A stretch of DNA of 64,000 nt from positions 36,348 through 100,347 of the forward strand of contig VXQZ01000041.1 in assembly GCA_009838735.1 (NCBI GenBank), written 5' to 3'. Each line of letters begins with the position of its first letter. Position 1 is the stretch's first letter. Made by a program: the position numbers and the translations under genes. The notes under the pieces are model-generated. The model was not told where the DNA came from, searched no databases, and saw only the letters and a list, made by a program, of their open reading frames with translations. Positions 1 through 64,000 of the stretch are shown here, piece after piece. Source of the stretch: Chloroflexota bacterium. GTDB taxonomy: Bacteria; Chloroflexota; Dehalococcoidia; Bin125.

Positions 1-538
1 GCGGTCCAGAGATCCACCGCGAGTCTCCGCTGGTCGACGCGATCCGGCCGTCCAGCGACGCCGCGAACTTGGCCGTCACAAAGGGCCGACCAGTCCTCCG
101 GTGGTGGACATAGGCCTCGTAGTGAGCGGCCCCCTCAGCTGCTCCATCGCCGAGACTTACCTCGATCCCCGCCTCACGAAGTTGCTCCAGCCCCCGACCT
201 GAGACCCTCAGATCCGGGTCGCCCACCGCCACCACCACGCGGGTGATTCCCGACTCGATGATCGCCTCCGTGCAAGGCGGCGTGCGGCCGTAGTGATCGC
301 ACGGTTCAAGCGTGACGTACAACGTGGCGCCGTGGGCAAGATCTCCGGCCTGGCGCAGCGCCATGGCCTCCGCGTGCGCACCGCCTGGAGGCTGAGTCGC
401 GCCCTCGCCCACGATTTGGGAACCTCGAGCAACGACCGCGCCGACCGCGGGATTGGGGCTCGTCGTACCGCGCACGGCTCGGGCCAGCTCGAATGCCCGC
501 GACATCAGGCGTGAGCTGCCGGCCGAGCGCGCGCTCAT
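1..538 (-). CDS. ribD: Riboflavin biosynthesis deaminase/reductase RibD (3' part outside window)
   Basis: Not in the ORF track. Manual translation from ATG 538 gives TSPNPAVGAVV...HAEAMAL...LYVTLEPCDHYGRTPPC...AASLDGRIA; ATGA overlap with the stop of the upstream gene. Confidence 0.93.
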   Translation of the reverse strand, partial: MSARSAGSSRLMSRAFELARAVRGTTSPNPAVGAVVARGSQIVGEGATQPPGGAHAEAMALRQAGDLAHGATLYVTLEPCDHYGRTPPCTEAIIESGITRVVVAVGDPDLRVSGRGLEQLREAGIEVSLGDGAAEGAAHYEAYVHHRRTGRPFVTAKFAASLDGRIASTSGDSRWISGP

Positions 539-1704
539 GCTCGGCGGCGGCGGTCGGCAATCGTGAGCACCAGCCAGAACACCGCAGAACTGATCGCCAC
601 GGCGGCGAGCACAATCTGGACGGGCAACTCCCAAGATGGATCCCGGGCCAGCCGAACGGTCGACGAGCGAGGCCGTTGCTCAAGCGGCCAATCCGACTCT
701 CCCTGTGCCACGGAGGTCGCCACCGAGCGAGTCTCCGTCCGGGCGCTGGCCGAGTGCTCATCCTCGGAGGAAGCTTCGGCCGGCGAGGCAGCAGCGCTCT
801 GCTGCGCCTCGGGGCGTTGTTCATCCGTCGGATCCGCAGCCTGCTCTGCAGTAGCGTCCGCCGAGACCTCATCCGCCGATTGCGCCTGCTCAGCCGCTTC
901 GGCCTCTTCTTGTTCGGCGACCACATCCTCGACGTTGACACTCTTGGCCTGGCCATCCCCGCTGCTTCGGCCCGCGGTCAGCGCACGGCGCGAGGGATCG
1001 ACGGCCGAATCATCGGCCGACTCCTGCGCCTCCTGTTGTGCCTGTTCTTCCTGATACGCCTCGGCCTGCTGTTCGGCCTCCTCTTGCTCGACCGCCGCTT
1101 GCGCCGCTTCTTGCTGCTCCGCCTGCTCCGAGGCCACCGCTGCGACCGCTGCTTGCTCCTCCACCTGCGCCTCCTGCGCGGGGGCGGAGACAGCCTCCCG
1201 CTCGCTCGCCGTCGGCGAGGCTGCTTCGTCGCTTGTCCCCCCGGCCTGAGCCTGCACTTCGACTTCGTCGGTCACGACCGCCGCTGTCGGGACACGCGTC
1301 GGCTCAGCGTCAGCCGACGTCGTCGTGAAGTTGACAGTGGGTGAATCAACTGCGTCGAACACCATGAACGCGGCGAACGTGGCGACGCCGATCGCCGCCG
1401 TGGACATCGACAGTCGCAATGCCCGCGCCGTTCCCGCTGGTCGTACCGACATCCGCGCCGGGTCGTCAAGCATCTCCGGAGTGAGCTGGAACGGTGTTGC
1501 GCTCTGCGCTGGTTCGAAGCGGCGCAAGACCGTTCGCATCTCCTCAAGATCGATGAGGTAGTCCTGCATCTCCGCCGACTCGGCCAACCGCGCTTCGACG
1601 CGTGCGCGATCGCGCGGTGACAACTCATCGTCCAGGTAGGCCGAAACGTCGTCGCGCCAGTCGGCGCGTCGGAACGGCATCCATCGAGTCAGTCCCCACG
1701 TCAT
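535..1704 (-). CDS. Putative anti-sigma factor (zf-HC2-like N-terminus, TM, E/Q/A-rich linker, C-terminal TM)
   Basis: VSAYLDDELSPRDRARVEARL N-terminal signature; lies directly downstream of the ECF sigma gene. Confidence 0.75.
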   Translation of the reverse strand: MTWGLTRWMPFRRADWRDDVSAYLDDELSPRDRARVEARLAESAEMQDYLIDLEEMRTVLRRFEPAQSATPFQLTPEMLDDPARMSVRPAGTARALRLSMSTAAIGVATFAAFMVFDAVDSPTVNFTTTSADAEPTRVPTAAVVTDEVEVQAQAGGTSDEAASPTASEREAVSAPAQEAQVEEQAAVAAVASEQAEQQEAAQAAVEQEEAEQQAEAYQEEQAQQEAQESADDSAVDPSRRALTAGRSSGDGQAKSVNVEDVVAEQEEAEAAEQAQSADEVSADATAEQAADPTDEQRPEAQQSAAASPAEASSEDEHSASARTETRSVATSVAQGESDWPLEQRPRSSTVRLARDPSWELPVQIVLAAVAISSAVFWLVLTIADRRRRA

Positions 1705-1776
1705 CTCACTACAACCCCGTGTTCAGCCTCCGCGCCAGCGACGCGGAGCGTCGCTTTGATGTGTTCATCTATGAAT

Positions 1777-1805
1777 TTAGACGCTCGTTGGACGGCAATA
1801 GTTCC
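1777..1805 (-). promoter_or_regulatory. ECF-sigma-type promoter upstream of the anti-sigma gene
   Basis: GGAACT-N16-CGTCTAA on the minus strand. Confidence 0.65.
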
Positions 1806-1936
1806 GTGCGTTGTGCGGGTGCGACAGCCGGACTCGGCCTCGCGCCGCACATAACCGGAGGTAGTCGACACCTCGTCGCTGAGACTCACGGTCCGCCGGT
1901 GGGCAGGAATGCTGGTTCGGTCAGCGATTGGCACCG

Positions 1937-2557
1937 CTAGGCTCCTTCGCCTCGCGCGTCGTTCGCGTGTCGCGCGTTGAGAAAGTCTCTCATCGCCGAC
2001 CGCCCGCGGCTGATCCGTGATTTCACTGTACCCATCGACCAGCCGGTCGCATCGACGATCTCGCGATACTCCATGTCGGCGACGTCCCGGTAGAAGACCG
2101 CGCGCCGCTGTTCCTCCGGCAGCGACTCCAGCGCTTCCCGCAACACGCCGCTCAGTTCGATGTTGAGCAAATGCTCGTCGAGCGAGCGGTCCCCGGATTC
2201 GGGCGTGAACTGATCCCCGAGATCGTCCGTCAGCCGGTCCAGCGAGGTCGTTGGCCGTCGCTGGCGCTGACGCAGATGGTCGAAGCACGTGCGCCGCGCG
2301 ATCACTCCTAGCCAGGCCGGAAACTTGCCCCGTTGCTTGTACGTGCTCAGCCGATCCCAGGCCTTGATGAACGACTCCTGCATCAGGTCGTCGGCGTCGG
2401 CCATACCGACGATCCCGCGGCAGGTCGAGCGGACACGCGTTTGATGACGCAGCACCAGCACATTGAATGCGTCGAGCCGACCGTCCAGCGACACGGCCAC
2501 CAGTTGGTCGTCTTCCAGTGTGCCGAGGTCAAGAGGTCCGCCCGGACGGTTCACCAA
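1937..2557 (-). CDS. ECF RNA polymerase sigma factor (RpoE/SigW-like)
   Basis: DADDLMQESFIKAW, FPAWLGVIARRTCFD, YREIVDATGWSMGTVKSRISRGR. Confidence 0.93.
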   Translation of the reverse strand: MVNRPGGPLDLGTLEDDQLVAVSLDGRLDAFNVLVLRHQTRVRSTCRGIVGMADADDLMQESFIKAWDRLSTYKQRGKFPAWLGVIARRTCFDHLRQRQRRPTTSLDRLTDDLGDQFTPESGDRSLDEHLLNIELSGVLREALESLPEEQRRAVFYRDVADMEYREIVDATGWSMGTVKSRISRGRSAMRDFLNARHANDARGEGA

Positions 2558-2635
2558 TGGGCTCCCCTACAGTCGCGCCTGCCTGAGATTCCCGCCGGCG
2601 CCCGAGCGGGGCGCCGCCTGTGGGACACTGCGTCC

Positions 2636-3469
2636 ATGCCCCTCGTCGATCCAGGCCCAATCATCGCACAAGCGCACGAACGTGGTCTGGCGGTGATCGG
2701 CGCCAACGTGTCGACCATTCAAATGGTCCGCGGCGTCGTACGCGCCGCAGAGGATGCGCAACGACCGGTCTTGATCCAGTTCAATCGCTCGGGCCTCTCA
2801 CTGATCGGCGGGGTCGATGTGGCAGCCGTTGTGGTCAAATCAGTGGCCGAGCACTCTGAGGCCGAGATCGCACTGCATCTCGATCACGCCGACACCCTGG
2901 ATGAACTGTCAGCCGCGATCAACGCCGGGTTTGGCTCGGTCATGATCGACGGCTCCACACTGTCGTTCGACCAGCACCTGACCCTGGCCCAGTCGGCCAA
3001 AGGCCTGGTCACCTGGTCCCGGTTGCCGCTGGAGGCGGAACTGGGTCACGTCGCGGGAGATGAAGCCGGAGTCACGATCGGCGACGCATCCTGGACCGAC
3101 CCCGACGAGGCAGCCCGCTTCGTCGAAGCGACCGGCGTTGACTGGCTCGCTGTCGCCGTCGGCAACACCCACGGTGGCCCCGCCGTCGGCGGCCTGCAAG
3201 CCGAACGACTGCGGGCAATCCGGGACGCGGTCTCAATCCCATTGGTCCTGCACGGAGCAAGCGGATTGACTGAGGACGAAATCCAGGCAGCCGTGAACCT
3301 GGGCGTCGCCAAGATCAATGTCGGCACCGCCCTCCACCAGGCCGCTGCGAGCGCCATGGGCGAATGGTTGGCTGGCCATCCGAGCGACTTGCGGGGCGCG
3401 CTGTCCCTGGCCGAGAAACGGGTCAACGAATCGGTCCTGGCGCTGCTGAACGCGCCGTGGGCGAAGTAA
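2636..3469 (+). CDS. fba: Class II fructose/tagatose-bisphosphate aldolase
   Basis: ALHLDHA, SVMIDGS, EAELGHV, AVAVGNTHG, LVLHGASG, KINVGT; start moved to ATG 2636. Confidence 0.88.
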   Translation: MPLVDPGPIIAQAHERGLAVIGANVSTIQMVRGVVRAAEDAQRPVLIQFNRSGLSLIGGVDVAAVVVKSVAEHSEAEIALHLDHADTLDELSAAINAGFGSVMIDGSTLSFDQHLTLAQSAKGLVTWSRLPLEAELGHVAGDEAGVTIGDASWTDPDEAARFVEATGVDWLAVAVGNTHGGPAVGGLQAERLRAIRDAVSIPLVLHGASGLTEDEIQAAVNLGVAKINVGTALHQAAASAMGEWLAGHPSDLRGALSLAEKRVNESVLALLNAPWAK

Positions 3470-3544
3470 ACGCAGCAGTCGCTTCAGCTTCGCTACGATC
3501 CGCCACACGGAGGGCCAGACAGGGTCCATGCAGAGGATTTCGCC

Positions 3545-5920
3545 ATGCTCAGCGACTACCGAATTCTCGACCTGACCGACGACCGCGGACTGATCGGCGG
3601 CATGATCCTCGCCGACCTTGGCGCTGATGTGATTGCCATCGAACCGCCTGGCGGCAATCGCGCCCGTCGCAGAGGTCCGTTTGCGGATGGCTCCAACGAA
3701 GGCGACATCGAGGACTCCCTGGTCTGGCAGTCTTACGCCAGAGGCAAGCGCTCGCTGGTCCTCGACCTGGAGACAGACGAGGGTCGCGCACGACTCATCG
3801 ATCTCGCGCGCTCGGCCGACGCACTGATCGAATCGGCCGATGTCGGCGCCATGGACGCGCTTGGCCTCGGCTACGAAGCGTTGTCGGCAGTTAACCCGGG
3901 CATGATTTACGTCGCGATCACGCCGTTCGGCTCATCTGGGCCCAAAGCCGGCTGGGCCGCGACCGACATCACTGTCGCCGCCTCCGCCGGTCCGATGATC
4001 CAGAGCGGAGACCGTGACCGCCCGCCGCTTCGCGTTGGTTTGCCGCAGACCGCACTACATGCTGGCGCGGAAGCCGCGCTGGGCGTGCTGATGGGACTGC
4101 ACGAGCGCAAGCGTTCCGGCCTCGGGCAATACGTCGACGTCTCCGCTCAGGCCGCATACGCCCAGGCGACACAGTCGGGGATCATCGCCGCTGCCAACAA
4201 CTCCGGCCAGTTCCAGCGCTCGGCCGTCGGCGCAGCGCTGGGCCCGCTCGAGATCCGCCTCTTCTGGCCCTGCAAGGACGGGCATGTCGCGATCACCTAC
4301 CTGTTCGGCGCGGCGATCGGCCCCTTCACCGACCGACTCATGCAGTTCGCGCTCGAAGAGGGCTACTGCGACCAGGAGACCCGCGACAAGGACTGGCTCA
4401 ACTACACCAACCTGATCCTCACCGGCCAGGAGCCGATCAGCGAATACTTGCGCTGCTGCGACGTGGTCGGAGCGCTCTGCGCCGACAAGACCAAGGCCGA
4501 GTTGTTCCAGGTCGCGCAGGAACGGCGCCTGCTGGTCGTGCCGGTCTCGACCATGGACGACCTCGACGAGAACGAACATCTCGCGGCGCGCTCCTACTGG
4601 CGCGATGTCGAGCGCAACGGTCAGAGCGTCAAGTTCCCGGGACCGTTCGCCCGCCTCTCCGAGACGCCGATCGAGTACGCCCGCCCCGCGCCGGCGCTCG
4701 GCGAACACACCGACGAAGTGCTCGCCGAGGCCCGCCAGCCGGCAGTTCTCAATAGAGCAAACGCCGCCACGCCGAACCTGCCACCGCTCTCCGGCCTCAA
4801 AATGCTCGACCTGATGTGGGTCATGGCCGGGCCGGCCGGAACGCGGGCGCTCTGCGACTTCGGTGTCAACACGGTGCGGATCGAGTCGAGCACGCGGATC
4901 GACACTGCGCGAACGCTCCAACCCTTTATCGACGACGAGGCAACCCAGCCGGAAGGCTCGTCCATGTTCCACAACATGAACGCCGGCAAACAGATGATGA
5001 CCGTCGACCCGGCCAATCCCGAGGGCCGCGAACTGATCCTCGACCTCGTCCGCTGGGCCGACGTCATCACCGAGTCCTTTACGCCCCGCGCCATGCGCGG
5101 CTGGAACCTGACCTGGGAGACGATCCACGAGGTCAATCCGCGCGCGATCATGATGTCGTCCTGCCTGATGGGACAGAACGGCCCGCTGGCGGAGTTCGCC
5201 GGCTTCGGCAACCTTGCCGCCGCCTTCGCGGGCTTCACCCCGCTCTGCGGCTGGCCCGACCGCTCGCCCGCTGGACCGTTTGGCGCATACACCGATTACG
5301 TCGCTCCGCGCTTTGCCTCCGCCGCCCTGCTGGCCGCCCTCCACGAACGCGACCGCACCGGACAGGGACAGTACATCGACGTCTCGCAGATGGAAGCCGC
5401 CATTCACTTTCTCACCCCGGCCTTTCTCCAGTACCGGCTGACCGGCGAGAAGTGGCTCGCAGACGGCAACAACGACCCGGACATGTCCCCGCACGGCGTC
5501 TTCCCGTCCGAGGGCGAAGACCAGTGGGTCGCCATCGCCTGCCGCCATGACGCCGACCGCGCCTCCCTAGATTCGGTGCTCAACGGCCAAGCCCTCGAAG
5601 ATTGGACCGCATCCCGCCCCGCCGTGGACGCGATGAACACGCTCCAGGCAGTCGGCGTGCCGGCCCACGCAGTCCAGGACTCCGCTGCCTGCTTCGCCGA
5701 CCCGCAGCTCCAACACCGCAATCACTTCGTCGAACTCGCCCACCCCACCCAGGGCAAATCGGTCGTCGAGGGCGCACGGATCGTGTTCGACCGAACTCCG
5801 GCGGGTCGGCCGCAGGTCGCCCCGACGATGGGCGCCGACAACGATGCAGTCCTGCGCGACCTGCTCGGCTACTCGGACGAGCAAATCGTCGAGCTGGTAG
5901 CGTCGGGCGCACTGCAATAG
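3545..5920 (+). CDS. Family III (CaiB/BaiF) CoA-transferase, two fused domains
   Basis: Two CaiB repeats (ILADLGADVIAIEPPGG; ALCDFGVNTVRIES), GAYTDY motif in the second domain. Confidence 0.9.
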   Translation: MLSDYRILDLTDDRGLIGGMILADLGADVIAIEPPGGNRARRRGPFADGSNEGDIEDSLVWQSYARGKRSLVLDLETDEGRARLIDLARSADALIESADVGAMDALGLGYEALSAVNPGMIYVAITPFGSSGPKAGWAATDITVAASAGPMIQSGDRDRPPLRVGLPQTALHAGAEAALGVLMGLHERKRSGLGQYVDVSAQAAYAQATQSGIIAAANNSGQFQRSAVGAALGPLEIRLFWPCKDGHVAITYLFGAAIGPFTDRLMQFALEEGYCDQETRDKDWLNYTNLILTGQEPISEYLRCCDVVGALCADKTKAELFQVAQERRLLVVPVSTMDDLDENEHLAARSYWRDVERNGQSVKFPGPFARLSETPIEYARPAPALGEHTDEVLAEARQPAVLNRANAATPNLPPLSGLKMLDLMWVMAGPAGTRALCDFGVNTVRIESSTRIDTARTLQPFIDDEATQPEGSSMFHNMNAGKQMMTVDPANPEGRELILDLVRWADVITESFTPRAMRGWNLTWETIHEVNPRAIMMSSCLMGQNGPLAEFAGFGNLAAAFAGFTPLCGWPDRSPAGPFGAYTDYVAPRFASAALLAALHERDRTGQGQYIDVSQMEAAIHFLTPAFLQYRLTGEKWLADGNNDPDMSPHGVFPSEGEDQWVAIACRHDADRASLDSVLNGQALEDWTASRPAVDAMNTLQAVGVPAHAVQDSAACFADPQLQHRNHFVELAHPTQGKSVVEGARIVFDRTPAGRPQVAPTMGADNDAVLRDLLGYSDEQIVELVASGALQ

Positions 5921-5946
5921 CAACGGGAACGGGTTGGAGGACGACC

Positions 5947-6831
5947 ATGGCGACCCATAACGGCGAGCGCATGATCGAAGGCAACGGCATCGACATCTGC
6001 ACCGATTCCTTCGGAGACTCCAGTGATCCATGCATCCTGCTGGTCATGGGCGCCAGCGCGTCGATGCTGCTCTGGGAAGTCGACTTCTGCCAGCGCCTGG
6101 CCGACGGCGGACGCTTCGTCATCCGCTACGACAACCGCGACACCGGCAAGACCACCTCCTGCCCGCCGGGCGAACCCAACTACACGATCGACGACATGGC
6201 CGCCGACGGCGTCGCCGTCCTGGACGCTTACGGAATCGACCAGGCGCACATCGCGGGCGCCTCGATGGGCGGCATGATCACCCAGCTGATCGGGCTCAAC
6301 CACCCCGACCGCGTCCTCACCCTGACGCCAATCATGTCGACGCCCAACGCCAACGCCGTGCTCGACGCCATGGAGGGCGCAGACGGCGGCGCCACACTCT
6401 CACCGCCAACGCCCGAAGTCCTGGCCGCCATCTCCTCCAGCGCCGAACTCGACTGGTCCGACCGCGACGCCGTGCTCGCGAACCGGGTCGAGATGTTCAA
6501 CGTGCTGGCCGGCTCGGGCTATCCCGGCGGCGGCATCCCCGCCGACGTCTTCGCCGAGGAGATCGACCGCGCCATCAGCTTCCCCAGCACGCTCAACCAC
6601 GGCCCGGCCATCGCCCAGTCCGAGCGCTGGCACGACCGCCTCGACCAGCTCGACTTCCCCACCCTCGTCATCCACGGCGACGAAGACCCCATCCTCCCCT
6701 ACGACCACGGCCAGGCCCTCCACGCCGCCATCAACGGCTCAACCCTCCTCACCATGGAAGGCGTCGGCCACGAACTCCCCCGCCCCGTTTGGGACACCGT
6801 CATTCCCGCCATCCTCGATCACACCAGCTGA
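5947..6831 (+). CDS. Alpha/beta hydrolase
   Basis: RYDNRDTG, GASMGG nucleophile elbow, IHGDEDP, GHE; GGAGG RBS before ATG 5947. Confidence 0.9.
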   Translation: MATHNGERMIEGNGIDICTDSFGDSSDPCILLVMGASASMLLWEVDFCQRLADGGRFVIRYDNRDTGKTTSCPPGEPNYTIDDMAADGVAVLDAYGIDQAHIAGASMGGMITQLIGLNHPDRVLTLTPIMSTPNANAVLDAMEGADGGATLSPPTPEVLAAISSSAELDWSDRDAVLANRVEMFNVLAGSGYPGGGIPADVFAEEIDRAISFPSTLNHGPAIAQSERWHDRLDQLDFPTLVIHGDEDPILPYDHGQALHAAINGSTLLTMEGVGHELPRPVWDTVIPAILDHTS

Positions 6832-6832
6832 C

Positions 6833-6886
6833 CCGACGCCCCCACATCAACCCTCCGACGCCCCGACATCAACCTTCCGATGCCCC
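6833..6886. repeat. 22-bp tandem repeat (~2.5 copies)
   Basis: ccgacgcccccacatcaaccct / ccgacgccccgacatcaacctt / ccgatgcccc. Confidence 0.7.
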
Positions 6887-6902
6887 GCACTTGATGCGGG
6901 GC
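6882..6902. repeat. REP-like palindrome between convergent genes
   Basis: GCCCCGCA-cttga-TGCGGGGC hairpin. Confidence 0.6.
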
Positions 6903-6974
6903 CCAGACCGCGATCGTCGAGCGGACCTCTTCCGCCCTACTCAGTTCGACCGTCGAGCGGAGCAACGACAGCGG

Positions 6975-7562
6975 CTACGACGACCTCCGGTAGATAGCCA
7001 TCACCACACCATTCCGCGTCGACCCAGTCCGCACGAGCTCAAGATTCCCCGGCGCAACCCCGTCCGCAAACAACCGCTTGCCCCCACCAACCACGACCGG
7101 GAACACCCACAGCCGGAACTCATCAATCAGATCGTGCGCCAGCAGCGTCTGAATCAGATCCGCGCTCCCATGCACCTGAATCAACGGCCCCTCCCCGGCC
7201 TTGAGCCTCTTGATCTCCGCAACAACATCCCGGGTCAGTCGGGTGGACTCTGCCCACGGCAACGGATGCTCCACCGACCGCGTCGCCACGTACTTGTGAC
7301 CACCATTCAGCCGCGCCGCGACCGGATCGTCCCCGCCAACCTGCGGCCAGTGCGAGGCAAACACGTCATACGTCCTCCGACCAAACAGCAGGTCATACGG
7401 CGCCGACATTGCCTCCGCATACACCTGAGGCATCACCTCCTCCCAGTACGGAGCCCCCCAGCCCCCGCCTGAAAATCCCCCCGACGGATCCTCCTCCGGA
7501 CTCGTTGGACTCTGCATCACTCCGTCGAGCGTCACAAAACTCAAAATCACCAGTCCCCGCAT
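6975..7562 (-). CDS. Dihydrofolate reductase-like (RibD C-terminal domain) protein
   Basis: FVTLDGVMQ, LLFGRRTY, QVHGSADL, LIDEFRLWVFPVVVGGGKRLF. Confidence 0.88.
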   Translation of the reverse strand: MRGLVILSFVTLDGVMQSPTSPEEDPSGGFSGGGWGAPYWEEVMPQVYAEAMSAPYDLLFGRRTYDVFASHWPQVGGDDPVAARLNGGHKYVATRSVEHPLPWAESTRLTRDVVAEIKRLKAGEGPLIQVHGSADLIQTLLAHDLIDEFRLWVFPVVVGGGKRLFADGVAPGNLELVRTGSTRNGVVMAIYRRSS

Positions 7563-8668
7563 CAGAGCTCACCCAACTCCACCACCCGACCCGTCTGCGC
7601 CGACTCGTAGATCCCGAACACGATCTTCATCGTCTCCAGGTTGTCCCGACCCCCGCTGACCGGCTCCGCGCCGTCCTCACAGCACGCGGCGAAATGAGCG
7701 ATCTCATTGACGTACGGATTCATCGTCGGCAGCGACACGTCGCTCGTGTCGACCGGCCGGAAGCTCGTCGTCGGATCGAAACTCTCGTCGCCTTCCTGCT
7801 GCGCGCTGGTCATCACAGCTGGGATCCGGTGCCACATCAGCGGCGTGTTCTCCTCCGGCGGCGGCGTCCAGGCCGCTCCCTGATCGCCCAGGATCACCGT
7901 CTGGAACAGCCACGGCGCCCGACTCGTCAGGCTCGCCGTCAGCGTGCCGATCGCCCCGTTGGCGAACTCCAGCGTCGCCACCGCGCGGTCCTCTGCATCG
8001 TTGGTGAAGCTCGGATGCCCGCGCCAGGCCCGCGCCTCGACCCGCACCACCTCGCCGACGAAGAAGCGCATCAGATCCAGGTGATGCACCGAGAGCAGCG
8101 TCACCACCCCTCCGCCGCCGCGCTTGCCGTCGAATCCCCACCAGCCCGAAGGCAGCGCGATCGGCTGGTTCGGATCCTCCAGCGCCGCCGTCAGGAACGT
8201 GTCTGTCCGCGCCGACCAGATCCGGCCCAGCTCGCCCGCCTGGATCCGACGCCGCAGCGCCACATAGCTCGGCACATGACGCAGATGCTGCGCCACCATG
8301 AACGTCACCCCCGCCTCCTCCGTCGCCTCCACGATCGCCCGGCACTCGTCCACCGAGATCGCCATCGGCTTCTCCAGCAGCACATGCTTGCCCGCCCGCG
8401 CCGCCGCAATCGCCAGCTCCGCGTGCGTGTCGTGGATCGTGCAGATGTCGACCGCATCGATATCCGCCAGCTCGCACATCTCCCGCGCGTCGGTGAAGAT
8501 CGCCGACGCGTCGATGTCCGCCTCGCCGGCGAACTCCTGCGCCGCCTCCTCACGGATATCGCAGACCGCCGCCAGCCGCACCCGCTCCGGGTCCAACTGG
8601 TACCCCGGCAAATGCTGCCGAGAAATCCCGCCCGCGCCAATCAATCCAACCCGCAGAGGCTCCGCCAT
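7562..8668 (-). CDS. Gfo/Idh/MocA family oxidoreductase
   Basis: RVGLIGAGGIS, AGKHVLLEKPMA; start 8668 or 8674. Confidence 0.9.
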   Translation of the reverse strand: MAEPLRVGLIGAGGISRQHLPGYQLDPERVRLAAVCDIREEAAQEFAGEADIDASAIFTDAREMCELADIDAVDICTIHDTHAELAIAAARAGKHVLLEKPMAISVDECRAIVEATEEAGVTFMVAQHLRHVPSYVALRRRIQAGELGRIWSARTDTFLTAALEDPNQPIALPSGWWGFDGKRGGGGVVTLLSVHHLDLMRFFVGEVVRVEARAWRGHPSFTNDAEDRAVATLEFANGAIGTLTASLTSRAPWLFQTVILGDQGAAWTPPPEENTPLMWHRIPAVMTSAQQEGDESFDPTTSFRPVDTSDVSLPTMNPYVNEIAHFAACCEDGAEPVSGGRDNLETMKIVFGIYESAQTGRVVELGEL

Positions 8669-8760
8669 GGCCATCTCCCCCGAATCCATCCGCTCGTCAA
8701 GTGAGCCCAAGGCTACCGATCCGCCGCCCCGCCCGCCCAATCCCCGCCTAAACTGGCTGT

Positions 8761-8837
8761 GGGTCCTTAGCTCAGTTGGCCAGAGCAGCGGACTTTTAAT
8801 CCGAAGGTCCTGGGTTCGAGTCCCAGAGGACCCACCA
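8761..8837 (+). tRNA. tRNA-Lys (anticodon TTT)
   Basis: Acceptor stem GGGTCCT/AGGACCC, D-arm TAGCTCAGTTGG, anticodon loop CTTTTAA, T-loop GGTTCGAGTCC, encoded CCA. Confidence 0.97.
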
Positions 8838-9074
8838 AGCTAGCCGTCTCCCGACAACCGCTTGGCGAATCGACCTACCGGGAGCCGTACCACTGCCATC
8901 GCATTCAATCTGCTCCGATTGGACTCACTCGCGCCCACATTGCTCTTTGACTGCCCGCTTGCCGAAACGGCCCCCTCCGAGGACTGCAACCTTCCTCACC
9001 ACCACCTACCAGAACAGCCGGCAAAGACCATGATAGCGTTGGGCGGCCATCCCAGCTGAAGAAAGGAAACTGCA

Positions 9075-10343
9075 GTGATTGAATCAGTAGATGAAGCCGA
9101 AACAAATCTCATCCGCGCCAAGCTCCAGGACTTCTTCACACGGAACCCAGAAGCAGATCTACGCCGAGAGCCAAGAGGCACATCAGTCATCAACCCGTGG
9201 GGAGAAAGGGACCTTGAGATACCTGTTGCAAGCGACAATGCGGGCCTACTAGAAGCTCTAAATGCGCTCCGGCTCGCCCCGCGCTTCACAGCCATCTGGC
9301 ACGAAGACAAATCCGACCTCGAGATCATCTACACCGTCTTGAGCAAAGACGACCCTCTCCTGCGGCGGAAGTTTGAGTTTCGGTACTCCGGGGATCCATA
9401 TGAGTGTAGCTTTGAGCTCTCCAGTCGCAGGCTAAGACTTCTCGCCTCCGAAGCCAGGGACACAAGCACCAAGGGGCCACCGAGTTTTAGAAATCTCCTG
9501 CCGTTCCATCACTTCGAACATACGCTACGAGCCGATCCGGATAGCACATTTACCCTGAACGGAACGCCAACTTCCTTCTGGATCAGAGGACTTGAGAGTT
9601 TCAACGAAGATTTCGTCGCCGAAATGGTGCGCAATCTGAACTTCCACATGTCTCACTTTGATCGGAACACGCCTCGCGTCATTGTTCACGAGGAGAAGAT
9701 GGATGTTGATTCGCCCGATCAGCATAGTCCACCGCAGGTCGAGTACTTTCCCGAGATACTGACCGGACGGGAGATCGATCAACACCTTCTTATCCTGTGG
9801 GAGAGCGCTCACTCCGGCGATCCGTTTCTAAGATTTATTCAGTACTATCAGATTCTTGAGTATGCCGGGTTTTACTACTTGCAAGCTGAGGTGCGGCGAG
9901 CGGTGGAGCGGGCGATCTCTGTACCGGATGCCGCATCGAGACCCGAGCGAGTGACACAGCGAGTGCTGGATGCAATGTCTGCACAAACACTTCAGGGCAA
10001 TCAACAGATCAATGCCATGATAGCTGAATGCGTCGACCCCGCTGAAATGTTGGAGATGTTAGAAGCTTCGATTGATGCGTTTTCGCACGACTTGACATTC
10101 GACGGAGGTTTCACCCTTAAGGCTATTTTACCCGAGTCTGTTACATATGAGGACTTCAAACGAGTCTGGAACGGAGAGTTTCCGCGCGCGCTTCACAACT
10201 TGAGAAACGCCCTTGTCCATGCGCGGGAGTCCCGGCAAACAACGATGATTGCCCCGACACGAGCAAACCAAGTGAAGTTGAATCCCTGGCTCTTGCCGCT
10301 GGCAGAGACCGCGGGCAGAGTGATGCTTTACAGCGGCAAATGA
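9075..10343 (+). CDS. Hypothetical protein with C-terminal HEPN-like RNase motif
   Basis: FLRFIQYYQILEY helix and LHNLRNALVH (R-x4-H); more AT-rich codon use; AAGGA RBS. Confidence 0.6.
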   Translation: MIESVDEAETNLIRAKLQDFFTRNPEADLRREPRGTSVINPWGERDLEIPVASDNAGLLEALNALRLAPRFTAIWHEDKSDLEIIYTVLSKDDPLLRRKFEFRYSGDPYECSFELSSRRLRLLASEARDTSTKGPPSFRNLLPFHHFEHTLRADPDSTFTLNGTPTSFWIRGLESFNEDFVAEMVRNLNFHMSHFDRNTPRVIVHEEKMDVDSPDQHSPPQVEYFPEILTGREIDQHLLILWESAHSGDPFLRFIQYYQILEYAGFYYLQAEVRRAVERAISVPDAASRPERVTQRVLDAMSAQTLQGNQQINAMIAECVDPAEMLEMLEASIDAFSHDLTFDGGFTLKAILPESVTYEDFKRVWNGEFPRALHNLRNALVHARESRQTTMIAPTRANQVKLNPWLLPLAETAGRVMLYSGK

Positions 10344-10444
10344 AGTGTGAGTGCGACGGCAAGACATGATGAGATGGGAGCTGGTTTCAGCTGGAAACAG
10401 AACTTCAAAGCGACCGACGCAGGCAGTCAATCCTTGTGGAGCCC

Positions 10445-11152
10445 TTACCTGATACGGCGCTTGTTCATATAGAGGCGGCAAAGACTGTCGGGTGCCATGC
10501 GGAACTTCGTCCCATGATTGCGCAGCCCGGCACTGCCAGGAGAGCTCTCGCGGCAGTCGAAATCTATCGCGATCTCGCCACGCTCAATCTCGTAGATGAA
10601 GTCAGTCAGGCTGAACGTGTCGAAGGCATCGGCTCGAACGAACCGTACTTCGCGGCCCTTTCGCTCCCCGTTGACCAACAGCAGCCGGCGCAGCTTCGCG
10701 CCGGCAGCCGCGAGGATCGAATCTTCAAGCCAATAGGGCACGGGCCCATTCTTACCTCGTGGCCGCACAACCAGCTGTCCGCTCTCGTAGTAGACGCGGA
10801 ATCGGTCTGATCTGCCGCGCACTGTGTGACGAAACGAGAGGCGGCCTTGAGAGTCCTTCTTGCCGTACTTGCGCACCATGTAGCGCATAATGCGGCTCGG
10901 ACCGTCCGCCTCCTTGTGGAACAGCGTCACGAGCGACGTGCGCGGCGAACACCACTTGAGCTCCCAGCCAACTGAATCGGGCAAGTCGGCGCTGTTCGTG
11001 GTCAGACCAAGCTGGTGTTCGAGATAGATCCCGGGTCCGCCCGTGCCGCGATAAGGCGAATGGTCGGGTATCTCGTGAATGCCCGACTGGATCAGAGCTT
11101 GGACACGTTCGAACAGTTCCGCCTGCGATTGAGGCGGTGCAACAGGTTCCAC
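10445..11152 (-). CDS. MvaI/BcnI family restriction endonuclease
   Basis: GPGIYLEHQLGL...LPD..GWELK (PD-ExK), VTLF, C-terminal RNHGTKFR. Confidence 0.8.
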   Translation of the reverse strand: MEPVAPPQSQAELFERVQALIQSGIHEIPDHSPYRGTGGPGIYLEHQLGLTTNSADLPDSVGWELKWCSPRTSLVTLFHKEADGPSRIMRYMVRKYGKKDSQGRLSFRHTVRGRSDRFRVYYESGQLVVRPRGKNGPVPYWLEDSILAAAGAKLRRLLLVNGERKGREVRFVRADAFDTFSLTDFIYEIERGEIAIDFDCRESSPGSAGLRNHGTKFRMAPDSLCRLYMNKRRIR

Positions 11153-11155
11153 GTA

Positions 11156-11947
11156 TTAGCTGCCTTCTATCTGCCGCCTGGTCGCCGCGATGCGCTCGCG
11201 GGCCATTCTGCAGTAGTCCTCTGAGATGTCAATACCGATCCATTCTCGCTCCGCGGCCTCTGCCGCTATGGCGGTCGTACCGGAACCGATGAACGGATCC
11301 AGAATGATCTTCGCATTCGTTGATTCGATACAGCGCTGCGCCAACTCGACGGGGAATGGCGCAGGATGCGAATTATCCGATTCCTGCTTGATCGTCCAAA
11401 CGTCGCCGATCCCACCGCGCTTTTCGGCCAGCTTGAAGTTTGGCTTGGCGATCATGTAGACGACCTCGTATGTGGGGAGGAAGTATCCAGGATTGTGGTT
11501 GAATCCGCCTTTCCGTTGCCAGATGATGATTTGGCGCACGGGAAATCCTGAGGTGATCTCGTCGGCAAGACGCTGCCATAGGCCCTGCTGAACACGCCAC
11601 TTGTGGTTGTAGAAGATCGCCCCGTCCTCGCGCAGGACGCGCATCATCGCCTTGAGGCAACGCTGCTGCCAGGCGATGTACAGGTCATGGGGCATGTTGT
11701 CGTCATAGCCGTCGTATCCGTCCAGGAGGGCAGCGTTCGACCACTTGCCGCCGGCGCCGTTTTTGAGGCCATTGCCCGTGCTGTTCTTGATGTTGTACGG
11801 CGGCGACGTCACGACCAGATCGACTGACCCGACCGGCATTTCGTTCATCAGCTCCACGCAGTCGCCGGCGTGGACAGCACCGATCCACTGCTCGACGGAG
11901 CACGTTGCACTCGGAGCGACTGCGGGCTTGACCGGGTCCTCAATCAT
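11156..11947 (-). CDS. Site-specific DNA methyltransferase (N4-C/N6-A, beta class)
   Basis: GDC...VDLVVTSPPYN, HPAPFP, ILDPFIGSGTT; start probably ATG 11947 (ORF open to 12124). Confidence 0.92.
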   Translation of the reverse strand: MIEDPVKPAVAPSATCSVEQWIGAVHAGDCVELMNEMPVGSVDLVVTSPPYNIKNSTGNGLKNGAGGKWSNAALLDGYDGYDDNMPHDLYIAWQQRCLKAMMRVLREDGAIFYNHKWRVQQGLWQRLADEITSGFPVRQIIIWQRKGGFNHNPGYFLPTYEVVYMIAKPNFKLAEKRGGIGDVWTIKQESDNSHPAPFPVELAQRCIESTNAKIILDPFIGSGTTAIAAEAAEREWIGIDISEDYCRMARERIAATRRQIEGS

Positions 11948-12324
11948 CAGCCGCCTAATCGTCCTTGAGTCCAGTCTAGTGCCCGGTTCGTGCTCGAGCT
12001 TGGAACCGTAGCTCGGTCCAACTGGCAATTCGACCTGCAACCCAAATGGCGAGTTCTGCTGCACGTTCCGCTCACAGTTCCTGCGTTCCTCGAACTGGCC
12101 GCACGCCAAATCCAAGCTCGGCATTCGTCCCTATCGGCTCATATGTTCTCATACTTCCCACCATCTGACAAGCCTCGGCTCCGCTCGCCGCCTCTGCCAA
12201 CCAAGCCACGCCTCACGCCCATCCTAGAACCCATGTCCGCATATAATGGTCCGACCGACTCCAGCCCCAGCGAAGGTACGTCCCAGATGACCTCATGTGT
12301 GCTTTTTCCGGAAGGTCTGGACCA

Positions 12325-12700
12325 TACAGTTTCTAACATACGACCCGCAGCAGACCGCCAAAACCATCACGAACTTGTCCAAAACTGATCACCCGAATCC
12401 CACGATCTCCAGCAAAACACTGGACTTCCGCTTTTTCTGCCCGCCAGAAAAGTTTTTCCCGCCGATCGTTCCGCTCACCGCTCCGACTCGCGCGTCACGC
12501 ACCCGAACAGAACCGAACAAGCCCGAACACCATTCCTCCCCAGAATCACCGAGAATCACCCGCCCTCACCCAGAACCACACCGACAAAACCCACACATAA
12601 CGAGCCAAATCTGGACAAATCTGGACTCCCCCGGACACAAAACGCGACAATTCCCAGCCCACAGCGCCAGATCCGCCCGATCAGCCCGAATTTCGCCCGG
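12325..12700 (+). repeat. Intergenic element A with 10-bp-phased repeat triads
   Basis: CCGAACA at 12503/12513/12523; TCACC at 12546/12556/12566; GGAC at 12613/12623/12633. Confidence 0.75.
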
Positions 12701-12709
12701 AACGCAACC

Positions 12710-13360
12710 GTGAAGAAGTTCATCCTCTTCGACAACGATGGAGTCCTCGTCGAAACAGAGCCTTGGTACTACCTCGCCACCAGGCGAGCGCTGGCGTCTC
12801 TCGCCCTGGAACTCCCTCGAGACGAGTATCTGGCCAACATGGCCAACGGAGTCTCAGCCTGGCAAGCGGCCCGAGACTCAGCGATGCCGCAAGCGGAAAT
12901 CACGCGCGGCCGAGCACAACGAGACCGCTACTACCGCGATTACCTGATGACGGAAGACATTGAGATCGAAGGCGTAACCGAAACGTTGGCCGAACTGTCA
13001 GAGACGTATCGAATGGCGATCGTCACAACATCCAAGCGACCGGACTTCGACCTGATCCACGAACACCGGTCCATCCTCGACTACATGGAGTTCCACCTGA
13101 CCGAGGAGGATTACCAGCGAGCCAAGCCGCACCCCGAGCCCTATCTGAGAGGACTCCAACGCTTCGGCGCCACCGCCGCCGAGACGGTAGTCGTCGAAGA
13201 TTCAGCCAGAGGCCTCAAGTCGGCAATCGCCGCAGGCATCGACTGCATCGTGGTCGCAAATGACTTCACCGCAACCCACGATCTCTCCCAGGCAACCGCC
13301 AGGGTCGAGACGTTCAGCGACTTGCCCCGAGCGATCAGCAGCCTGGCGAAAGCGCCCTGA
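12710..13360 (+). CDS. HAD family phosphatase
   Basis: FDNDGVLVET, VTTS, KPHPEPY, VEDSARG. Confidence 0.92.
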   Translation: MKKFILFDNDGVLVETEPWYYLATRRALASLALELPRDEYLANMANGVSAWQAARDSAMPQAEITRGRAQRDRYYRDYLMTEDIEIEGVTETLAELSETYRMAIVTTSKRPDFDLIHEHRSILDYMEFHLTEEDYQRAKPHPEPYLRGLQRFGATAAETVVVEDSARGLKSAIAAGIDCIVVANDFTATHDLSQATARVETFSDLPRAISSLAKAP

Positions 13361-13548
13361 GCCCCAGGATGTCGCACAGGCGATAGTGTCCGCACATCTC
13401 CGGCGCTACCTTCTAGGCTTGACTGGACGGGAGGCCGACCAAAGTCTGATAGTGCGTGAAGGCCGCCAGTTTCCCTCCAGGCGGTTCTGATGGCCCTGCG
13501 GACGGGCCCCCGAATGCTCCCACAGTCCGCCTAGATCGATCTCTCCAA

Positions 13549-14676
13549 ATGACCCGCACGGGCACAGAAAACATCCACGATGTCGTTGTCGTCGGCGCTG
13601 GCGCCGCAGGCGTGGGTGTGGCGGTAACGCTGGGACATGCCGGCATCCAGGACGTGGTCGTCCTCGAACGCAACACGGTCGCATCATCCTTCGACGCGTG
13701 GCCGGCCGAGACTCGCTTCATCACACCCTCCTACACCACCAACTCGATCGGCATGCTCGACCTCAACTCGATCGCGATGGGTACCTCTCCCGCGTACAGC
13801 CTGGAGGTCGAGCATCCCACCGGTCAGGAATACGCCAAGTATCTGCGCGCCGTCGCGCACTTCTTCGAGGTCCCTGTCCGCGAACACACTGATGTGCGCT
13901 CGGTCAAGCGGGCCCACCACGGCTTCCGCGTCGATACCTCAGAGGGGGTCGTGCGCGCCAAGCACCTCATCTGGGCCGCTGGCGAGTTCCAGTATCCGTT
14001 CCTCAGCGGGTTCGCCGGCAGCCACCTCTGCCGCCACACTTCGACCATTGCCAGCTATGACGATATCGAGGGCGACGACATCATTATCGTCGGCGGCTAC
14101 GAAAGCGGCATCGACGCGGCCTACCACCTGGCCTATGTCGACAAGCGAGTGCGCGTCTTCGACGTTGAAAGCCCGTGGGAGAGCGAGAGTTCCGATCCCA
14201 GCATCGCGCTGTCGCCCTTCACGGTCGAGCGGATGCGTGAGCGTCCGTTTGTTCAGCAAGTCGAGCTCTACCCAAACACGCCCATTGGATCTGTCACTCG
14301 AGTCGGCGACAGATATGAAGTCATGACGGAGGACGGGCAACGCTTCCAAACGTCCGAGCCGCCGCTCCTGGCAGCCGGATTCGAGGGCAGCACCAAGCTC
14401 GTCGCGGATCTGTTCGAGCAACGCGAGGACGGCTCCCTGCTGCTCAGCGAAGACGACGAATCGACGATCGTGCCCGGCATCTTCCTCTGCGGACCCGAAG
14501 TGCGGCACAACAATCACGTCTTCTGCTTCATCTTCAAATATCGACAACGCTTTGCCGTCGTCGCCAAGGCGATTGCGACGTCCCTGGGCCTGCCCGCGGA
14601 AGAGCTCGAAGAGTATCGCAAGTGGGGCATGTACCTCGACGACCTCTCCTGCTGCGGCCAAGAGTGCGCATGCTAA
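13549..14676 (+). CDS. NAD(P)/FAD-dependent oxidoreductase (TrkA/CzcO/YpdA-like) with Cys-rich C-terminus
   Basis: VVGAGAAG, WAAGEFQYP, GGYESGID; ends DDLSCCGQECAC. Confidence 0.85.
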   Translation: MTRTGTENIHDVVVVGAGAAGVGVAVTLGHAGIQDVVVLERNTVASSFDAWPAETRFITPSYTTNSIGMLDLNSIAMGTSPAYSLEVEHPTGQEYAKYLRAVAHFFEVPVREHTDVRSVKRAHHGFRVDTSEGVVRAKHLIWAAGEFQYPFLSGFAGSHLCRHTSTIASYDDIEGDDIIIVGGYESGIDAAYHLAYVDKRVRVFDVESPWESESSDPSIALSPFTVERMRERPFVQQVELYPNTPIGSVTRVGDRYEVMTEDGQRFQTSEPPLLAAGFEGSTKLVADLFEQREDGSLLLSEDDESTIVPGIFLCGPEVRHNNHVFCFIFKYRQRFAVVAKAIATSLGLPAEELEEYRKWGMYLDDLSCCGQECAC

Positions 14677-14957
14677 AGACGAACGACAAGGGCGGCGGCG
14701 CCCCTGCTGCTCCGACTGCTGCTCCGTCAGTTGCTCCATCTGCTGCCCCGTCTGCAGCCGCGTCTGCTGCATGGCGAGGTCGGCTGGCCAGAGCCCGTAG
14801 CCTGACATGGCTCGGGCAAACGGCCGCCAGCCTGTGCTGGATCAGCAGCATGCTGATCACGGGCGTCGATTCGACCGGGGACTGGTTGCAGCTCTGCGCG
14901 GCCTGCGCCTGGCTCCTGGCCAACATCGCCACGCTCGTCACCGCCCAGGCTGACTGA
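14670..14957 (+). CDS. Small two-TM membrane protein, translationally coupled to the oxidoreductase
   Basis: ATG overlaps the upstream stop; hydrophobic LGQTAASLCWISSMLI...GDWLQLCAACAWLLANIA with typical GC3. Confidence 0.6.
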   Translation: MLKTNDKGGGAPAAPTAAPSVAPSAAPSAAASAAWRGRLARARSLTWLGQTAASLCWISSMLITGVDSTGDWLQLCAACAWLLANIATLVTAQAD

Positions 14958-14989
14958 TAGTCCGCGCTCCTCGGACATCCAACTCCGGT

Positions 14990-15046
14990 CCCCTCTCCCT
15001 GAGGGAGAGGGTTAGAGCCTGCCCCCGCGAAAGCGGGGGGTGAGGG
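14990..15046. repeat. REP/MITE-like composite palindrome
   Basis: CCCTCTCCCTGAGGGAGAGGG...GGTGAGGG with internal CCCCCGC-gaaa-GCGGGGG hairpin, between convergent genes. Confidence 0.7.
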
Positions 15047-15063
15047 CCCGGCTGACCGCCAAG

Positions 15064-16047
15064 TCATCCAAAGATCGACCGTGAACAGAGCAGCGCCGCC
15101 AGCTCGTCCATCGTCTCGAATGGCCGCGGCCGTCCCCGCTCTCTCCAGTAGCTGATCAACTCATCGCCGCCGAAGTCGTGCAGCAGCGACCATGCGACGG
15201 CCCGCTCCGCGAACTGGCTGTCATGGGCCAGGGCAGGGTCGTAGGCGTCGAGGAACGCCCGGGCGAGAACAGGATCCCGCCCGCAAAATCCCGTCCAGAC
15301 CGGCATCCACTCGTACTCCCGCACACCGATCTTGGCGTCGCCGAAGTCGATCAGCGTCTCAATCCGCCAGCCCTCTTCGGACAACGCGCACAGGACATGG
15401 TCCGCGCCGAGGTCTCCATGGACCACAACCCGTGACTCAACGACGTCCGCCGCCATCGCTTCATCGAGCAGTGCTTCGAGCGAACCCACAACTCCAGGAT
15501 CCAGCACTCCAGCGTCCACGAGCTCACCCGCCGCCGCCCGCCGCCGTTGCGACACGACTTCCGACCAGGCCCCCTCGCTTGCGGCATTGGCAAACCGGCT
15601 CACGTCGAGCTCATGCAAGCTCCGCGCCATGCCGCCGAGCTGGGTCGCGATCAACCGGCCCTCGCCGTCGCTGAGCTCGCTCCGCAGCTCCGAGAATGGC
15701 CGGCCGCCGCAGTAACGAGTGATCAGGTAGCTCCAGTCCACCCCGTCGCCGTCGGCAATCTGACCGCAGCCGGTGACCTCGGGCACGGGAATCTCATTCT
15801 GTGAACCAAGCCCCTCCAGTAGCGAGCGCTCGAAATCGAACTCATCCCAGAACGGGCTGTAGATCTTCAGCGCCCACGCTTGGTCGAGCAGGAACACGGC
15901 GTTCGTGTTCGCGCTGGCCGACCGCATCTCCAGATAGCCGATCCCCTCCCGCATGCAAATGGCGTCGACGAGCCCCCGCCAGACCGAGACGTCGTTGTAG
16001 ACCCGCGTCCAGTCGTCCCAACTCTCAATCCGGATTGAAGTCGGCAT
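15064..16047 (-). CDS. Aminoglycoside phosphotransferase-family kinase
   Basis: VHGDLGADHVL and LIDFGD motifs. Confidence 0.85.
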   Translation of the reverse strand: MPTSIRIESWDDWTRVYNDVSVWRGLVDAICMREGIGYLEMRSASANTNAVFLLDQAWALKIYSPFWDEFDFERSLLEGLGSQNEIPVPEVTGCGQIADGDGVDWSYLITRYCGGRPFSELRSELSDGEGRLIATQLGGMARSLHELDVSRFANAASEGAWSEVVSQRRRAAAGELVDAGVLDPGVVGSLEALLDEAMAADVVESRVVVHGDLGADHVLCALSEEGWRIETLIDFGDAKIGVREYEWMPVWTGFCGRDPVLARAFLDAYDPALAHDSQFAERAVAWSLLHDFGGDELISYWRERGRPRPFETMDELAALLCSRSIFG

Positions 16048-16203
16048 CGCTTCGGCTCTCTGGCACGCTCGGCTCGTACGACGGTACCGCGCGCAGTCCG
16101 TCTGTCACCTTCGTCACCTACTGGAAACCTCTCGCCCCATCAGCACATCCGTGCGTATACAATCAACGACGCCTGAGTCCCAACGCCCTGCCCGGCCGCC
16201 CCA

Positions 16204-16390
16204 ATGAACCACGACCAACCATCAACACAAGCCCGAACCACCCCGCACATCCTCGTCCAGGCCAGCACACAGCCGCACAGGTCCGCACAAATCCGTCCAA
16301 AATCGAACAAGTCCAAACAAGCCGGACGCCGGATCCTTCCACGACCTGCCGAAAACCGGTCAAAATTGACCCAAACTGACCCAATTCCCT
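16204..16390 (+). repeat. Intergenic element B with 10-bp-phased repeats
   Basis: gccagcacac/agccgcacag/gtccgcacaa/atccgtccaa/aatcgaacaa/gtccaaacaa (16261-16320); caaaattgac/ccaaactgac/ccaattccct (16361-16390). Confidence 0.7.
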
Positions 16391-16451
16391 GTCAATTGGC
16401 CTCCGAGCAGCCAGATCCCGGTGCGAACGGTCCTGGAATGCCCGGAGCCCC

Positions 16452-17585
16452 TTACCAGACCCTGGGCACAATTCGCCAGGGCACCCGCTCCTGGTACTCG
16501 GCCCATTTCTCCGGCCCGTACTTTTCGGCGCAGGCTCGGTCGTCCTCATACTGGCGCCAGGTAAACATCGTCACCACGAACAGCATGTAGCTCCAGGCCC
16601 AGGGATTGCCGAAGTGGCCGAAACTGAGCGCGATCGCCAGGCCGAACAGGCCCTCGCCGAAGTAGTTGAAGTGGCGCGCGGCGCCCCAAAAACCGTTGCA
16701 CAGGATCTTGCGGTTGCCGGCCTCAATGATCTCCGGCTCGAACCACAGGAACTTGCGATCAGGCCAGCGTTTGAACCAGTACTTCTGCAGACTCGCGCCC
16801 CGCGAGATCGTCCAACCGGTCAGGAACAGCGCCGCCGAGCCGCCCACGATCGCGTACTCCGCAGCGGCCGAGAAGCCCGGATCCGGCTGCGCGGCCATCG
16901 CCCACAGCGGCAGGATGAACAGCCAGCCGTAGACCACCAGACCGCCCCAGAACAGCTTGAAGCCCGTGTTCTCGTGGATCAGGTCGTAGGTGTACAGCTG
17001 CACCCGCTCCCAGATGAAGTAGTCGGTGATGTAGAAGGTGTAGATCCCGGCGTAGAGGAAGACGCCCAGGTTCGCGTCGGCGAAGTTCTCATGGTGCCAG
17101 ACCGCCCCGGAGAGCGCGTTCAGCGACAACATTGCCCCGCCGACGACGTAAAACCACATCTTGACGTCGAAGTACTCGTTGAAGAACGAGAACTCCTGCT
17201 TGCGTCCGAGGTAGAAGGCGATGATCGGGTTCTTCACCTCGCCCTGCGGCTGGCCGAACACGGCGATCAGGGAAAAGATGACGGTGAAGACCGTGCCTCC
17301 GAACACGGCCCAGAGCGACGACCGGTAGAACCAGTCGCGCGGCATTCCCGTCGCCTCGGTCGCCCAGACGATCACCATGATCGCGAAGACCAGGAGCCCG
17401 TTCAGCCGGTACGTGCGCGGCTCACCGGTCTCGGCATTGGTCACGTAGCCGGTCACCTTGCGCGCGGTCAACGCCATTTGTGCCACGACGAACGCCGCGA
17501 AGATGATCAGCGGCGTGAAGAACGCGAGGATCTTTTCCTCCGCTGTCAGGTCGAACAGGTGCTCAATACCAAGAGATTCAATCAT
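16452..17585 (-). CDS. ERG4/ERG24/DHCR7-family sterol reductase
   Basis: Multi-TM; YRLNGL, YDLIHENTGFKLFWG, GFWGAARHFNYFGE, DDRACAEKYG...Y.ERVPWRIVP. Confidence 0.85.
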   Translation of the reverse strand: MIESLGIEHLFDLTAEEKILAFFTPLIIFAAFVVAQMALTARKVTGYVTNAETGEPRTYRLNGLLVFAIMVIVWATEATGMPRDWFYRSSLWAVFGGTVFTVIFSLIAVFGQPQGEVKNPIIAFYLGRKQEFSFFNEYFDVKMWFYVVGGAMLSLNALSGAVWHHENFADANLGVFLYAGIYTFYITDYFIWERVQLYTYDLIHENTGFKLFWGGLVVYGWLFILPLWAMAAQPDPGFSAAAEYAIVGGSAALFLTGWTISRGASLQKYWFKRWPDRKFLWFEPEIIEAGNRKILCNGFWGAARHFNYFGEGLFGLAIALSFGHFGNPWAWSYMLFVVTMFTWRQYEDDRACAEKYGPEKWAEYQERVPWRIVPRVW

Positions 17586-17734
17586 GAGTGAGTACCCCTT
17601 CCGCCGGTTGTCAGGCCATTGTCGCGGATTGCAAACGCCCCTGTGGCGGAAGCGAAACCCCCGCGCAAGTGAGACTTCTAGACTGCGCCCACGCCTCGTT
17701 GGCGCACGTTGAAATCGAATGTTGGAGCGGCGAG

Positions 17735-19027
17735 ATGTTCATCGGATACTTCACCGAGCGGCCCTATCAGGACCCCAACTCCGGCTACTTCGGCGCCGCC
17801 GGTCGCGACATCCAGGACCTCGACCTGAGCAACGGCAGCTATGACCCACGGATCGGCGCCGAGCTGTACAACCGCTACCTGGACGAGAAGGTCTACGCCG
17901 AGGAGATGGGCTTCGACGGCCTGATGCTCAACGAGCACCATTCCACCCCGTTCTGCATGGGCGGCGTGATGAACGTCGAAGCCGCGATCCTTGCTCGGAT
18001 CACCAAGCGGGCCAGGATCGTGTTGCTTGGCAATGTCCTGCCGATCTGGGACGACCCGCTCTGGTTGGCTGAGGAGTTGGCCGAAATCGACATGATCTCA
18101 CGCGGTCGCCTGGTCAGTGGCTGGGTGCGCGGCACGGGCCGCGAGAGCGTGGCCCACAACACCGCCTCGCCCTTTAACTGGGATCGCTATCAAGAGGCGC
18201 ACGATTTCATCGTCAAGGCTTGGACCACGCCCGGACCCTTCCGCTGGGAAGGCGAGCACTACCAGTACCGCTACGTCAATCCCTGGGCCCGCCCCTACTC
18301 CGATCCTCATCCGCCGATCTGGATTCCCGGCGTGATGAGCCGCAACACGGTCAAATGGGCTGCCGAGCGGCGCTATCCCTACGTCATGCTCGCCACCGAT
18401 ATCGAGCCGACCAAACAGTCCTTCGACTACTACCGCAACTGCGCCCGCGAAGCCGGCTACGAGGCCGGCACCCAGCATACGGCATACCTGTTCAAAGTCC
18501 ACGTCGACGAGACCGACGAACTGGCCGAGGACACCGCGCGCAAGTATCTCCAGGGACCGAGCAACCCCTTCCTCGAGGGCAACCAGGGCAAGGTCCGGCC
18601 GTTCCTCCAGTCCCTGCCGGGACTGACGTCACGCACCGATGTCCTGCCGACTTCCCAGATTCGCGCGATTGCGGCGTCACGTGGACGCACCGAGCGTCGC
18701 CAGGCGCTGACGGGGGCGGCGCAGCCGGCCGAACCGCGCGACTATCGCGGCACCCTCCAGGAGCAGGTCGACAAGCTCAGCATCATCCACGGCACGCCGG
18801 CGACCGTGCTGCCCAAGATTCGTCACGTGCTGGAAGAGTTGCGCCCCGGCGCGATCATCTTCTGGGATGGCGATGGCTCGATGAGTCACGACGACGCCAT
18901 GCGCAGCCTGCGGCTGATGGGCGAAGAGGTCCTGCCCGCCGTCCGCGAAATGGGCGCTGAACTCGACCTCAACGGCCCATTCGAGATCGATCCGGCCAAC
19001 AATGAGCCCATCGCCGGCGCCGGCTGA
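17735..19027 (+). CDS. LLM class flavin-dependent oxidoreductase
   Basis: GFDGLMLNEHH, LAEELAEIDMISRGRL, PHPPIWIPG. Confidence 0.9.
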   Translation: MFIGYFTERPYQDPNSGYFGAAGRDIQDLDLSNGSYDPRIGAELYNRYLDEKVYAEEMGFDGLMLNEHHSTPFCMGGVMNVEAAILARITKRARIVLLGNVLPIWDDPLWLAEELAEIDMISRGRLVSGWVRGTGRESVAHNTASPFNWDRYQEAHDFIVKAWTTPGPFRWEGEHYQYRYVNPWARPYSDPHPPIWIPGVMSRNTVKWAAERRYPYVMLATDIEPTKQSFDYYRNCAREAGYEAGTQHTAYLFKVHVDETDELAEDTARKYLQGPSNPFLEGNQGKVRPFLQSLPGLTSRTDVLPTSQIRAIAASRGRTERRQALTGAAQPAEPRDYRGTLQEQVDKLSIIHGTPATVLPKIRHVLEELRPGAIIFWDGDGSMSHDDAMRSLRLMGEEVLPAVREMGAELDLNGPFEIDPANNEPIAGAG

Positions 19028-19075
19028 GTCGAACCCGGCCGGCATTCGCCGCTGGTAGGTCGGGCAGGGCGAACC

Positions 19076-20437
19076 ATGCTCGTCCATTCGCAACAGATGC
19101 GGCGACGCCTGGCCCGCAACATTCCCGTCTACTACCTCTTCTACGGCGTCAGCGGCTTCCTCATCTGGATGCCGATTTGGGTCATCTACCTGCAGGATTT
19201 CCGCGGCATGAGCCTCACCCAGGTCGCCGCGATCGAGTCGATCTTCTGGATCACGGTGGTGGTCGCCGAAGTGCCGAGCGGCGCGGTCGCCGACCGCTGG
19301 GGTCGCCGAGTCTCCCTCGCGTTCGCTGGAGGGATCTTCTGCCTCGGATCGGTCGTCTTCGCGTTCAGCTCTTCCTACGTCATCCTGCTCGCCGCCTACG
19401 TCATCGTGGCCCTCTCCATGACCCTCTACTCCGGCGCCGGACCTGCCCTCGTCTACGACCCGCTCAGACAGCTCGGACGGACCAGAGAGTACGAAAAGCA
19501 CATCGGACGCTCCGAAGCCCTCGCGTTCGGCTCCATGCTGATCGCGACCTTGCTCGCCGGGCCTCTCGTCGCACTGGTCGGCTATTCGGCGACGATCCTG
19601 CTCGGCGCGATCGCCATGGGCATTGGTGGTCTTGTCGCCCTGCTCCTGCGCGAGCCGCCGCGTAGTGAGGCGGAGATCGCTGGTCGCCAGCATGGTCAGA
19701 ACGGTGTTGCCGCGGCTCCGAACAGACCCGGTCTGTTCCGCAACATGCTCGGCGGCATGCTGGTTGTTTGGCGCAGCAAGCTGCTGCTCTGGTACATCCT
19801 CCTCGCCACGCTTCTCTCCGGCGTGATCATGATCGTCAGCGACTTCCTTCTGCAACCGTTCGTCGTCCACCACGGCGTCAACCCGGCGAGCGGCGTCGAT
19901 TCCGGCTTCGCCTACTCGGGCATCCTGATGTCGCCGGTGGCCGGCATGGTCGTCGGCTCGCTGATCGCCGCCTGGGTCGCCAGTCGATTCGGCGAGCGGC
20001 GTTCGCTCATCCTCTCCCTCTTCGCCGCCGCCCTCCTCTTCCTCGTGCCAACGCTCTGGGAATCGCTCTGGGTGGTCGGAGCGATCGGTCTGCTCGCCGC
20101 CATCCGCGGCATGACGCGTCCGATCGCGACCGGCTACATCAACCGGCGCATCCCCTCAGATCAGCGCGCGACCGTGCTCTCGATGTTTGAACTCTCGGCT
20201 GCGTTGATCATCGCCATCATCCTGCCCCAGGCGGGAGCGGTGGCCGATTCAGTCGGCTTCCAGGCTTCATTCGGCCTGCTCTTGCTGATTCTGGTCGGGG
20301 CCGGCGGACTGTTCGCCCTGGTCTGGCGCCTGCTTCATGGTCGCGAGCAACGGCGTCTGGCGCTCACAATGCAGGCGCAGGCCAAACCCCAGGCCGGGTC
20401 CGTCCACGCCGCAGGCTCGACGACACCTGATCGCTAA
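19076..20437 (+). CDS. MFS transporter
   Basis: EVPSGAVADRWGRR motif A; about 12 hydrophobic segments. Confidence 0.9.
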   Translation: MLVHSQQMRRRLARNIPVYYLFYGVSGFLIWMPIWVIYLQDFRGMSLTQVAAIESIFWITVVVAEVPSGAVADRWGRRVSLAFAGGIFCLGSVVFAFSSSYVILLAAYVIVALSMTLYSGAGPALVYDPLRQLGRTREYEKHIGRSEALAFGSMLIATLLAGPLVALVGYSATILLGAIAMGIGGLVALLLREPPRSEAEIAGRQHGQNGVAAAPNRPGLFRNMLGGMLVVWRSKLLLWYILLATLLSGVIMIVSDFLLQPFVVHHGVNPASGVDSGFAYSGILMSPVAGMVVGSLIAAWVASRFGERRSLILSLFAAALLFLVPTLWESLWVVGAIGLLAAIRGMTRPIATGYINRRIPSDQRATVLSMFELSAALIIAIILPQAGAVADSVGFQASFGLLLLILVGAGGLFALVWRLLHGREQRRLALTMQAQAKPQAGSVHAAGSTTPDR

Positions 20438-22545
20438 CTGCAGACGGGTTCAAACGAGAAGTTCTGCGAACGCAGGTGGGCCAGGGCCATGCGCAGACCC
20501 TCCACGGTCTGGCTGCGGTCCCCGCCGCCGTCATGGAGGACGACGACAGCCTGATGCGCTGCTCCGCCGATAATCCGGTCGGCAATCACCTGCGCGCCGG
20601 GGCGGGTCCAGTCCATCGGTCTGACGTTGCCCATGATCACTCTGAACCCCATCTCATCGGCTCGCGCATAGGTTTCCGAATCGGCGCGATAGTACGGCGG
20701 CCGAATGCAGGCGGTTGCATGCTCTCCCAACACCCGTTGCGTCCGCAGGACCGTGTCTTCAAACTCTTCGGTCGAGAGCGTGTCCAGCGCGACGTGATCC
20801 CAGGTGTGGTTCGCCAGCGTGTGCCCCTCGCTGATGATTCGAGCGATCAGATCGGGATAGAGCGTGGCGCTCTCACCCGTCACGAAAAACGTCGCGCGTG
20901 CTCCGTGCCAGGCGAGAATGTCCAGGATCTGCGGGGTGTATGCGGGGTTGGGTCCGTCGTCGAACGTCAGGTGAATGACGGCCGGCGGAATGGTCAGCTC
21001 GCGAGGTTCGGCGATCCGAATCAGGTCGTCGAGGCAGCTGAGGGCCGAAGAACCGCAATCGAGGTCCAGATTGAGCTTAATCTCGACCGGCACCGCGGAT
21101 TCGGGAGCAACGACCAACTCCCACAGGTCGCTGCGTCCGTCCACGCGGCGCACTTCAGTCAACCTGGCGCCGGAAGTGGACAGGAGGTGCCGCGAGAGCG
21201 ACTGCGATGTGCTGAGCAGCGGCTCGCTGAGTTGGATCCGCACCGGGAACTGAGACTCACCCTGGTGCGCCTCCGGTCCGTCGATGAACCGCGCGGTGAT
21301 CGGAGGGCCATAGACCACCGCTTCGGGCTCGTTGGCAAGACGGATCTGGTGGTGGGTGCAAATTGCTCCTGGCATTTCGCAAGCCGGCGCGCTCCTCAGG
21401 CCCACGCGCACGCTGCGATTGGAGTCGGGAGTGATATTGACTTGCCAGAGGTCGCGTTGACCGGCCAGTTGCTGCACCGACGTCACCGTGCCTGCGCTGA
21501 CGTGCAGTGAGCCTGTACGAAGAGAATCTGCGGCGGCCGCGATGGGATGGCTGAAGCGAACCAGCAGGGAAAACTCACTCCCAGAGTGCTGCTTGGGCAC
21601 GCGTTCGAACGTTGCCGTCAACGGTCGCACTGGCCGGAGCACTCGGCCTGCTACGGCATGCTTGTGTCCGTTGGCGAGGCTGATGCTCATGGCGGAGTGG
21701 GCGCCGGCCGCCCAGCTCACCTCGGAGTCCAACCACAGATAGCGGTCGCCGTTCTCGGTCTTGATTCGTACGCTGTTACAGGTCGACAGCTCCCTCGGGT
21801 TGCTTCCATTTGCGTCATGGACGGCGAGAGTAAACTGCGGCGCCGAGCCGTTGGTGTGTTGTAATTCGAGAACGAACGCGTCGGTCGCCTGCGAGGCATG
21901 AACGATCTGGTACTCGTGACGGTCCAGCATGAATGCTCCCGGCGACAGCATGCCGACGCTGGCTGCCCGGGAGTAACCATAGCCACCCGCCACTTCACCG
22001 CTCGTGCCGGTTGTTAAGATTCCCGACCAGATAGCCTCATGTGGCGATTCCGCCAGTAAGGGAGCGGTTGATGCAAGCGAATCACGGTCTTGAGTGGCGG
22101 AGCCAGCGTCTGCCTTGCGACCGTAGTCCGACCAATCCGATGCGCGTCCACAACCCAACGCCTTGACGCGGAACGTATTGATCAGCGCTCCTGGTGACTG
22201 TTTTCTGACCACTGCCCGGGAGCCGTCGTAATCGACGTCGATACCCATGTCGTTATCAGGGAGATCAATCCAGCCGGATGGATACCAGAGCTGTAGCTGG
22301 TAACGATCTGCGCCGGAGATATCGTTCCAGTCAACCTCGACCATGTGCTCGTGCAGCTGATGCGTGATCGGGGGTTGGGGCGTCTCAAGCGTCGCCGGGA
22401 ACGAATTGACCTGCAGGTGCAGGTTAACCAGCAGCATCACGCCAGCGAGCGCCAGAGCTCCACCAGATATGATCATGGCGTACGGTCCCGGCAACCGTTC
22501 CGAGGTCGCATGCAGACCCCCGGGGATATTACTGTTGCTTGTCAT
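20434..22545 (-). CDS. Membrane-anchored polysaccharide deacetylase with N-terminal Fn3/Ig-like and repeated beta domains
   Basis: C-terminal HLTFDDGP, ANHTWDH, IRPPY, VLHDGGG; two LTA.F...P..H.G..F...(F/L)S repeats. Confidence 0.82.
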   Translation of the reverse strand: MTSNSNIPGGLHATSERLPGPYAMIISGGALALAGVMLLVNLHLQVNSFPATLETPQPPITHQLHEHMVEVDWNDISGADRYQLQLWYPSGWIDLPDNDMGIDVDYDGSRAVVRKQSPGALINTFRVKALGCGRASDWSDYGRKADAGSATQDRDSLASTAPLLAESPHEAIWSGILTTGTSGEVAGGYGYSRAASVGMLSPGAFMLDRHEYQIVHASQATDAFVLELQHTNGSAPQFTLAVHDANGSNPRELSTCNSVRIKTENGDRYLWLDSEVSWAAGAHSAMSISLANGHKHAVAGRVLRPVRPLTATFERVPKQHSGSEFSLLVRFSHPIAAAADSLRTGSLHVSAGTVTSVQQLAGQRDLWQVNITPDSNRSVRVGLRSAPACEMPGAICTHHQIRLANEPEAVVYGPPITARFIDGPEAHQGESQFPVRIQLSEPLLSTSQSLSRHLLSTSGARLTEVRRVDGRSDLWELVVAPESAVPVEIKLNLDLDCGSSALSCLDDLIRIAEPRELTIPPAVIHLTFDDGPNPAYTPQILDILAWHGARATFFVTGESATLYPDLIARIISEGHTLANHTWDHVALDTLSTEEFEDTVLRTQRVLGEHATACIRPPYYRADSETYARADEMGFRVIMGNVRPMDWTRPGAQVIADRIIGGAAHQAVVVLHDGGGDRSQTVEGLRMALAHLRSQNFSFEPVCS

Positions 22546-22631
22546 AATGAGAGTAGCGCAACCGCGCCACGGTTGTAACCAGCGGAGCAGCAGCTGTTCA
22601 ACGGATGGAGACCAGGGAGCGGTTTGGGCAG

Positions 22632-23147
22632 CTAGCCGCGGAACCTGGCGTAGATCAGGCGGTCAATGGTCTGGCCGTCTTTGAAGACCGACCGACGCAG
22701 CCGAGCTTCTCGCTCGTAGCCCGCTTTCTCGAGCACTCGACAGGAAGCCGGGTTCCATTCGAACACGCCGGCGTCGATTCTGACCAGGTTGAATTGTTCG
22801 AACGCGTAGTCCGTGAGCGCCAGCAGGGCTGCGGTGGCAATGCCCTGGCCCCAGTGCGGCTCGGCCAACCAATAGCCGATCTCGGCGGAGCGCCGGAACA
22901 CGTCGTCGCGTAGTTTGAGTCCGATGCCGCCGATGACTTCGCTCTCGTCTCCGATTGCGAAGTTCTGTTCCGGCGATTCCTGCTTGGTCAAGTCGATCCA
23001 GCTATGGGCGTCTTCGAGGGTGTACGGGTGCGGGAAGTAGTCGTTCAGATTCCGCCAGATGCTGCGGTTGTTCGCCGATCGCGCCAGCGATTCCGCGTCC
23101 TCGGTCTGGTAGCTGCGGATCAACCATTCGCCGATGTCGATGCGCAT
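22632..23147 (-). CDS. GNAT (RimJ/RimL-like) N-acetyltransferase
   Basis: AEIGYWLAEPHWGQGIAT, NPASCRVLEKAGY; AGGAG RBS. Confidence 0.9.
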   Translation of the reverse strand: MRIDIGEWLIRSYQTEDAESLARSANNRSIWRNLNDYFPHPYTLEDAHSWIDLTKQESPEQNFAIGDESEVIGGIGLKLRDDVFRRSAEIGYWLAEPHWGQGIATAALLALTDYAFEQFNLVRIDAGVFEWNPASCRVLEKAGYEREARLRRSVFKDGQTIDRLIYARFRG

Positions 23148-23374
23148 CCTCAGGTCTCCTCGCGTCCAGCATGCCATGAGGGCGGTCGCCGCGCGTCGCC
23201 GAGTTGCAGGGCAGGGTTGACGATTGACGTGGGTTTGACAGTCGGAGGGGATGATCAGCCTGGGGGCCGTAGGCGCCTCTGCGCAAATCCCGCTTGCTCT
23301 GACCGATGCCGCCCTGTCTATGTAGCGTCGCGGTAAACTCGCCAATCGGGGTTGGGGCGATCTGTGGCTATTCC

Positions 23375-25060
23375 ATGACGTTGATCGGGTGGGCCGTTGC
23401 CGCTGCCCTGCTGCTGGCCAGCGGAACGATCCTGGCCCAGCGCGCTGACGCCGACGGGGATGTCGCCCGTCCCGTAACAGGGCCACGTGTAACCGCCGCA
23501 TCGTCGCTCCCGGCGGTGGAGCTTGAGCGCTGCGACGAGGAAGCGTGGACGGCGGCACCGACGATTTCGGAGCGGCCGTTTCCCTGTTCCCGGATGGTAA
23601 TTGTCGCTCGATGGGCGGCGATCACTGATCAACGTCGCGACGTGCTGGATCTGACCTACGGCGAGGTACGGCGCATCCTTCGTGGTGAGCTGCTCGACTG
23701 GTCGGACCTGGGCGGCAGCCCACAGGCGATATCGGTGTTCCTGCCAGGGTCGCAGGCGCGGGACATCGCCGCTGCGCTTGGCCTTTCGCTGGCGGACCTG
23801 CGAGCAGTGTTCGTCACCGAGGCTCGGCTGATCGACTCCGTCGCCTCGACGCCTGGCGCATTCGGGCTGGTGGAACCCGAGCAACTGACGACAGGTGTGC
23901 TGGCTCTGACCGTCGACGGTCATGATCCGTATCGCGATCGGGCACGCCAATCGCCGCTGCGTCAGTTGCGCTGGGTGCGGGCGCGGACACAACGGGAGGC
24001 CATTGAGCGGCTCTCGGCATCGGGGGTGCCGGTAGCGGGCAGCTTCGATCCGGTCGGTATGGCCGTGACCGGTGAGCTGATCCCGGTTCGCTGCACCAAT
24101 CATGTGCTCTCCCTCCTCGGCGACTACGACGCGATGTTTGACGGCGTCCGTGACACGCTCGTGAACGCCGACATCGCGGTCGCGCCGCTCGAACATCCCT
24201 TGACGGCCAACAGAGAGTTGACCCCCTGCGTCGAAACCGTGACGTTCACCGGCAGCCATCGGGCAGTCGCGGCGATGGCCAATGCCGGCATCGACGTCGT
24301 GCTCACCGTCGGTAATCACATGATGGATTGCTGGCAGGGTTGTTCCGGCGTCGCTGCCCTGTACGAGACCCTTGAGCGCCTCAGAAGCGAGGGCATGGTC
24401 ACCGCCGGCGCCGGTGAGAGTCTGGACGCCGCACGAACGCCAGCGGTCGTTCGCGTACGCACCGAGTTGGGTGAAGTGACCTTCGCCTTCCTGGGCTACG
24501 ACATCATCGCGCCCTGGTATCACGCGGAGGAGGACCAGCCAGGTACCGCGCCGCTCGAGGCCGAGTACCTGCGTCGTGACATCAGCGCCGCAGGCAAGCT
24601 CGCCGACCATGTGCTCGTCGGCGTCAACTGGGGAGTCGAGTACGTTTCCAATCCGGTTGCCTACCAACGCGATCTGGGCGGCGTCGCGATGGAGGCCGGC
24701 GCCACGTTCCTGTTCGGCAATCATCCGCACTGGGTCCAGGCGATTGAGGATTTCGGCGACAGTCTGGTGGCGTACTCCTTCGGCAACTTCATCTTCGACC
24801 AGAACTGGTCGATCGAGACGACGCAGGGCATGTTGATGGAGCTGGGTTTCACCAGAGATCGTCTATTGGGGTATCGGGTTCGTCCGGTCGTGATCCGTGC
24901 GCACTCGAGCCAGCTGCCGTGGCTGTATCGGCCGGAATTCGTGGATCCTGCGGCTGAGGGTGGTCCGATCATGGAACGAATCTGGAACGCCACTGATCGA
25001 CTGCCTGATCGACCGGCGTTGGCAGCTACCATCGCTGAGAAGCGTGAGCATCACGACTAG
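23375..25060 (+). CDS. CapA/PgsA family metallophosphoesterase with N-terminal binding-protein-like domain
   Basis: GNHMMD, WGVEY, GNHPHWVQ, YSFGNFIFDQ; signal-peptide-like N-terminus. Confidence 0.85.
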   Translation: MTLIGWAVAAALLLASGTILAQRADADGDVARPVTGPRVTAASSLPAVELERCDEEAWTAAPTISERPFPCSRMVIVARWAAITDQRRDVLDLTYGEVRRILRGELLDWSDLGGSPQAISVFLPGSQARDIAAALGLSLADLRAVFVTEARLIDSVASTPGAFGLVEPEQLTTGVLALTVDGHDPYRDRARQSPLRQLRWVRARTQREAIERLSASGVPVAGSFDPVGMAVTGELIPVRCTNHVLSLLGDYDAMFDGVRDTLVNADIAVAPLEHPLTANRELTPCVETVTFTGSHRAVAAMANAGIDVVLTVGNHMMDCWQGCSGVAALYETLERLRSEGMVTAGAGESLDAARTPAVVRVRTELGEVTFAFLGYDIIAPWYHAEEDQPGTAPLEAEYLRRDISAAGKLADHVLVGVNWGVEYVSNPVAYQRDLGGVAMEAGATFLFGNHPHWVQAIEDFGDSLVAYSFGNFIFDQNWSIETTQGMLMELGFTRDRLLGYRVRPVVIRAHSSQLPWLYRPEFVDPAAEGGPIMERIWNATDRLPDRPALAATIAEKREHHD

Positions 25061-25075
25061 ATCAGGACAGCGTTC

Positions 25076-25987
25076 ATGCGAATCGAAGACGACAACGGTA
25101 TCTCGGGCTTGTTGATCGGTGAGGAGACTCGGCTTTGCGGTGGATTCGGCTTCATTGAGGGGCCGATCTGGATCGCGTCCGACAACGCTCTCGTATTCAG
25201 CGACATTCCCGGCAACCGACAGCACATCTGGCGGCCAGGAGATTCCGAGGCGGCGGTCTATCGTGACCCGTCGGGGTGGTCGAACGGGCTCACGCTGGAT
25301 GCGAGCGGCAACCTGCTCGCCTGCGAGCACGGCGGGCGGCGTGTCTCAAGCGCGCCCTACGGCTCTCCCGGCGACGAGGACGCTCTGGCCGACACCTGGG
25401 ACGGCAAGGGCTTAAACAGCCCCAACGACCTGGTGGTTCACTCGTCCGGCGCGATCGTCTTCACCGACCCGGCCTACGGAACCGACACGGGCCGTACACC
25501 GCGCTTCGGTTACGAGGGCCAGCAGGCGGAGCTGGACTTCCGCGGCGTCTACCGAATCGACCCGGATGGCTCGCTGCACTGCGTCGCGCCGACCGGCTTC
25601 ACGAATCCCAACGGCCTCGCCTTCAATCCTGACGAGTCGCAGCTCTACATCGGCGACTCCCAGGAAGGTCTGATCTGGCGCTATGAGGTGAACGCCGACC
25701 TCTCCTTGGGCGACCGCATCCTCTTCGTCGATCAGTCCAACGACAATCGCCTGGGCGCACCCGACGGGATGAAGGTCGACTCGGACGGCCGCCTCTGGAC
25801 GACCGGAGCCGGCGGTGTCTCTGCCCACGCCGCCGACGGCACGTACCTCGGTGTCTTCGAAATGGACGAGCACGCCGCCAACCTGACATTCGGCGGGGAC
25901 GACTTCTCGACGCTGTTCATGACGGCGGGGACAAGTCTGTTCAGCATCGAGACGTCGGTGCGCGGAATCGTGCCGGGATCGCGGTAG
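25076..25987 (+). CDS. SMP-30/gluconolactonase family protein
   Basis: FIEGPIW, NSPNDL, NPNGLAF, PDGMKVD. Confidence 0.92.
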   Translation: MRIEDDNGISGLLIGEETRLCGGFGFIEGPIWIASDNALVFSDIPGNRQHIWRPGDSEAAVYRDPSGWSNGLTLDASGNLLACEHGGRRVSSAPYGSPGDEDALADTWDGKGLNSPNDLVVHSSGAIVFTDPAYGTDTGRTPRFGYEGQQAELDFRGVYRIDPDGSLHCVAPTGFTNPNGLAFNPDESQLYIGDSQEGLIWRYEVNADLSLGDRILFVDQSNDNRLGAPDGMKVDSDGRLWTTGAGGVSAHAADGTYLGVFEMDEHAANLTFGGDDFSTLFMTAGTSLFSIETSVRGIVPGSR

Positions 25988-26035
25988 AGTCACTGGCCTT
26001 GAGGGCAGGCGTCACTGACGTGTAAGGGCCATCCG

Positions 26036-26437
26036 ATGAAGTTCACCTTCGTGGGGTTTCAGGGGTCCAGCGACTTAACCACCCTGCCCGACACATGGGC
26101 GAAGTTCGGTGCCAGCGCGTTGGCTGAGCTACCGGACCACTCCTGCGTTTACGTCCCCGATGGCGTTGGCGTGACTCATTTCATTGGTGTGTCAACCGCG
26201 AATATCCTCGAGCACATTCCAGTGGAGGACTTCGATTCCCTCGAAGTGGAGTATGAGTTCCTGACGACCCGAATCCTGAAGGCGGAAACAGAAGAGGAGT
26301 TGGCCCGGAAAATCTACGAGTTTTGGACCAGGGACCACTATGAGGTCGAGCACGCGATCCCGGGCGGAATCGAGATTCACAAAGTCGATCTACAAGGGAG
26401 GAGCTACGCCGAGCTCATCCTGACTCTGAGTGAGTAG
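26036..26437 (+). CDS. Hypothetical protein (possibly GyrI-like effector-binding fold)
   Basis: 133-aa ORF filling the intergenic space; weak resemblance only. Confidence 0.5.
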   Translation: MKFTFVGFQGSSDLTTLPDTWAKFGASALAELPDHSCVYVPDGVGVTHFIGVSTANILEHIPVEDFDSLEVEYEFLTTRILKAETEEELARKIYEFWTRDHYEVEHAIPGGIEIHKVDLQGRSYAELILTLSE

Positions 26438-26488
26438 CGCCCGGCTTCGCCGGAGCGGCCCGGCTGATGGCTCAGGTCAAGGGAATCC

Positions 26489-26986
26489 TTACCCCTGGCT
26501 GGAGGATCCGCGTAGCACCGACTCGAACACTTCGAGTGTCCGCTTTGTGAAGAGCCACATGTTCTCTTCCCGATCCTCGAGGCCGGTTTCGAGCGTCTCG
26601 ACATACTCACTAGGCCCGGTGATCGCGATGCAAGTGTGGCCCGAGGCGTCGCCGTAGACGTTGCCGCCGGGTCCGGCGGCGCCCGTTTCTCCGATGCCCC
26701 AGGTGGCTCCCAGGCGCTCGCGGATGGTCTCGGCGATGATCTTCGCGTAGGGCTCGCTGCTGGAGCGGACTCCCGGATAATCGTCGAGTTCTATCTCGAG
26801 GAACGTGGATCGCGCGACGCCGGTGTACGTGACTGCCGCTCCGGCGTAGTAGCGCGATGCACCGGGGATAGAGAGCAACGCGGCCGAGACCAGGCCTCCC
26901 GCGGTGGTCTCGCAGATTGCGACTGTCTCACCTCGTTCTCGGAGCAAACGAGCGATGTGCTCGGCCATCGGTTGCAGTGGTTCCAT
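26489..26986 (-). CDS. CinA/PncC family protein
   Basis: TVAICETTAGGLVS, PGASRYY, GETGAAGPGG. Confidence 0.85.
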   Translation of the reverse strand: MEPLQPMAEHIARLLRERGETVAICETTAGGLVSAALLSIPGASRYYAGAAVTYTGVARSTFLEIELDDYPGVRSSSEPYAKIIAETIRERLGATWGIGETGAAGPGGNVYGDASGHTCIAITGPSEYVETLETGLEDREENMWLFTKRTLEVFESVLRGSSSQG

Positions 26987-27066
26987 GTCTGGCTTCCGTC
27001 CTGAACTCTCTTACTCGGTGTAGCGGCTAGTATCGCGGCAGGCTGCATGAGATAGAGGAGGCCGCC

Positions 27067-27885
27067 ATGAATACCCCGATCCGCGCCCACGTTGTGGTCG
27101 GAGGCTTCCCTCCGGGCCAACACGCCGGGCATGACATGGATTACGCGCGGATGCGCATCCTGATGGCGCTGCAGTCGAATGAGAACGTGCACACGACCGT
27201 GAGCAGCGACTTCACCGACTGCCACAAGTGGATCCGGGACGCACACCTCTTGATTTGCTACGTCGCCGGACCGTTCGCCGACGACTACCAGACCGGCGTG
27301 ATCCGCGACTGGCTCGGCGACGGCGGGCGCTGGCTGGCGTTGCACGGCTCGACCGGCGGCAAGGCCGAGCGTCTTGGCCGCGAGGACGGCCGTCGCCGGA
27401 TGGCCAAGATGGACTACCACGAGGCGCTGGGCGGATTCTTCATGACCCACCCGCCGATCCGGGAGATGGACGTCAAGGTCTCGGATCACAACCACCCGTT
27501 GACCTACAACCTGCCCGGCAACTTCCCGGTCCAGGACGAGCCCTACATGGTCGAGGTGATCCATCCCGACACGCAGGTCCTGCTGACGACCGAGGATGTC
27601 GAGAAGCCGCCAATCGTTGACGAGCTCTACGGTGGCGACCTCTCGCTGCTGCCCGACGGCAAGTCGCATGCGCTCGGCTTCGCGCGCAAGGTCGGTGAGG
27701 GCGAGATCGCCTACATCGCGCCGGGCCACTGTCACACGCCATTGACGAATGGCCAGCAATCGGTCCACGAGAGCATCTCGCCGGATGGCAAGGTCCCGCT
27801 CCGCTTCCGAGGTCCGTGGGAGACCGAGCCATACGAGCAGTTGCTGAAGAACGCGATCGATTGGGGCACCGGTGTCAACGGCTAG
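27067..27885 (+). CDS. ThuA-like domain protein
   Basis: GGRWLALHGS, LGGFFMTHPP, DEPY, YIAPGH; GAGGAGG RBS. Confidence 0.8.
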   Translation: MNTPIRAHVVVGGFPPGQHAGHDMDYARMRILMALQSNENVHTTVSSDFTDCHKWIRDAHLLICYVAGPFADDYQTGVIRDWLGDGGRWLALHGSTGGKAERLGREDGRRRMAKMDYHEALGGFFMTHPPIREMDVKVSDHNHPLTYNLPGNFPVQDEPYMVEVIHPDTQVLLTTEDVEKPPIVDELYGGDLSLLPDGKSHALGFARKVGEGEIAYIAPGHCHTPLTNGQQSVHESISPDGKVPLRFRGPWETEPYEQLLKNAIDWGTGVNG

Positions 27886-29362
27886 TCCCGCCGACCTGGA
27901 GCATCTCGCTGAACTGCGGCGTCGAAGAGACGAGTTCTTCGCGCCGAATCCTGAAGGTGACGAGCGGGCCCACAGCCGGGGCCTGTTGACCGCCAACGAG
28001 CGAATCGAGCTGCTGCTCGATCCGGGCAGCCAGTGGGCGTTCAGTTACGGCCTGGGGCCGACACCGCTGCAGCTGGGCTTTGGCGAAATCCACGGCCGGC
28101 CGGTGCTCTACAAGGCGCACGACGCGTCACGAGGCGCGGGCGCATACAATCTGCGCTCGCGGGTCAATATGCGGGCCGTCGGACATATTGTCGACAAAGC
28201 CGCGCTGCCAATGTTCTACCTGTTCCAGGGAGCGGGCGGACAGATCGAGGACCACGTCATGTCCTCGGGATTCTCGGCCGTCGGTGGGCACAACGTCGGC
28301 GCGCGATCGAGCGTGCCTCGGCGAGGTGGCGTGTTCACCGCGATCCTCGGCAACTCGTTTGCGCCCTGGGCGGCGTCGGTGGCCGACTTCTCGGTGATGA
28401 CTCCGCGCGCGACAGCGACGTTCGTTAGTCCGTACATCATCGAGTTCGCCACCGGCAAACGCCCTGACCTCTATGAGATGGGCGGCGTTGATGTCCATAC
28501 CAAGATGACCGGACAGATTTGCCGACGGGCGGAGGACGAAGCGGAAGCGATGGAGACGCTGCGCACTTGTTTCTCGTACCTGCCCGGCCACGCGTTCGAG
28601 TCGGCGCCGCGGATCATGAGCGGCGATCCCAGAGATCGCTGCGACGAGGAGTTGCGGTCGCTGGTACCGAAGTATCCGAACCGTCCCTATGAGGTGCGCA
28701 AGATCATCGAGCGGGTCGTGGACCGGGACAGTTTCTTCGAGTGGCAGCCCGAGTTCGGCATGAACATGGTGACGGGCTTCGCCCGCCTTGACGGGCATAC
28801 GGTTGCGATCATGGCCAATCAGCCAATGGTTCGCGGCGGCGCGATCGACATGAACGCGCTGATCAAGGCGCGGCGGATCATCAAGACCGCCCGAACCTTC
28901 TCGCTGCCGCTGCTCACGTTCTGCGACACGCCTGGGATCATGACGACGCAGGAGGAAGAGCACAAAGGGCTGCTGACTGAGACCACGGTCTACATCTCGG
29001 ACAAGATGGCATCCGAGGTACCGACCGTCTGCGTCACGCTGGGCAAGGGCATTGGGATGGGCTACTTCATCATGGGCGGCAGCGACCCGGAGGCGATCAC
29101 ACTCTCCTGGCCCACGACGCAGATCGCATATCTCGGTCCCGAAGGCGGGGCCGCGGTGGTGCATCGCAAGAAACTCGCGGGGATCGAGGATCGCGACGAC
29201 CACCGACTCCTGCTGGATGAATTGGCCGAGCCGTTCAGGCGCAATATGAATCCCTGGCGCGGCGCGCAGATGGCCACGATTGATAACATCATCGACCCGG
29301 TCGAGACGCGGCCGCGGGTCATCCAGGCGTTCGAAGCGCTGGGACGAGGGGGACGCAGATGA
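27872..29362 (+). CDS. Acyl-CoA carboxylase/decarboxylase carboxyltransferase subunit (divergent)
   Basis: LTANERIELLLDPGS, MGGVDVH, VTGFARLDG, ANQP, DTPG, IIDPVETR. Confidence 0.85.
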   Translation: MSTASPADLEHLAELRRRRDEFFAPNPEGDERAHSRGLLTANERIELLLDPGSQWAFSYGLGPTPLQLGFGEIHGRPVLYKAHDASRGAGAYNLRSRVNMRAVGHIVDKAALPMFYLFQGAGGQIEDHVMSSGFSAVGGHNVGARSSVPRRGGVFTAILGNSFAPWAASVADFSVMTPRATATFVSPYIIEFATGKRPDLYEMGGVDVHTKMTGQICRRAEDEAEAMETLRTCFSYLPGHAFESAPRIMSGDPRDRCDEELRSLVPKYPNRPYEVRKIIERVVDRDSFFEWQPEFGMNMVTGFARLDGHTVAIMANQPMVRGGAIDMNALIKARRIIKTARTFSLPLLTFCDTPGIMTTQEEEHKGLLTETTVYISDKMASEVPTVCVTLGKGIGMGYFIMGGSDPEAITLSWPTTQIAYLGPEGGAAVVHRKKLAGIEDRDDHRLLLDELAEPFRRNMNPWRGAQMATIDNIIDPVETRPRVIQAFEALGRGGRR

Positions 29363-30792
29363 CAACTCGACGCCAGCGGCACGTCAGTCCGGAAAAGAAC
29401 CTGACCATCGCGGAGCGCCTCCAGCGCGTTGACGATGAGCGCGCGCACATCGAGGCGTTTGATCGCGAGCGAGAGTTAGAGGCGGGCCAGTTGACCCCGC
29501 GCCAGCGGGTCGAGCTGATGGTCGATGAGGGGTCATTCCTCGAGATTGGCGCGTTTGCCAAGAGCCAGCACCATGAAGTCGCCGAAGAGACGCCGGCCGA
29601 CGGAGTGATTGTCGGCTACGCGGAGATCTCGGGACGGCGGACCGTTGTGATTGCGGAAGATCCGATCGCCCTGGCGAACTCCGACGCGCAGGTGGGCAAG
29701 AACAAGCGCAACCGCATGCTCTCCAATGCGATCTATCGGCGCTTGCCGATCGTCTACCTGGCCGATGGCACAACGGATGAGGTTCCCGAGTTCGACCTCC
29801 ACGCCGGAGTACTGCTGAGCCGCGTGGCTGAGCAGTTGCCGGCCCGCGACATCGCCGAGCGTGAGGCACCGCTGGTGACGGTCGCCTGCGGTCACTGCGC
29901 CGGTCAGAACAGTGCGCTGGCGGTGCGCTCGGACTTGCTGGTGGCGACTGATCGCGCCGCCTTCGGGGCGCAGGAAGGCTCAGCCGAGTCGGTAGCCGAC
30001 CTGGTCTGCGATAGCGATGCCGAGGCGATCGGCGCCGCGCGGCGGTTTCTCGCGACGCTGCCAGCCGAGCTTGGCTCGGCGTTGGCGCCGCTCGGCGGCG
30101 CGTCATCCGAGGCTGCGCTCAACCTCACCGATGAAGACATGCACGCTTCGCCGCGGGAGCAGATGGATGCGATCTTCGACGCCGGCAGCATCACCTTGCT
30201 TGGTCCGGACGACGAACACTGCGCGGTCGGCGTGGGCCAGGTTGAAGGTGTCCCGGTCGCTTTCGCGTTGACCGGAGGGCCGCCTCGAGCGGCGCTGACG
30301 ACGGCAGACATGAAGCGAATCGCACGCGCGGCCTCGTGGAGCGCCGACTACCAGATTCCGTTTCTCTCGACCCAGGACACGCTGGGCTACGACCCGGTCG
30401 ACGCCGCGAGCGGCGAGTTCATGTTTGCCGCCGCACGCGCCGCCGAGTCGCTGCGCGCCTCGCACGCGGCGAAGATTACGATCATCACGGGCTGGGGACA
30501 CGCGCTCGGCGACTTCGCGCTCGGCGGCATGGGCACCGGATTCGACTTCATCTGGTGCTGGCCGTCGGCCCGGCCGGCGATGACCGAAAGTCCAGGTTAT
30601 CTGGCCCGCGATCCTGAGTCACCACCCTCCGAGGATCCATGGGAGGCCGCCGACCTGGGGCTCGTCTCGGAGATGATCACCCCGGCCGACACTCGTTCGT
30701 GGCTCGTGAGAGCCTTGCGTCTGCTTGGTCCGGGCCGAGCATTGCCTGCGGCGCACTATGACCGCGGTCAGCAGATCCACGACATGACGTGA
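29359..30792 (+). CDS. Second, degenerate carboxyltransferase-like subunit
   Basis: LTPRQRVELMVDEGSFLEIG, PADGVIVG, ITPADTR; catalytic-region motifs eroded; ATGA-coupled. Confidence 0.75.
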   Translation: MTTRRQRHVSPEKNLTIAERLQRVDDERAHIEAFDRERELEAGQLTPRQRVELMVDEGSFLEIGAFAKSQHHEVAEETPADGVIVGYAEISGRRTVVIAEDPIALANSDAQVGKNKRNRMLSNAIYRRLPIVYLADGTTDEVPEFDLHAGVLLSRVAEQLPARDIAEREAPLVTVACGHCAGQNSALAVRSDLLVATDRAAFGAQEGSAESVADLVCDSDAEAIGAARRFLATLPAELGSALAPLGGASSEAALNLTDEDMHASPREQMDAIFDAGSITLLGPDDEHCAVGVGQVEGVPVAFALTGGPPRAALTTADMKRIARAASWSADYQIPFLSTQDTLGYDPVDAASGEFMFAAARAAESLRASHAAKITIITGWGHALGDFALGGMGTGFDFIWCWPSARPAMTESPGYLARDPESPPSEDPWEAADLGLVSEMITPADTRSWLVRALRLLGPGRALPAAHYDRGQQIHDMT

Positions 30793-30851
30793 GCCGACAA
30801 CGATCACATTGGTACTGAACAGTCAGCCGATTCGTAAGCAAGGAACAGACG

Positions 30852-31676
30852 ATGACATACACCGCCATCGAGTTTGAGACCGACGGTCCGATCGCCACAA
30901 TCACGATGGACCGACCGGACAAGCGCAACGCGCTCAACCACGCCCTCCTCGACGACCTCCTCGCCGCGCTCGATGCCGTCGCCGATGACGACTCGCTCAA
31001 GGTCGCCATCCTTCGCGCCAATGGTCCCGCATTCAGCGCCGGGTACGACATTGACGGCAGCCCCTATATCAATACGCCCGACGGCGACTCCGAGTGGAAC
31101 ATCGTCAACGGGCACAAGCACCAACGGATCATGCGCGGGATCTATGAGGCGATCTGGGACAATCCCAAGGTGATCATCGCCCAGATTCAGGGCCACGCAA
31201 TCGCCGGCGGGATGTACATCTCGATGCTCTGTGACCTGGTCGTGGCGGCTGACGAAGCCATGATCGGCGAACCGTTCATGCGCATGGGCGGGGCCAGCTC
31301 GATCCCGTTCTGGAGCTACCTCGTCGGCCCGCGTCGGGCCAACGACATGCTGTTCACCGGCCGCGTGCTTTCGGGCAAGGAAGCCGAGGAGTGGGGTCTG
31401 GTCACGCGCAGTGTGCCGGGAGCGGAACTCGATCAGACCGTCCGCGAGATGGCGGAGAGCGTCGCGGAAGCGCCGCTGGCGAGTCTGCTGACGAAGAAGG
31501 AGATGTGGCACACCCAGGCCGACATGCTCGGCTGGGGCGCGCAGTTCCGCTACACGACCAGCCTGAACTCGTGGCTACGGATGGCACCGCCTCCGCCGGA
31601 CAGCGCCGGCAGCATGCGTGATTTCATGAACCAGCGCAAAGCGCAGCAGGCGCGGGGCGAAGCGACCGACTACTAG
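30852..31676 (+). CDS. Enoyl-CoA hydratase/isomerase family protein
   Basis: DRPDKRNAL, FSAGYD, GHAIAGG. Confidence 0.9.
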   Translation: MTYTAIEFETDGPIATITMDRPDKRNALNHALLDDLLAALDAVADDDSLKVAILRANGPAFSAGYDIDGSPYINTPDGDSEWNIVNGHKHQRIMRGIYEAIWDNPKVIIAQIQGHAIAGGMYISMLCDLVVAADEAMIGEPFMRMGGASSIPFWSYLVGPRRANDMLFTGRVLSGKEAEEWGLVTRSVPGAELDQTVREMAESVAEAPLASLLTKKEMWHTQADMLGWGAQFRYTTSLNSWLRMAPPPPDSAGSMRDFMNQRKAQQARGEATDY

Positions 31677-33070
31677 AGCTCCGGGTTGCGCATGAAGTCG
31701 GTCGCCTGCTCGTAGGAGTAGCCGGCCCGGCATAGGGCCTGCTCGCTGCCCAGCGGGCCGACGAGTTGCAGCGCCATCGGCAGACCTTGTTCGCTCCAGC
31801 CGTTGGGAAGGGTCAGGGTCGGCGCCCGGTTCATGTCCCAGGGCGCCGTGTATTGCAGCCGCGACCACTGGAACTCGCCCGGCGTGTCGTCGTACATCAT
31901 GTCTTCGGTCACCTGGTGCGGCAACGTGCCCTGCGCCGAGCAGGCCAGCATGTCGATATCGGCGAAGACCCGCGCCAGCCGGCCGCGCAGCTCCTCGCGA
32001 CGGATGCAGGCGTCGGCGTAGTCGGTCGCGCTGACCGAGGATCCGAGTTCTAGCCAGGCCCCGAACCAGTTGCCGTAATCGCCGGCTCGGCTGGGGTAGT
32101 TATCCAGGTGGGCGTGCAGCGCCTCGACAGAACAGAGCGTCGGCCAGTCGGCCATGTACGGTTCGAAATCCGGCAACTGAACCGAGACGATCTCCGCGCC
32201 CAGCGAAGCCAGCGTCTCGACCGACGCCGCCACCGCTTCCGCGATCGGCGGGATCACTTCCTCGGTCGCATAGCGCTCGTCGTAGCCGATGCGCATACCG
32301 GCGACGCCGGCGTTGATTCCGTCGAGCATCGAGGGAGCCGGTTCGGGGAGCGTGGTCGGATCGTTCGGATCGTCGCCGGCGATCACCTCAAGGGTCACGG
32401 CGCAGTCCCAGGTCGAACGGCACATCGGTCCGACGTGATCCAGCGACTGAGCCAGGTCGAGCACGCCGTAGCGGCTGACCCGTCCCCAGGTCGGCTTGAG
32501 CCCCACGATGCCGCAGGACGCCGACGGACCACGAATCGAGCCGCCGGTGTCGCTGCCCAAGGAGGAGTAGCAAAGACCGGCCGCCGTGGCCACGCCGGAA
32601 CCACTGGATGAGACTCCGGTCCAGCGCCCACCGTCCCAGGGATTGACCGGCACCTGACGGGCGCGGTTGTATCCGGCCATTGCCCCCTCCGTCAGGTTGA
32701 GCTTGCCCAGCATGACGGCTCCCGCGTCTTTGAAACGCGCGACGACGGTGGAGTCGAAGTCGGGAACGAAGTCTTCCAGCACCTTCGTGCCGCCCATGGT
32801 GGGCACGCCAGTCGTGTAGCAGAGGTCCTTGACCGCGATCGGAATCCCGTGCAGCGGGCCTCGATAGTTGCCCGCCGCGATTTCATCCGCGGCCTGCTGC
32901 GCTTCGGCGAGCGCTGAATCGGCCATCACCGTGGCGTAGCTCTTGAGCCGGCCGTCGTGGGCTGCGATGCGGTCGAGCTGTGCCTGGGCCAGTTCAACCG
33001 GCGACAGTTCGCCGGAGGCGATGCGCGGGGCCAGCTCCTCAATCGTCGCGTAGGCGAGTTCGTTGGTCAC
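31673..33070 (-). CDS. Amidase signature family protein
   Basis: GPLHGIPIAVKD, GVSSSGSG, LGSDTGGSIRGP. Confidence 0.93.
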   Translation of the reverse strand: MTNELAYATIEELAPRIASGELSPVELAQAQLDRIAAHDGRLKSYATVMADSALAEAQQAADEIAAGNYRGPLHGIPIAVKDLCYTTGVPTMGGTKVLEDFVPDFDSTVVARFKDAGAVMLGKLNLTEGAMAGYNRARQVPVNPWDGGRWTGVSSSGSGVATAAGLCYSSLGSDTGGSIRGPSASCGIVGLKPTWGRVSRYGVLDLAQSLDHVGPMCRSTWDCAVTLEVIAGDDPNDPTTLPEPAPSMLDGINAGVAGMRIGYDERYATEEVIPPIAEAVAASVETLASLGAEIVSVQLPDFEPYMADWPTLCSVEALHAHLDNYPSRAGDYGNWFGAWLELGSSVSATDYADACIRREELRGRLARVFADIDMLACSAQGTLPHQVTEDMMYDDTPGEFQWSRLQYTAPWDMNRAPTLTLPNGWSEQGLPMALQLVGPLGSEQALCRAGYSYEQATDFMRNPEL

Positions 33071-33139
33071 GGGGCTTCTCCGATTCCTTGTTGCATCTGG
33101 AGGTTTGGCGATGGGCTGTCAACAGCTGTTCGGAAGGAA

Positions 33140-33431
33140 GAAGAAATTGACTGAATTCAGGTTTCTGCGAAATTATTTTTTCTGGGCCTCTTCGGCCACG
33201 ATCTTCAGCCATGCGCTGGAGATCGTTGACGAAGACGTTCAGGTTTTTTCGGGTTTTTTCAGGTTTCTTCAGGTCGGTAGCGTTCGGATTCGTTCGGATG
33301 TGTTCGGCTATGGCTGGGCACGTTCCGGCTGCGCGGCGGCGGTGCAGGATGTTGCGGGCGCTGGCCGAAGGGTGGGCGGAGTGGCTGGACGTCCTGTTGG
33401 GCGTGGTTGGTCGTAAGCTCATATGTTCTCA
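33140..33431 (-). repeat. Intergenic element C with 10-bp-phased repeats (inverted relative to A and B)
   Basis: ttcaggtttt/ttcgggtttt/ttcaggtttc/ttcaggtcgg (33238-33277); gttcggattc/gttcggatgt/gttcggctat (33282-33311). Confidence 0.75.
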
Positions 33432-33600
33432 GAGTAGCAGAGCATTGGCTGGAGCGTCGTCGCCCTGTACGACGCGTGAACAAGTTCCGAGCCTATGTGT
33501 TTCCCCGCTTGCGTATCTCTGAGCGGTGGCAGTTCTCTTCCCGGCGGATACGGCGGCAGCGGATCGGGCGCCAGCGGGGAGGTGGGAAACGGAGCGGACA

Positions 33601-34347
33601 TCAGGGAATCCCGATCAGCTCCGTGTCGGCCCCGAACCAGATGGTCTCGGATGTGTCGACCAGCGGCCCGAAGGCGTCAGGTGTGATCGTTTCGCCGTAA
33701 CGGGTCCAGCCGGACGGGTCGCGGAAGTAGAGCTCGGCCATGCCCGCATAGGGCTCGTCGTCGGGTTCGATACTGTGACTGACCACGTAGCGCAGTCCGC
33801 CGACTTTGTGCATGGTCTCCTTGACGTTGGGCGCGTGGGCCTCAAGCCAGGTGGCGAAGAACTCGTCCCACTCGACGCCGTCCTTCGCTTTGACCAGGAA
33901 ACTGACCTTGAACAGGTTGCTGCGGGTCGTGGGGAAGGGCTCGTTCAGCGTCAGGGGCACGACGGGCAGGTCGTCGGCGCCGTCGATCACGACATGCTCG
34001 GTGGTCGCCCAGGGGACGAACGGTTCGACTTTCTGATCGAAGGTGTCTCGCGGCTCGGTGAACATGGGGCCGTCGGGCTTGCGCAGCGGCTTGTCGAACC
34101 AGAGCTGGGCCATGCCGTCAAATGTCGGCCGCGCCACCTGCTCGCCTCGTTCCCCGTTGAACAGGGTCACCAGATACTTGCGCGCGGGCCGGCGCCCGGC
34201 TGCCTTGGCGGCCTCCTGCGCCTCGAGCACGCCGGGCATGTGGTTCTTGTACCAGTGCGCGATCATCTCGTCTCGGGTGGCGTCGTCGCGCCGGCGGATC
34301 ATGAACATCATCTTCGCGCCGGGCGTCGTGGTGATGGAATCGCTCAT
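33601..34347 (-). CDS. EthD family protein (tandem domains)
   Basis: Two EthD-like halves (HWYKNH...FDGMAQLWFD; WLEAH...YAGMAELYF). Confidence 0.8.
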   Translation of the reverse strand: MSDSITTTPGAKMMFMIRRRDDATRDEMIAHWYKNHMPGVLEAQEAAKAAGRRPARKYLVTLFNGERGEQVARPTFDGMAQLWFDKPLRKPDGPMFTEPRDTFDQKVEPFVPWATTEHVVIDGADDLPVVPLTLNEPFPTTRSNLFKVSFLVKAKDGVEWDEFFATWLEAHAPNVKETMHKVGGLRYVVSHSIEPDDEPYAGMAELYFRDPSGWTRYGETITPDAFGPLVDTSETIWFGADTELIGIP

Positions 34348-34444
34348 CGTTGGCTCCCTCCAGAACGGCGATCGCCGTTGAGGTTGTCGCCGAGTCTACG
34401 CGCCGGAGCTTGCAACTGTGGGGCGCAGCACTGACAATCGGCGC

Positions 34445-35728
34445 ATGAGTACACCAGTCACCCAAGACCTGCTCGAGCGCCGGGAACGGCTGCTGGGCGC
34501 AGGCATCGCCACCTTCTACGAAGATCCGGTGCACATCGTGCGCGGCGAGGGCGTCTGGCTCTACGACGCCGATGGACGCCGATACCTCGACCTCTACAAC
34601 AACGTGCCCTGCGTTGGCCACGCGCATCCGCACGTGGTCGAGGCGACGCAGCGCCAGTCCGAGACGCTCAACGTCCACTCGCGCTACCTGCACGAGGGCA
34701 TCCTCGACTACGCCGAGCACCTGACCTCGGTGCATGCGGATCACCTGACCACCGCTGTCTTCGCCTGCAGCGGCACCGAAGCGAACGAGATTGCCGTGTT
34801 GATGGCCAGGGCGGCGACCGGCGGCCGTGGACTGATCTATACGCAGGCCGCCTATCACGGCAACTCGACCGAGGTGCGCAAGCTCTCGCGTCATCGCGGC
34901 GACGACGAGCCGGAGTTCCGTTCGATCCCGGTGCCTCAGCGCTACCGGCCGATCGAGGATGACCTGGCCGATGAGGCGCTCACGCAGGCCTACCTGGGAC
35001 GGCTCAGGGCCGAGATTGATGGCTTCGCCGCGGACGGCGTTCCGTTTGCCGGCATGATGGTCTGCTCGATCCTGGCCAACGAGGGGCTGCCCGATATCCC
35101 GCCCGGCTTCATGTCTCGCGCGGCCGACATGGTTCGCGACGCCGGCGGCCTCTTCATCTGCGACGAGGTCCAGGCCGGATTCGCCCGATCAGGCAACTGG
35201 TGGGGGTACGAGACGACCGAAGTGACGCCGGACATCGTCAGCATGGGCAAGCCGATGGGCAACGGTCTGCCGCTCTCCGGCGTGGTGGCCTCGCAGCAAC
35301 TGGTCGAGACGTTCCGCGACCAGACCCGCTACTTCAACACGTTCGCATCGAGCCCCCTGCAGGCAGCCGTGGGCAAGGCCGTGCTGGAGGTGATTGAAGG
35401 CGAGGAACTGGTCGAGAGCGTGGCCGACGTCGGCGGCTACTTGATGGAGAACCTGCGCTCGCTGCAGGAAGGCTGCGAGCCGATGGCGGACGTACGCGGC
35501 CACGGCCTGTTCATCGGCATGGAGTGGGTCAAGGATCGCGAGAGCAAGGAACCCGATCAGGCTGGCGCCGCGGTCATCGTCAATCGTCTGCGGCGGGCCG
35601 GATTCCTCATGGGCCAGGCCGGCGAGCACGGCAACGTGCTCAAGGTGCGGCCGCCGCTCGTGCTCAAGCGTGAGCAGGCGGACATGTTCCTCGAGGCGTT
35701 CGAGGACGCCATTTCCGAGCCTGTCTAA
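34445..35728 (+). CDS. Class III PLP aminotransferase / phospho-lyase (AGXT2L-like)
   Basis: YLDLYNNVPCVGH, CSGTEANE, DEVQAGFAR, MGKPMGNG. Confidence 0.88.
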   Translation: MSTPVTQDLLERRERLLGAGIATFYEDPVHIVRGEGVWLYDADGRRYLDLYNNVPCVGHAHPHVVEATQRQSETLNVHSRYLHEGILDYAEHLTSVHADHLTTAVFACSGTEANEIAVLMARAATGGRGLIYTQAAYHGNSTEVRKLSRHRGDDEPEFRSIPVPQRYRPIEDDLADEALTQAYLGRLRAEIDGFAADGVPFAGMMVCSILANEGLPDIPPGFMSRAADMVRDAGGLFICDEVQAGFARSGNWWGYETTEVTPDIVSMGKPMGNGLPLSGVVASQQLVETFRDQTRYFNTFASSPLQAAVGKAVLEVIEGEELVESVADVGGYLMENLRSLQEGCEPMADVRGHGLFIGMEWVKDRESKEPDQAGAAVIVNRLRRAGFLMGQAGEHGNVLKVRPPLVLKREQADMFLEAFEDAISEPV

Positions 35729-35735
35729 CCATTCG

Positions 35736-36737
35736 ATGCCCGAGCCGACGAATCTGAGCGACGCCGATCTGTACAAGATCGCAGAGCAATCACTCGCTGC
35801 CTGGGGATTGAAACCCGACGCGATGGAGTTGGTCTCGCGCAGCGAGAACACTGTCTTCAGACTCGACATGCCCGATCGGCGGCGCTACGCGCTGCGGATC
35901 CATCGACCCGGTTATCACACGCTGCCCGAGCTCGAGTCGGAACTGCTCTGGACGCAGGCGCTCAACGATGCGGGGATACGCGTGCCGGTCGGGGTGCGAA
36001 CACTGAACGGGCCCGGTTATGCCACGATCCCGACGCCTGATGGGACGTCAAGCCGGGCTGTCGGACTGGTGAACTGGCTCGACGGCAAGCTCCTGAGTTC
36101 GGTGATCCAGGACGAAACAGATGAGAAGAGAATCATCGACCACTTTCATCAGATCGGTCGGGTCCTGGCTGCCATGAACAATCAGGCGAGCGCCTGGGCG
36201 CCCCCGTCCGCGTTCACGAGGCATGCCTTCGATGTCCCGGGTTACGTTGGCGAGCAGCCGTTCTGGGGACGATTCTGGGACATTCCCCCACTGACGAGGG
36301 GCCAGCGCGACGTGCTCTCCGGGGCCCGCGCGGAGATTCGTGAAGCGCTCAACGATTACGGCAAGCATCGAGGCACATACTCGATGATCCACGCCGATCT
36401 CCATACGCACAACATCCTGATCGATCCATCCGGCAATCTCCAGGCATTCGACTTCGACGACGCCGGCTTCGGCTGGCACCAGTACGACCTGGCGGTCGTT
36501 CTCTTCGGCCTGGAGGACTTGCCTTACTTCGATGCGATCACCGACGCCCTCGTGGACGGCTATCGCTCGATTCGTCCGTTCAGTGACGAGGCGCTCTCGT
36601 TGCTGCCGCTCTTCCTGCTGATTCGCCGGCTGGTGCTGATTAGCTGGCAATGGGAGAGACCGGAACTGGGCCGGCGCAACGGTCTCGAGGCGTACATCGA
36701 GGACGCCTGCAACCGGACCAACGCGTTTTCCTTCTAG
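35736..36737 (+). CDS. Phosphotransferase (APH/homoserine kinase type II family)
   Basis: SENTVF, ALRIHRPGY, IHADLHTHNIL, FDFDDAGFGW. Confidence 0.88.
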   Translation: MPEPTNLSDADLYKIAEQSLAAWGLKPDAMELVSRSENTVFRLDMPDRRRYALRIHRPGYHTLPELESELLWTQALNDAGIRVPVGVRTLNGPGYATIPTPDGTSSRAVGLVNWLDGKLLSSVIQDETDEKRIIDHFHQIGRVLAAMNNQASAWAPPSAFTRHAFDVPGYVGEQPFWGRFWDIPPLTRGQRDVLSGARAEIREALNDYGKHRGTYSMIHADLHTHNILIDPSGNLQAFDFDDAGFGWHQYDLAVVLFGLEDLPYFDAITDALVDGYRSIRPFSDEALSLLPLFLLIRRLVLISWQWERPELGRRNGLEAYIEDACNRTNAFSF

Positions 36738-36759
36738 GCGACCGACGTCAGCGGCTCGC

Positions 36760-36820
36760 TTGACATTCACTCGCAGGCTGTATATTTTACCATCAGGTTA
36801 GATAACCGATAGGTGAAATA
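36760..36820 (+). promoter_or_regulatory. Sigma70 promoter with tandem ArsR-type operator
   Basis: TTGACA (36760) N17 TATTTT, overlapping imperfect palindromes TTACC-atca-GGTTA and TAACC-gata-GGTGA. Confidence 0.7.
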
Positions 36821-36822
36821 CA

Positions 36823-37230
36823 GTGCCAACGGCCGCTCCCGCTCGCGACCCGCTCAGCGCGACCTTTGCGGCGCTGGCCGATCCGACGCGCCGCGCAATT
36901 CTGACGACCCTCGCCGACGGCGAGGCGTCGGTGACCGCGCTGGCCGAACCGTTCGAGATGACCCTGCCGGCCGTCTCCAAACATCTCAAGGTGTTGGAGC
37001 GGGCGGGTCTCATCGAGCGGAGCAGCCGGGCCCAGTGGCGACCCTGCCGGCTCTCACCCGAGCCGCTCAAGGACGTCTCCGACTGGGTCGAGCGCTACCG
37101 CGAGTTCTGGGAACCACGACTCGATCGTCTCGACGATTACGTCAGCGATCTGCAGAGCAACGTCGACGCCGATCGGGAGCGTGACACAACGGACCTAACC
37201 GAAACGGAAGAACAGGAGCCCGCGAAATGA
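36823..37230 (+). CDS. ArsR/SmtB family transcriptional regulator
   Basis: FAALADPTRRAIL, PAVSKHLKVLERAGL. Confidence 0.93.
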   Translation: MPTAAPARDPLSATFAALADPTRRAILTTLADGEASVTALAEPFEMTLPAVSKHLKVLERAGLIERSSRAQWRPCRLSPEPLKDVSDWVERYREFWEPRLDRLDDYVSDLQSNVDADRERDTTDLTETEEQEPAK

Positions 37231-37682
37231 CCGCGACCGAAAGCACCATCACGACCGACGAACGGGGCGTTCAGCTCGAGCGCATCTTCGATGCACCGCC
37301 GGCGCTGGTCTGGCAAGCCTGGACCGAAGCCGAACACTTCGCTCGCTGGTACGGCCCGGATGGCTTCACGGTTCCGACCTGCGAGATCGACTTCCGGGTC
37401 GGCGGTGAATACTCGCTGGTCATGCGCTCGCCGGACGGTTGGGAGATGCGGAACTTCGGCCAGTTCAAGGAGATTGAGCCGAACGAGCGATTCGTGGCCA
37501 CAATGTCGGCCGACATGCACGACGAGACCACGCTGACGGTCTCGCTGGAGGATCTCGGCGACGGGCGCACAAAACTGACCATGCGGCAGGACGGCTGGCC
37601 CGATCCGCAGATGGCCGAGGGCGCCGGTGGCGGCTGGGCTCAGGCGCTGGAGAAGCTGGCCGTAGAGTTGGCACTCGAATAA
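37227..37682 (+). CDS. SRPBCC/AHSA1 domain protein
   Basis: ERIFDAPPALVWQAWT, DFRVGG, GWAQALEKL; classic ArsR-SRPBCC pair. Confidence 0.9.
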   Translation: MTATESTITTDERGVQLERIFDAPPALVWQAWTEAEHFARWYGPDGFTVPTCEIDFRVGGEYSLVMRSPDGWEMRNFGQFKEIEPNERFVATMSADMHDETTLTVSLEDLGDGRTKLTMRQDGWPDPQMAEGAGGGWAQALEKLAVELALE

Positions 37683-37752
37683 CAACGCCGCGCGCTCTCC
37701 AATCGGAGAGCGTCACCTCCGCCGTTACCATCTCGATTGACGGAGGTAAGGC

Positions 37753-40700
37753 ATGTCCATTGAGAAGCTGCTGGTCGCCAATCGCGGCGAGATCGCTATT
37801 CGGATTATCCGCGCCGCGCGCGAACTTGGCGTCGCCTCGGTTGCGATCCATTCGCAGGATGACGCGAACTCGCTGCATGTGCGGCTGGCCGACGAGGCAG
37901 TGTCCTTGGACGGCGCCGGGGCTCGCGCGTACCTCGATGTCGAATCGGTCGTGAGAGCTGCGATTGACGCCGGTTGCGATGCGCTGCACCCCGGCTATGG
38001 CTTTCTGGCCGAGAGCGCGGAGCTGTCTCGTCGTTGCGACGAAATGGGCATCAGATTCGTCGGTCCGACCCCAGAGTCACTCGAGCTGTTCGGCGACAAG
38101 GCCTGCGCTCGCGCGTTGGCGGTCGAGCTGGACGTTCCCGTGTTGCCAGGTACCGAAACCGCTGTGGATCTCGAAGGGGCGACTGAGTTCTTCCACTCGC
38201 TGGGCATCGGCGGCGCGATGATGCTCAAGGCGATAGCGGGCGGCGGCGGCCGGGGCATGAGAGTGGTGACGGCCGAGGATCAGATCGCCGAGGCGTACGA
38301 GCGTTGCCAGTCGGAGGCTGTGACTGCGTTTGGCAACGGTGAGCTGCTGGTCGAGCGCTTGATGGCTACCGCGCGTCACGTTGAAGTGCAGATTGTAGGT
38401 GACGGCTCCGGCGCGGTTGCCCACCTCGGCGAACGGGAGTGCAGTCTGCAGCGGCGGCATCAGAAAGTCGTCGAGTGGGCGCCGAGCCCGTCGATCTCGG
38501 ATGAGACCCGCGAGCGTCTGACCTCCGCAGCCGTTCGCCTGGCAGGGTCGGATAACTACCGCAGCCTGGGCACGTTCGAGTTCCTGGTCAATGCCGACGA
38601 CGAGTCGGACCTGGCCTTCATCGAGGCCAACCCGCGTCTCCAGGTCGAGCACACCGTGACCGAGGAAGTGACCGGTGTCGACCTTGTCCGAGCGCAGTTG
38701 CGCATTGCCGGCGGGGAATCGCTGGCGGCGGTCGGACTGGCTCAAGCGGACGTTCCGGCGGCACGTGGCTACGCGATTCAGGCACGGGTCAACATGGAGC
38801 GGATGGAGCCGAGCGGCGACGTGCGCCCCTCGGGCGGCATGCTGACAGCATTCGAGCCGCCCTCGGGGCCCGGTGTGCGCGTTGATACCTATGGCTACCC
38901 CGGCTACACGACCAATCCCAACTTCGATTCACTATTGGCCAAGGTGATCGCATACTCCGCCTCGCCTGACTTCGGCGATGCGGTCGGACGGACGCGGCGT
39001 GCACTGTCCGAGTTTCGGATCGAGGGGGTTGAGGCCAACCTCTCATTCCTGGAGCAGTCGTTGGCGCACCACGACTTTGGGTCAGGCGGGATCTACACCC
39101 GCTGGGTTGACGACCACGTGGCCGAACTTGCTGAAGCGCCGGAGATCGATCTGCCTGGACAGAATGGTGCTTCCGATTCGCAAGCAGGACTCGCCGGAGC
39201 GCAGCTTGACACGCTCGATCCGCTCGCCGGACTGAACTACTTCCGCGAGGGTTCAGGGACCAGGGCGCAGCAGGGCGTCGCGACGATGACTCCCGGGACA
39301 CAGCCGGCGCCAAACATCGTCGGACCACCTGGCACGGAAGCGGTTCCGTCTCCACTCCAGGGCACGATCATTCAGATCCTGGTCGAAGAAGGAGACGCCG
39401 TCCGCGAGGGCCAGCCGATGTTCGTGATGGACTCGATGAAGATGGAGCACATCATCAACTCGGACATCGGCGGCTACCTGCGGCAGCTGACAGTCGCGAT
39501 CGGCGACGTGGTGTACGAGGGCCATCCGCTCGCCTTCATCGAGCAGGCAGACGTCGGCGACGCGATTCGTGAGGAAGAGGCGGAGATCGACCTTGACTAC
39601 ATCCGGCCTGACCTGCAGAAGCTGTTCGACAATCTCGACGCAGGGAAGGATGAGAACCGACAAGCCTGGGTCGAACGACGGCACGCCAAGGGCAAGCTGA
39701 CCCAGCGAGAGAGCCTGGTCGAGCTGGTCGACGAGGGCAGCTGGGTCGAGATGGGCGAGCTGGTCTTGCCAGCTCGCCATCGGATCATGTCGTTCGAGGA
39801 GATGCGCGTGCGCGCGCCGGCCGACGGCATGATTACCGGGATCGGCACGGTCAACGGAAACCTGTTCGACGAGAACCGCGCGACCACGCTGGTCGCGATG
39901 TACGACGAGACCGTCTGGGCCGGCACCCAGGGCATGATGGGCCACCAGAAGACCGACCGCGTGATCAAGTTCGCCGACGAGCAGGCCACGCCGTTGATCG
40001 TCTGGGCCGAGGGCGCCGGCGGCCGCTCGGGCGATACCGACTTCAATGACATCTCGTCGGCCGGCCAGTGGGTGCCGACCTACGACATGATGGCCCGGAT
40101 CAGCGGCACGGTGCCGATGATCGGGATTACCGCGGGCCGCACATTCGCCGGCAACGCATCGATCCTCGGGATCACCGACTGCATCATCGCCACCCGCGAC
40201 GCCAACATCGGCATGGGCGGACCGGCCACGATCGAAGGGGGTGGTCTGGGACTGTTCACCCCCGAAGAGATCGGGCCGATGTCCGACCTCGGTCCGGCCG
40301 GCAGCGTTGACATCCTGGTTGACGACGAACACGAAGCAATCGCCGCGGCGAAGCAGTACCTGTCCTACTTCCAGGGTTCGATCCCCAGTTGGGATTGCGT
40401 CGATCAGCGACACCTGCGGCACGCGATTCCCGAGAATCGCAAGCGACCCTTTAGTGTGCGCAACGTGATCGAGCAGATGGCCGACATCGACTCGGTGCTG
40501 GAGCTACGAGGCGAGTTCGGCGTCGGCATCATCACTTCGCTGATTCGCATCGAAGGTCATCCGATCGGTGTGATTGCCAACAACAACGAACATCTCGGCG
40601 GCGCTGTCGACAGTGACGGCGCGGACAAGCTCTGCCGCTTTGCGCAGCTCTGCGACTGCTTCAACATTCCCATCCTCGTGCTGGTCGACACGACCGGGAT

Positions 40701-41163
40701 GATGGTCGGCCCCGACATTGAGCGCACCGGATTGGCGCGCAAGTGCAACAACGTCTTCGTCACGTTGGCGAATGCGCAGTCGCCGCGATTCACGATCATC
40801 CTGCGTAAGTCGTACGGTCTCGCTGCACAAGCGATGATGACGGGCAGCTCGCGAGCCCCGCTGTTCGCGCTGGCCTGGCCAACGGCCGAGCTGGGCGGAA
40901 TGAACCTTGAGGCTGCGGTCCGGCTGGGCAACCGTGCCGAGCTGGAGGCGATCGACGACATCGAGGAACGCGCCGCTCGCTACGAGGCGCTGGTCGCCAA
41001 TGCCTACTGGAGAGGCAACGCGATCAACTCGGCCTCGGTGCACGAGAACGACGGCGTGATCGACCCGGCCGACACGCGGCGCTGGATCGTCCGCGGTTTG
41101 ATGGCCTGCGAGAATCCGGAGCCGATCCGCCGCGGTCGGCGGCCAAACATCGACACGTGGTAA
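37753..41163 (+). CDS. Single-chain biotin-dependent acyl-CoA carboxylase (BC-BCCP-CT fusion)
   Basis: LLVANRGEIA, HPGYGFLAE, RECSLQRRHQK, RLQVEH, SMKM biotin site, C-terminal CT domain. Confidence 0.93.
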   Translation: MSIEKLLVANRGEIAIRIIRAARELGVASVAIHSQDDANSLHVRLADEAVSLDGAGARAYLDVESVVRAAIDAGCDALHPGYGFLAESAELSRRCDEMGIRFVGPTPESLELFGDKACARALAVELDVPVLPGTETAVDLEGATEFFHSLGIGGAMMLKAIAGGGGRGMRVVTAEDQIAEAYERCQSEAVTAFGNGELLVERLMATARHVEVQIVGDGSGAVAHLGERECSLQRRHQKVVEWAPSPSISDETRERLTSAAVRLAGSDNYRSLGTFEFLVNADDESDLAFIEANPRLQVEHTVTEEVTGVDLVRAQLRIAGGESLAAVGLAQADVPAARGYAIQARVNMERMEPSGDVRPSGGMLTAFEPPSGPGVRVDTYGYPGYTTNPNFDSLLAKVIAYSASPDFGDAVGRTRRALSEFRIEGVEANLSFLEQSLAHHDFGSGGIYTRWVDDHVAELAEAPEIDLPGQNGASDSQAGLAGAQLDTLDPLAGLNYFREGSGTRAQQGVATMTPGTQPAPNIVGPPGTEAVPSPLQGTIIQILVEEGDAVREGQPMFVMDSMKMEHIINSDIGGYLRQLTVAIGDVVYEGHPLAFIEQADVGDAIREEEAEIDLDYIRPDLQKLFDNLDAGKDENRQAWVERRHAKGKLTQRESLVELVDEGSWVEMGELVLPARHRIMSFEEMRVRAPADGMITGIGTVNGNLFDENRATTLVAMYDETVWAGTQGMMGHQKTDRVIKFADEQATPLIVWAEGAGGRSGDTDFNDISSAGQWVPTYDMMARISGTVPMIGITAGRTFAGNASILGITDCIIATRDANIGMGGPATIEGGGLGLFTPEEIGPMSDLGPAGSVDILVDDEHEAIAAAKQYLSYFQGSIPSWDCVDQRHLRHAIPENRKRPFSVRNVIEQMADIDSVLELRGEFGVGIITSLIRIEGHPIGVIANNNEHLGGAVDSDGADKLCRFAQLCDCFNIPILVLVDTTGMMVGPDIERTGLARKCNNVFVTLANAQSPRFTIILRKSYGLAAQAMMTGSSRAPLFALAWPTAELGGMNLEAAVRLGNRAELEAIDDIEERAARYEALVANAYWRGNAINSASVHENDGVIDPADTRRWIVRGLMACENPEPIRRGRRPNIDTW

Positions 41164-41225
41164 CCGCTGTTCGTCTCTAGACTCGGTGTCGAGACTGACG
41201 CGGAATCCGAGTGAGGAAGTGAACG

Positions 41226-42395
41226 ATGACAGATCAGCCGTCGGGCGACGCCCTGATTCGACAACAGATCGGCAACCTGCCGGTCCCTGAGTTCGCCGAG
41301 ACCGCCTGGACCGTGCCGCCGCCGTTGGCGGAAGCGAGGGTGGCGGTTGTGACCTCGGCAGCGCTGTACCCGTGCGATGGCGAGCCGTTCACAGTGACCG
41401 ACACCAGCTACCGCGCGCTTGATCATGATCAGCGCCAGTTGGTGATGGGACATTGGAGTCCAAACTTCGACCGATCCGCTTTCGGCATCGACTACAACGT
41501 CGTCTACCCGCTGGCCCGCCTGGACGAACTGGCCGAGCAGGGCGTCATCGGCTCGGTCGCCTCGAAGCACTACGCGTTTGCCGGAAATCAGCCCGACGAT
41601 GTCGCCACGATCCGATACGACTCCGGCCCGGCGTGTGCGGCGGAACTGAAGGCCGACGGCGTTGATGTCGTGTTCCTGACGCCGGTTTGACCGCTCTGCT
41701 CGCGTACCGTGTGTACGCTGGCCCACGTGTTTGAAGCGGCCGGCCTGGCGACCGTGACGATTACCTCGATTCGCGCCGTGGGCGAACGCATGCGCCCGCC
41801 TCGAGTCCTTCACTGTGAGTTCCCGCTCGGTCGGCCCCTGGGCAAGACCAACGATCCTGAGTTCCAGCACGATGTGTTGCGTCGCGCCTTCTCCTTGCTG
41901 GAGCGCGAGTCCGGTCCCGTACTGGAGGAGCACCCGGAAGAAATCGTGGGCGCCGAAGAGCCGTTGAGTTGCACGGTGCCGCCGCGATTCGATCCCGATC
42001 TGGCGCCCGCCGTCGATGAGGCGCACGGACTGCGCAAGGCTTATGAACGCGCCCTAGCTCGACGAGGGGTGAGTGAAGTCGGCAACGCCATCGACGCCGA
42101 CGGTGTGCCCGATGCACTGGACGTATTGCAGAACATCGTCAACGGAACGCCCTGGAAAGAGGCCGGCATCCCCGGCGGGCACACGACCGCGCTGGCGAAT
42201 GACATTCGCGCCTACTACGAGGAGGCCGCGCTCGAACTGACCGACGCGGCCAATCCGGGTGGCCATCAGACCGAAGACTGGTTCTTCGAACGCACCGAAG
42301 CGGGCAAGCTCATTCTGGCCGTGAGGAAAGCGCTCGCCGCGCAGGGCGCGCCGCAGCCGGTCTGGTTCTACATGGCGCCAATGCACCGCAGCTAA
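41226..42395 (+). CDS. Putative selenoprotein, PrdB/GrdB (reductase selenoprotein B)-like, Sec at UGA 41688-41690
   Basis: ORFs 41226-41690 and 41709-42395 are in one frame separated only by TGA, giving VFLTPV-U-PLCSRTV (UxxC); ARVAVVTSA and DYNVVYPLARLDELAEQGVIG motifs. Confidence 0.85.
41698..41722 (+). promoter_or_regulatory. Bacterial SECIS-like hairpin
   Basis: GCT(C)GCGTAC-cgtgt-GTACGC(T)GGC; loop starts 17 nt after UGA with G at loop position 2. Confidence 0.7.
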
Positions 42396-42415
42396 GCGTC
42401 GGCCACACCGTTCTG

Positions 42416-43579
42416 TTACCAGAACGGCGCTCGAGCCTCATCGCCGAGCAGCACGCGGGCAGCGGCCGCGTAGTTGGACGCACCCAGGACCACATGTTGG
42501 TTCATCGCGTGCATGTCGCGAAGTCGCCGGTCCAGCGTGGAGCGTTCGCTGTACAGCGCCGTGGATCCGGCGACGGCGTAGAGCCGCTCGACGACTCTCT
42601 GGCACTCCTGGTGAACGTGTGTGATCGCGAGTCGCAGGTTGACCCGGTTCGCATCGGACATCTGGCCGGTTTCGCAGACCTCTTGCCAGGCCGCGTCGGA
42701 GGCGGAGAGCGCATATGCCCGGCAGGCGGCGATTTGCGCTGCCGTTTCACCGAGCGTGGCCTGGGTCAGAGGATCGTCGCGCAGCGAACCGCGCAAGGCG
42801 ACGCGCTCTCGGGCGAGGTCCATCACCTCGTCGTGCGCAGCCTGAACCAGACCGAGCGCCACGCCCAGGTGCTTGGGCAGCAACCAGGCAGGATGACGCA
42901 GCGGATCGCCCGGCACCGAGCGGGTTGAGGGTCTGACCGGCACGCTGCGCTCGTCGGGAATGAAGAGGTCGTTGACCTCTACATCGTGACTGCCGGTGCC
43001 GCACATGCCGCCGGTCTTCCAGGTGTCGAGGATTGTCACCTCGCTGCGGTGCGCAACCAGCCTGATGAATGGCGGCCCCTCCGACGGCGCATCGTCTCCG
43101 CTCAGTCGGCAGTTCATCTGCACCCAATCGGCGTGTGTGATGCCGCTCATGTAGGGCCAGCGACCGCTCGCTACGAATCCGCCGTCGACGCGTCGAGCCG
43201 TCCCCGGAGGAAAGCCCGCGCCGCAGGTGGCGGCGTCGATGTCGGCGTACATCTCGCGGGCGACATCCGGTTCGAGTTCGCGGGTGAGCAAGCCGCCGTC
43301 GCAGCCGATCATCACGCACCAGGCGGTCGAGGCGTCGGCTTTGGCCAGTTCGGCAATGAACAGGATCTGAGTCACGGGGTCAGCGTCGTGTCCGCCCAGC
43401 CAGCGAGGCTGCAGGAGCCTGAAGGCGCCAATGCCCTTGAGCAGGTCAACGATGTGCCCGGGAAGCCGCCGTGCAGCCTCAATCTCATCGGCCGCTGCTC
43501 CGATCTGTGGAGCGATCGAACGAGCAGCGTCCAGCAGAGCGTTGCGCTCTTCGGGGGTGGCGCCGAAGAAGGTACTCAT
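42416..43579 (-). CDS. Acyl-CoA dehydrogenase-fold flavin-dependent hydroxylase (HsaA/NcnH-like)
   Basis: ASTAWC, SGRWPYMSG, DTWKTGGMCGTGSHD, RRLRDMHAMNQH. Confidence 0.87.
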   Translation of the reverse strand: MSTFFGATPEERNALLDAARSIAPQIGAAADEIEAARRLPGHIVDLLKGIGAFRLLQPRWLGGHDADPVTQILFIAELAKADASTAWCVMIGCDGGLLTRELEPDVAREMYADIDAATCGAGFPPGTARRVDGGFVASGRWPYMSGITHADWVQMNCRLSGDDAPSEGPPFIRLVAHRSEVTILDTWKTGGMCGTGSHDVEVNDLFIPDERSVPVRPSTRSVPGDPLRHPAWLLPKHLGVALGLVQAAHDEVMDLARERVALRGSLRDDPLTQATLGETAAQIAACRAYALSASDAAWQEVCETGQMSDANRVNLRLAITHVHQECQRVVERLYAVAGSTALYSERSTLDRRLRDMHAMNQHVVLGASNYAAAARVLLGDEARAPFW

Positions 43580-43632
43580 GAGTCTGCGGGCACCACGTCA
43601 GAACAGTGCTATGCCTGTTCGAAGCGCGAGAC

Positions 43633-44073
43633 CTACAGCTTCATTGGCTCGCCCTGGGCGACTTGCTGCGGGTCTGTCTTCCAGACGTCCGAGCCGTCGA
43701 CATAGAGCTCGACTCCGTTGCCGTCGGGGTCGTTCAGGTAGAGCGACTTTGAGACCACATGGTCGATGGTGGCGAAGACCTTGACTCCAGCCGCTTCGAG
43801 TTCGTCGCGTGCGTCACGCAACTCGTCCAGCGTGTCGCCGATGCAGAAGGCAAGGTGGTAGAGACCCGGCGCCTTGGGGTCGGCGGTCTCAGGGCCGTCT
43901 TCGCCGACCTCAAGCAGGGCGAGGTCGTGGTGGTTGCCAAGCGTGTAAAACGTCATCGGCATCTGCTCATGCCGGGCCGCGAGCTTCATCCCCAGGATGT
44001 CCCCATAGAACGCTTCCGAGCGCTCCATGTTCTTGACCTTGATGACCGCGTGACCGAGTTCCTTGACCTTCAT
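43633..44073 (-). CDS. VOC/glyoxalase family protein
   Basis: LGHAVIKV, HHDLAL, GLYHLAF, YLNDPDGNGVELY. Confidence 0.9.
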   Translation of the reverse strand: MKVKELGHAVIKVKNMERSEAFYGDILGMKLAARHEQMPMTFYTLGNHHDLALLEVGEDGPETADPKAPGLYHLAFCIGDTLDELRDARDELEAAGVKVFATIDHVVSKSLYLNDPDGNGVELYVDGSDVWKTDPQQVAQGEPMKL

Positions 44074-44214
44074 CGGTCTCTCCTTGGTATCGATTGCCGC
44101 CGCAGTGCGGGCTCTCTGTCCCGCTCATTCTATGCTCGCCAGCGCGGTGGCTGCGATTTCTTATCTTGGCAGTCAATATCGACGAGGGACGGCCCACACC
44201 GGTAGGAGCTTGAG

Positions 44215-44967
44215 ATGGACGAGATTGGCTACTCAGTCGACGGACACATCGCCTCGGTTCAACTGCTGCGGCCGGAGAAGCTAAACGCGATGACCGACGA
44301 GATGTATCACGCGATCGGCGACGCATTCAAGCAAGCGGACGCCGATCCACAGGTGCGCTGCGTTGTGATCGGCGGATCCGGGCGAGCCTTTACCTCGGGG
44401 CACGACCTGCTCGAGTTCGGCGAACGCCAGGCCTGGAAGCCGTGGTCGGCGGAGCGCTTCGACAATGGCCTGGAGACGGCCAAGCCGGTGATCGCAGCGA
44501 TCAATGGCTACTGCCTCGCCGGAGGCCTTGAGCTGGCGCTGTACTGCGACATCCGCATCTGCGACACGACCGCCCAGTTCGGTTGCCCCGAGCCGCGCTG
44601 GGGAATCCTCCACGGCTACGGTGCGCTACGTACGCCTGGTCTGGTCGGCACGTCCGACGCGATGCGTCTGCTGCTGACCGGCGAGTTCATCGACGCCGAG
44701 GAAGCGCTGCGCATTGGCCTCGTGAGCCAGGTAGTCGAACCGGCGGACCTGATCTCGACCGCCAACGAGATGGCGGCCAAGATCGCCGTCAACAGTCCCC
44801 TCGCGATCCGGCTGACCAAGGAACTGGCCCGCCGCGGCCGCGATATGTCGTTGGCCGACGGGCTACGCCTGTATCAGGAGTACTCGCGCCTCGCGTTCAG
44901 CTCGGACGACGCGCGGGAGGGCACGCGAGCGTTCGCCGAGCGGCGCGACCCCCAGTATCAAGGCTGA
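44215..44967 (+). CDS. Enoyl-CoA hydratase/isomerase family protein
   Basis: RPEKLNAM, AFTSGHDL, AAINGYCLAGGLEL. Confidence 0.92.
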   Translation: MDEIGYSVDGHIASVQLLRPEKLNAMTDEMYHAIGDAFKQADADPQVRCVVIGGSGRAFTSGHDLLEFGERQAWKPWSAERFDNGLETAKPVIAAINGYCLAGGLELALYCDIRICDTTAQFGCPEPRWGILHGYGALRTPGLVGTSDAMRLLLTGEFIDAEEALRIGLVSQVVEPADLISTANEMAAKIAVNSPLAIRLTKELARRGRDMSLADGLRLYQEYSRLAFSSDDAREGTRAFAERRDPQYQG

Positions 44968-45047
44968 CCCGACGACGTCGCCTCCGAGCCGAGTAGAAAT
45001 CTCTAGCCTGTCGGCATTCCGCATCAAATGAACGAAAGGAGCGCATC

Positions 45048-45533
45048 ATGCCGCTCACCGGAGACGACCGTTCAGAGATCATCGTGCTGGCCGGACGCTA
45101 TAGCCAATCGCTGGATCTTCGCGACCCTGACGGATGGCGGTCCTGCTTCACCGACGACGCCGTGATGGAAATGGAACTCCAGGAACTCTGGATCACCGGC
45201 GACGCGCTCTGGGGCCTGGCGTCCGGAGTCACCGACAACGATGACGACCGAGTGTCGCGCCACCAACCATCCAACTTCGTCATCGACGGCGACGGTGATG
45301 AGGCGACTATGAGGTCCTACTGCACGGTTGTCAGTGGGGGCAGCCGCGATAATCCCTTTGTCGAACCGGCCCGGATCACCTTCCAGGGACGTTACGAGGA
45401 CCGGCTGCGACGGGTCGACGGCGCCTGGAAGATCGCGCACCGAAAGATCATCACCGACTGGATCGACTCCGACATCAATGCCGAGGTCACTTCTGCTCAA
45501 TCCGGCAGCAGCGTCAGCGAAGCCGCGTCCTAG
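45048..45533 (+). CDS. SnoaL-like / NTF2 family protein
   Basis: CFTDDA, RH..SN, GRYEDRLRRVDGAWKIAHR. Confidence 0.85.
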   Translation: MPLTGDDRSEIIVLAGRYSQSLDLRDPDGWRSCFTDDAVMEMELQELWITGDALWGLASGVTDNDDDRVSRHQPSNFVIDGDGDEATMRSYCTVVSGGSRDNPFVEPARITFQGRYEDRLRRVDGAWKIAHRKIITDWIDSDINAEVTSAQSGSSVSEAAS

Positions 45534-46330
45534 ATCTTCGCGGCGACGCCGCCGTCGATATTGATGATCTCTCCGGTGATGAACCTTGAGTCTTCGCAGG
45601 AGAGGAAGAGCACCAGGTTGGCCACGTCGATTGAGTAGCCGGGGCCCTGCACAATCTGGGCGAAGTCGAACATCTTCTCGAAGACGTGATGTCCGCCATC
45701 GGGGTCGTTGTAGGTGCCGCGAGTTGCGCCCGGGGTGATGATCTGTCCCGGCCGCACGCAGTTGACGCGGATGTTGTCGCGTCCGCCCGCGCCGGCCATG
45801 TAGCGGGTTAAGGCGTCGACGCCGGCCTTGGCCGCATAGTACGAGGCGGAGGTCGTGCCAAACTCGTCCTGCATGCGCGAGGAGAAGCCTCGTTGCGCGG
45901 CCAGTGAGGACATGTTCACGACTGCGCCGCCGCCCGCGGCGACGATGTGCGGCCAGACCGCCTGGCTGACGTAGAACGTGCCGGTCAGGTTGACGTTGAT
46001 CACCCGCAGCCACATCTCGTTGGGCTCGTTGGGGAAATACTCGCCTGCGCCGCCGCCGGCGTTGTTGAAGAGCAGATCAATCTGACCGTAGGCGTTGGCG
46101 GCCTGGTCGACCGCTGCGACGACGGAGTCGTTGTCGCCCACGTCGCAAGCGACAAAGGTGGCCTCGCCGCCCGACTCCTTGATCTCGGCGACGATCGCTT
46201 CGCCTTCGGGTACGCGCCGAGCCATCAGGATGACCTTTGCGCCTTCGGCTGCGAAGAGCCGTCCGGTCTCGGCTCCGATTCCGCTGTTTCCGCCGGTGAT
46301 GATTGCTACTTTGCCGTCGAGCTTGCCCAC
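45530..46330 (-). CDS. Short-chain dehydrogenase/reductase
   Basis: TGGNSGIG, NNAG, YYAAK; GTG start after GGAG. Confidence 0.92.
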   Translation of the reverse strand: MGKLDGKVAIITGGNSGIGAETGRLFAAEGAKVILMARRVPEGEAIVAEIKESGGEATFVACDVGDNDSVVAAVDQAANAYGQIDLLFNNAGGGAGEYFPNEPNEMWLRVINVNLTGTFYVSQAVWPHIVAAGGGAVVNMSSLAAQRGFSSRMQDEFGTTSASYYAAKAGVDALTRYMAGAGGRDNIRVNCVRPGQIITPGATRGTYNDPDGGHHVFEKMFDFAQIVQGPGYSIDVANLVLFLSCEDSRFITGEIINIDGGVAAKI

Positions 46331-46406
46331 GGGAATCTCCAGATGCTGCACGCGCCCGGCTGCTCGTGCGCCGGTACGCAGTAGTCATCCTAGGCGAGCG
46401 CCCGAT

Positions 46407-46832
46407 TTAGTCAGCGGGTTGCGGGTCGAAGTTGATCATCCAGGCGATGCCGAAGCGGTCGGTGCATGTGCCGAAGTAGGCGCCCCAGAACATCTCGGAC
46501 ATGGGCATCGAGGCTTCGCCGCCGTCGGAGAGCGCCGCAAACTTCTCGTCGGCGTCCTGACGGCTGTCCGGGACATACGAAATCGAGAAGTTGGTGACCA
46601 TCACGGGGCCGGGGCCGAAGGCCGGGTTTGAATCGCTGCCCATCAGAATGCTGTCGCCGATTGGCAAGGACACATGCATGACGAGTTGTTTGGCCTCATC
46701 CGGAATTCCCATGTCCGGCGGACCGTCGCCGAAAGTCTGCCATTCCGAGAAATCGCCGCCGAATACGGAGCGGTAGAACTCGAATGCCTCCCGACAGTTG
46801 TTCTCAAACGTGAGGTAGGTGTTGAGGGTCAT
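46407..46832 (-). CDS. VOC family PhnB-like protein
   Basis: YLTFENNCREAFEFY, LMGSD, FWGAYFGTCTDRFGIAWM; C-terminal part of the 605-aa track ORF. Confidence 0.88.
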   Translation of the reverse strand: MTLNTYLTFENNCREAFEFYRSVFGGDFSEWQTFGDGPPDMGIPDEAKQLVMHVSLPIGDSILMGSDSNPAFGPGPVMVTNFSISYVPDSRQDADEKFAALSDGGEASMPMSEMFWGAYFGTCTDRFGIAWMINFDPQPAD

Positions 46833-46955
46833 GTGTTTCTCCGGGTCATCCAATCGCTGCTGAGAGTCGTATTGTACCGGTGACATCGGAAGTGTGGCGA
46901 GGCTTCCTTCCGTTTCCCGTAGAATCTGTTGACTTGCACTGACTTGGACACTCGC

Positions 46956-48074
46956 ATGACCGAATCCCGGATCCGCTTCGGCTGGTATATCCCCACGCAT
47001 GGCGATCTGACCAACTTCGCCGATCCCGATCAGTTCATTCCCGCTTCCATGGAGATGTTCAATCGAGTGGCGCTGGCAGCAGAGTCGGCCGGTTTCGAGT
47101 ACGCGCTGGTGCCGGTCACGCCGACCTGTTGGGAGGCCTGGATTTCGACTGCGATGATGTCGGCTCGGACGACGAAGCTGAAGATGCTGGTCGCGGCCCG
47201 TCCCGGCTACATCCTGCCCACCCAGATGGCGCGAATGATCGGCGCCTTCGATCAGCTCTCCCAGGGCCGGGTCTACATCAACCTGATCGCCGGTGGCAAC
47301 CCTCGCGATCTGGCCGGGGACGGCATCACCTACAGCCACGACGAGCGCTACGAAGTGATGGACGAGTCGGTGGAGATCATGAAGGCCCTGTGGACCTCGC
47401 ATGACCGGATCGACTGGGAGGGCAAGCACTACCAACTGCAGGGCGCACACGTCTTCCCCAAGCCATACCAGGATCCGTGGCCGCGTTTCTACATCGGCGG
47501 TGAGTCGGATGCGGCTCGGGATGTCGGCGCCAAGCACGCCGATTGCTACTTCTTCTGGGGCGACACTCCTGAAGCGACAGCGGGCAAGGTGATTGACGTC
47601 AATCGTCGAGCCGAAGGTTTCGGTCGGCGCAGCATTGCCTTCGGCATGCGTCTCCAGGTCTGTGTTCGAGAGACAGAGGAGGAAGCCTGGGATGCTGCGC
47701 ACAGCCTGATTGCCGGTACGACCGACCGCCAACGCCAGACTCGCAAGAAGTGGCGCGGCGACTCCGAGGCCGACAGCCGGATGTGGCAACTCGCCGATCA
47801 GTCGCAGGACAACGACTACCGAATCGCGCCCCATCTGTGGAGCGGCCTGAGCACTGTGCGCGGCGGCGCCGGACTTGCGGTGGTCGGCAATCCGCAACAG
47901 GTGGCCGACACGCTGCAGGAGTTCGTCGAGATTGGCTGTACCGAGTTCTGCCTCTCGGGATACCCGCACGATGAGGAAGCGAAGCGGTTCGGCGACTGGG
48001 TCATGCCAATCGTCCACGAACGCAATAGGGTGAGCTTGACGAGCGACGAGCCGGCCCTGGCCGTCGCCGATTGA
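46956..48074 (+). CDS. LLM class monooxygenase, SsuD/SfnG-like
   Basis: FGWYIPTHGD, LVAARPG, FYIGGES, IAPHLWSG...GAG..VVG, LSGYPH. Confidence 0.85.
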   Translation: MTESRIRFGWYIPTHGDLTNFADPDQFIPASMEMFNRVALAAESAGFEYALVPVTPTCWEAWISTAMMSARTTKLKMLVAARPGYILPTQMARMIGAFDQLSQGRVYINLIAGGNPRDLAGDGITYSHDERYEVMDESVEIMKALWTSHDRIDWEGKHYQLQGAHVFPKPYQDPWPRFYIGGESDAARDVGAKHADCYFFWGDTPEATAGKVIDVNRRAEGFGRRSIAFGMRLQVCVRETEEEAWDAAHSLIAGTTDRQRQTRKKWRGDSEADSRMWQLADQSQDNDYRIAPHLWSGLSTVRGGAGLAVVGNPQQVADTLQEFVEIGCTEFCLSGYPHDEEAKRFGDWVMPIVHERNRVSLTSDEPALAVAD

Positions 48075-48094
48075 GGAAGTTGAGGAGTACCTAG

Positions 48095-48571
48095 ATGTCA
48101 CGAGTCCAACTGGCACTGAACGTGGCCGAACTCGATTCGGCCATCGACTTCTACACGCAGATGTTCCGCACCGAACCGCACAAAGTGCGTAGCGGCTACG
48201 CAAACTTCGAGGTTCAAGATCCACCGCTGAAGCTGGTCTTGATTGAGAATCCGTCGGCGGCTGCGCCGCTAAACCATCTCGGCGTTGAAGTCGAGACGAC
48301 CACGGAAGTGCATGACGAAACGAGGCGTTTCGGCGATCTCGGACTCGAGATGGAGATCGAGGACGCTGTCGTCTGCTGCCACGCGGAGCAGGACAAGGTC
48401 TGGGTCTCCGACCCTTCCGGCACGCGCTGGGAGGTCTACACCATCACCGACGACCTGTTGGAACCCTCCTACGCATCCCGAGCCCAGAACCTGATTTCTC
48501 TGACCGATGTCTCGGCAGGGGCGGAAGCAATCGAGGATTGCTGCGCCGACGGCGGACTTTGCGTCGGCTAA
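48095..48571 (+). CDS. ArsI/CadI family heavy-metal resistance metalloenzyme
   Basis: MSRVQLALNV, GYANF...PPLKLVLIEN, LNHLGVEV, CCHAEQDKVWV.DP.G.RWEVY. Confidence 0.88.
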   Translation: MSRVQLALNVAELDSAIDFYTQMFRTEPHKVRSGYANFEVQDPPLKLVLIENPSAAAPLNHLGVEVETTTEVHDETRRFGDLGLEMEIEDAVVCCHAEQDKVWVSDPSGTRWEVYTITDDLLEPSYASRAQNLISLTDVSAGAEAIEDCCADGGLCVG

Positions 48572-50832
48572 CTACCTGGACGACGGTTTGGCGCCGCGGA
48601 TCCGAGGCGCTGCTGGTCCTGGCACTGGCGGCGGTACTGTATCTGGCTACTGCCTGTGCCTCGGATTCCGGATCGGAAACGACCGAGGCCGGCGCCGCGG
48701 CTCAAGTCCAACAATCGGCGACTCAGCCAGCGGAACAGACCGCTCGACAGACCCCATCCGCTGCGGGAACCATCGGAGTCGTTCGCTCTCGAGTTTCCAT
48801 GCAAGCCGGGGAGGCGGCTGAGCAGTCCGGGTCCGACGACTCGGAAGCGCCGCCGCCAGAGGTGGGCGGATTTGTGCTGCAGTTGCTGCATGCCTCCGAC
48901 ATGGACGGAGCGGCTGGTGCGCTCGACAACGTGGAGACGTTCTCGGCCCTGCTCGACGGGTTTCGCTCGCAGATGCCGCGGCAGACGCTCGTGCTCAGTT
49001 CCGGCGACAACTTTATCCCTGGTCCACGCTTCTACGCCGCCGACGCGATCAGCGAGCTCGGTGCGCCGGGAGTTGGGCGCGGCGACATCGCGCTGCTCAA
49101 TGCGATGGGCTTCCAGGCCTCCGCGCTGGGCAATCACGAGTTCGACCTGGGACCGCGCACCCTTGCGGCGATCATCGCACCAGAGCAGGGCGAGGATGGC
49201 GACTACGCCGGGGCCTCGTTCCCCTATGTGTCGGTAAATCTGGGACTGGCCGACGACCCGAACCTGCTGTCGTTGGTGGCCGCTGATGCCCTGAGCGCCC
49301 CACTGGCCGCCGGAACCCTGGCGAGCAGTGTGATCATTGACGTGGGCGGCGAACCCATTGGGATCGTCGGCGCGACGACGCCACATCTGGCATGGATATC
49401 CAGCGTCGGAGACGTCACGGTCGCACCGGCCGACGGGTTCGACCTGGACGCGCTGGCGGCGATCATCCAGAGCGCGGTCGATGATCTGACAGCGCAAGGC
49501 GTCAACAAAATCGTCCTGCTGGCGCACATGCAACAGATCGAAATCGAGCTCCAGCTCGCCGGCCGCTTACGTCACGTGGACATCGTCGTGGCGGGCGGCT
49601 CGAACACGCTTCTGGCGGACGAGACCGATCGTCTGCGGCCGGGCGATCGTGCCGTGGGCGGCTATCCATTGCGGATCAGTTCGGCAGCCGGCGAGCCGAT
49701 GTTGCTGGTCAATACCGACGCCGATTACCGATACCTGGGCCGCCTGGTCGTGCGATTCGACAGTCGCGGACTGATCCAGGCAGGCAGCGTCGATCCGGCA
49801 GTGAGCGGGGTCTACGCGACGGACGAAGAGGGCCGCGCGCTGGCAACGGCCGCCCCGATTACGGGCGTCAGCCGGATCGCGGAAGCGCTTCGGGCCGTGA
49901 TTCAGGATCGAGATGGCGAGATCGTGGCACGCACCGGCGTTTACCTCGCTGGTCGCCGTGGCGACGTGCGCACACAGGAAACCAATCTGGGCAACCTGGT
50001 CGCGGACGCATTCCTGTGGACCGCGCGGCAGTATGACCCGCGAGTCGCGGTCGCGCTGAAGAACTCCGGCGGAATCCGCGACCACGTTGGGGTGATCCTG
50101 CAGCCGCCGGGCACGACTCGCGCCGATCAGATTGAGTATTCGCCGCCTGCGGCCAATCGGGCCAGCGGCAAGCGCGCCGGTGAGATCACTCGCTTCGACA
50201 TCGAAAGCGTGTTGCGCTTCAACAACGGGTTGGTGATTGTGCCGATCACTGCGCAGGAGCTGGTCAGCCTGATGGAGCACGCCATTGGGTTCGACGGGGT
50301 CGGGGCGACGCCAGACGGGCGGTTCCCGCAAGTAGCGGGGATGCGGTTCAGCTTCGACCCCAGGAGACCGGCGGGCGAGCGGCTTGAATCGCTCGCGATT
50401 GTCGGCGACAGCGGCGAGATTGTAGATCCGGTTATCGAAGGTGGTGCGCTGGTCGGCAATCCGAATCGGGTGATTCGCATGGTCGTACTCGACTTCACCG
50501 CCAACAGAGGCGATGGGTATCCGTTCCCTCAGCCCAGCTTCGGGCGCGTCGACCTGGCCGGCGAGGCCGGGCAATACAACCCTCCCACGCCCGAGTTTCC
50601 GGATACCAACGGCAACGGTCTGATTGACGACGCGGTCCCATTGGATCGAGGGCTGTTCGATTTCGCCGCGCCGGGAACGGAACAGGACGCGCTGGCTGAA
50701 TATCTGGCTCGCTTCTTCAGCGAGACGCCGTTCGACCTGGCGGAGACGCCAGCGCGCGAAGATCGACGGATTCAGAACCTGGCGCTGAGCGGAGTGCGCG
50801 ACACGGTCTACGCGTCTGCCTCCGCGCCCTGA
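48538..50832 (+). CDS. Secreted/lipoprotein 5'-nucleotidase-type metallophosphatase
   Basis: LLHASD, SSGDNF, GNHEFD, LLAH, VRTQETNLG, NSGGIR, GRFPQVAG; start uncertain. Confidence 0.88.
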   Translation: MLRRRRTLRRLTTWTTVWRRGSEALLVLALAAVLYLATACASDSGSETTEAGAAAQVQQSATQPAEQTARQTPSAAGTIGVVRSRVSMQAGEAAEQSGSDDSEAPPPEVGGFVLQLLHASDMDGAAGALDNVETFSALLDGFRSQMPRQTLVLSSGDNFIPGPRFYAADAISELGAPGVGRGDIALLNAMGFQASALGNHEFDLGPRTLAAIIAPEQGEDGDYAGASFPYVSVNLGLADDPNLLSLVAADALSAPLAAGTLASSVIIDVGGEPIGIVGATTPHLAWISSVGDVTVAPADGFDLDALAAIIQSAVDDLTAQGVNKIVLLAHMQQIEIELQLAGRLRHVDIVVAGGSNTLLADETDRLRPGDRAVGGYPLRISSAAGEPMLLVNTDADYRYLGRLVVRFDSRGLIQAGSVDPAVSGVYATDEEGRALATAAPITGVSRIAEALRAVIQDRDGEIVARTGVYLAGRRGDVRTQETNLGNLVADAFLWTARQYDPRVAVALKNSGGIRDHVGVILQPPGTTRADQIEYSPPAANRASGKRAGEITRFDIESVLRFNNGLVIVPITAQELVSLMEHAIGFDGVGATPDGRFPQVAGMRFSFDPRRPAGERLESLAIVGDSGEIVDPVIEGGALVGNPNRVIRMVVLDFTANRGDGYPFPQPSFGRVDLAGEAGQYNPPTPEFPDTNGNGLIDDAVPLDRGLFDFAAPGTEQDALAEYLARFFSETPFDLAETPAREDRRIQNLALSGVRDTVYASASAP

Positions 50833-51533
50833 TTGCGCGAACCGCTGCGCGCCAGCTCGGCCGCGCGCCTGAATATTGCCGCAAGCATCTCCTCGCTGAG
50901 CAGGCCGGTGAAGGTGTTGCGCTGACTCGGGTGATATGAACAGATCAGGGTCAGGTCTCCGGCCCGGTGCTCGAGACCATGGGCGAACTTCGGTCGCGGT
51001 CGCACGCCCAGTTCGCGTGCGCAGTTTTCCCAGGCGAAGGATCCCAGGCAGACAATCACCCGAAGTTGCGAGAACAACTCGAGCTCGCGACGGAAGTAGG
51101 GCAAGCAGCGGTCGCGCTCCTCGACCGTGGGCTTGTTCCCGGGAGGTGCGCAGCGAACGATCGAAGTGATCCGCGTATCCCGCAGCTGGAGCCCGTCGTC
51201 TGCAGCCGCGGACTCCGGCTGGTTGGCCAGGCCTGCTTGCCAGATGGCGCGATAGAGCCAGTCCCCGGAACGATCGCCGGTGAACATCCGTCCGGTGCGG
51301 TTCGCGCCGTGCGCCGCCGGCGCGAGGCCGACGACCAGCACTCTCGCATCCGACGGTCCAAATGAGGGCACCGCTCTGCCCCAGTAGTCCTGATCGCGAA
51401 AGGCGGCACGCTTCTCGGCTGCCGCCAGTTCACGCCACTCAACGAGCCTGGGGCAGAGGCGGCATGCGGCGACAGCATCGTTAAGCTCCGAGATGCCGAA
51501 TTTACTGATTTGCGGATCGTCGATCTGTGCCAT
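50808..51533 (-). CDS. Uracil-DNA glycosylase family 5 (UdgB-like)
   Basis: CRLCPRL, GLAPAAHGANRTGRMFTGDRSG, HPSQRN. Confidence 0.92.
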   Translation of the reverse strand: MAQIDDPQISKFGISELNDAVAACRLCPRLVEWRELAAAEKRAAFRDQDYWGRAVPSFGPSDARVLVVGLAPAAHGANRTGRMFTGDRSGDWLYRAIWQAGLANQPESAAADDGLQLRDTRITSIVRCAPPGNKPTVEERDRCLPYFRRELELFSQLRVIVCLGSFAWENCARELGVRPRPKFAHGLEHRAGDLTLICSYHPSQRNTFTGLLSEEMLAAIFRRAAELARSGSRNQGAEADA

Positions 51534-51561
51534 TGGGCCATAGTGAAGCCATGGCGAGACG

Positions 51562-52263
51562 GTGTCCAGACGGGTCACGATGATGCAGATGCGATCCCAG
51601 CCGGTAGGGGCATGGACGCGAACGCTGGGTCGCGGGTCGCGGCTACCGGCAACTCGCTATCTGTCCGGGTTGGACGCGCCGTTGGATTGGCGGCGCGCGC
51701 TGTCGCTGCACCGGCGGCTGTTGGCGGGCGAACTCGGCGTGATCGGCGAGGTCTCGCGAAATGAGTCCGACACCAAGCCCACACTTGCTGTGCTGCTGCT
51801 GGGGATGTTGGTCGCCGGCCTCGGCGCCTGGCTCTGGGTCGTCATCGACACTCGCGGCGCAGAAATCGCCGGTCCCGCATTGAACGTTCTGCTGTTGGGC
51901 ACAGTCGCTTCGCTGGGCGCCTGGGCGCTCTGGCTAGGGTTGACCTGGCACGCGCTCAGATCGATCTTTCAGGTCGAAGTTGGCTGGCGCGACCTGATGC
52001 GCCCGATGTCTCTGGTTGGCGGCTTCGCAGTCTGGCAGTTCTTCATGCTCGCCGGTCCTGCGAGCTTCGCCGTTGGTTTGATCGCCACGATTGCCGGCGT
52101 CCTGCTCGCCGTGCTCGCCGTGCGGGCAGCTGCTCCGCTGGCCGACGACCGGGCAGCAATCATCAGCGTGGGCGTGGGCTTCGGAGTCTATGCCCTGGTG
52201 CTGTCGCTGGCCGCCGATCTCCTGGGGATTGGTTCCGGCCTCTTCGTCCACGCGATCGGCTAA
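51562..52263 (+). CDS. Hypothetical multi-pass membrane protein (Yip1-like)
   Basis: About five hydrophobic segments; start uncertain. Confidence 0.6.
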   Translation: MSRRVTMMQMRSQPVGAWTRTLGRGSRLPATRYLSGLDAPLDWRRALSLHRRLLAGELGVIGEVSRNESDTKPTLAVLLLGMLVAGLGAWLWVVIDTRGAEIAGPALNVLLLGTVASLGAWALWLGLTWHALRSIFQVEVGWRDLMRPMSLVGGFAVWQFFMLAGPASFAVGLIATIAGVLLAVLAVRAAAPLADDRAAIISVGVGFGVYALVLSLAADLLGIGSGLFVHAIG

Positions 52264-52835
52264 GTGATCGTCAGCTCGACGTCTGCATCGCACAGCTCAC
52301 AATCGTCGGGGTCATAACTGGCGACATCGATTGCCAGGCAGGCGAAGGTCTCGAGCTCGCCAAAGCCGGTCGCGCCGTTGGTTCGATCGACCACCAATCC
52401 AACGCCCATCGGCTTCCCGCCAGCCTCAATCACGGCGTCCAACGTGTCTCTCACCGAGCCGCCGGTGGTCAGCACATCGTCGACCACCAGGACCGTCTGA
52501 CCCGGCTCAATGGCGAAACCCCGACCCAGGTAGCGCCCGCCGTCTTCATTCCGCTCGGCGAAGTACGCCTTGACAGTCTCGCCCAGGTGCTTGGCCGTCT
52601 CGTGAGCCAGCAAGATGCCGCCGGTCGTCGGACCGACGACCAGTTCGGGCTTCAGGCCACGGAAGTGATCGGCCAGCTGCCGGCACAGCGCCTCGGTGAC
52701 GTGGGGCTTCTCCAGCAGCCGAAACTTCTCAATGTAGGTATCGCCGTGCCGCCCCGATGCGTACTGGAAATGGCCCGTCAGGACGGCGCCGGCCTCTTGC
52801 AACAGTGTCATCGCATCGCGGGGAGGCTCGCTCAT
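52260..52835 (-). CDS. pyrE: Orotate phosphoribosyltransferase
   Basis: GHFQYASGRH..YIEK, VLVVDDVLTTGGS. Confidence 0.93.
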   Translation of the reverse strand: MSEPPRDAMTLLQEAGAVLTGHFQYASGRHGDTYIEKFRLLEKPHVTEALCRQLADHFRGLKPELVVGPTTGGILLAHETAKHLGETVKAYFAERNEDGGRYLGRGFAIEPGQTVLVVDDVLTTGGSVRDTLDAVIEAGGKPMGVGLVVDRTNGATGFGELETFACLAIDVASYDPDDCELCDADVELTIT

Positions 52836-53473
52836 GGCACGATGTTCCCCTCGTAGTCGGTCGCATCTCTCGAGATATCACTGCTGATCCGGTCGAAGGG
52901 GAACCAGCGGAACATCACCTCGCCGACGATCTGGTCCTCGTGGATCGGGCCGAACGCGTGCGAATCCTGACTGCTGTTGCGATTGTCGCCCAACACGAAG
53001 TAATGCTCGGGGGGGATGACGGCTGGGCCCCACTGGTAGCTGGGCGGCTCGAAGATGTAGTCGTGCTCGTCCAGCTCAACGCCGTTGACGAAAACGCGCC
53101 CGCGCACAATCTCCACCGTGTCGCCGGGTAATCCGATCACCCGCTTCACGAAGTCATGGGCGCTCTGATAGGGCGGATGGAAGATGATCACCGAGCCTCG
53201 GTGCGGGCCTGAGAGCAGAAAATCGCCGTTGCTGCGACCCGGCACCAACGCGTCGAACGGGCCCAGGTCGACTTCCCAGTAGCCAATCTTGTTGACCAGC
53301 ACGAGTTCGGAACTGGCCAGGGTTGGCTGCATCGAGCGGCCCTCGACCTGGAAGTTCTGGACGGCCTCTCTGGCCAGGAGGAAGACGATCAGGCCGAGAA
53401 TCGCAGTTTCGATGATCTCGCGAAGCGCACCATACTGCAACCTCATACGGTCGAGCTTATCCGCCCCTACCAT
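52832..53473 (-). CDS. lepB: Signal peptidase I
   Basis: SMQPTL, FVKRVIGLPGD, LGDNRNSSQDSH. Confidence 0.95.
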   Translation of the reverse strand: MVGADKLDRMRLQYGALREIIETAILGLIVFLLAREAVQNFQVEGRSMQPTLASSELVLVNKIGYWEVDLGPFDALVPGRSNGDFLLSGPHRGSVIIFHPPYQSAHDFVKRVIGLPGDTVEIVRGRVFVNGVELDEHDYIFEPPSYQWGPAVIPPEHYFVLGDNRNSSQDSHAFGPIHEDQIVGEVMFRWFPFDRISSDISRDATDYEGNIVP

Positions 53474-53516
53474 GAACGACAGCAGGGCCAGACCGAGGGT
53501 TTACGGAGTGTCCGAG

Positions 53517-54452
53517 ATGAGAGCAGTGAGGTTGTCAACTGAAGGGCCAATCATCCGGCCCGACATGGACGGGCGAATGGGCGACAACATCAATGGTCCA
53601 TCGCTCATCCGCACGCCCGAGTGGCTGCCCAATCGTCTGGGCGAGTTCTACCTCTACTTCGCCGACCACAAGGGGTCCTACATTCGCCTTGGTGTCGCTG
53701 ACCACCTGCTGGGTCCCTGGCGCACGCACGAACCTGGTGCGTTGCAGTTGAGTCAAACAGCCTTCCCCAAGTCCGACGGTGAGTTCGATCCCGGTCTCGG
53801 TCCGGCCCGGAAGAAGGGACACGTCTACCCGCACATCGCGTCGCCCGACGCAGTCGTTGACAATGACGCACAACTGATCCGGCTGTATTTCCATGGACAG
53901 CTCTACGATGGACGCCAGGTTTCGCGCGTGGCGACCTCGAGCGACGGGATCAACTTTCAGGCAAGCGAGGAAATCCTCTCGACCAGCTACCTGCGCATGA
54001 TTCGACTCGACGATGTCGACCAGCCGGGCTGGTATGGCATGTCGATGCCCGGCATTCTCTACCGCTCTGAAGACGGGCTCTGTGGCTTCGAGCAGGGTCC
54101 GCAGCTCTTCAACGAAACGATGCGTCACTGCGCCCTCATGCGCCAGAGCGACACACTTTGGGTGTTTTGGACCAATGTCGGCGATGCGCCGGAGCGGATT
54201 TACGTCTCGCCGATCGAGTTGTCGGGAGACTGGCGCTCCTGGACGGCCGGTGAACACCGTGAAGTGATCCGCCCCGTCTACGACTGGGAGGGCGCGTCGC
54301 TGCCGATCGCGCCCAGTGTGCGCGGGTTCGCTCCCGAGCCCGTGCACGAGTTGCGCGACCCGGCGATCTTCGAGGACAACGGCAGCGCCTACTTGCTCTA
54401 CAGCGTCCAGGGCGAACGCGGGATCGGCATTGCCCAGCTCGATGCCGGATAG
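53517..54452 (+). CDS. Hypothetical five-bladed beta-propeller glycoside hydrolase-like protein
   Basis: NINGPS, YLYFADHKG, HIASPD, ELRDPAIF; start moved to ATG 53517. Confidence 0.65.
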   Translation: MRAVRLSTEGPIIRPDMDGRMGDNINGPSLIRTPEWLPNRLGEFYLYFADHKGSYIRLGVADHLLGPWRTHEPGALQLSQTAFPKSDGEFDPGLGPARKKGHVYPHIASPDAVVDNDAQLIRLYFHGQLYDGRQVSRVATSSDGINFQASEEILSTSYLRMIRLDDVDQPGWYGMSMPGILYRSEDGLCGFEQGPQLFNETMRHCALMRQSDTLWVFWTNVGDAPERIYVSPIELSGDWRSWTAGEHREVIRPVYDWEGASLPIAPSVRGFAPEPVHELRDPAIFEDNGSAYLLYSVQGERGIGIAQLDAG

Positions 54453-54475
54453 CTAGCTGAGGCCGCAGGCTCAAC

Positions 54476-55132
54476 GTGGCGCGCACGTACTATCCCGTCT
54501 TCTTCGATCTGCAGGGCCGCTCGGTGCTGGTGATTGGCGGTGGACGGCTCGCGCTGGAAAAGGTCCAGGGATTGCTCGGCGCTGAGGCCAGCGTCACGGT
54601 CGTGGCGCCCGCGCTCAACCAAGAACTGACAGCACTGCGTGACTCGGGACGAATCGAGCACCTGGCACGGGAGTACCGGTCGGGCGACATGCACGGGCGG
54701 GCGCTGGTCATGGCCGCGGGCGACCATCGTCTGGCCAATGAAGGGTTGCAAGCCGACGCCCGCGCCGTTGGCGTGCCGCTCAATGCCGCCGACGATCCGG
54801 CCAACTGCGACTTCATCCTGCCCGCTGTTGTGCGGCAGCCGCCGCTCACCCTGGCGATCTCCACCGGCGGCGGCAGCCCGGCCGTGGCCCGGCGGATCAG
54901 GGAAGAGTTGACGGACTATCTCGACGCCGACACGTCGAGCCTGGCCGAACTGGTCGCCGAGGTCCGGGCGGAACTCAGGGACCGGGGCGAGTTTCACTCG
55001 ATTCCTGCTGAAGCCTGGCAGACCGCCATGGATAGCCGGTTGCGCATCCTGCTCTCCCAGCGCAGACATGACGAGGCGAAGGCGCTATTGGAGTCTCGAC
55101 TGATCTCGGCAAAGACGGCATCGGACAGCTGA
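54476..55132 (+). CDS. sirC: Precorrin-2 dehydrogenase / sirohydrochlorin ferrochelatase
   Basis: YPVFFDL, IGGGRLALEK, DDPANCDF, AISTGGGSP. Confidence 0.9.
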   Translation: MARTYYPVFFDLQGRSVLVIGGGRLALEKVQGLLGAEASVTVVAPALNQELTALRDSGRIEHLAREYRSGDMHGRALVMAAGDHRLANEGLQADARAVGVPLNAADDPANCDFILPAVVRQPPLTLAISTGGGSPAVARRIREELTDYLDADTSSLAELVAEVRAELRDRGEFHSIPAEAWQTAMDSRLRILLSQRRHDEAKALLESRLISAKTASDS

Positions 55133-55134
55133 CG

Positions 55135-56034
55135 ATGGCCCGGGTGCTGCGGCTGGGAGGGCGGGCCAGCAAACTGTCGCTGGTGCAGGCCAATCTGGCC
55201 TCGGAGGCCCTGTCGGCAATCGGAATCGCGACCGAGTTCGTTCCGATCACCACCCAGGGCGATCGTGACCGGACTTCGAGCTTGCGGGTGATCGGAGGAC
55301 AGGGCGTGTTTGTCCGCGCGGTTGAGCAGGCGCTGCTCGACCGCGACATTGACATCGCAGTGCACTCGGCCAAGGATGTGCCGCCTGCCATCGCCGAAGG
55401 AACCTCGTTGGCCGCTTATCTCCCGCGCGGCGATGTCCGCGACGGACTGGTCAGCCGCGACGGCGTTGGACTACTCGATCTCGCCGAGGATGCACGAGTG
55501 GGCACCGGCTCGCGACGGCGCGCGGCACAGCTGCTACGGCTCCGGCCTGACCTCGATGTTGCGGATATTCGCGGCAACGTCGACACACGAATCCGCAAGG
55601 TCGAGCAGCGGGAGTATGACGCGGTCGTCGTTGCGGCGGCAGGCTTGCAGCGACTAGGACAGCGGGCTTCTGAGTTGATCCCCATCGACCTGATCATGCC
55701 CTCACCTGGACAGGGCGCTCTGGTCGTTCAGTGTCGGGTCGAGGACGCTGCCCAGGTCGCCACAGCCAATCACGCGCCGACCTCTCATGCCGTCAGCGCC
55801 GAGCGGGCAATGCTGCGAGCGCTGGGAGCAGGCTGCTCATTGCCGCTCGCCGCCCTTGGCGGCGTGCGAGGCGGCGAAGTGTTGCTCGCCGGACGCCTGC
55901 TCAGCCGCGACGGGTCCGAACGGATAGAGATTCAGCGTTCGGGGGACGACCCTGACTCGGTCGGGGCCGAGGTGGCCGAGACGTTGCTGGAGCGTGGCGG
56001 CGAACGACTCATGGAAGCGGACGCCCGATCGTGA
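55135..56034 (+). CDS. hemC: Hydroxymethylbilane synthase
   Basis: TTQGD, AVHSAKD, GTGSRRR, IRGNVDTR, GAGC. Confidence 0.95.
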   Translation: MARVLRLGGRASKLSLVQANLASEALSAIGIATEFVPITTQGDRDRTSSLRVIGGQGVFVRAVEQALLDRDIDIAVHSAKDVPPAIAEGTSLAAYLPRGDVRDGLVSRDGVGLLDLAEDARVGTGSRRRAAQLLRLRPDLDVADIRGNVDTRIRKVEQREYDAVVVAAAGLQRLGQRASELIPIDLIMPSPGQGALVVQCRVEDAAQVATANHAPTSHAVSAERAMLRALGAGCSLPLAALGGVRGGEVLLAGRLLSRDGSERIEIQRSGDDPDSVGAEVAETLLERGGERLMEADARS

Positions 56035-57569
56035 GCGACACGCAGGTCGAACTCGGCCTGGTGTACCTGGTTGGCGCCGGGCCCGGTGATCCTGGATTGA
56101 TCACACTCGCCGGCGCTCAGGCGCTTCGCGACGCTGACGTCGTGCTGCATGACCGTCTCGTCGCAGCGGAAGTACTCAATCTGGCCGAGAACGCGGATCT
56201 CGTCGATGTCGGCAAGGCCCCCGGCGGAGCCGCAGTCTCGCAGCAGCAAATCAACCGGATGATGATCGACCACTCCCGCCGTGGACGACGTGTGGTTCGG
56301 CTCAAGGGCGGCGACCCGTTCGTGTTCGGTCGCGGCGGCGAAGAGGCATCAGCCCTCGGTGCTGCCGGCATTCCCGTGCAACTGGTGCCCGGGGTGTCCA
56401 GCGCCCACGCGGCGGCAGCCGCGCTCGGGATCGCAGTGACCGACCGCCGGGCCGCATCGGCGGTCACGGTCGTGACCGGCTCGGAGGGCGACGGAGACGC
56501 GCCGCCCATCGATTGGGGCGCGGTCGCGAGGGTCGGCGGCACGATTGTGGTGATGATGGGCTGGCGCGACTTCGACGAGATCGCTCGTCGCTTGATAGCG
56601 GCAGGAATGCCGGCTGACGCACCCGCGGCCGCGATAGAGCAGGCATGGACCCCATCGCAACGGTCGGTCTTCGCGCCTCTGAGCCAACTTCGGGCCCGCG
56701 CTGCTGATCTCCAACCACCTGTCACCGTAGTCGTCGGTCACGTGACGACGCTGGCCACGCCGGACATCCGGCGGAACAACATCGGACGGCGCGTACTGGT
56801 CACCCGAGCGGCCGCCCAGGCGGAACCGTTGACGCAACGATTGCGGGCTCTCAATGCTCACGTTATCCAGCTGCCGACAATCGAGATCAGACCGACGCGT
56901 GACGAGTCAGTCGATGCGGCCGTTCAGCGCCTGGTTGACGGCAGCTACAACATCGTGGCTGTGACCAGCGTCAACGGCGTCGGCCTGCTGTGGGATGCGA
57001 TGAGACAGAAGGGCTACGACGCGAGAGCGCTCAACAACACCCGTGTGGCTGCCATCGGCAGCGAGACGGCGAAGGCGCTTGCCACTCGTGGCGTGGTTGC
57101 TGATCTGGTTCCCGAAACCTTCACCTCGGCCGCCCTGGCGGACGCACTGACCGAGTGGGGCGTCGAGAACCGGAGGATTCTGCTCGTCCGGGCCCTTCAA
57201 GCAAGCCGTGTGTTGCGCGACCAGCTCCGCGCCGCCGCCGCAGACGTTGATGAGATCGCCCTCTATGACATTGTCACGCCGAACGCAGATGTCGATGCAT
57301 TGGCCGAGTTCAAGCGCGGCGTTGATGTGGTCACATTGACATCGCCGTCAACGGCCCGAGGCCTATGCGATTTGGCCGGCAAGCTGGTCGACTTAGACTC
57401 ATTGCATGCGGTGTGCATCGGTCCGGTGACTGCCGAGGCGGCGCGACAGTTGGGCTTCCGAGTCGTCGCGACTGCCGAAACGCACACCATTGATGGATTG
57501 GTCCAGGCGGTCGGGCGCTACCTCGCCGGCCTCGGGCCGCCCGGAGAAGGAACACGGAAACCAGAATGA
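56031..57569 (+). CDS. cobA: Uroporphyrinogen-III C-methyltransferase / uroporphyrinogen-III synthase fusion
   Basis: VYLVGAGPGDPGLIT, RLKGGDPFVFGRGGEE; HemD half VLVTRA, TSVNGV, CIGPVTA. Confidence 0.93.
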   Translation: MSDTQVELGLVYLVGAGPGDPGLITLAGAQALRDADVVLHDRLVAAEVLNLAENADLVDVGKAPGGAAVSQQQINRMMIDHSRRGRRVVRLKGGDPFVFGRGGEEASALGAAGIPVQLVPGVSSAHAAAAALGIAVTDRRAASAVTVVTGSEGDGDAPPIDWGAVARVGGTIVVMMGWRDFDEIARRLIAAGMPADAPAAAIEQAWTPSQRSVFAPLSQLRARAADLQPPVTVVVGHVTTLATPDIRRNNIGRRVLVTRAAAQAEPLTQRLRALNAHVIQLPTIEIRPTRDESVDAAVQRLVDGSYNIVAVTSVNGVGLLWDAMRQKGYDARALNNTRVAAIGSETAKALATRGVVADLVPETFTSAALADALTEWGVENRRILLVRALQASRVLRDQLRAAAADVDEIALYDIVTPNADVDALAEFKRGVDVVTLTSPSTARGLCDLAGKLVDLDSLHAVCIGPVTAEAARQLGFRVVATAETHTIDGLVQAVGRYLAGLGPPGEGTRKPE

Positions 57570-58594
57570 CCAGCGCGCAGCAGCCGGCCCTCCTTCATTC
57601 CGCAGGCAGCATTCCGACCGAACACCGGATGCGCCGCCTGCGCCGCTCGGACGGCCTGCGCCGCATGGTGCGCGAGACTCGTCTGTCACCGTCGGATTTC
57701 ATTTATCCGGTCTTTGTCACCGTGGGACGGGACGTGCGAGAGCCGATTCCCTCAATGCCCGGACAATCCCGCTTGTCCGTCGACCAGCTCGCACAGGAAG
57801 CAGCCGAACTGCGCTCGCTCGATATCCCGGCAATCCTGCTGTTCGGCCTTCCAGAGTCGAAGGACGCCGAAGGCAGCGGGGCCTGGATTCGCGACGGAAT
57901 CGTTCAACAGGCGACTCGCGCGCTCAAGGACGCTCAACCCGACCTGATCGTCGTGACCGACGTCTGCCTCTGCGAATACACCGATCACGGCCATTGCGGC
58001 GTGCTGGCCGACGACGGTTCGGTGATCAACGACGCATCTGTCGAACTTCTGGCTCAGACGGCTTTGAGTCAGGCCGAGGCCGGTGCCGACGTGATCGCGC
58101 CATCGGACATGATGGACGGGCGGATCGGCGTCATCAGGCAGGCGCTCGATCAGGGTGGATTCGACGATCGCACGCTGCTCGCCTACTCGGCCAAGTTCGC
58201 CTCGGCCTTTTACGGTCCATTCCGCGACGCCGCCGACTCGGCCCCGCAGTTTGGAGATCGCCGCGCCTACCAGATGGATCCACCCAACGGACGCGAAGCG
58301 ATGCGCGCGATCGAGCGCGACCTCGCCGAGGGCGCTGACATGGTCATGGTGAAGCCTGCCTTGGCCTATCTCGATCTGGTACGCGAGGCGCGCCAGCGAT
58401 TCGACGTGCCGCTGGCCGCCTACAACGTCAGCGGCGAGTACGCGATGCTCAAAGCGGCGGCCGGCAACGGCTGGATCGACGAAGAGCGCGTTGTCCTCGA
58501 GACCTTGACCGGCATCAAGCGGGCCGGCGCCGATCTGATTCTGACCTATCACGCCAAGGAGGCCTCGCGCTGGCTCGCTCGCCAGGGCAGTTGA
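57566..58594 (+). CDS. hemB: Porphobilinogen synthase
   Basis: RMRRLR, DVCLCEYTDHGHCG, PSDMMDG, MVKP, YNVSGEY. Confidence 0.97.
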   Translation: MTSAQQPALLHSAGSIPTEHRMRRLRRSDGLRRMVRETRLSPSDFIYPVFVTVGRDVREPIPSMPGQSRLSVDQLAQEAAELRSLDIPAILLFGLPESKDAEGSGAWIRDGIVQQATRALKDAQPDLIVVTDVCLCEYTDHGHCGVLADDGSVINDASVELLAQTALSQAEAGADVIAPSDMMDGRIGVIRQALDQGGFDDRTLLAYSAKFASAFYGPFRDAADSAPQFGDRRAYQMDPPNGREAMRAIERDLAEGADMVMVKPALAYLDLVREARQRFDVPLAAYNVSGEYAMLKAAAGNGWIDEERVVLETLTGIKRAGADLILTYHAKEASRWLARQGS

Positions 58595-58668
58595 GGCGTG
58601 GCGCTCCGGGCGGGCACACAGCAACATCGCCCGACGCAGAGTGAAGCCAGCGAACCACAGGGGGTGGC

Positions 58669-59493
58669 ATGACCGAATCGAGCACCGAGACGCCCGCGCA
58701 ACCGACCAGCGAGCCCGCTCCGCCGGCGGTCGGATCCGAACAGGCCGTCCACACCGTTCGGGCGGTCGCCTTCGACTGTTACGGCACGCTGTTGCAGCTC
58801 GAGGAGCGGCAGTTTGCCTCGTTGATCCAGGACATGCTGCATCGACACGGCGTCGATCACGCCACCGGCGAGGACGTCTGGGAGGCATGGCTGGAGGCGT
58901 CGCGCGAGATGTCGAAACGCGAAGGCCGCAACCCTGAGCGACCGCTGGAAGGTCCTGAGCCACCCTTCCGGCCCTTCTCGGAGACCTGGCCGTTTTTTTT
59001 CGGCGAGGCGTTCAAACATCACTCGGTCGAGACGATTCCGCCGACCACGGCGTTCCAGCACCTGTGGGATGAGCTCTCGGTCGCGCCTGCGTATCCGGAG
59101 GTCTCGCACGTGTTCGCCGAGCTCCAGGATCGCGGCTACCGCATCGCGATCGGCAGCAACGCCGACGACGACCACCTTGAGCACGCGCTGGAGAAAGCCG
59201 GCATCGAGGTCGAGATGGTGCTCTCTTCAGAAGAAGCGCAGTCTTACAAACCGCGCAAGCCCTTCTTCGATCAGCTCTGCGAGCGGCTCGAACTCGAACC
59301 GTGCGAGGTGCTCTACGTCGGCGATAGTCCATGGGCCGACGTCACTGGAGCCAACCACGCCGGTCTGCCCGTGTATTGGGTCTCCCGCTATCCCGATCCT
59401 GACCGCGAACAGATGATGCGGTCACATCCCACCTGGAGCGGCCCGGACCTGACCGGGATTCTCAATGCGCTTCCCGATCGTGCGCCGGCTTGA
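58669..59493 (+). CDS. HAD family hydrolase
   Basis: FDCYGTL, GSNAD, YKP, YVGDSPWADV. Confidence 0.9.
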   Translation: MTESSTETPAQPTSEPAPPAVGSEQAVHTVRAVAFDCYGTLLQLEERQFASLIQDMLHRHGVDHATGEDVWEAWLEASREMSKREGRNPERPLEGPEPPFRPFSETWPFFFGEAFKHHSVETIPPTTAFQHLWDELSVAPAYPEVSHVFAELQDRGYRIAIGSNADDDHLEHALEKAGIEVEMVLSSEEAQSYKPRKPFFDQLCERLELEPCEVLYVGDSPWADVTGANHAGLPVYWVSRYPDPDREQMMRSHPTWSGPDLTGILNALPDRAPA

Positions 59494-59525
59494 CGACGCC
59501 TCGGTCGTCGCTACGCCCAGGCGGA

Positions 59526-59620
59526 TATTCCACAGTGTGTCAACCGGCCATCAACAACGTGCCGTTGCTGTCTCTCCATCAGATACAATATGCACATATC
59601 GATAACCTAAGTGATCAATA
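59526..59620. promoter_or_regulatory. AT-rich region with degenerate DnaA boxes upstream of dnaN
   Basis: TATTCCACA (59526) and ATATGCACA (59588) each 1 mismatch to TTWTNCACA; two 2-mismatch boxes on the minus strand. Confidence 0.4.
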
Positions 59621-59659
59621 CTTGGGGTTACGTTCGGAAGTCGAATCGGGAGCGGCGCG

Positions 59660-60808
59660 ATGCGTATCCAGACATCACAGGCGGCTCTGCAGCATGGGCT
59701 GAACGTCGTCTCGCGGGCAGTGGCTGCGCGGCATTCACTCGATCAACTAAGACATGTCCACCTCGAGGCTGACGATGACGGCGTTCGGCTGACCGCGACC
59801 GATACCGAGATCGCAATGATTTGCAGCATTGACGCCGTCATCTCCGAGCCGGGCGCCATCACCGTTCCACATCGCTTCATCAATGACCTGGTGGCCGCGT
59901 TGTCGTCGGCCGAAATCACGATCGAAGTGGCCGAGAATTCCCTTGTCGCCCAGATTCGAGCCTCCGACGCCAATGAGTCGTCGATTCACGGGATGTCGTC
60001 GACGAGCTACCCCAACATTCCGGGAATCGGCGAGGGCGACTGGATCAAGATCGTTGCCCGCGATTTGCGCGAGGCGCTGCGCCATGTCGTCTTCGCGGCG
60101 GCGACCGATGACGGCCGGCCGGTCCTGACCGGTGTGCATTTCCGCTTCGAGGGCGACAAGATGACCCTTGCCGCTGCCGACGGCTTCCGGCTTGCCGTCT
60201 ACGAAATGAACGTTGCCTCGGAACTGGACGATCGGTTGGAAATTACGGTGCCGGCCCGGGCCCTGACCGAGCTAGAACGGCTCCTGACCGATGATGACTC
60301 GGCAGTCGAGATGTACATCCATGCCGACCGTACCTACGTCCGCTTCCACGTGCGCTCGGTGCAGATGACCGCGCAGCTGATCCAGGGGAACTATCCGAGT
60401 TACGACCAGCTGATTCCCTCCGAGTACCAGACGCGGGCGATCCTGCCCGGCTCGGTTCTCCAGGGAGGCGTCCGCTCGGCTGCCGTCTTCGCCCGCGAGT
60501 CGAGCGGCATCATCCGGCTCATCTTCAGCGGCGAAGGCTCCGACCAGAACATCACCTTGACCGCCCGAGCCGAAGAACTGGGCAACCACCGCGGCCGTGT
60601 CGATGCGGTGATTGAAGGAGAAAACTCGCGGATCGCCTACAACGTGCGTTATCTCCAGGATGTCCTCCAGATCGCCAGTGGCGCCTCGTCGGCCGAGATT
60701 GCGATGGAAACCAGCGGACCGAGCAACCCCGGCGTCTTCCGCGTAGTCGGACGCGACAACTACGTGCACGTGCTCATGCCAATGTTTGTGCAGTGGGAAG
60801 ACGCGTAG
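59660..60808 (+). CDS. dnaN: DNA polymerase III beta sliding clamp
   Basis: LTATDTEI, FAAATDDGRPVLTGV, AADGFRLA, GNYPSY, YNVRYL, VLMPM. Confidence 0.96.
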   Translation: MRIQTSQAALQHGLNVVSRAVAARHSLDQLRHVHLEADDDGVRLTATDTEIAMICSIDAVISEPGAITVPHRFINDLVAALSSAEITIEVAENSLVAQIRASDANESSIHGMSSTSYPNIPGIGEGDWIKIVARDLREALRHVVFAAATDDGRPVLTGVHFRFEGDKMTLAAADGFRLAVYEMNVASELDDRLEITVPARALTELERLLTDDDSAVEMYIHADRTYVRFHVRSVQMTAQLIQGNYPSYDQLIPSEYQTRAILPGSVLQGGVRSAAVFARESSGIIRLIFSGEGSDQNITLTARAEELGNHRGRVDAVIEGENSRIAYNVRYLQDVLQIASGASSAEIAMETSGPSNPGVFRVVGRDNYVHVLMPMFVQWEDA

Positions 60809-60835
60809 CTCGGCGCACATGCGCCCGGGTGCATC

Positions 60836-61096
60836 GTGGCTGAATGGGAAATCAAGGCAGTCGGACGCGACCGCGTCGGCAACTCGCTCACATTCTGTGG
60901 CGACGAACCGTTCAACTGGAAGGTCTGGATTCTCGACCTGGTCGACGATATTGAAGGCAGTCGCCACAGTTATTTCGTCAGTGGCCGCCGCGGCGAACGA
61001 GTCGAGGTGATCGTGGCGGTCGAGGCGCACGGCAAGATCGTGCGCACACATCCGGACGCTGGAGACGACCTGCTGGCGCAGTTGCCTCGCTGTTAG
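60836..61096 (+). CDS. Small hypothetical protein, DUF3892-like
   Basis: IE...SYFV...V.V....VRT.PD...DLLAQLPRC pattern recalled for that family. Confidence 0.5.
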   Translation: MAEWEIKAVGRDRVGNSLTFCGDEPFNWKVWILDLVDDIEGSRHSYFVSGRRGERVEVIVAVEAHGKIVRTHPDAGDDLLAQLPRC

Positions 61097-61113
61097 ATGA
61101 GAGCCGCAACGGC

Positions 61114-64000
61114 ATGTCTCTGACGGTTTCCGCTCATTCCTACGGCCGCGACGCGGAACGCGCCCTCATCGAAGCCATCGACCGGTTGAAGACAGAGTCC
61201 GGTCGGCCTGATCCGCTCGCGCCGGTCACCGTAATCGTTCCCACGTCGCTTGCCGGTTATCACATCCGACGCCTTCTCGGTCGTCGTCCTGGCGGCGTTG
61301 TCAACGTCCAGGTCAAGCCCTTGCGAGCGTTGCTTGAGTTGATTGGCTCCGCGTCACTGGCCAATTCGGGACGCCGGCCGATGCCGGAAGCCCTTCGGGC
61401 CGAAACGATTCGCGAAGTTGCCCGCGCCGGCCCTCCGGCCTTTGGCGACGTACCGATCGATGGGCCGCTGCTGCAACACCTGGTGCAGCGATTCGACGAG
61501 TTCGATGAGCTTGATCGGTCGCAGCTCGACGTCATCGCGGCGCAATCCGGGCTGCCGGCTTATCTGGCGGGACTGTACGACGCCTTTCTGGAACGGACTC
61601 GGGACTTCTACACGAATCGCGATCTGGCAAACTCGGCGACCCAGGCGCTGGGACGAGAACTCGTCGTGCTACGCGATATCGGTTCGGTCGTTGTCTATCT
61701 GCCTGGCCAACTCAACCCCTCTCAACAAGAATTCCTGAAAGAACTGGCGGTTCAAACCAGGGTCGAGATGCTCATCGGCCTGACCGGAGACCGAGAGACG
61801 GTCGACGAACACTCCTTGGCAGCCTGGAATCACGATGCCGTCTCCGAACCGGGAGAGGTTCCGTCGGCTCAACGGATCGTGCAGTCTCCAGATGCGGAAG
61901 AAGAGGTCCGTTCGGCGATTCGCGAGATCGCAGCATCACTCATTGCCGCAGAGCCGACGCCGTTACATCGGACGGCAATCCTCTACCGCCAGAACGTGCC
62001 GTACCACCGAGTCTGTGCCGAACAGCTCGACGCTGCTGGTATCACCTGGAACGGACGCAATGCCCAAACATTGGGGCAGTCGATTGCCGGGCGGACATTG
62101 AGCGGGCTGATTGGGCTCATGTCAGAGCCGACGCTGAGTTGGGCAAATGACGTCGCGCCCTGGTTGGCTGCAGCGCCGGTGCGCGATCTCAACGGTGAAC
62201 TGGCCCCGGTGGCGCGCTGGAATCAACTCGCGCGCCGGGCGAATCTCCATCGCCATCCCCAGGATTGGCAAGTCCGGCTCAGTCGGTATCGCGCCACCTG
62301 CGAGGTCGACCTGGAGCGCCTCAGGCGCGTCGGCGACGAGACGAAGCCGGGACGATTGCCCTGGGTCGAAGCAGAGATCCGGGAGCTGGAAGACCTCTCC
62401 GACTTCGCCGCACAGCTGGCGCGGTTCGCAGTGGAGACCCCGGAGCGCGCCAGTTGGTCGACATATGCCAGCCGCGTGCAAGGCCAGTTGCGGCTCTTGC
62501 TTGGTGATCGCAGCGGGTTTGCCGTCCAGATGTCGGACGAAGATGATGTCGAACTTGCGCGCTGGGACGATGTCCAGCAGCTCTTGACCGAGCTCTCCTG
62601 GCTCGACGATCTCGAGGACGCGACGCCGGATCGATTCGCATCAGCCGCTCGACGAGGATTGCAACGGCCGACCGGTCACCATCGTCGATTCGGGGACGGT
62701 GTGTATGTCGGGCCGTTGAGTTCTGCCGTCGGATTGCAGTGGGACGTCGTGTACATCCTCGGCGCTGCCGAGAAGTCGCTGCCGCAGCCACGTTCTGACG
62801 ATCCACTGCTTTCAGAGCGACTCCGCGTCAGCGCGGCGTTGCCTGTCGCCGCCGACCAGTTGCGCCGTGAGCGGGCCGATTACCTCATCGCGCTGCACTC
62901 AGCCGATCGGCGAGTGCTCAGCTATCCGCGAGCAGACATGCGGGCGCAACAGGCGAGGTTGCCGGGCAGATGGCTGCTGGAGTCGGCGACGGAGTTGAAC
63001 GCCGGCGAACGCATCTACGCCTCCAAGATCGATCGGGCGCCTTCCCGTGTAGTGTCCGCTATTCCCTCGTTCGAGGGCGCGCTGCTCGGATCGGAGACGC
63101 CGGCCGACCTTCACGAGTTCGACCTGAGGCGCATTCGCCTTGCTCCACAACCGTTGAATCACTACCTCGCCCGCGAAATCCAATCGCTCGGTCGGGGGTT
63201 GATCCAGCGCCGTGAACGCTGGCGGCCCCTGCTCACGCGATGGGACGGCCTGATAGCCGAGGGCGCCGCCGCCGCAGTCGGCGTGCCGCATTCTGCCGGA
63301 GCGTTGCAGGACTGGGCCACCTGTCCCTATCGCTACTTCCTGGGGCGCGTCCTCCGGATCGAAGAACGCGACGACGCGCGCGACGAGCTGCAGATCTCAG
63401 CCCTCGACAAGGGCTCACTAATGCATGACATTCTGGACCAGTTCTTCCGACAGACTGAATCTCACCCGAGTCCAGGGGAACGCTGGCCGCGTAGCGAACG
63501 CCAACGACTCGAGACGATCGCAATCGAGATGCTCGACGAAGCCAGGCAACGCGGATTGACCGGCCGCGATCTGCTCTGGCGCCGGGACCGCCAGGAAATC
63601 CTCAACGACCTGGAGACGTTGCTCGCTCGCGACGACGAGCATCGGGCCCGTGAACACACGCGTCAGGTCGCCAGTGAGCTCGCTTTTGGCCGCTTGCCCG
63701 ACAGCCAGGCTGAAGTCCAACTCGTCCTGGTCGAAGGAGGTTTGCTTCAGCTCAGAGGCATGATCGATCGCGTTGACCAGTCGACGACCGATGGTCGATT
63801 CATTGTGATCGACTACAAGACCGGCCGAGAGTTTCCCACCGCGGGCGAACTGAGACAGGACCCGCTGGTCGGCGGCCGAGTTCTGCAGTTGCCGGTGTAC
63901 GCGCTGGCGGCCCGTCAGGTCTACGACCTCGATCCGACCGCGACGGTCAGTTCCGCCTACTGGTTCATCACCGACCGTGCCGGATTCAAGTACAACCGTG
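61114..64000 (+). CDS. AddB/RexB-like helicase-nuclease subunit with PD-(D/E)XK domain (runs off the window)
   Basis: Not in the ORF track. DPLAPVTVIVPT, ATCPYRYFL, KGSLMHDIL, RGMIDRVD...IDYKTG, LQLPVY. Confidence 0.88.
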   Translation, partial: MSLTVSAHSYGRDAERALIEAIDRLKTESGRPDPLAPVTVIVPTSLAGYHIRRLLGRRPGGVVNVQVKPLRALLELIGSASLANSGRRPMPEALRAETIREVARAGPPAFGDVPIDGPLLQHLVQRFDEFDELDRSQLDVIAAQSGLPAYLAGLYDAFLERTRDFYTNRDLANSATQALGRELVVLRDIGSVVVYLPGQLNPSQQEFLKELAVQTRVEMLIGLTGDRETVDEHSLAAWNHDAVSEPGEVPSAQRIVQSPDAEEEVRSAIREIAASLIAAEPTPLHRTAILYRQNVPYHRVCAEQLDAAGITWNGRNAQTLGQSIAGRTLSGLIGLMSEPTLSWANDVAPWLAAAPVRDLNGELAPVARWNQLARRANLHRHPQDWQVRLSRYRATCEVDLERLRRVGDETKPGRLPWVEAEIRELEDLSDFAAQLARFAVETPERASWSTYASRVQGQLRLLLGDRSGFAVQMSDEDDVELARWDDVQQLLTELSWLDDLEDATPDRFASAARRGLQRPTGHHRRFGDGVYVGPLSSAVGLQWDVVYILGAAEKSLPQPRSDDPLLSERLRVSAALPVAADQLRRERADYLIALHSADRRVLSYPRADMRAQQARLPGRWLLESATELNAGERIYASKIDRAPSRVVSAIPSFEGALLGSETPADLHEFDLRRIRLAPQPLNHYLAREIQSLGRGLIQRRERWRPLLTRWDGLIAEGAAAAVGVPHSAGALQDWATCPYRYFLGRVLRIEERDDARDELQISALDKGSLMHDILDQFFRQTESHPSPGERWPRSERQRLETIAIEMLDEARQRGLTGRDLLWRRDRQEILNDLETLLARDDEHRAREHTRQVASELAFGRLPDSQAEVQLVLVEGGLLQLRGMIDRVDQSTTDGRFIVIDYKTGREFPTAGELRQDPLVGGRVLQLPVYALAARQVYDLDPTATVSSAYWFITDRAGFKYNR

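Follow-up and report, generated by a model that had tools for sequence, protein, structure and literature searches.

What are the three intergenic tracts, A, B, and C, that stand out in this 64,000-nt window (the whole stretch of Chloroflexota DNA that was analyzed) as successive blocks of imperfect 10-mers? They are copies of a previously undescribed non-coding repeat family that is built from runs of 10-base units and has multiplied in the intergenic DNA of a few uncultured Chloroflexota lineages, and the decamer blocks are visible on inspection of the sequence as first described. Compared to 500 dinucleotide shuffles, identity at lag 10 was raised in tracts A (z +3.5), B (+6.7), and C (+5.9), and identity at lag 20 was raised by +4.1, +3.9, and +2.8, respectively. 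Lags 5–8 and 11–18 were within about 1.7 sd in the tracts, and lag 9 was raised in A (+2.4) and C (+2.6). TRF run on the window placed period-10 arrays inside all three tracts, and a three-unit CYGRAMA pattern gave four window matches compared to 0.00 expected. The tracts also share words. ACGATCTCCAGC occurs at 12402 (+) in tract A and at 33215–33226 (−) in tract C; at one mismatch or fewer it has four window matches compared to 0.71 expected, a count reached in 0 of 100 shuffles. CCAGAAAA lies downstream of it at offsets of 42 nt (tract A) and 41 nt (tract C), as read from the sequence. ACGACCAACCA is found at 16211 (+) in tract B and at 33404–33414 (−) in tract C, and two window matches compare to 0.01 expected. 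The −10-like hexamers are TACAGT at 12325–12330 in A, TACAAT at 16158–16163 in B, and TACTCT, the reverse complement of 33431–33436, in C. The original prediction had described these blocks, shared words, offsets, and hexamers and had staked itself on periodicity and shared motifs standing out from shuffled sequence; each feature is present, and both signals exceed the shuffled controls. The tracts it delimited are real, but their ends were set too short, as the motif of tract C reaches 33436 and that of tract B occupies 16140–16175. Several cores were seen, as it proposed, but they are mostly variants of one decamer rather than a different core for each block.

The genome-wide check for a 10-bp period in intergenic DNA that accompanied the prediction gave 148 non-genic tandem arrays at period 10 compared to 21, 42, 29, and 40 at periods 8, 9, 11, and 12. 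TRF arrays over the whole genome numbered 285 at period 10, 106 at period 8, and 112 at period 11. Exact 6-mer triads numbered 145 at spacing 10 after removal of a poly-C run, compared to 11, 28, 12, and 56 at spacings 8, 9, 11, and 12. CCGAAC repeats occurred 71 times at spacing 10 compared to 10 times at spacing 9 and 4 times at spacing 11, and CTGGAC and CTGAAA gave 56 and 22 cases at spacing 10. The dominant units are CCGAACA, CCTGAAA, and TCTGGACA, all variants of CYGRAMA. Each decamer combines a conserved core of 6–7 nt with a variable spacer of 3–4 nt in a strict 10-nt register. The core of the N units is fixed while positions 8–10 vary, and thus the N units are not fresh slippage copies.

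Tract A is preceded by a 5′ motif copy reading leftwards (GTATGA plus GAGAACATATG, 12137–12151, minus strand) that lies 13 nt upstream of the start codon (12124) of a DNA methylase (Pfam N6_N4_Mtase, E 7e-43). On the plus strand, comparison by eye with the motif set suggests that TACAGT followed by TTCTAACATACG at 12325–12345 is a degenerate 5′ motif. The H module at 12401–12459 (+) consists of an imperfect palindrome, ACGATCTCCAG-CAAAACA-CTGGAC, a T-run/A-run hairpin, CTTTTTCTG..CAGAAAAG, and GTTTTTCC. A 70–80-nt piece containing it matched at least eight other loci at 72–84% identity by blastn, and nhmmer matched it at C23:48740-48806. TRF and a pattern search located an N array (CCGAACAnnn, three units) at 12501–12529 (+), which is found in orthologues L059 and L061 and is missing from L060. 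The AGAATCACCG-type array of two to three units that TRF placed at 12542–12570 (+) is shared with all three orthologues. The W-type module at 12606–12700 (+), also located by TRF and pattern search, contains two CAAATCTGGA units plus CCGGACA, a degenerate palindrome, and CCCGAATTTCGCCC, and it stops 9 nt short of the start of a HAD hydrolase (GTG at 12710). It is 90% identical over 73 nt to C38:24182-24253, and at least 10 other loci match.

Tract B is headed by a conserved block at 16140–16175 (+) that contains the hexamer TACAAT. Its body (16204–16390, +) contains ACGACCAACCA, six N-like units at 16273–16328 (+; CCGCACA, CCGCACA, CCGTCCA, TCGAACA, CCAAACA, and CCGGACG), TTGACCC/CTGACCC units, and a perfect 14-bp palindrome, GGTCAAAATTGACC, at 16358–16371. 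It is flanked by two minus-strand genes and so runs opposite to both neighbors. The body is 93% identical to G019 and 79% to G045, compared to 63% and 62% for adjacent non-coding DNA. The heading block is 89% and 69% identical, compared to 63% and 62% for its neighbor at 16048–16139. The 187 nt of the body align across three species with at most one 1-nt gap, whereas the flanks are gapped.

Tract C reads on the minus strand. Its 5′ motif (33420–33436, −) is TGC-TACTCT, an extended −10-like sequence, followed by GAGAACATATG; nhmmer matched it 107 nt upstream of the N array with E 0.0017. The N array (CCGAACnnnn, three units, 33280–33307, −) is followed by a K array (CCTGAARAAA, four units, 33236–33274, −) with phased A-tracts. 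The segment 33172–33226 (−) holds the H palindrome (33198–33226), a GGCC..GGCC hairpin (33185–33197), and an A-run (33172–33183). The terminal unit, or Q box (AGAAACCTGAATTCAG, 33151–33166, −), lies about 80 nt upstream of the start at 33070 of an amidase (Pfam, E 3e-102), and AACCTGAA within it is invariant in 16 of 16 copies.

The family to which these tracts belong is multi-copy and lineage-restricted, and its members are modular, non-coding, and intergenic, about 170–500 bp long. Elements open with a promoter-like motif, a TAnnnT hexamer that is preceded by TGn in some copies, and then CAGAACATATG; tandem 10-nt units form the body, which is closed by an imperfect palindrome containing GATC, an A-run, and a single last unit. 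Two composite types recur. One consists of N-K arrays, palindrome, A-run, and terminal unit, and the other of a promoter-like 5′ motif, W array, palindrome, and A-run. The genome has 88 arrays of at least three units (N 50, W 24, and K 14), and the unit number per array varies among 3, 4, and 5. Fourteen complete K-type copies share an alignment of about 170 nt and lie before unrelated genes that include the amidase, a SpoU methylase, heme A synthase, enoyl-CoA hydratase, an SDR, and a DinG-like helicase; the alignment of W-type copies spans about 270 nt. The 5′ motif lies 105–130 nt upstream of 12 of the 24 W clusters, seven of these at E ≤ 0.14, and it was found within 450 nt downstream of none of 60 clusters. 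Two seemingly ordinary genes also have it at their start codons; from their N-terminal sequences we take them to be DegV-like and Lhr-like. The phase between neighboring N and K arrays, read from the alignment, shifts by 3–6 nt.

Within one family, 2 of 10 genera carry the elements, and a four-unit pattern gave from 0 to about 147 matches per genome. Of 24 other genomes in the genus, 14 have K arrays, whereas none of 16 other families in the class does; W arrays are present in 16 and N arrays in 27 of 36 genus genomes. Empty sites in related genomes had been proposed as a check, and both filled and empty orthologous sites were found among close relatives at the amidase, HAD, and SpoU loci. The amidase site is filled at 3 of 26 orthologous loci, in the closest relatives only. 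The 10 best HAD loci include two with the whole of tract A, one with half of it, and seven without it. G019, the closest relative, lacks an element at the SpoU site. One slot with homologous flanks holds a K array in one species and an N or AATTGATCAA array in another. Genome G056 has seven copies of a 500-bp element headed by the 5′ motif as TGCTACACT..CAGAACA. These copies are 91% identical pairwise, their flanks are unalignable (42–57%), and they differ in repeat number by 10 or 21 nt. The same genome has runs of 4–7 perfect TTGACA at 10–11-bp spacing, with 53 pattern matches. Many copies before unrelated genes, orthologous sites that are filled in some relatives and empty in others, and bursts in single species fit a mobile element best. 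The proposal of relic ends of a mobile element thus suits the population behavior but not the anatomy, as these are whole elements and not the ends of a larger one.

Arrays in co-directional spacers run in the same direction as the flanking genes in 37 cases and against them in 4 (binomial p 1e-7), with genes taken from a crude GC3-based caller. Nearly all elements that survive in the study genome are oriented so that local transcription reads the C/A-rich strand as sense. K arrays face the downstream start in 14 of 14 cases, 95–426 nt upstream of it, and 12 of the 14 K-type copies lie 120–185 nt from the start codon. Fourteen arrays point towards a gene end. Several arrays lie 4–23 nt from both neighboring genes inside probable operons, and some fill operon spacers, such as the 150-nt argD-argG spacer. 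In a 15-locus sample, the G056 TTGACA-type elements showed no orientation bias (three toward a start and four toward an end).

We tentatively favor the view, with a little under an even chance of being right, that the elements are a family of propagating promoter/leader cassettes, or mobile promoters. RNA synthesis would begin at the 5′ motif and pass through a leader poor in G, T, and structure before reaching the next gene, which the element may thereby regulate. Elements would reach new intergenic sites, apparently without a transposase; they are lost again, and their arrays change by slippage and by exchange between copies. The family, its anatomy, distribution, turnover, and orientation bias, and its non-coding nature are established here, and transcription from the 5′ motif, a regulatory effect, and the route of spread are inferred. 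Presence/absence and copy-number patterns are the sole grounds on which mobility is suggested. The −10-like motif is the one feature that points to a promoter: in none of the tracts did a simple sigma-70 scan detect a canonical −35/−10 pair in sense orientation, and its one match in tract C is on the opposite strand. Other data count against a cassette. The 5′ motif is present in just 2 of the 14 K-type copies, translation from its ATG ends after 9–24 nt in several copies, 14 arrays face a gene end, tract B runs opposite to both neighbors, and the TTGACA-type elements sampled in G056 lack bias. A promoter is also unnecessary in some operon spacers, such as argD-argG.

The cassette view has precedents. 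BOX, ERIC, Correia, and REP/REPIN are short, multi-copy, non-coding intergenic repeats that are often co-transcribed with an orientation bias and are patchy among relatives, and BOX is modular with an internal module in variable number. The present family is likewise short, multi-copy, intergenic, modular, orientation-biased, and patchy, but its body consists of decamers in tandem and not of hairpins, and no terminal inverted repeats, target duplications, or RAYT/Y1 were seen. These four repeats have been named as promoter-carrying (PMC3575422). The same commentary describes putative mobile promoters, homologous non-coding sequences before unrelated genes within a genome and in related taxa, mostly without an Rfam match, whose function is uncertain and whose mobilization is unknown (Matus-Garcia, Nijveen and van Passel 2012; commentary PMC3575422). 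In these respects they resemble our family. They were defined by BLAST similarity alone in the −150 to −50 region, whereas the present elements have a defined modular anatomy, species-specific bursts, and array turnover. The threshold used for that class, at least 80% identity across 50 nt or more before non-homologous genes, is reached here: tract A matches C38 as above and C40 at 84% over 79 nt, tract C matches C43 at 82% over 72 nt, and the downstream genes are unrelated. The G056 copies, at 91%, also exceed it in identity.

An alternative that we regard as possible but unlikely is that the decamer arrays are tandem head-to-tail sites for a DNA-binding protein on one helix face, forming a portable upstream module that activates or represses. 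The binder could be an OmpR/PhoB-type response regulator, or sigma factor region 4 because the cores resemble −35 hexamers: CTGGACA, CTGAACA, CTGAAAA, and TTGACCC are close to TTGACA, which G056 carries as perfect runs. K arrays could add intrinsic curvature from their phased A-tracts. OmpR, CpxR, and pho boxes are tandem direct-repeat operators, and the subsites of OmpR and CpxR are 10 bp. The strict register of the CCGAAC repeats, the fixed N-unit core beside variable positions 8–10, the nearly gapless tract B arrays, and the perfect palindrome of tract B all agree with protein binding. Binding of three direct repeats by ArcA, a member of the OmpR/PhoB family, is documented (PMC4173790). Tandem operators of the family in general share with our arrays a conserved 6–7-bp core, a variable or A-rich 3–4-bp spacer, and 3–6 head-to-tail repeats at one helical turn (10–11 bp) whose orientation matters. 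Placement gives a mixed picture. Such operators lie upstream of a −35 region or overlap it; K arrays are at the distances from start codons given above, but several arrays occupy operon spacers or follow the promoter-like motif (by about 110 nt for W-type arrays), and those 4–23 nt from both genes leave no room for a promoter downstream. Other points speak against this reading. The arrays sit on a dispersed repeat element, the core and array type at one slot can change between species, the N/K phase varies, the C/A-rich skew reaches past the arrays, and no protein partner was identified.

Somewhat less probable is action at the RNA level, in which the transcribed, C-rich, unstructured tracts are Rho rut entry or ribosome standby sites that work as directional attenuators or terminators between genes. 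The plus strand of A and B is 40% C and 16% G, and the sense (minus) strand of C is 35% C and 21% G, compared to about 32% each in the genome; this C–G excess is within the top 0.2–0.9% of 62,794 genome windows. The genome encodes Rho at C43:23383-24660, with a K-type element upstream of the gene cluster that includes it, and CsrA and Hfq were not found in the genome. The absence of a stable consensus fold, the 37 to 4 bias relative to transcription, and the tolerance of arrays in operon spacers also agree with an RNA function. Rut sites are described as C>G bubbles in which 60–80 nt of RNA are single-stranded and YC dimers are separated by linkers of 9–13 nt (PMC6144790). The tracts are C>G bubbles of at least this length without structure, and they share with rut sites a G-poor sense strand of 60–400 nt and regular YC dinucleotides in a Rho-encoding genome. 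Rut sites lack a consensus and do not form repeat families, whereas the decamers keep an exact register with linkers of 8 nt, just below the quoted range; additional YC dimers occur within the units. A flexible RNA ligand leaves the register and the specific cores unexplained, W units contain GG, and the G056 TTGACA arrays are not C-rich.

A selfish or neutral repeat is doubtful to a similar degree. Here the elements would be minisatellite-bearing miniature elements without host function, period 10 would descend from one ancestral decamer, and the bias would reflect only selection removing the opposite orientation, in which transcripts would gain U-runs, GUG/UUG starts, and G-U-rich structure. 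Bursts in single species, the lack of elements in many congeners, the copy differences of 10 or 21 nt, the related cores, which suit common descent, the unbiased TTGACA-type copies of G056, and the lack of a conserved structure or known RNA family are as expected of such a repeat. The clearly higher conservation of tract B than of adjacent non-coding DNA, the conservation of cores while spacers drift, and the narrow distances of K-type copies to start codons are not. A coding role, in which the tracts would specify low-complexity peptides or N-terminal extensions, with several frames open as T is rare, is highly improbable: an ORF from the motif ATG (33422) spans tract C to 33039, another (12297–12713) overlaps the HAD start through GTGA, and N-type repeats occur inside one real low-complexity coding region (C39:77358-78974), but unit numbers vary, motif ORFs stop early in several copies, no frame is conserved among copies, and single-base indels separate orthologous tracts (two between C and G019, two between A and L061), in line with the earlier non-coding call.

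Known classes were also compared. A structured ncRNA family, one of the original suggestions, finds no support: no Rfam match reached the gathering score in the window, or even E ≤ 1 in the tracts, RNAalifold found 0 pairs in 16 K-type copies and only trivial pairs (−5.4 kcal/mol) in 16 W-type copies, and the H-stem palindrome decays with mismatches that lack compensating changes. Iteron-like sites fail as well, as iterons are 17–22 bp and lie by a replication initiator or origin, whereas the units here are 10 nt at dozens of loci, and there was no replication initiator among the neighboring genes examined. The elements do not resemble MITEs, which have terminal inverted repeats and target-site duplications. 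Judged by eye, the alignment of seven G056 copies shows neither feature, and their sharp ends, CCCCCACTTCCCCC.. and ..CCGAACACCGCCGCCGCC, are not mutual inverted copies; neither feature was seen by eye between filled and empty amidase and SpoU sites. The prediction was right to set aside CRISPR and appears right on REP. In REP/REPIN the repeated unit is an imperfect palindrome of 20–40 nt; the element includes one imperfect palindrome of 27 nt (H), but it is mostly non-palindromic tandem repeat. The RAYT, an IS200/IS605-like Y1 transposase (PF01797), had no match in the study genome and weak matches in 2 of 37 genus genomes, and no reverse transcriptase was found alongside the elements. CRISPR arrays have 23–55-bp repeats with unique spacers of comparable length, whereas the units here are contiguous 10-mers. 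The real CRISPR-like repeat of this genome is a different word of about 27 nt.

Tandem runs of 10-nt units (arrays) were detected by TRF in all three intergenic tracts of the window, A (12325-12700, + strand), B (16204-16390, +), and C (33140-33431, -), and their block make-up in the sequence matches the original prediction. Autocorrelation at lag 10 gave z scores of +3.5 for A, +6.7 for B, and +5.9 for C against 500 dinucleotide shuffles, with echoes at lag 20. The two words that the tracts were said to share are present, ACGATCTCCAGC at 12402 (+) and 33215-33226 (-) and ACGACCAACCA at 16211 (+) and 33404-33414 (-), and both counts are far above those in shuffled sequence. One strand of the tracts is 69-73% A+C in a genome of 64% G+C, and their C-G excess ranks in the top 0.2-0.9% among 62,794 genome windows. 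In the window (C23:36348-100347), tract A is flanked by genes for a DNA methylase (11156-12124, -) and a HAD hydrolase (12710-13360, +), and tract C precedes the gene for an amidase (31673-33070, -). Tract B runs opposite to both of its neighbors because these, an APH-type kinase and an ERG4/ERG24-like reductase gene, are on the minus strand. The window also has 2.5 copies of a 22-bp tandem repeat at 6833-6887 (CCGACGCCCCGACATCAACCCT) and, at 14704-14770, 5.6 copies of a 12-bp repeat that is intergenic by GC3-based gene calls.

The tracts are members of a propagating, modular, oriented, non-coding repeat family, a conclusion we consider solid. The 10-bp period in intergenic DNA extends through the study genome (3.15 Mb, 56 contigs), which has 148 non-genic arrays of period 10 versus 21, 42, 29, and 40 for periods 8, 9, 11, and 12. 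TRF on the whole genome reported 285 arrays of period 10, 106 of period 8, and 112 of period 11. With a poly-C run left out, there are 145 exact hexamer triads at spacing 10, versus 11-56 at spacings 8, 9, 11, and 12. Three units dominate, N (CCGAACAnnn), K (CCTGAAAAAA), and W (ATCTGGACAA), and the neighbor pairs of each peak sharply at spacing 10 (N 71, K 22, W 56). The 148 arrays comprise 39 of type N, 39 W, 14 K, and 56 others, many of which are one-step variants. The core of N units is constant while positions 8-10 vary, and the common form of the cores, CYGRAMA, is similar to a -35 hexamer.

The arrays are assembled into two kinds of composite element. The K-type element, with 14 copies alignable over ~170 nt, consists of three to four N units, three to five K units, the palindrome ACGATCTCCAG-CAAAACA-CTGGAGATCG (its loop inverted in three copies), a variable small hairpin, GAAAAAAAGTT, and the final unit AACCTGAA. 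Tract C is a full copy of this type. The W-type element spans ~270 nt; its head, TAC[GC]AT-CAGAACATATG, is followed after 105-130 nt by up to eight phased CTGRNC units and a tail made of a related palindrome and CCCGAAAATTCCCC. The structure of tract A is mosaic, with a palindrome module, N array, TCACC array, and W-type tail in succession, and tract B joins N-like units to the pre-array segment of the W type. A 5' motif, a promoter-like TAnnnT hexamer followed by a further word, precedes 12 of 24 W clusters and follows none of 60 clusters. It also occurs at the start codons of two genes of ordinary appearance. Within 12122-12151, a copy of the motif is followed 13 nt later by the start of the DNA-methylase gene beside tract A, and the ATG of the motif opens a 3-codon mini-ORF (ATG AGC CGA TAG). 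The terminal unit (Q box) was rejected as a -35 element since TAnnnT stands 16-18 nt downstream in only 2 of 14 study-genome copies, judged by eye.

A 500-bp version in the related genome G056 has ~91% identity among seven copies with unalignable flanks. It carries the 5' motif, four to seven perfect TTGACA words at 10-11 bp spacing, three inverted GTCAAC, four to five CYGAACA, an A-run, and the final unit, and its copies differ in length in 10- and 21-nt steps. Other REP-like palindromic repeats share the spacers of L036-L051 (upstream of the amidase in relatives) and L156-L185 (in G056). One, GTAGGGGCGACCCTTGTGGTCGCCCGC, occurs in several relatives, and another, CCGTCATTCCTGCGCAGGCAGGAAC, forms inverted pairs in G056 that often flank or interrupt the 500-bp element.

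The elements are unevenly distributed and turn over. Within the genus, 14 of 24 other genomes carry K arrays, and none of 16 further families in the class does; W and N arrays occur in 16 and 27 of 36 genus genomes, respectively. The three types vary independently, as in G008 with 32 K, 21 N, and no W matches. Two of 10 genera in the family contain a four-unit pattern (147 matches in G056), and only 2 of 65 family genomes have TTGACA runs. Array copy number is 0 in G003, G012, and G044. Reversed-pattern controls gave 0 matches in all array searches across genomes. Empty sites exist in relatives. The amidase site of tract C is filled in 3 of 26 orthologous loci (the study genome, G019, and G005), and relatives at 95% protein identity have a ~50 bp spacer instead. 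Of the 10 best HAD loci, two have all of tract A, one has half of it, and seven lack it; a further K-type site, upstream of a SpoU methylase gene, has no element in the closest relative. At two orthologous slots flanked by homologous sequence, a K array in one species corresponds to an N array or a AATTGATCAA array in the study genome. Tract B is under some constraint, with 93% and 79% identity compared to 63% and 62% in adjacent non-coding DNA.

The elements are oriented with respect to genes. By our GC3-based calls (2,570 genes, 85% coding), arrays of at least 3 units in co-directional spacers follow the direction of the genes 37 times and oppose it 4 times (p 1e-7); divergent spacers hold 11 arrays and convergent spacers 7. 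A start codon lies ahead of all 14 K arrays, 12 of them 120-185 nt upstream of it, and the downstream genes are mutually unrelated. Some operon-like spacers are filled by arrays. The 150-nt spacer at C18:66255-66405 (L152:756-905) between an acetylornithine-aminotransferase-like (argD-like) and an argininosuccinate-synthase-like (argG-like) gene is almost all N units (~10), which extend from 4 nt past the stop to 19 nt short of the start. In a look at possible replichore polarity in G056, plus- and minus-strand matches were mixed over 0.03-1.9 Mb and, among the matches listed, all were plus-strand from 1.9-2.93 Mb. At C43:21667-24660 of the study genome, a K-type element precedes a cluster of three genes, the third of which codes for termination factor Rho (Pfam Rho_RNA_bind, E 1e-28).

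We tentatively read the tracts as a portable promoter/leader cassette, which is quite possibly correct. The family is in line with the idea of putative mobile promoters in the literature (PMC3575422). In all three tracts, the sense strand yielded neither a canonical sigma-70 pair nor a terminator. A search for sequencing runs listed no RNA run containing the stretch, and five runs of unlabeled kind each matched 0.24-0.29 of the sampled words. A rival or refinement is that the decamers are docking sites for a protein along one DNA face. The strict 10-nt register, the conserved cores, and the -35-like words and TTGACA runs favor docking, which we rate as possible but somewhat unlikely. Rho entry (PMC6144790), likewise a rival or refinement, is unlikely; an RNA role of this sort is favored by the pervasively C-rich, G-poor sense strand, the lack of structure in the tracts, the tolerance of arrays within operons, and the presence of Rho in the genome. 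A purely selfish repeat, which would account for bursts and for loss in many congeners, is also unlikely as a rival or refinement of the cassette reading. An extended form of the cassette reading is quite improbable: the cassettes would be a new class of transposase-free mobile regulatory DNA, their arrays offering one -35-like docking site per helical turn to RNA polymerase sigma region 4 or a cognate activator. The copies would then act as portable "polymerase antenna" promoters, and species-specific bursts, of which the perfect TTGACA runs in one species may be an example, would rewire dozens of genes at once.

If the cassette reading is true, uncultured Dehalococcoidia-class Chloroflexota own a rapidly evolving system for placing copies of a promoter/leader module before unrelated metabolic genes, and the family would be a concrete, dissectable case of "mobile promoters". 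Action of phased short repeats as DNA (protein docking, curvature) versus RNA (Rho entry, ribosome standby) is directly testable here. With its precise 10-nt spacing, its -35-like cores, and the swap of array type at one slot, the family is a clean test bed.

Other identities were rejected. A coding function was rejected on the single-base indels between orthologous tracts and the variable unit number, in agreement with the original prediction, and the tracts are not CRISPR. The proposed structured ncRNA family was not supported: no known RNA family matched, a consensus fold was lacking, and the palindrome decays without compensation. ORFs from the motif ATG, considered as a translated leader, are 9-1143 nt long and do not end consistently at the following start codon. 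A CsrA or Hfq sponge was dismissed because the genome (96.6% complete) yielded no match to either protein family. Mobilization by IS200/IS605 or RAYT was rejected because Y1_Tnp is absent. SINE-like retroposition was also discarded: no reverse transcriptase was found in copy-rich genomes, RVT_1 was not found in G056, G055, G052, or G003, and the sole study-genome match (C14:39419-39934) is weak (30.2 bits) and within a 1262-aa open frame. Phage or plasmid carriage was rejected with 0 matches in plasmid and phage collections and 0 matches to the K and W patterns in viral contigs. A multi-copy terminase-like gene, which 45 of 65 family genomes carry in 1-7 copies, was excluded as a driver since its copy number (0-7) does not track array abundance; G056 has 1 copy and 146-147 array matches, and array-free G003, G044, and G050 have 1 copy each. 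A literature search, supplements excluded, found nothing relevant on such repeats in Chloroflexi or sponge symbionts or on decanucleotide repeats.

Several other repeats were noted in the study genome. The box CAGAACATA[TC]GTAC, a near GAAC-N4-GTAC palindrome, occurs with a C/A-rich stretch before it and a small ORF after it in C15, C12:27068, C41:295, C44:118, C21:19850, C55:245, C13:86541, C22:5390, and C4:87, many at contig ends; in C15 a terminase-large-subunit-like gene is next (Pfam Terminase_3, 28.3 bits). The decamer repeats themselves break assemblies, with several copies at contig ends, and because T is rare, long spurious ORFs run across them. A few "arrays" are coding, because N-type CCGAAC repeats of mixed 9 and 10 nt spacing fall in the E/Q/S-rich low-complexity linker of an apparently real lipoprotein-like gene (C39:77358-78974, -). 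CCCCCC triads occur at every spacing tested (82-159 matches), and non-genic DNA has 312 occurrences of CCCCCCCC; both come from long poly-C/poly-G runs that may be assembly artifacts. Overlapping 8-mers joined by eye into GTTCCCCCGCACACGCGGGGATAGACC, which we take to resemble a CRISPR repeat of type I-E style, occur ~125 times in non-genic DNA and were not located in the window.

Follow-up and report, generated by a model that had tools for sequence, protein, structure and literature searches.

A two-domain PrdB-like protein with a predicted selenocysteine encoded in a Chloroflexota genome

The gene and its neighbours

The features of the gene are collected in Table 1, with positions counted along the window (the whole stretch of 64 000 nucleotides of Chloroflexota DNA that was analysed). 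Starting at an ATG at 41226, preceded by a Shine–Dalgarno-like GAGGAAG (41213–41219), the plus strand runs to 42395 as one open frame whose sole interruption is the TGA at 41688–41690. The two ORFs of the preliminary description do indeed lie in the same frame, parted by this TGA alone, and read-through gives a protein of 389 aa. This contains the sequence ...VFLTPV-U-PLCSRTVC... (U denoting selenocysteine, Sec), and thus the motif LTPV-U-PLC. ORF calling with translation table 11 yields two pieces, of 154 aa (41226–41690) and 228 aa (41709–42395). Annotation pipelines were expected to split the gene in this manner, and the databases bear this out: fragments of 222–232 aa that begin after the TGA make up 56 of the 120 best database matches, and those that are named are labelled 'hypothetical protein'. 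The orthologues of the genus (n = 19) are homologous over the full length, residues 1–389, and have exactly one TGA apiece. A scan for promoters and terminators between 37400 and 42700 gave nothing informative. The sequence indicates that 41226–42395 is one genuine selenoprotein gene, which annotation pipelines cut at the Sec codon.

Table 1. Features of the gene, with positions in the window and the observations on which each assignment is based
Feature	Position	Strand	Basis
Complete selenoprotein CDS (predicted), 389 aa + TAA stop	41226..42395	+	Single frame, one internal TGA
PrdB/GrdB-like alpha/beta core, residues 24–226	41295..41903	+	TIGR04483, PF07355, AF2 model
UGA predicted to be read as Sec, residue 155, motif U155-P-L-C158	41688..41690	+	Conservation, Cys homologues, Sec machinery
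Cys158 codon, invariant UxxC partner of Sec	41697..41699	+	42/42 aligned sequences
SECIS-type hairpin within the CDS	41698..41722	+	Conserved pairing, compensatory pair, synonymous-variation minimum
C-terminal all-helical domain, residues 243–389, family-specific	41952..42392	+	Profile search, model
Cys249 codon, third invariant Cys, inter-domain linker motif C-x-x-P-P-R	41970..41972	+	Two alignments

The neighbouring genes are roughly those of the preliminary description, which named a biotin carboxylase, a flavin hydroxylase, a VOC protein and a crotonase. Upstream lies a 1136-aa fused biotin carboxylase/BCCP/carboxyltransferase, and the Sec gene starts 62 nt downstream of it on the same strand. 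A convergent gene for a flavoprotein with the acyl-CoA-dehydrogenase fold is also present in the window, along with genes for a crotonase, an SDR, a SnoaL-like protein and a glyoxalase/VOC-domain protein of 605 aa.

The UGA codon and the hairpin that follows it

The source genome (3.15 Mb in 56 contigs, 96.6% complete) was searched for selA, selB, selC and selD, as the preliminary description had suggested, and all four were found, each exceeding its curated cut-off. The scores are 523.6 bits for selA, 330.3 bits for selB (350.4 when the C-terminal piece is added), 352.7 bits for selD, which carries one in-frame TGA itself, and 68.2 bits for tRNA-Sec (selC), which ARAGORN calls as tRNA-SeC with the anticodon tca.

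The TGA is conserved at every distance that was covered. The genome contains five copies of the PrdB-like two-domain family, every copy having exactly one TGA. The window protein has a match in 47 of 61 related genomes and in all of the other genomes of the genus (36/36). Exactly one TGA is present in every related-genome match that covers residue 155, while the nine stop-free matches lie entirely in other regions of the protein. V-TGA-P-L-C is present in 19/19 genus orthologues (82–100% identity, with the source's own sequence counted). In other lineages the TGA is retained at the site in 80/80 loci with 50–85% identity; the scan, which took one genome for each prokaryotic species, gave 226 confirmed matches, of which these are the best 80, and a query in the Sec form may favour Sec forms. 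The motif pattern recognised the TGA in 79 of these distant loci, and the 80th (L119) also has TGA. They carry the names Dehalococcoidia, many Acidimicrobiia, Gammaproteobacteria, Binatia and others.

Other homologues have a different residue at this site. Cys is aligned with it in 13 of 16 full-length database homologues (380–440 aa, 44–54% identity), and the remaining three have Ser, Gly and Ala at position 155. These three retain C158 and C249, so position 155 is probably dispensable in some members of the family. The match to the PrdB model (residues 24–226) runs across U155, placing homology on both sides of the TGA. The alignment thus gives what was anticipated for a Sec codon, namely Cys or a conserved TGA with homology on either side.

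A genuine stop at 41688–41690, leaving two separate genes or a pseudogene, is extremely improbable. It would accord with the 154-aa and 228-aa ORFs of table 11, with the presence of the 228-aa piece in databases as a protein, and with a local folding energy that is unexceptional (see below). Against it, about 100 genes of different phyla preserve both the codon and the frame, homologues have Cys aligned with the TGA, the six codons that lie between the TGA and the GTG are conserved as coding sequence, and the genome has the Sec machinery. The UGA is predicted to be decoded as selenocysteine by the genome's own SelA, SelB, SelD and tRNA-Sec. On the presence of this machinery, the conserved TGA and the aligned Cys, the proposal of a selenoprotein stands. 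Its description as hidden overstated the novelty, as passages of two ocean surveys already count PF07355/UxxC PrdB selenoproteins (PMC1088965, PMC2398784).

Beyond the UGA the RNA can form a hairpin with a stem of 6 bp, in which GCGTAC (41702–41707) pairs with GTACGC (41713–41718). The stem is closed by a 5-nt apical loop CGTGT (CGUGU in the RNA, 41708–41712) with G at loop position 2, and two outer G–C pairs are formed between 41698–41699 and 41721–41722. There are 17 nt between the UGA and the first base of the loop, and the hairpin, counted from its 6-bp stem, starts 11 nt beyond the UGA. The hairpin sequence, the 17-nt spacing and the position of the G are all as first described. The spacing rule of the bSECISearch paper is said to be 16–37 nt. 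The Sargasso Sea survey describes the bacterial SECIS element as a stem-loop that has a G in its small apical loop and lies directly 3′ of the UGA (PMC1088965), and the hairpin is such a stem-loop with G, as in bacterial selenoprotein genes.

Folded alone, a 71-nt stretch has no excess of stability over shuffled sequences (z = −0.51), and an Rfam scan of 41000–42500 at E ≤ 10 returned four chance-level matches and no SECIS family. The case for the hairpin rests on conservation, since the folding energy makes none. In 80 sequences from several phyla standard pairs occupy 99.2% of the 640 cells of the hairpin, a percentage that is inflated by the derivation of the structure from the same 80 sequences and by the conserved peptide C-[ST]-R-T-V. 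In a control where the 3′ partners were slid by 1–3 columns, 2.5–67.8% were paired. The compensatory pair between columns 18 and 28 is free of this inflation. It is U–A in 46 of the 80 sequences, C–G in 32 and U–G in 2, and is unpaired in none (0). Column 18 falls at the third, synonymous position of an Arg codon and column 28 opens a Thr or Val codon, so that a silent choice tracks an amino-acid change and the pair is preserved.

Synonymous variation among the 19 genus orthologues is lowest in the span of eight codons that starts two codons past the Sec codon. Here the minor-codon fraction is 0.013, compared with a mean of 0.28 for the gene (376 aligned codons, in an alignment of which one row, L040, is partly out of register). 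The pairing of 99.2%, the compensatory pair and the synonymous minimum uphold the SECIS-type assignment, and they argue that the hairpin is selected as RNA and would assist Sec decoding.

The paralogues in the same genome also have hairpins at this site, built on stems that differ. After its own UGA, selD of the source genome has an interrupted stem of 13 bp, whose apical loop, CGUGC, resembles the CGUGU loop of the PrdB-like gene.

Domains and family of the protein

The best NCBIfam match of the protein is to TIGR04483, PrdB (112.5 bits, E 2e-32), where residues 24–226 correspond to positions 16–219 of the 238 in the model. The equivalog cut-off of this model is 300 bits, of which the protein falls short. 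PF07355 (GRDB) is matched with 28.4 bits, above the gathering threshold of 22, residues 18–152 corresponding to positions 206–345 of 347. This match ends at the last positions of the model, so the GRDB model stops at the Sec site. TIGR01918 gives 41.5 bits, below its cut-off of 65.45. The two leading matches agree with the preliminary assignment of a PrdB/GrdB-like protein with a UxxC motif. With the threshold of PF07355 passed and the subfamily and equivalog cut-offs not, no curated model fits the two-domain family.

The AlphaFold2 model, derived from a 42-sequence alignment, has a pLDDT of 94.3. The chain forms an alpha/beta core (residues ~32–240), passes through a linker, and continues as an all-helical domain. 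U155 is located between the strand 148–152 and the helix 158–171. Foldseek found no match to the whole model at E ≤ 0.001. VIA-align returned only generic Rossmann-like, LacI-like and SDR-like matches for it, with Z of 7–8.6, which lies within the stated noise band. A sequence search of the PDB gave no relative of the PrdB/GrdB family (best E 0.13).

The preliminary description had noted an extra domain at the C terminus, and this is confirmed as residues 243–389, with no Pfam match at E ≤ 1. The 147-residue domain modelled alone has a pLDDT of 90.6. It has no solved relative, the best structural match having Z 4.3 and the best Foldseek match E 0.72. The fold searches establish only this absence of a solved relative, and not a new fold. 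The profile of the domain has 357 matches at E ≤ 0.001 among 1.84 billion representatives; in each of the 150 matches listed, the domain either follows a GRDB core or belongs to a fragment, post-TGA or otherwise partial. Five matches of odd length were checked with Pfam and contain no informative fusion. Two candidates were set aside: P0147, the one long protein among the matches (1019 aa), looks like a spurious, low-complexity gene call, and P0179 looks like a chimeric call. The ESM Atlas, queried with a natural homologue of the Cys form, returned clusters of the GRDB family only.

The residues invariant in the 42 sequences are C158, C249, S78, D82, D89, H115, R193, Q214, E265, W352 and others, and C249 is invariant in the second alignment also (32 sequences). 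At position 155, at least 90% of the 42 have U or C. The motif in the window protein is UxxCxxxxC, of which the last Cys is not conserved. Cys249 could be a resolving Cys, a metal-binding Cys or, speculatively, one that takes part in self-processing.

Up to five or six copies of the family are found per genome in one Dehalococcoidia genus. On a tentative reading of a quick tree, the four other copies of the source genome fall into a long-branched clade of their own, and the window protein is placed beside a second sequence from Dehalococcoidia among Sec forms from Acidimicrobiia. The Cys forms fall into at least two well-supported, separate clades among the Sec forms, with four changes by parsimony. 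On these comparisons the PrdB-like protein is assigned to a two-domain family of the GRDB superfamily that extends across phyla.

Context, function and relation to known reductases

The surroundings of the gene are largely conserved within the genus. Among 18 orthologue loci, 16 have the carboxylase next to the gene and all 18 have the dehydrogenase-fold gene there. Both the Sec gene and the carboxylase have orthologues in 17 of the 37 genus genomes, with the Sec gene alone in 2 and the carboxylase alone in 5. At the locus of one genus member (L046), whose orthologue is 85% identical, the HTH/AHSA1/carboxylase block is missing, and a gene for an APH-like kinase lies directly upstream. In all of the 80 distant loci a carboxylase homologue is absent from the flanks of up to 8 kb. 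The dehydrogenase-fold and crotonase queries find four loci each, L046 at 91–93% identity and three others at 25–34%. Clustering of 564 neighbour ORFs from 79 distant loci (L119, missed by the motif pattern, was left out) gives SDR as the largest family, in 13/79; acyl-CoA synthetase and luciferase-like monooxygenase come next, each in 9/79. These families are generic and abundant, and no recurrent partner gene is present among the neighbours in the 79 loci. In the source genome the paralogues sit at the ends of contigs. Three of them are clustered in related closed genomes, flanked by RecQ and ClpS/TPR genes and with a PIN-domain gene inserted, and the clusters of four related genomes contain no partner gene that could be found.

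It is unlikely that the Sec protein acts in the pathway of its neighbours, that is, with the single-chain acyl-CoA carboxylase, the dehydrogenase-fold flavoprotein and the crotonase. The short distance to the carboxylase on the same strand, the adjacency of both genes in the genus and the 17 genomes with both orthologues would be explained by such a role. It is opposed by the locus lacking the carboxylase block, by the genomes that have only one of the two genes, and by the distant loci, where the carboxylase is found in 0/80 and even the generic families recur in no more than 13/79. The genomes of a single genus are moreover non-independent observations. The acyl-CoA cluster had been put forward as the functional context of the gene, and this part of the preliminary description does not hold: the neighbourhood is conserved only inside the genus, so the PrdB-like gene stands alone. 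That the carboxylase, dehydrogenase-fold and crotonase genes lie beside the selenoprotein gene is probably a lineage-specific accident of position and provides no pathway context, although the co-occurrence in 17 genomes of the genus leaves room for a local functional link. Gene neighbours are unsuitable for inferring the role of this selenoprotein.

Proline and glycine reductases need a pyruvoyl subunit (PrdA or GrdE). Searches of the source genome, at 96.6% completeness, gave no match for PrdA (TIGR04480), GrdE/PrdA (PF09338) or GrdA (PF04723); all three are weak negatives, as 0 of 14 control genomes matched either. PrdA, GrdE and GrdA were not found among the neighbours in the window, in line with the preliminary description. 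The missing partners bear on whether the protein is a canonical subunit of a Stickland enzyme, either PrdB of D-proline reductase or a GrdB-type subunit of glycine or betaine reductase. We regard this as very improbable. TIGR04483 as the best NCBIfam match (E 2e-32), the UxxC motif and the JGI label of homologues, 'D-proline reductase (dithiol) PrdB', point towards such a subunit. Pointing away from it are the scores (112.5 bits where the cut-off is 300, and 41.5 where it is 65.45 for TIGR01918), the weak negatives for PrdA, GrdE and GrdA in the genome, the extra domain of 147 residues, and the lack of a recurring partner gene at the 79 distant loci. The suggestion of an enzyme outside Stickland fermentation is thus in keeping with the low PrdB score and with PrdA, GrdE and GrdA not being found.

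A two-domain Sec protein that acts as a self-contained reductase without a pyruvoyl subunit, its neighbours being incidental, is the reading of the whole that we hold with good confidence. A possible cycle can be drawn from the UxxC motif and from the chemistry of PrdB and GrdB. The selenolate of U155 would attack an electrophilic substrate, and C158 would resolve the adduct, forming a U155–C158 selenenylsulfide. A cellular dithiol such as thioredoxin might then re-reduce this bond. The cycle would run without PrdA or GrdE, and with no pyruvoyl subunit the enzyme would not be a D-proline reductase.

As the substrate we lean, tentatively, towards a small molecule held between the core and the C-terminal domain, in preference to a general redox role; this leaning is based on the size and conservation of the extra domain, on the number of polar residues that are invariant and on the divergence of the paralogues. 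A general role in redox defence is possible, though doubtful: the protein would be a thioredoxin- or peroxidase-like reductase of disulfides, peroxides or sulfoxides, using the same U155–C158 cycle with no dedicated substrate. UxxC at a strand-to-helix junction is as in thiol oxidoreductases, there is no conserved operon partner, ocean surveys record the family alongside numerous other families of redox selenoproteins, and PrdB is classed under 'thiol-dependent redox' in Table 3 of the Sargasso Sea survey (PMC1088965). These points are countered by a fold that is not thioredoxin-like (the best matches being Rossmann-like or periplasmic-binding-like, Z 7–8.6), by the five diverged paralogues per genome, and by the conserved C-terminal domain with invariant S78, D82, D89, H115, R193, Q214, E265 and W352, which suggest a specific site.

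A further and rather unlikely elaboration of the self-contained reductase is that the C-terminal domain replaces PrdA/GrdE, making the enzyme self-sufficient, possibly with a carbonyl cofactor generated by self-cleavage at Cys249. Kabisch et al. are said to have reported in 1999 that the pyruvoyl group of PrdA derives from cysteine. If the domain did replace PrdA/GrdE, oxygen-exposed marine and sponge-associated heterotrophs could reductively cleave an abundant compound of the amine or osmolyte type. Such chemistry is so far known, to our knowledge, only from strict anaerobes.

Proteins of this kind have been catalogued before. In the Sargasso Sea survey of 2005, 'Proline reductase (PrdB)', with UxxC, ranks third in abundance among the selenoprotein families, having 42 Sec forms and 1 Cys form (PMC1088965), and the GOS survey of 2008 has 235 Sec and 110 Cys forms of pfam07355 in 38 samples (PMC2398784). 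Anaeromyxobacter and Geobacter are credited with 'proline reductase' selenoproteins in a comparative paper of 2006 (PMC1794560). PrdB is described only as a clostridial enzyme in the relevant passages of reviews of 2022 and 2026. The ten bacteria richest in selenoproteins according to BSepDB (2026) include two Dehalococcoidia (PMC13326102). A search of the literature found no paper on the two-domain family, its function or its missing PrdA.

The ocean-survey 'PrdB' resembles the protein described here: it belongs to PF07355, has UxxC, is abundant, and has Cys forms that are rarer than the Sec forms. Homologues of the window protein include sequences from marine sources, Tara among them. The surveys differ in treating these sequences as proline reductase, and neither the absence of PrdA nor the additional domain comes up in the passages concerned. 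We infer that the survey sequences and the window protein belong to the same two-domain family. The window gene is a further member of the catalogued PrdB/UxxC kind, filed under a misleading name. Its locus exhibits a PrdB-type form that can hardly be proline reductase, an enzyme of anaerobic fermenters, given that no pyruvoyl partner was found, that a domain is added and that Sec is kept in all the close relatives covered, from several phyla. This turns the role of a large marine protein family that depends on selenium into a concrete question that can be tested. A systematic mis-annotation is also exposed: each gene is entered as two 'hypothetical' fragments, and the Pfam model halts at the Sec site.

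Of the known systems, PrdB (TIGR04483) shares a homologous alpha/beta core over model positions 16–219 of 238, within which Sec lies in UxxC. This is also the motif given for PrdB in parts of three papers (PMC1088965, PMC2398784, PMC9312934). Unlike PrdB, the window protein reaches about one third of the equivalog cut-off and has the added 147-residue helical domain, and no PrdA proprotein was found. PrdB is an enzyme of Stickland-fermenting clostridia, whereas the lineages of the present family carry the names Dehalococcoidia, Acidimicrobiia and Gammaproteobacteria.

GrdB, GrdF and GrdH (PF07355, TIGR01918) are matched in their C-terminal half (~205–400 of ~435 residues). The window protein is without their N-terminal half and scores below the TIGR01918 cut-off, and neither GrdA nor GrdE was found in the genome. 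The GrdB motif is given as UxxCxxC in a passage of an AEM review of 2026, compared with UxxCxxxxC here.

The closest likeness in domain composition is to database entries of ~395 aa named 'glycine/sarcosine/betaine reductase selenoprotein B family protein'. These have the same two domains, with 44–54% identity, and share all of the invariant residues with the window protein. They differ in having Cys (in a few cases Ser, Gly or Ala) in place of Sec, and are therefore annotated at full length.

Genomic surroundings of the selenoprotein gene

When 36823–41163 of the window is set beside L046:2914–4090, from the genus relative with an 85% identical orthologue, the selenoprotein gene of L046 is seen to be directly preceded by an APH-like kinase gene. 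Since the two genes adjoin in L046, the window's genes for an ArsR-type HTH protein, an AHSA1-like protein and the carboxylase look like a block that has been inserted or deleted. The acyl-CoA carboxylase is a single chain, and three full-length paralogues are encoded by the genome of the window (G000), at 100, 59 and 54% identity. Most genomes of the genus have the types of 53–60% identity.

Four more paralogues of the window protein are found in G000 and are 35–38% identical to it. In related genomes three of these make up one cluster (locus L129), into which a PIN-domain gene is inserted. Contigs C10 and C17 of G000 are therefore probably adjacent in the genome, with the assembly broken at the repeats.

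The selD gene of G000 is itself a selenoprotein gene. Its hairpin has the apical loop CGUGC, resembling the CGUGU loop of the studied gene.

Locations of the selenoprotein, carboxylase and related reading frames
Feature	Location	Remarks
selD (locus L011)	G000:C46:120633–121574	Motif CGG-U-GSKF
Four paralogues of the window protein (L126–L128)	G000:C10:136892–139382, C17:19488–20588, C19:120183–121280	One TGA each; all less than ~1 kb from contig ends
Acyl-CoA carboxylase, 1136 aa	Window 37753–41163	Fused biotin carboxylase, BCCP and carboxyltransferase
Further carboxylase paralogue	G000:C28:46003–49398	
Further carboxylase paralogue	G000:C31:87453–90848	
251-aa open frame without stops	G028:C1:1676683–1677255	Matches residues 201–377 only (end of core and C-terminal domain)

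Divergent and probably misassigned homologues

Three full-length homologues (P0024, P0028 and P0045) have Ser, Gly or Ala at the Sec/Cys155 position, with Cys158 and Cys249 retained. Such members may lack activity or work in a different way. A Sec-form homologue with 52% identity (L121) comes from a MAG contig whose record title names Klebsiella pneumoniae. In a quick tree it clusters with sequences from Binatia and unclassified Proteobacteria, so that an error in binning or labelling probably explains the Klebsiella assignment.

The GRDB model and superfamily architectures

In all four family members scanned, the match to the Pfam GRDB model (PF07355) stops at model positions 344–347 of 347, and this end coincides exactly with the Sec site. 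This suggests that the model was built from sequences truncated at the UGA, and that everything beyond is missed by it.

The 251-aa frame of G028 may represent a form that exists on its own, or else a remnant. Relatives are also present in Dehalococcoidia genomes of other genera (G039, G041, G053, G056, G057, G059 and G060), where they are either shorter, of PrdB length (245–323-aa frame), or longer, of GrdB length (437–499-aa frame), with one TGA each. Thus all three architectures of the superfamily occur as selenoproteins in Dehalococcoidia.
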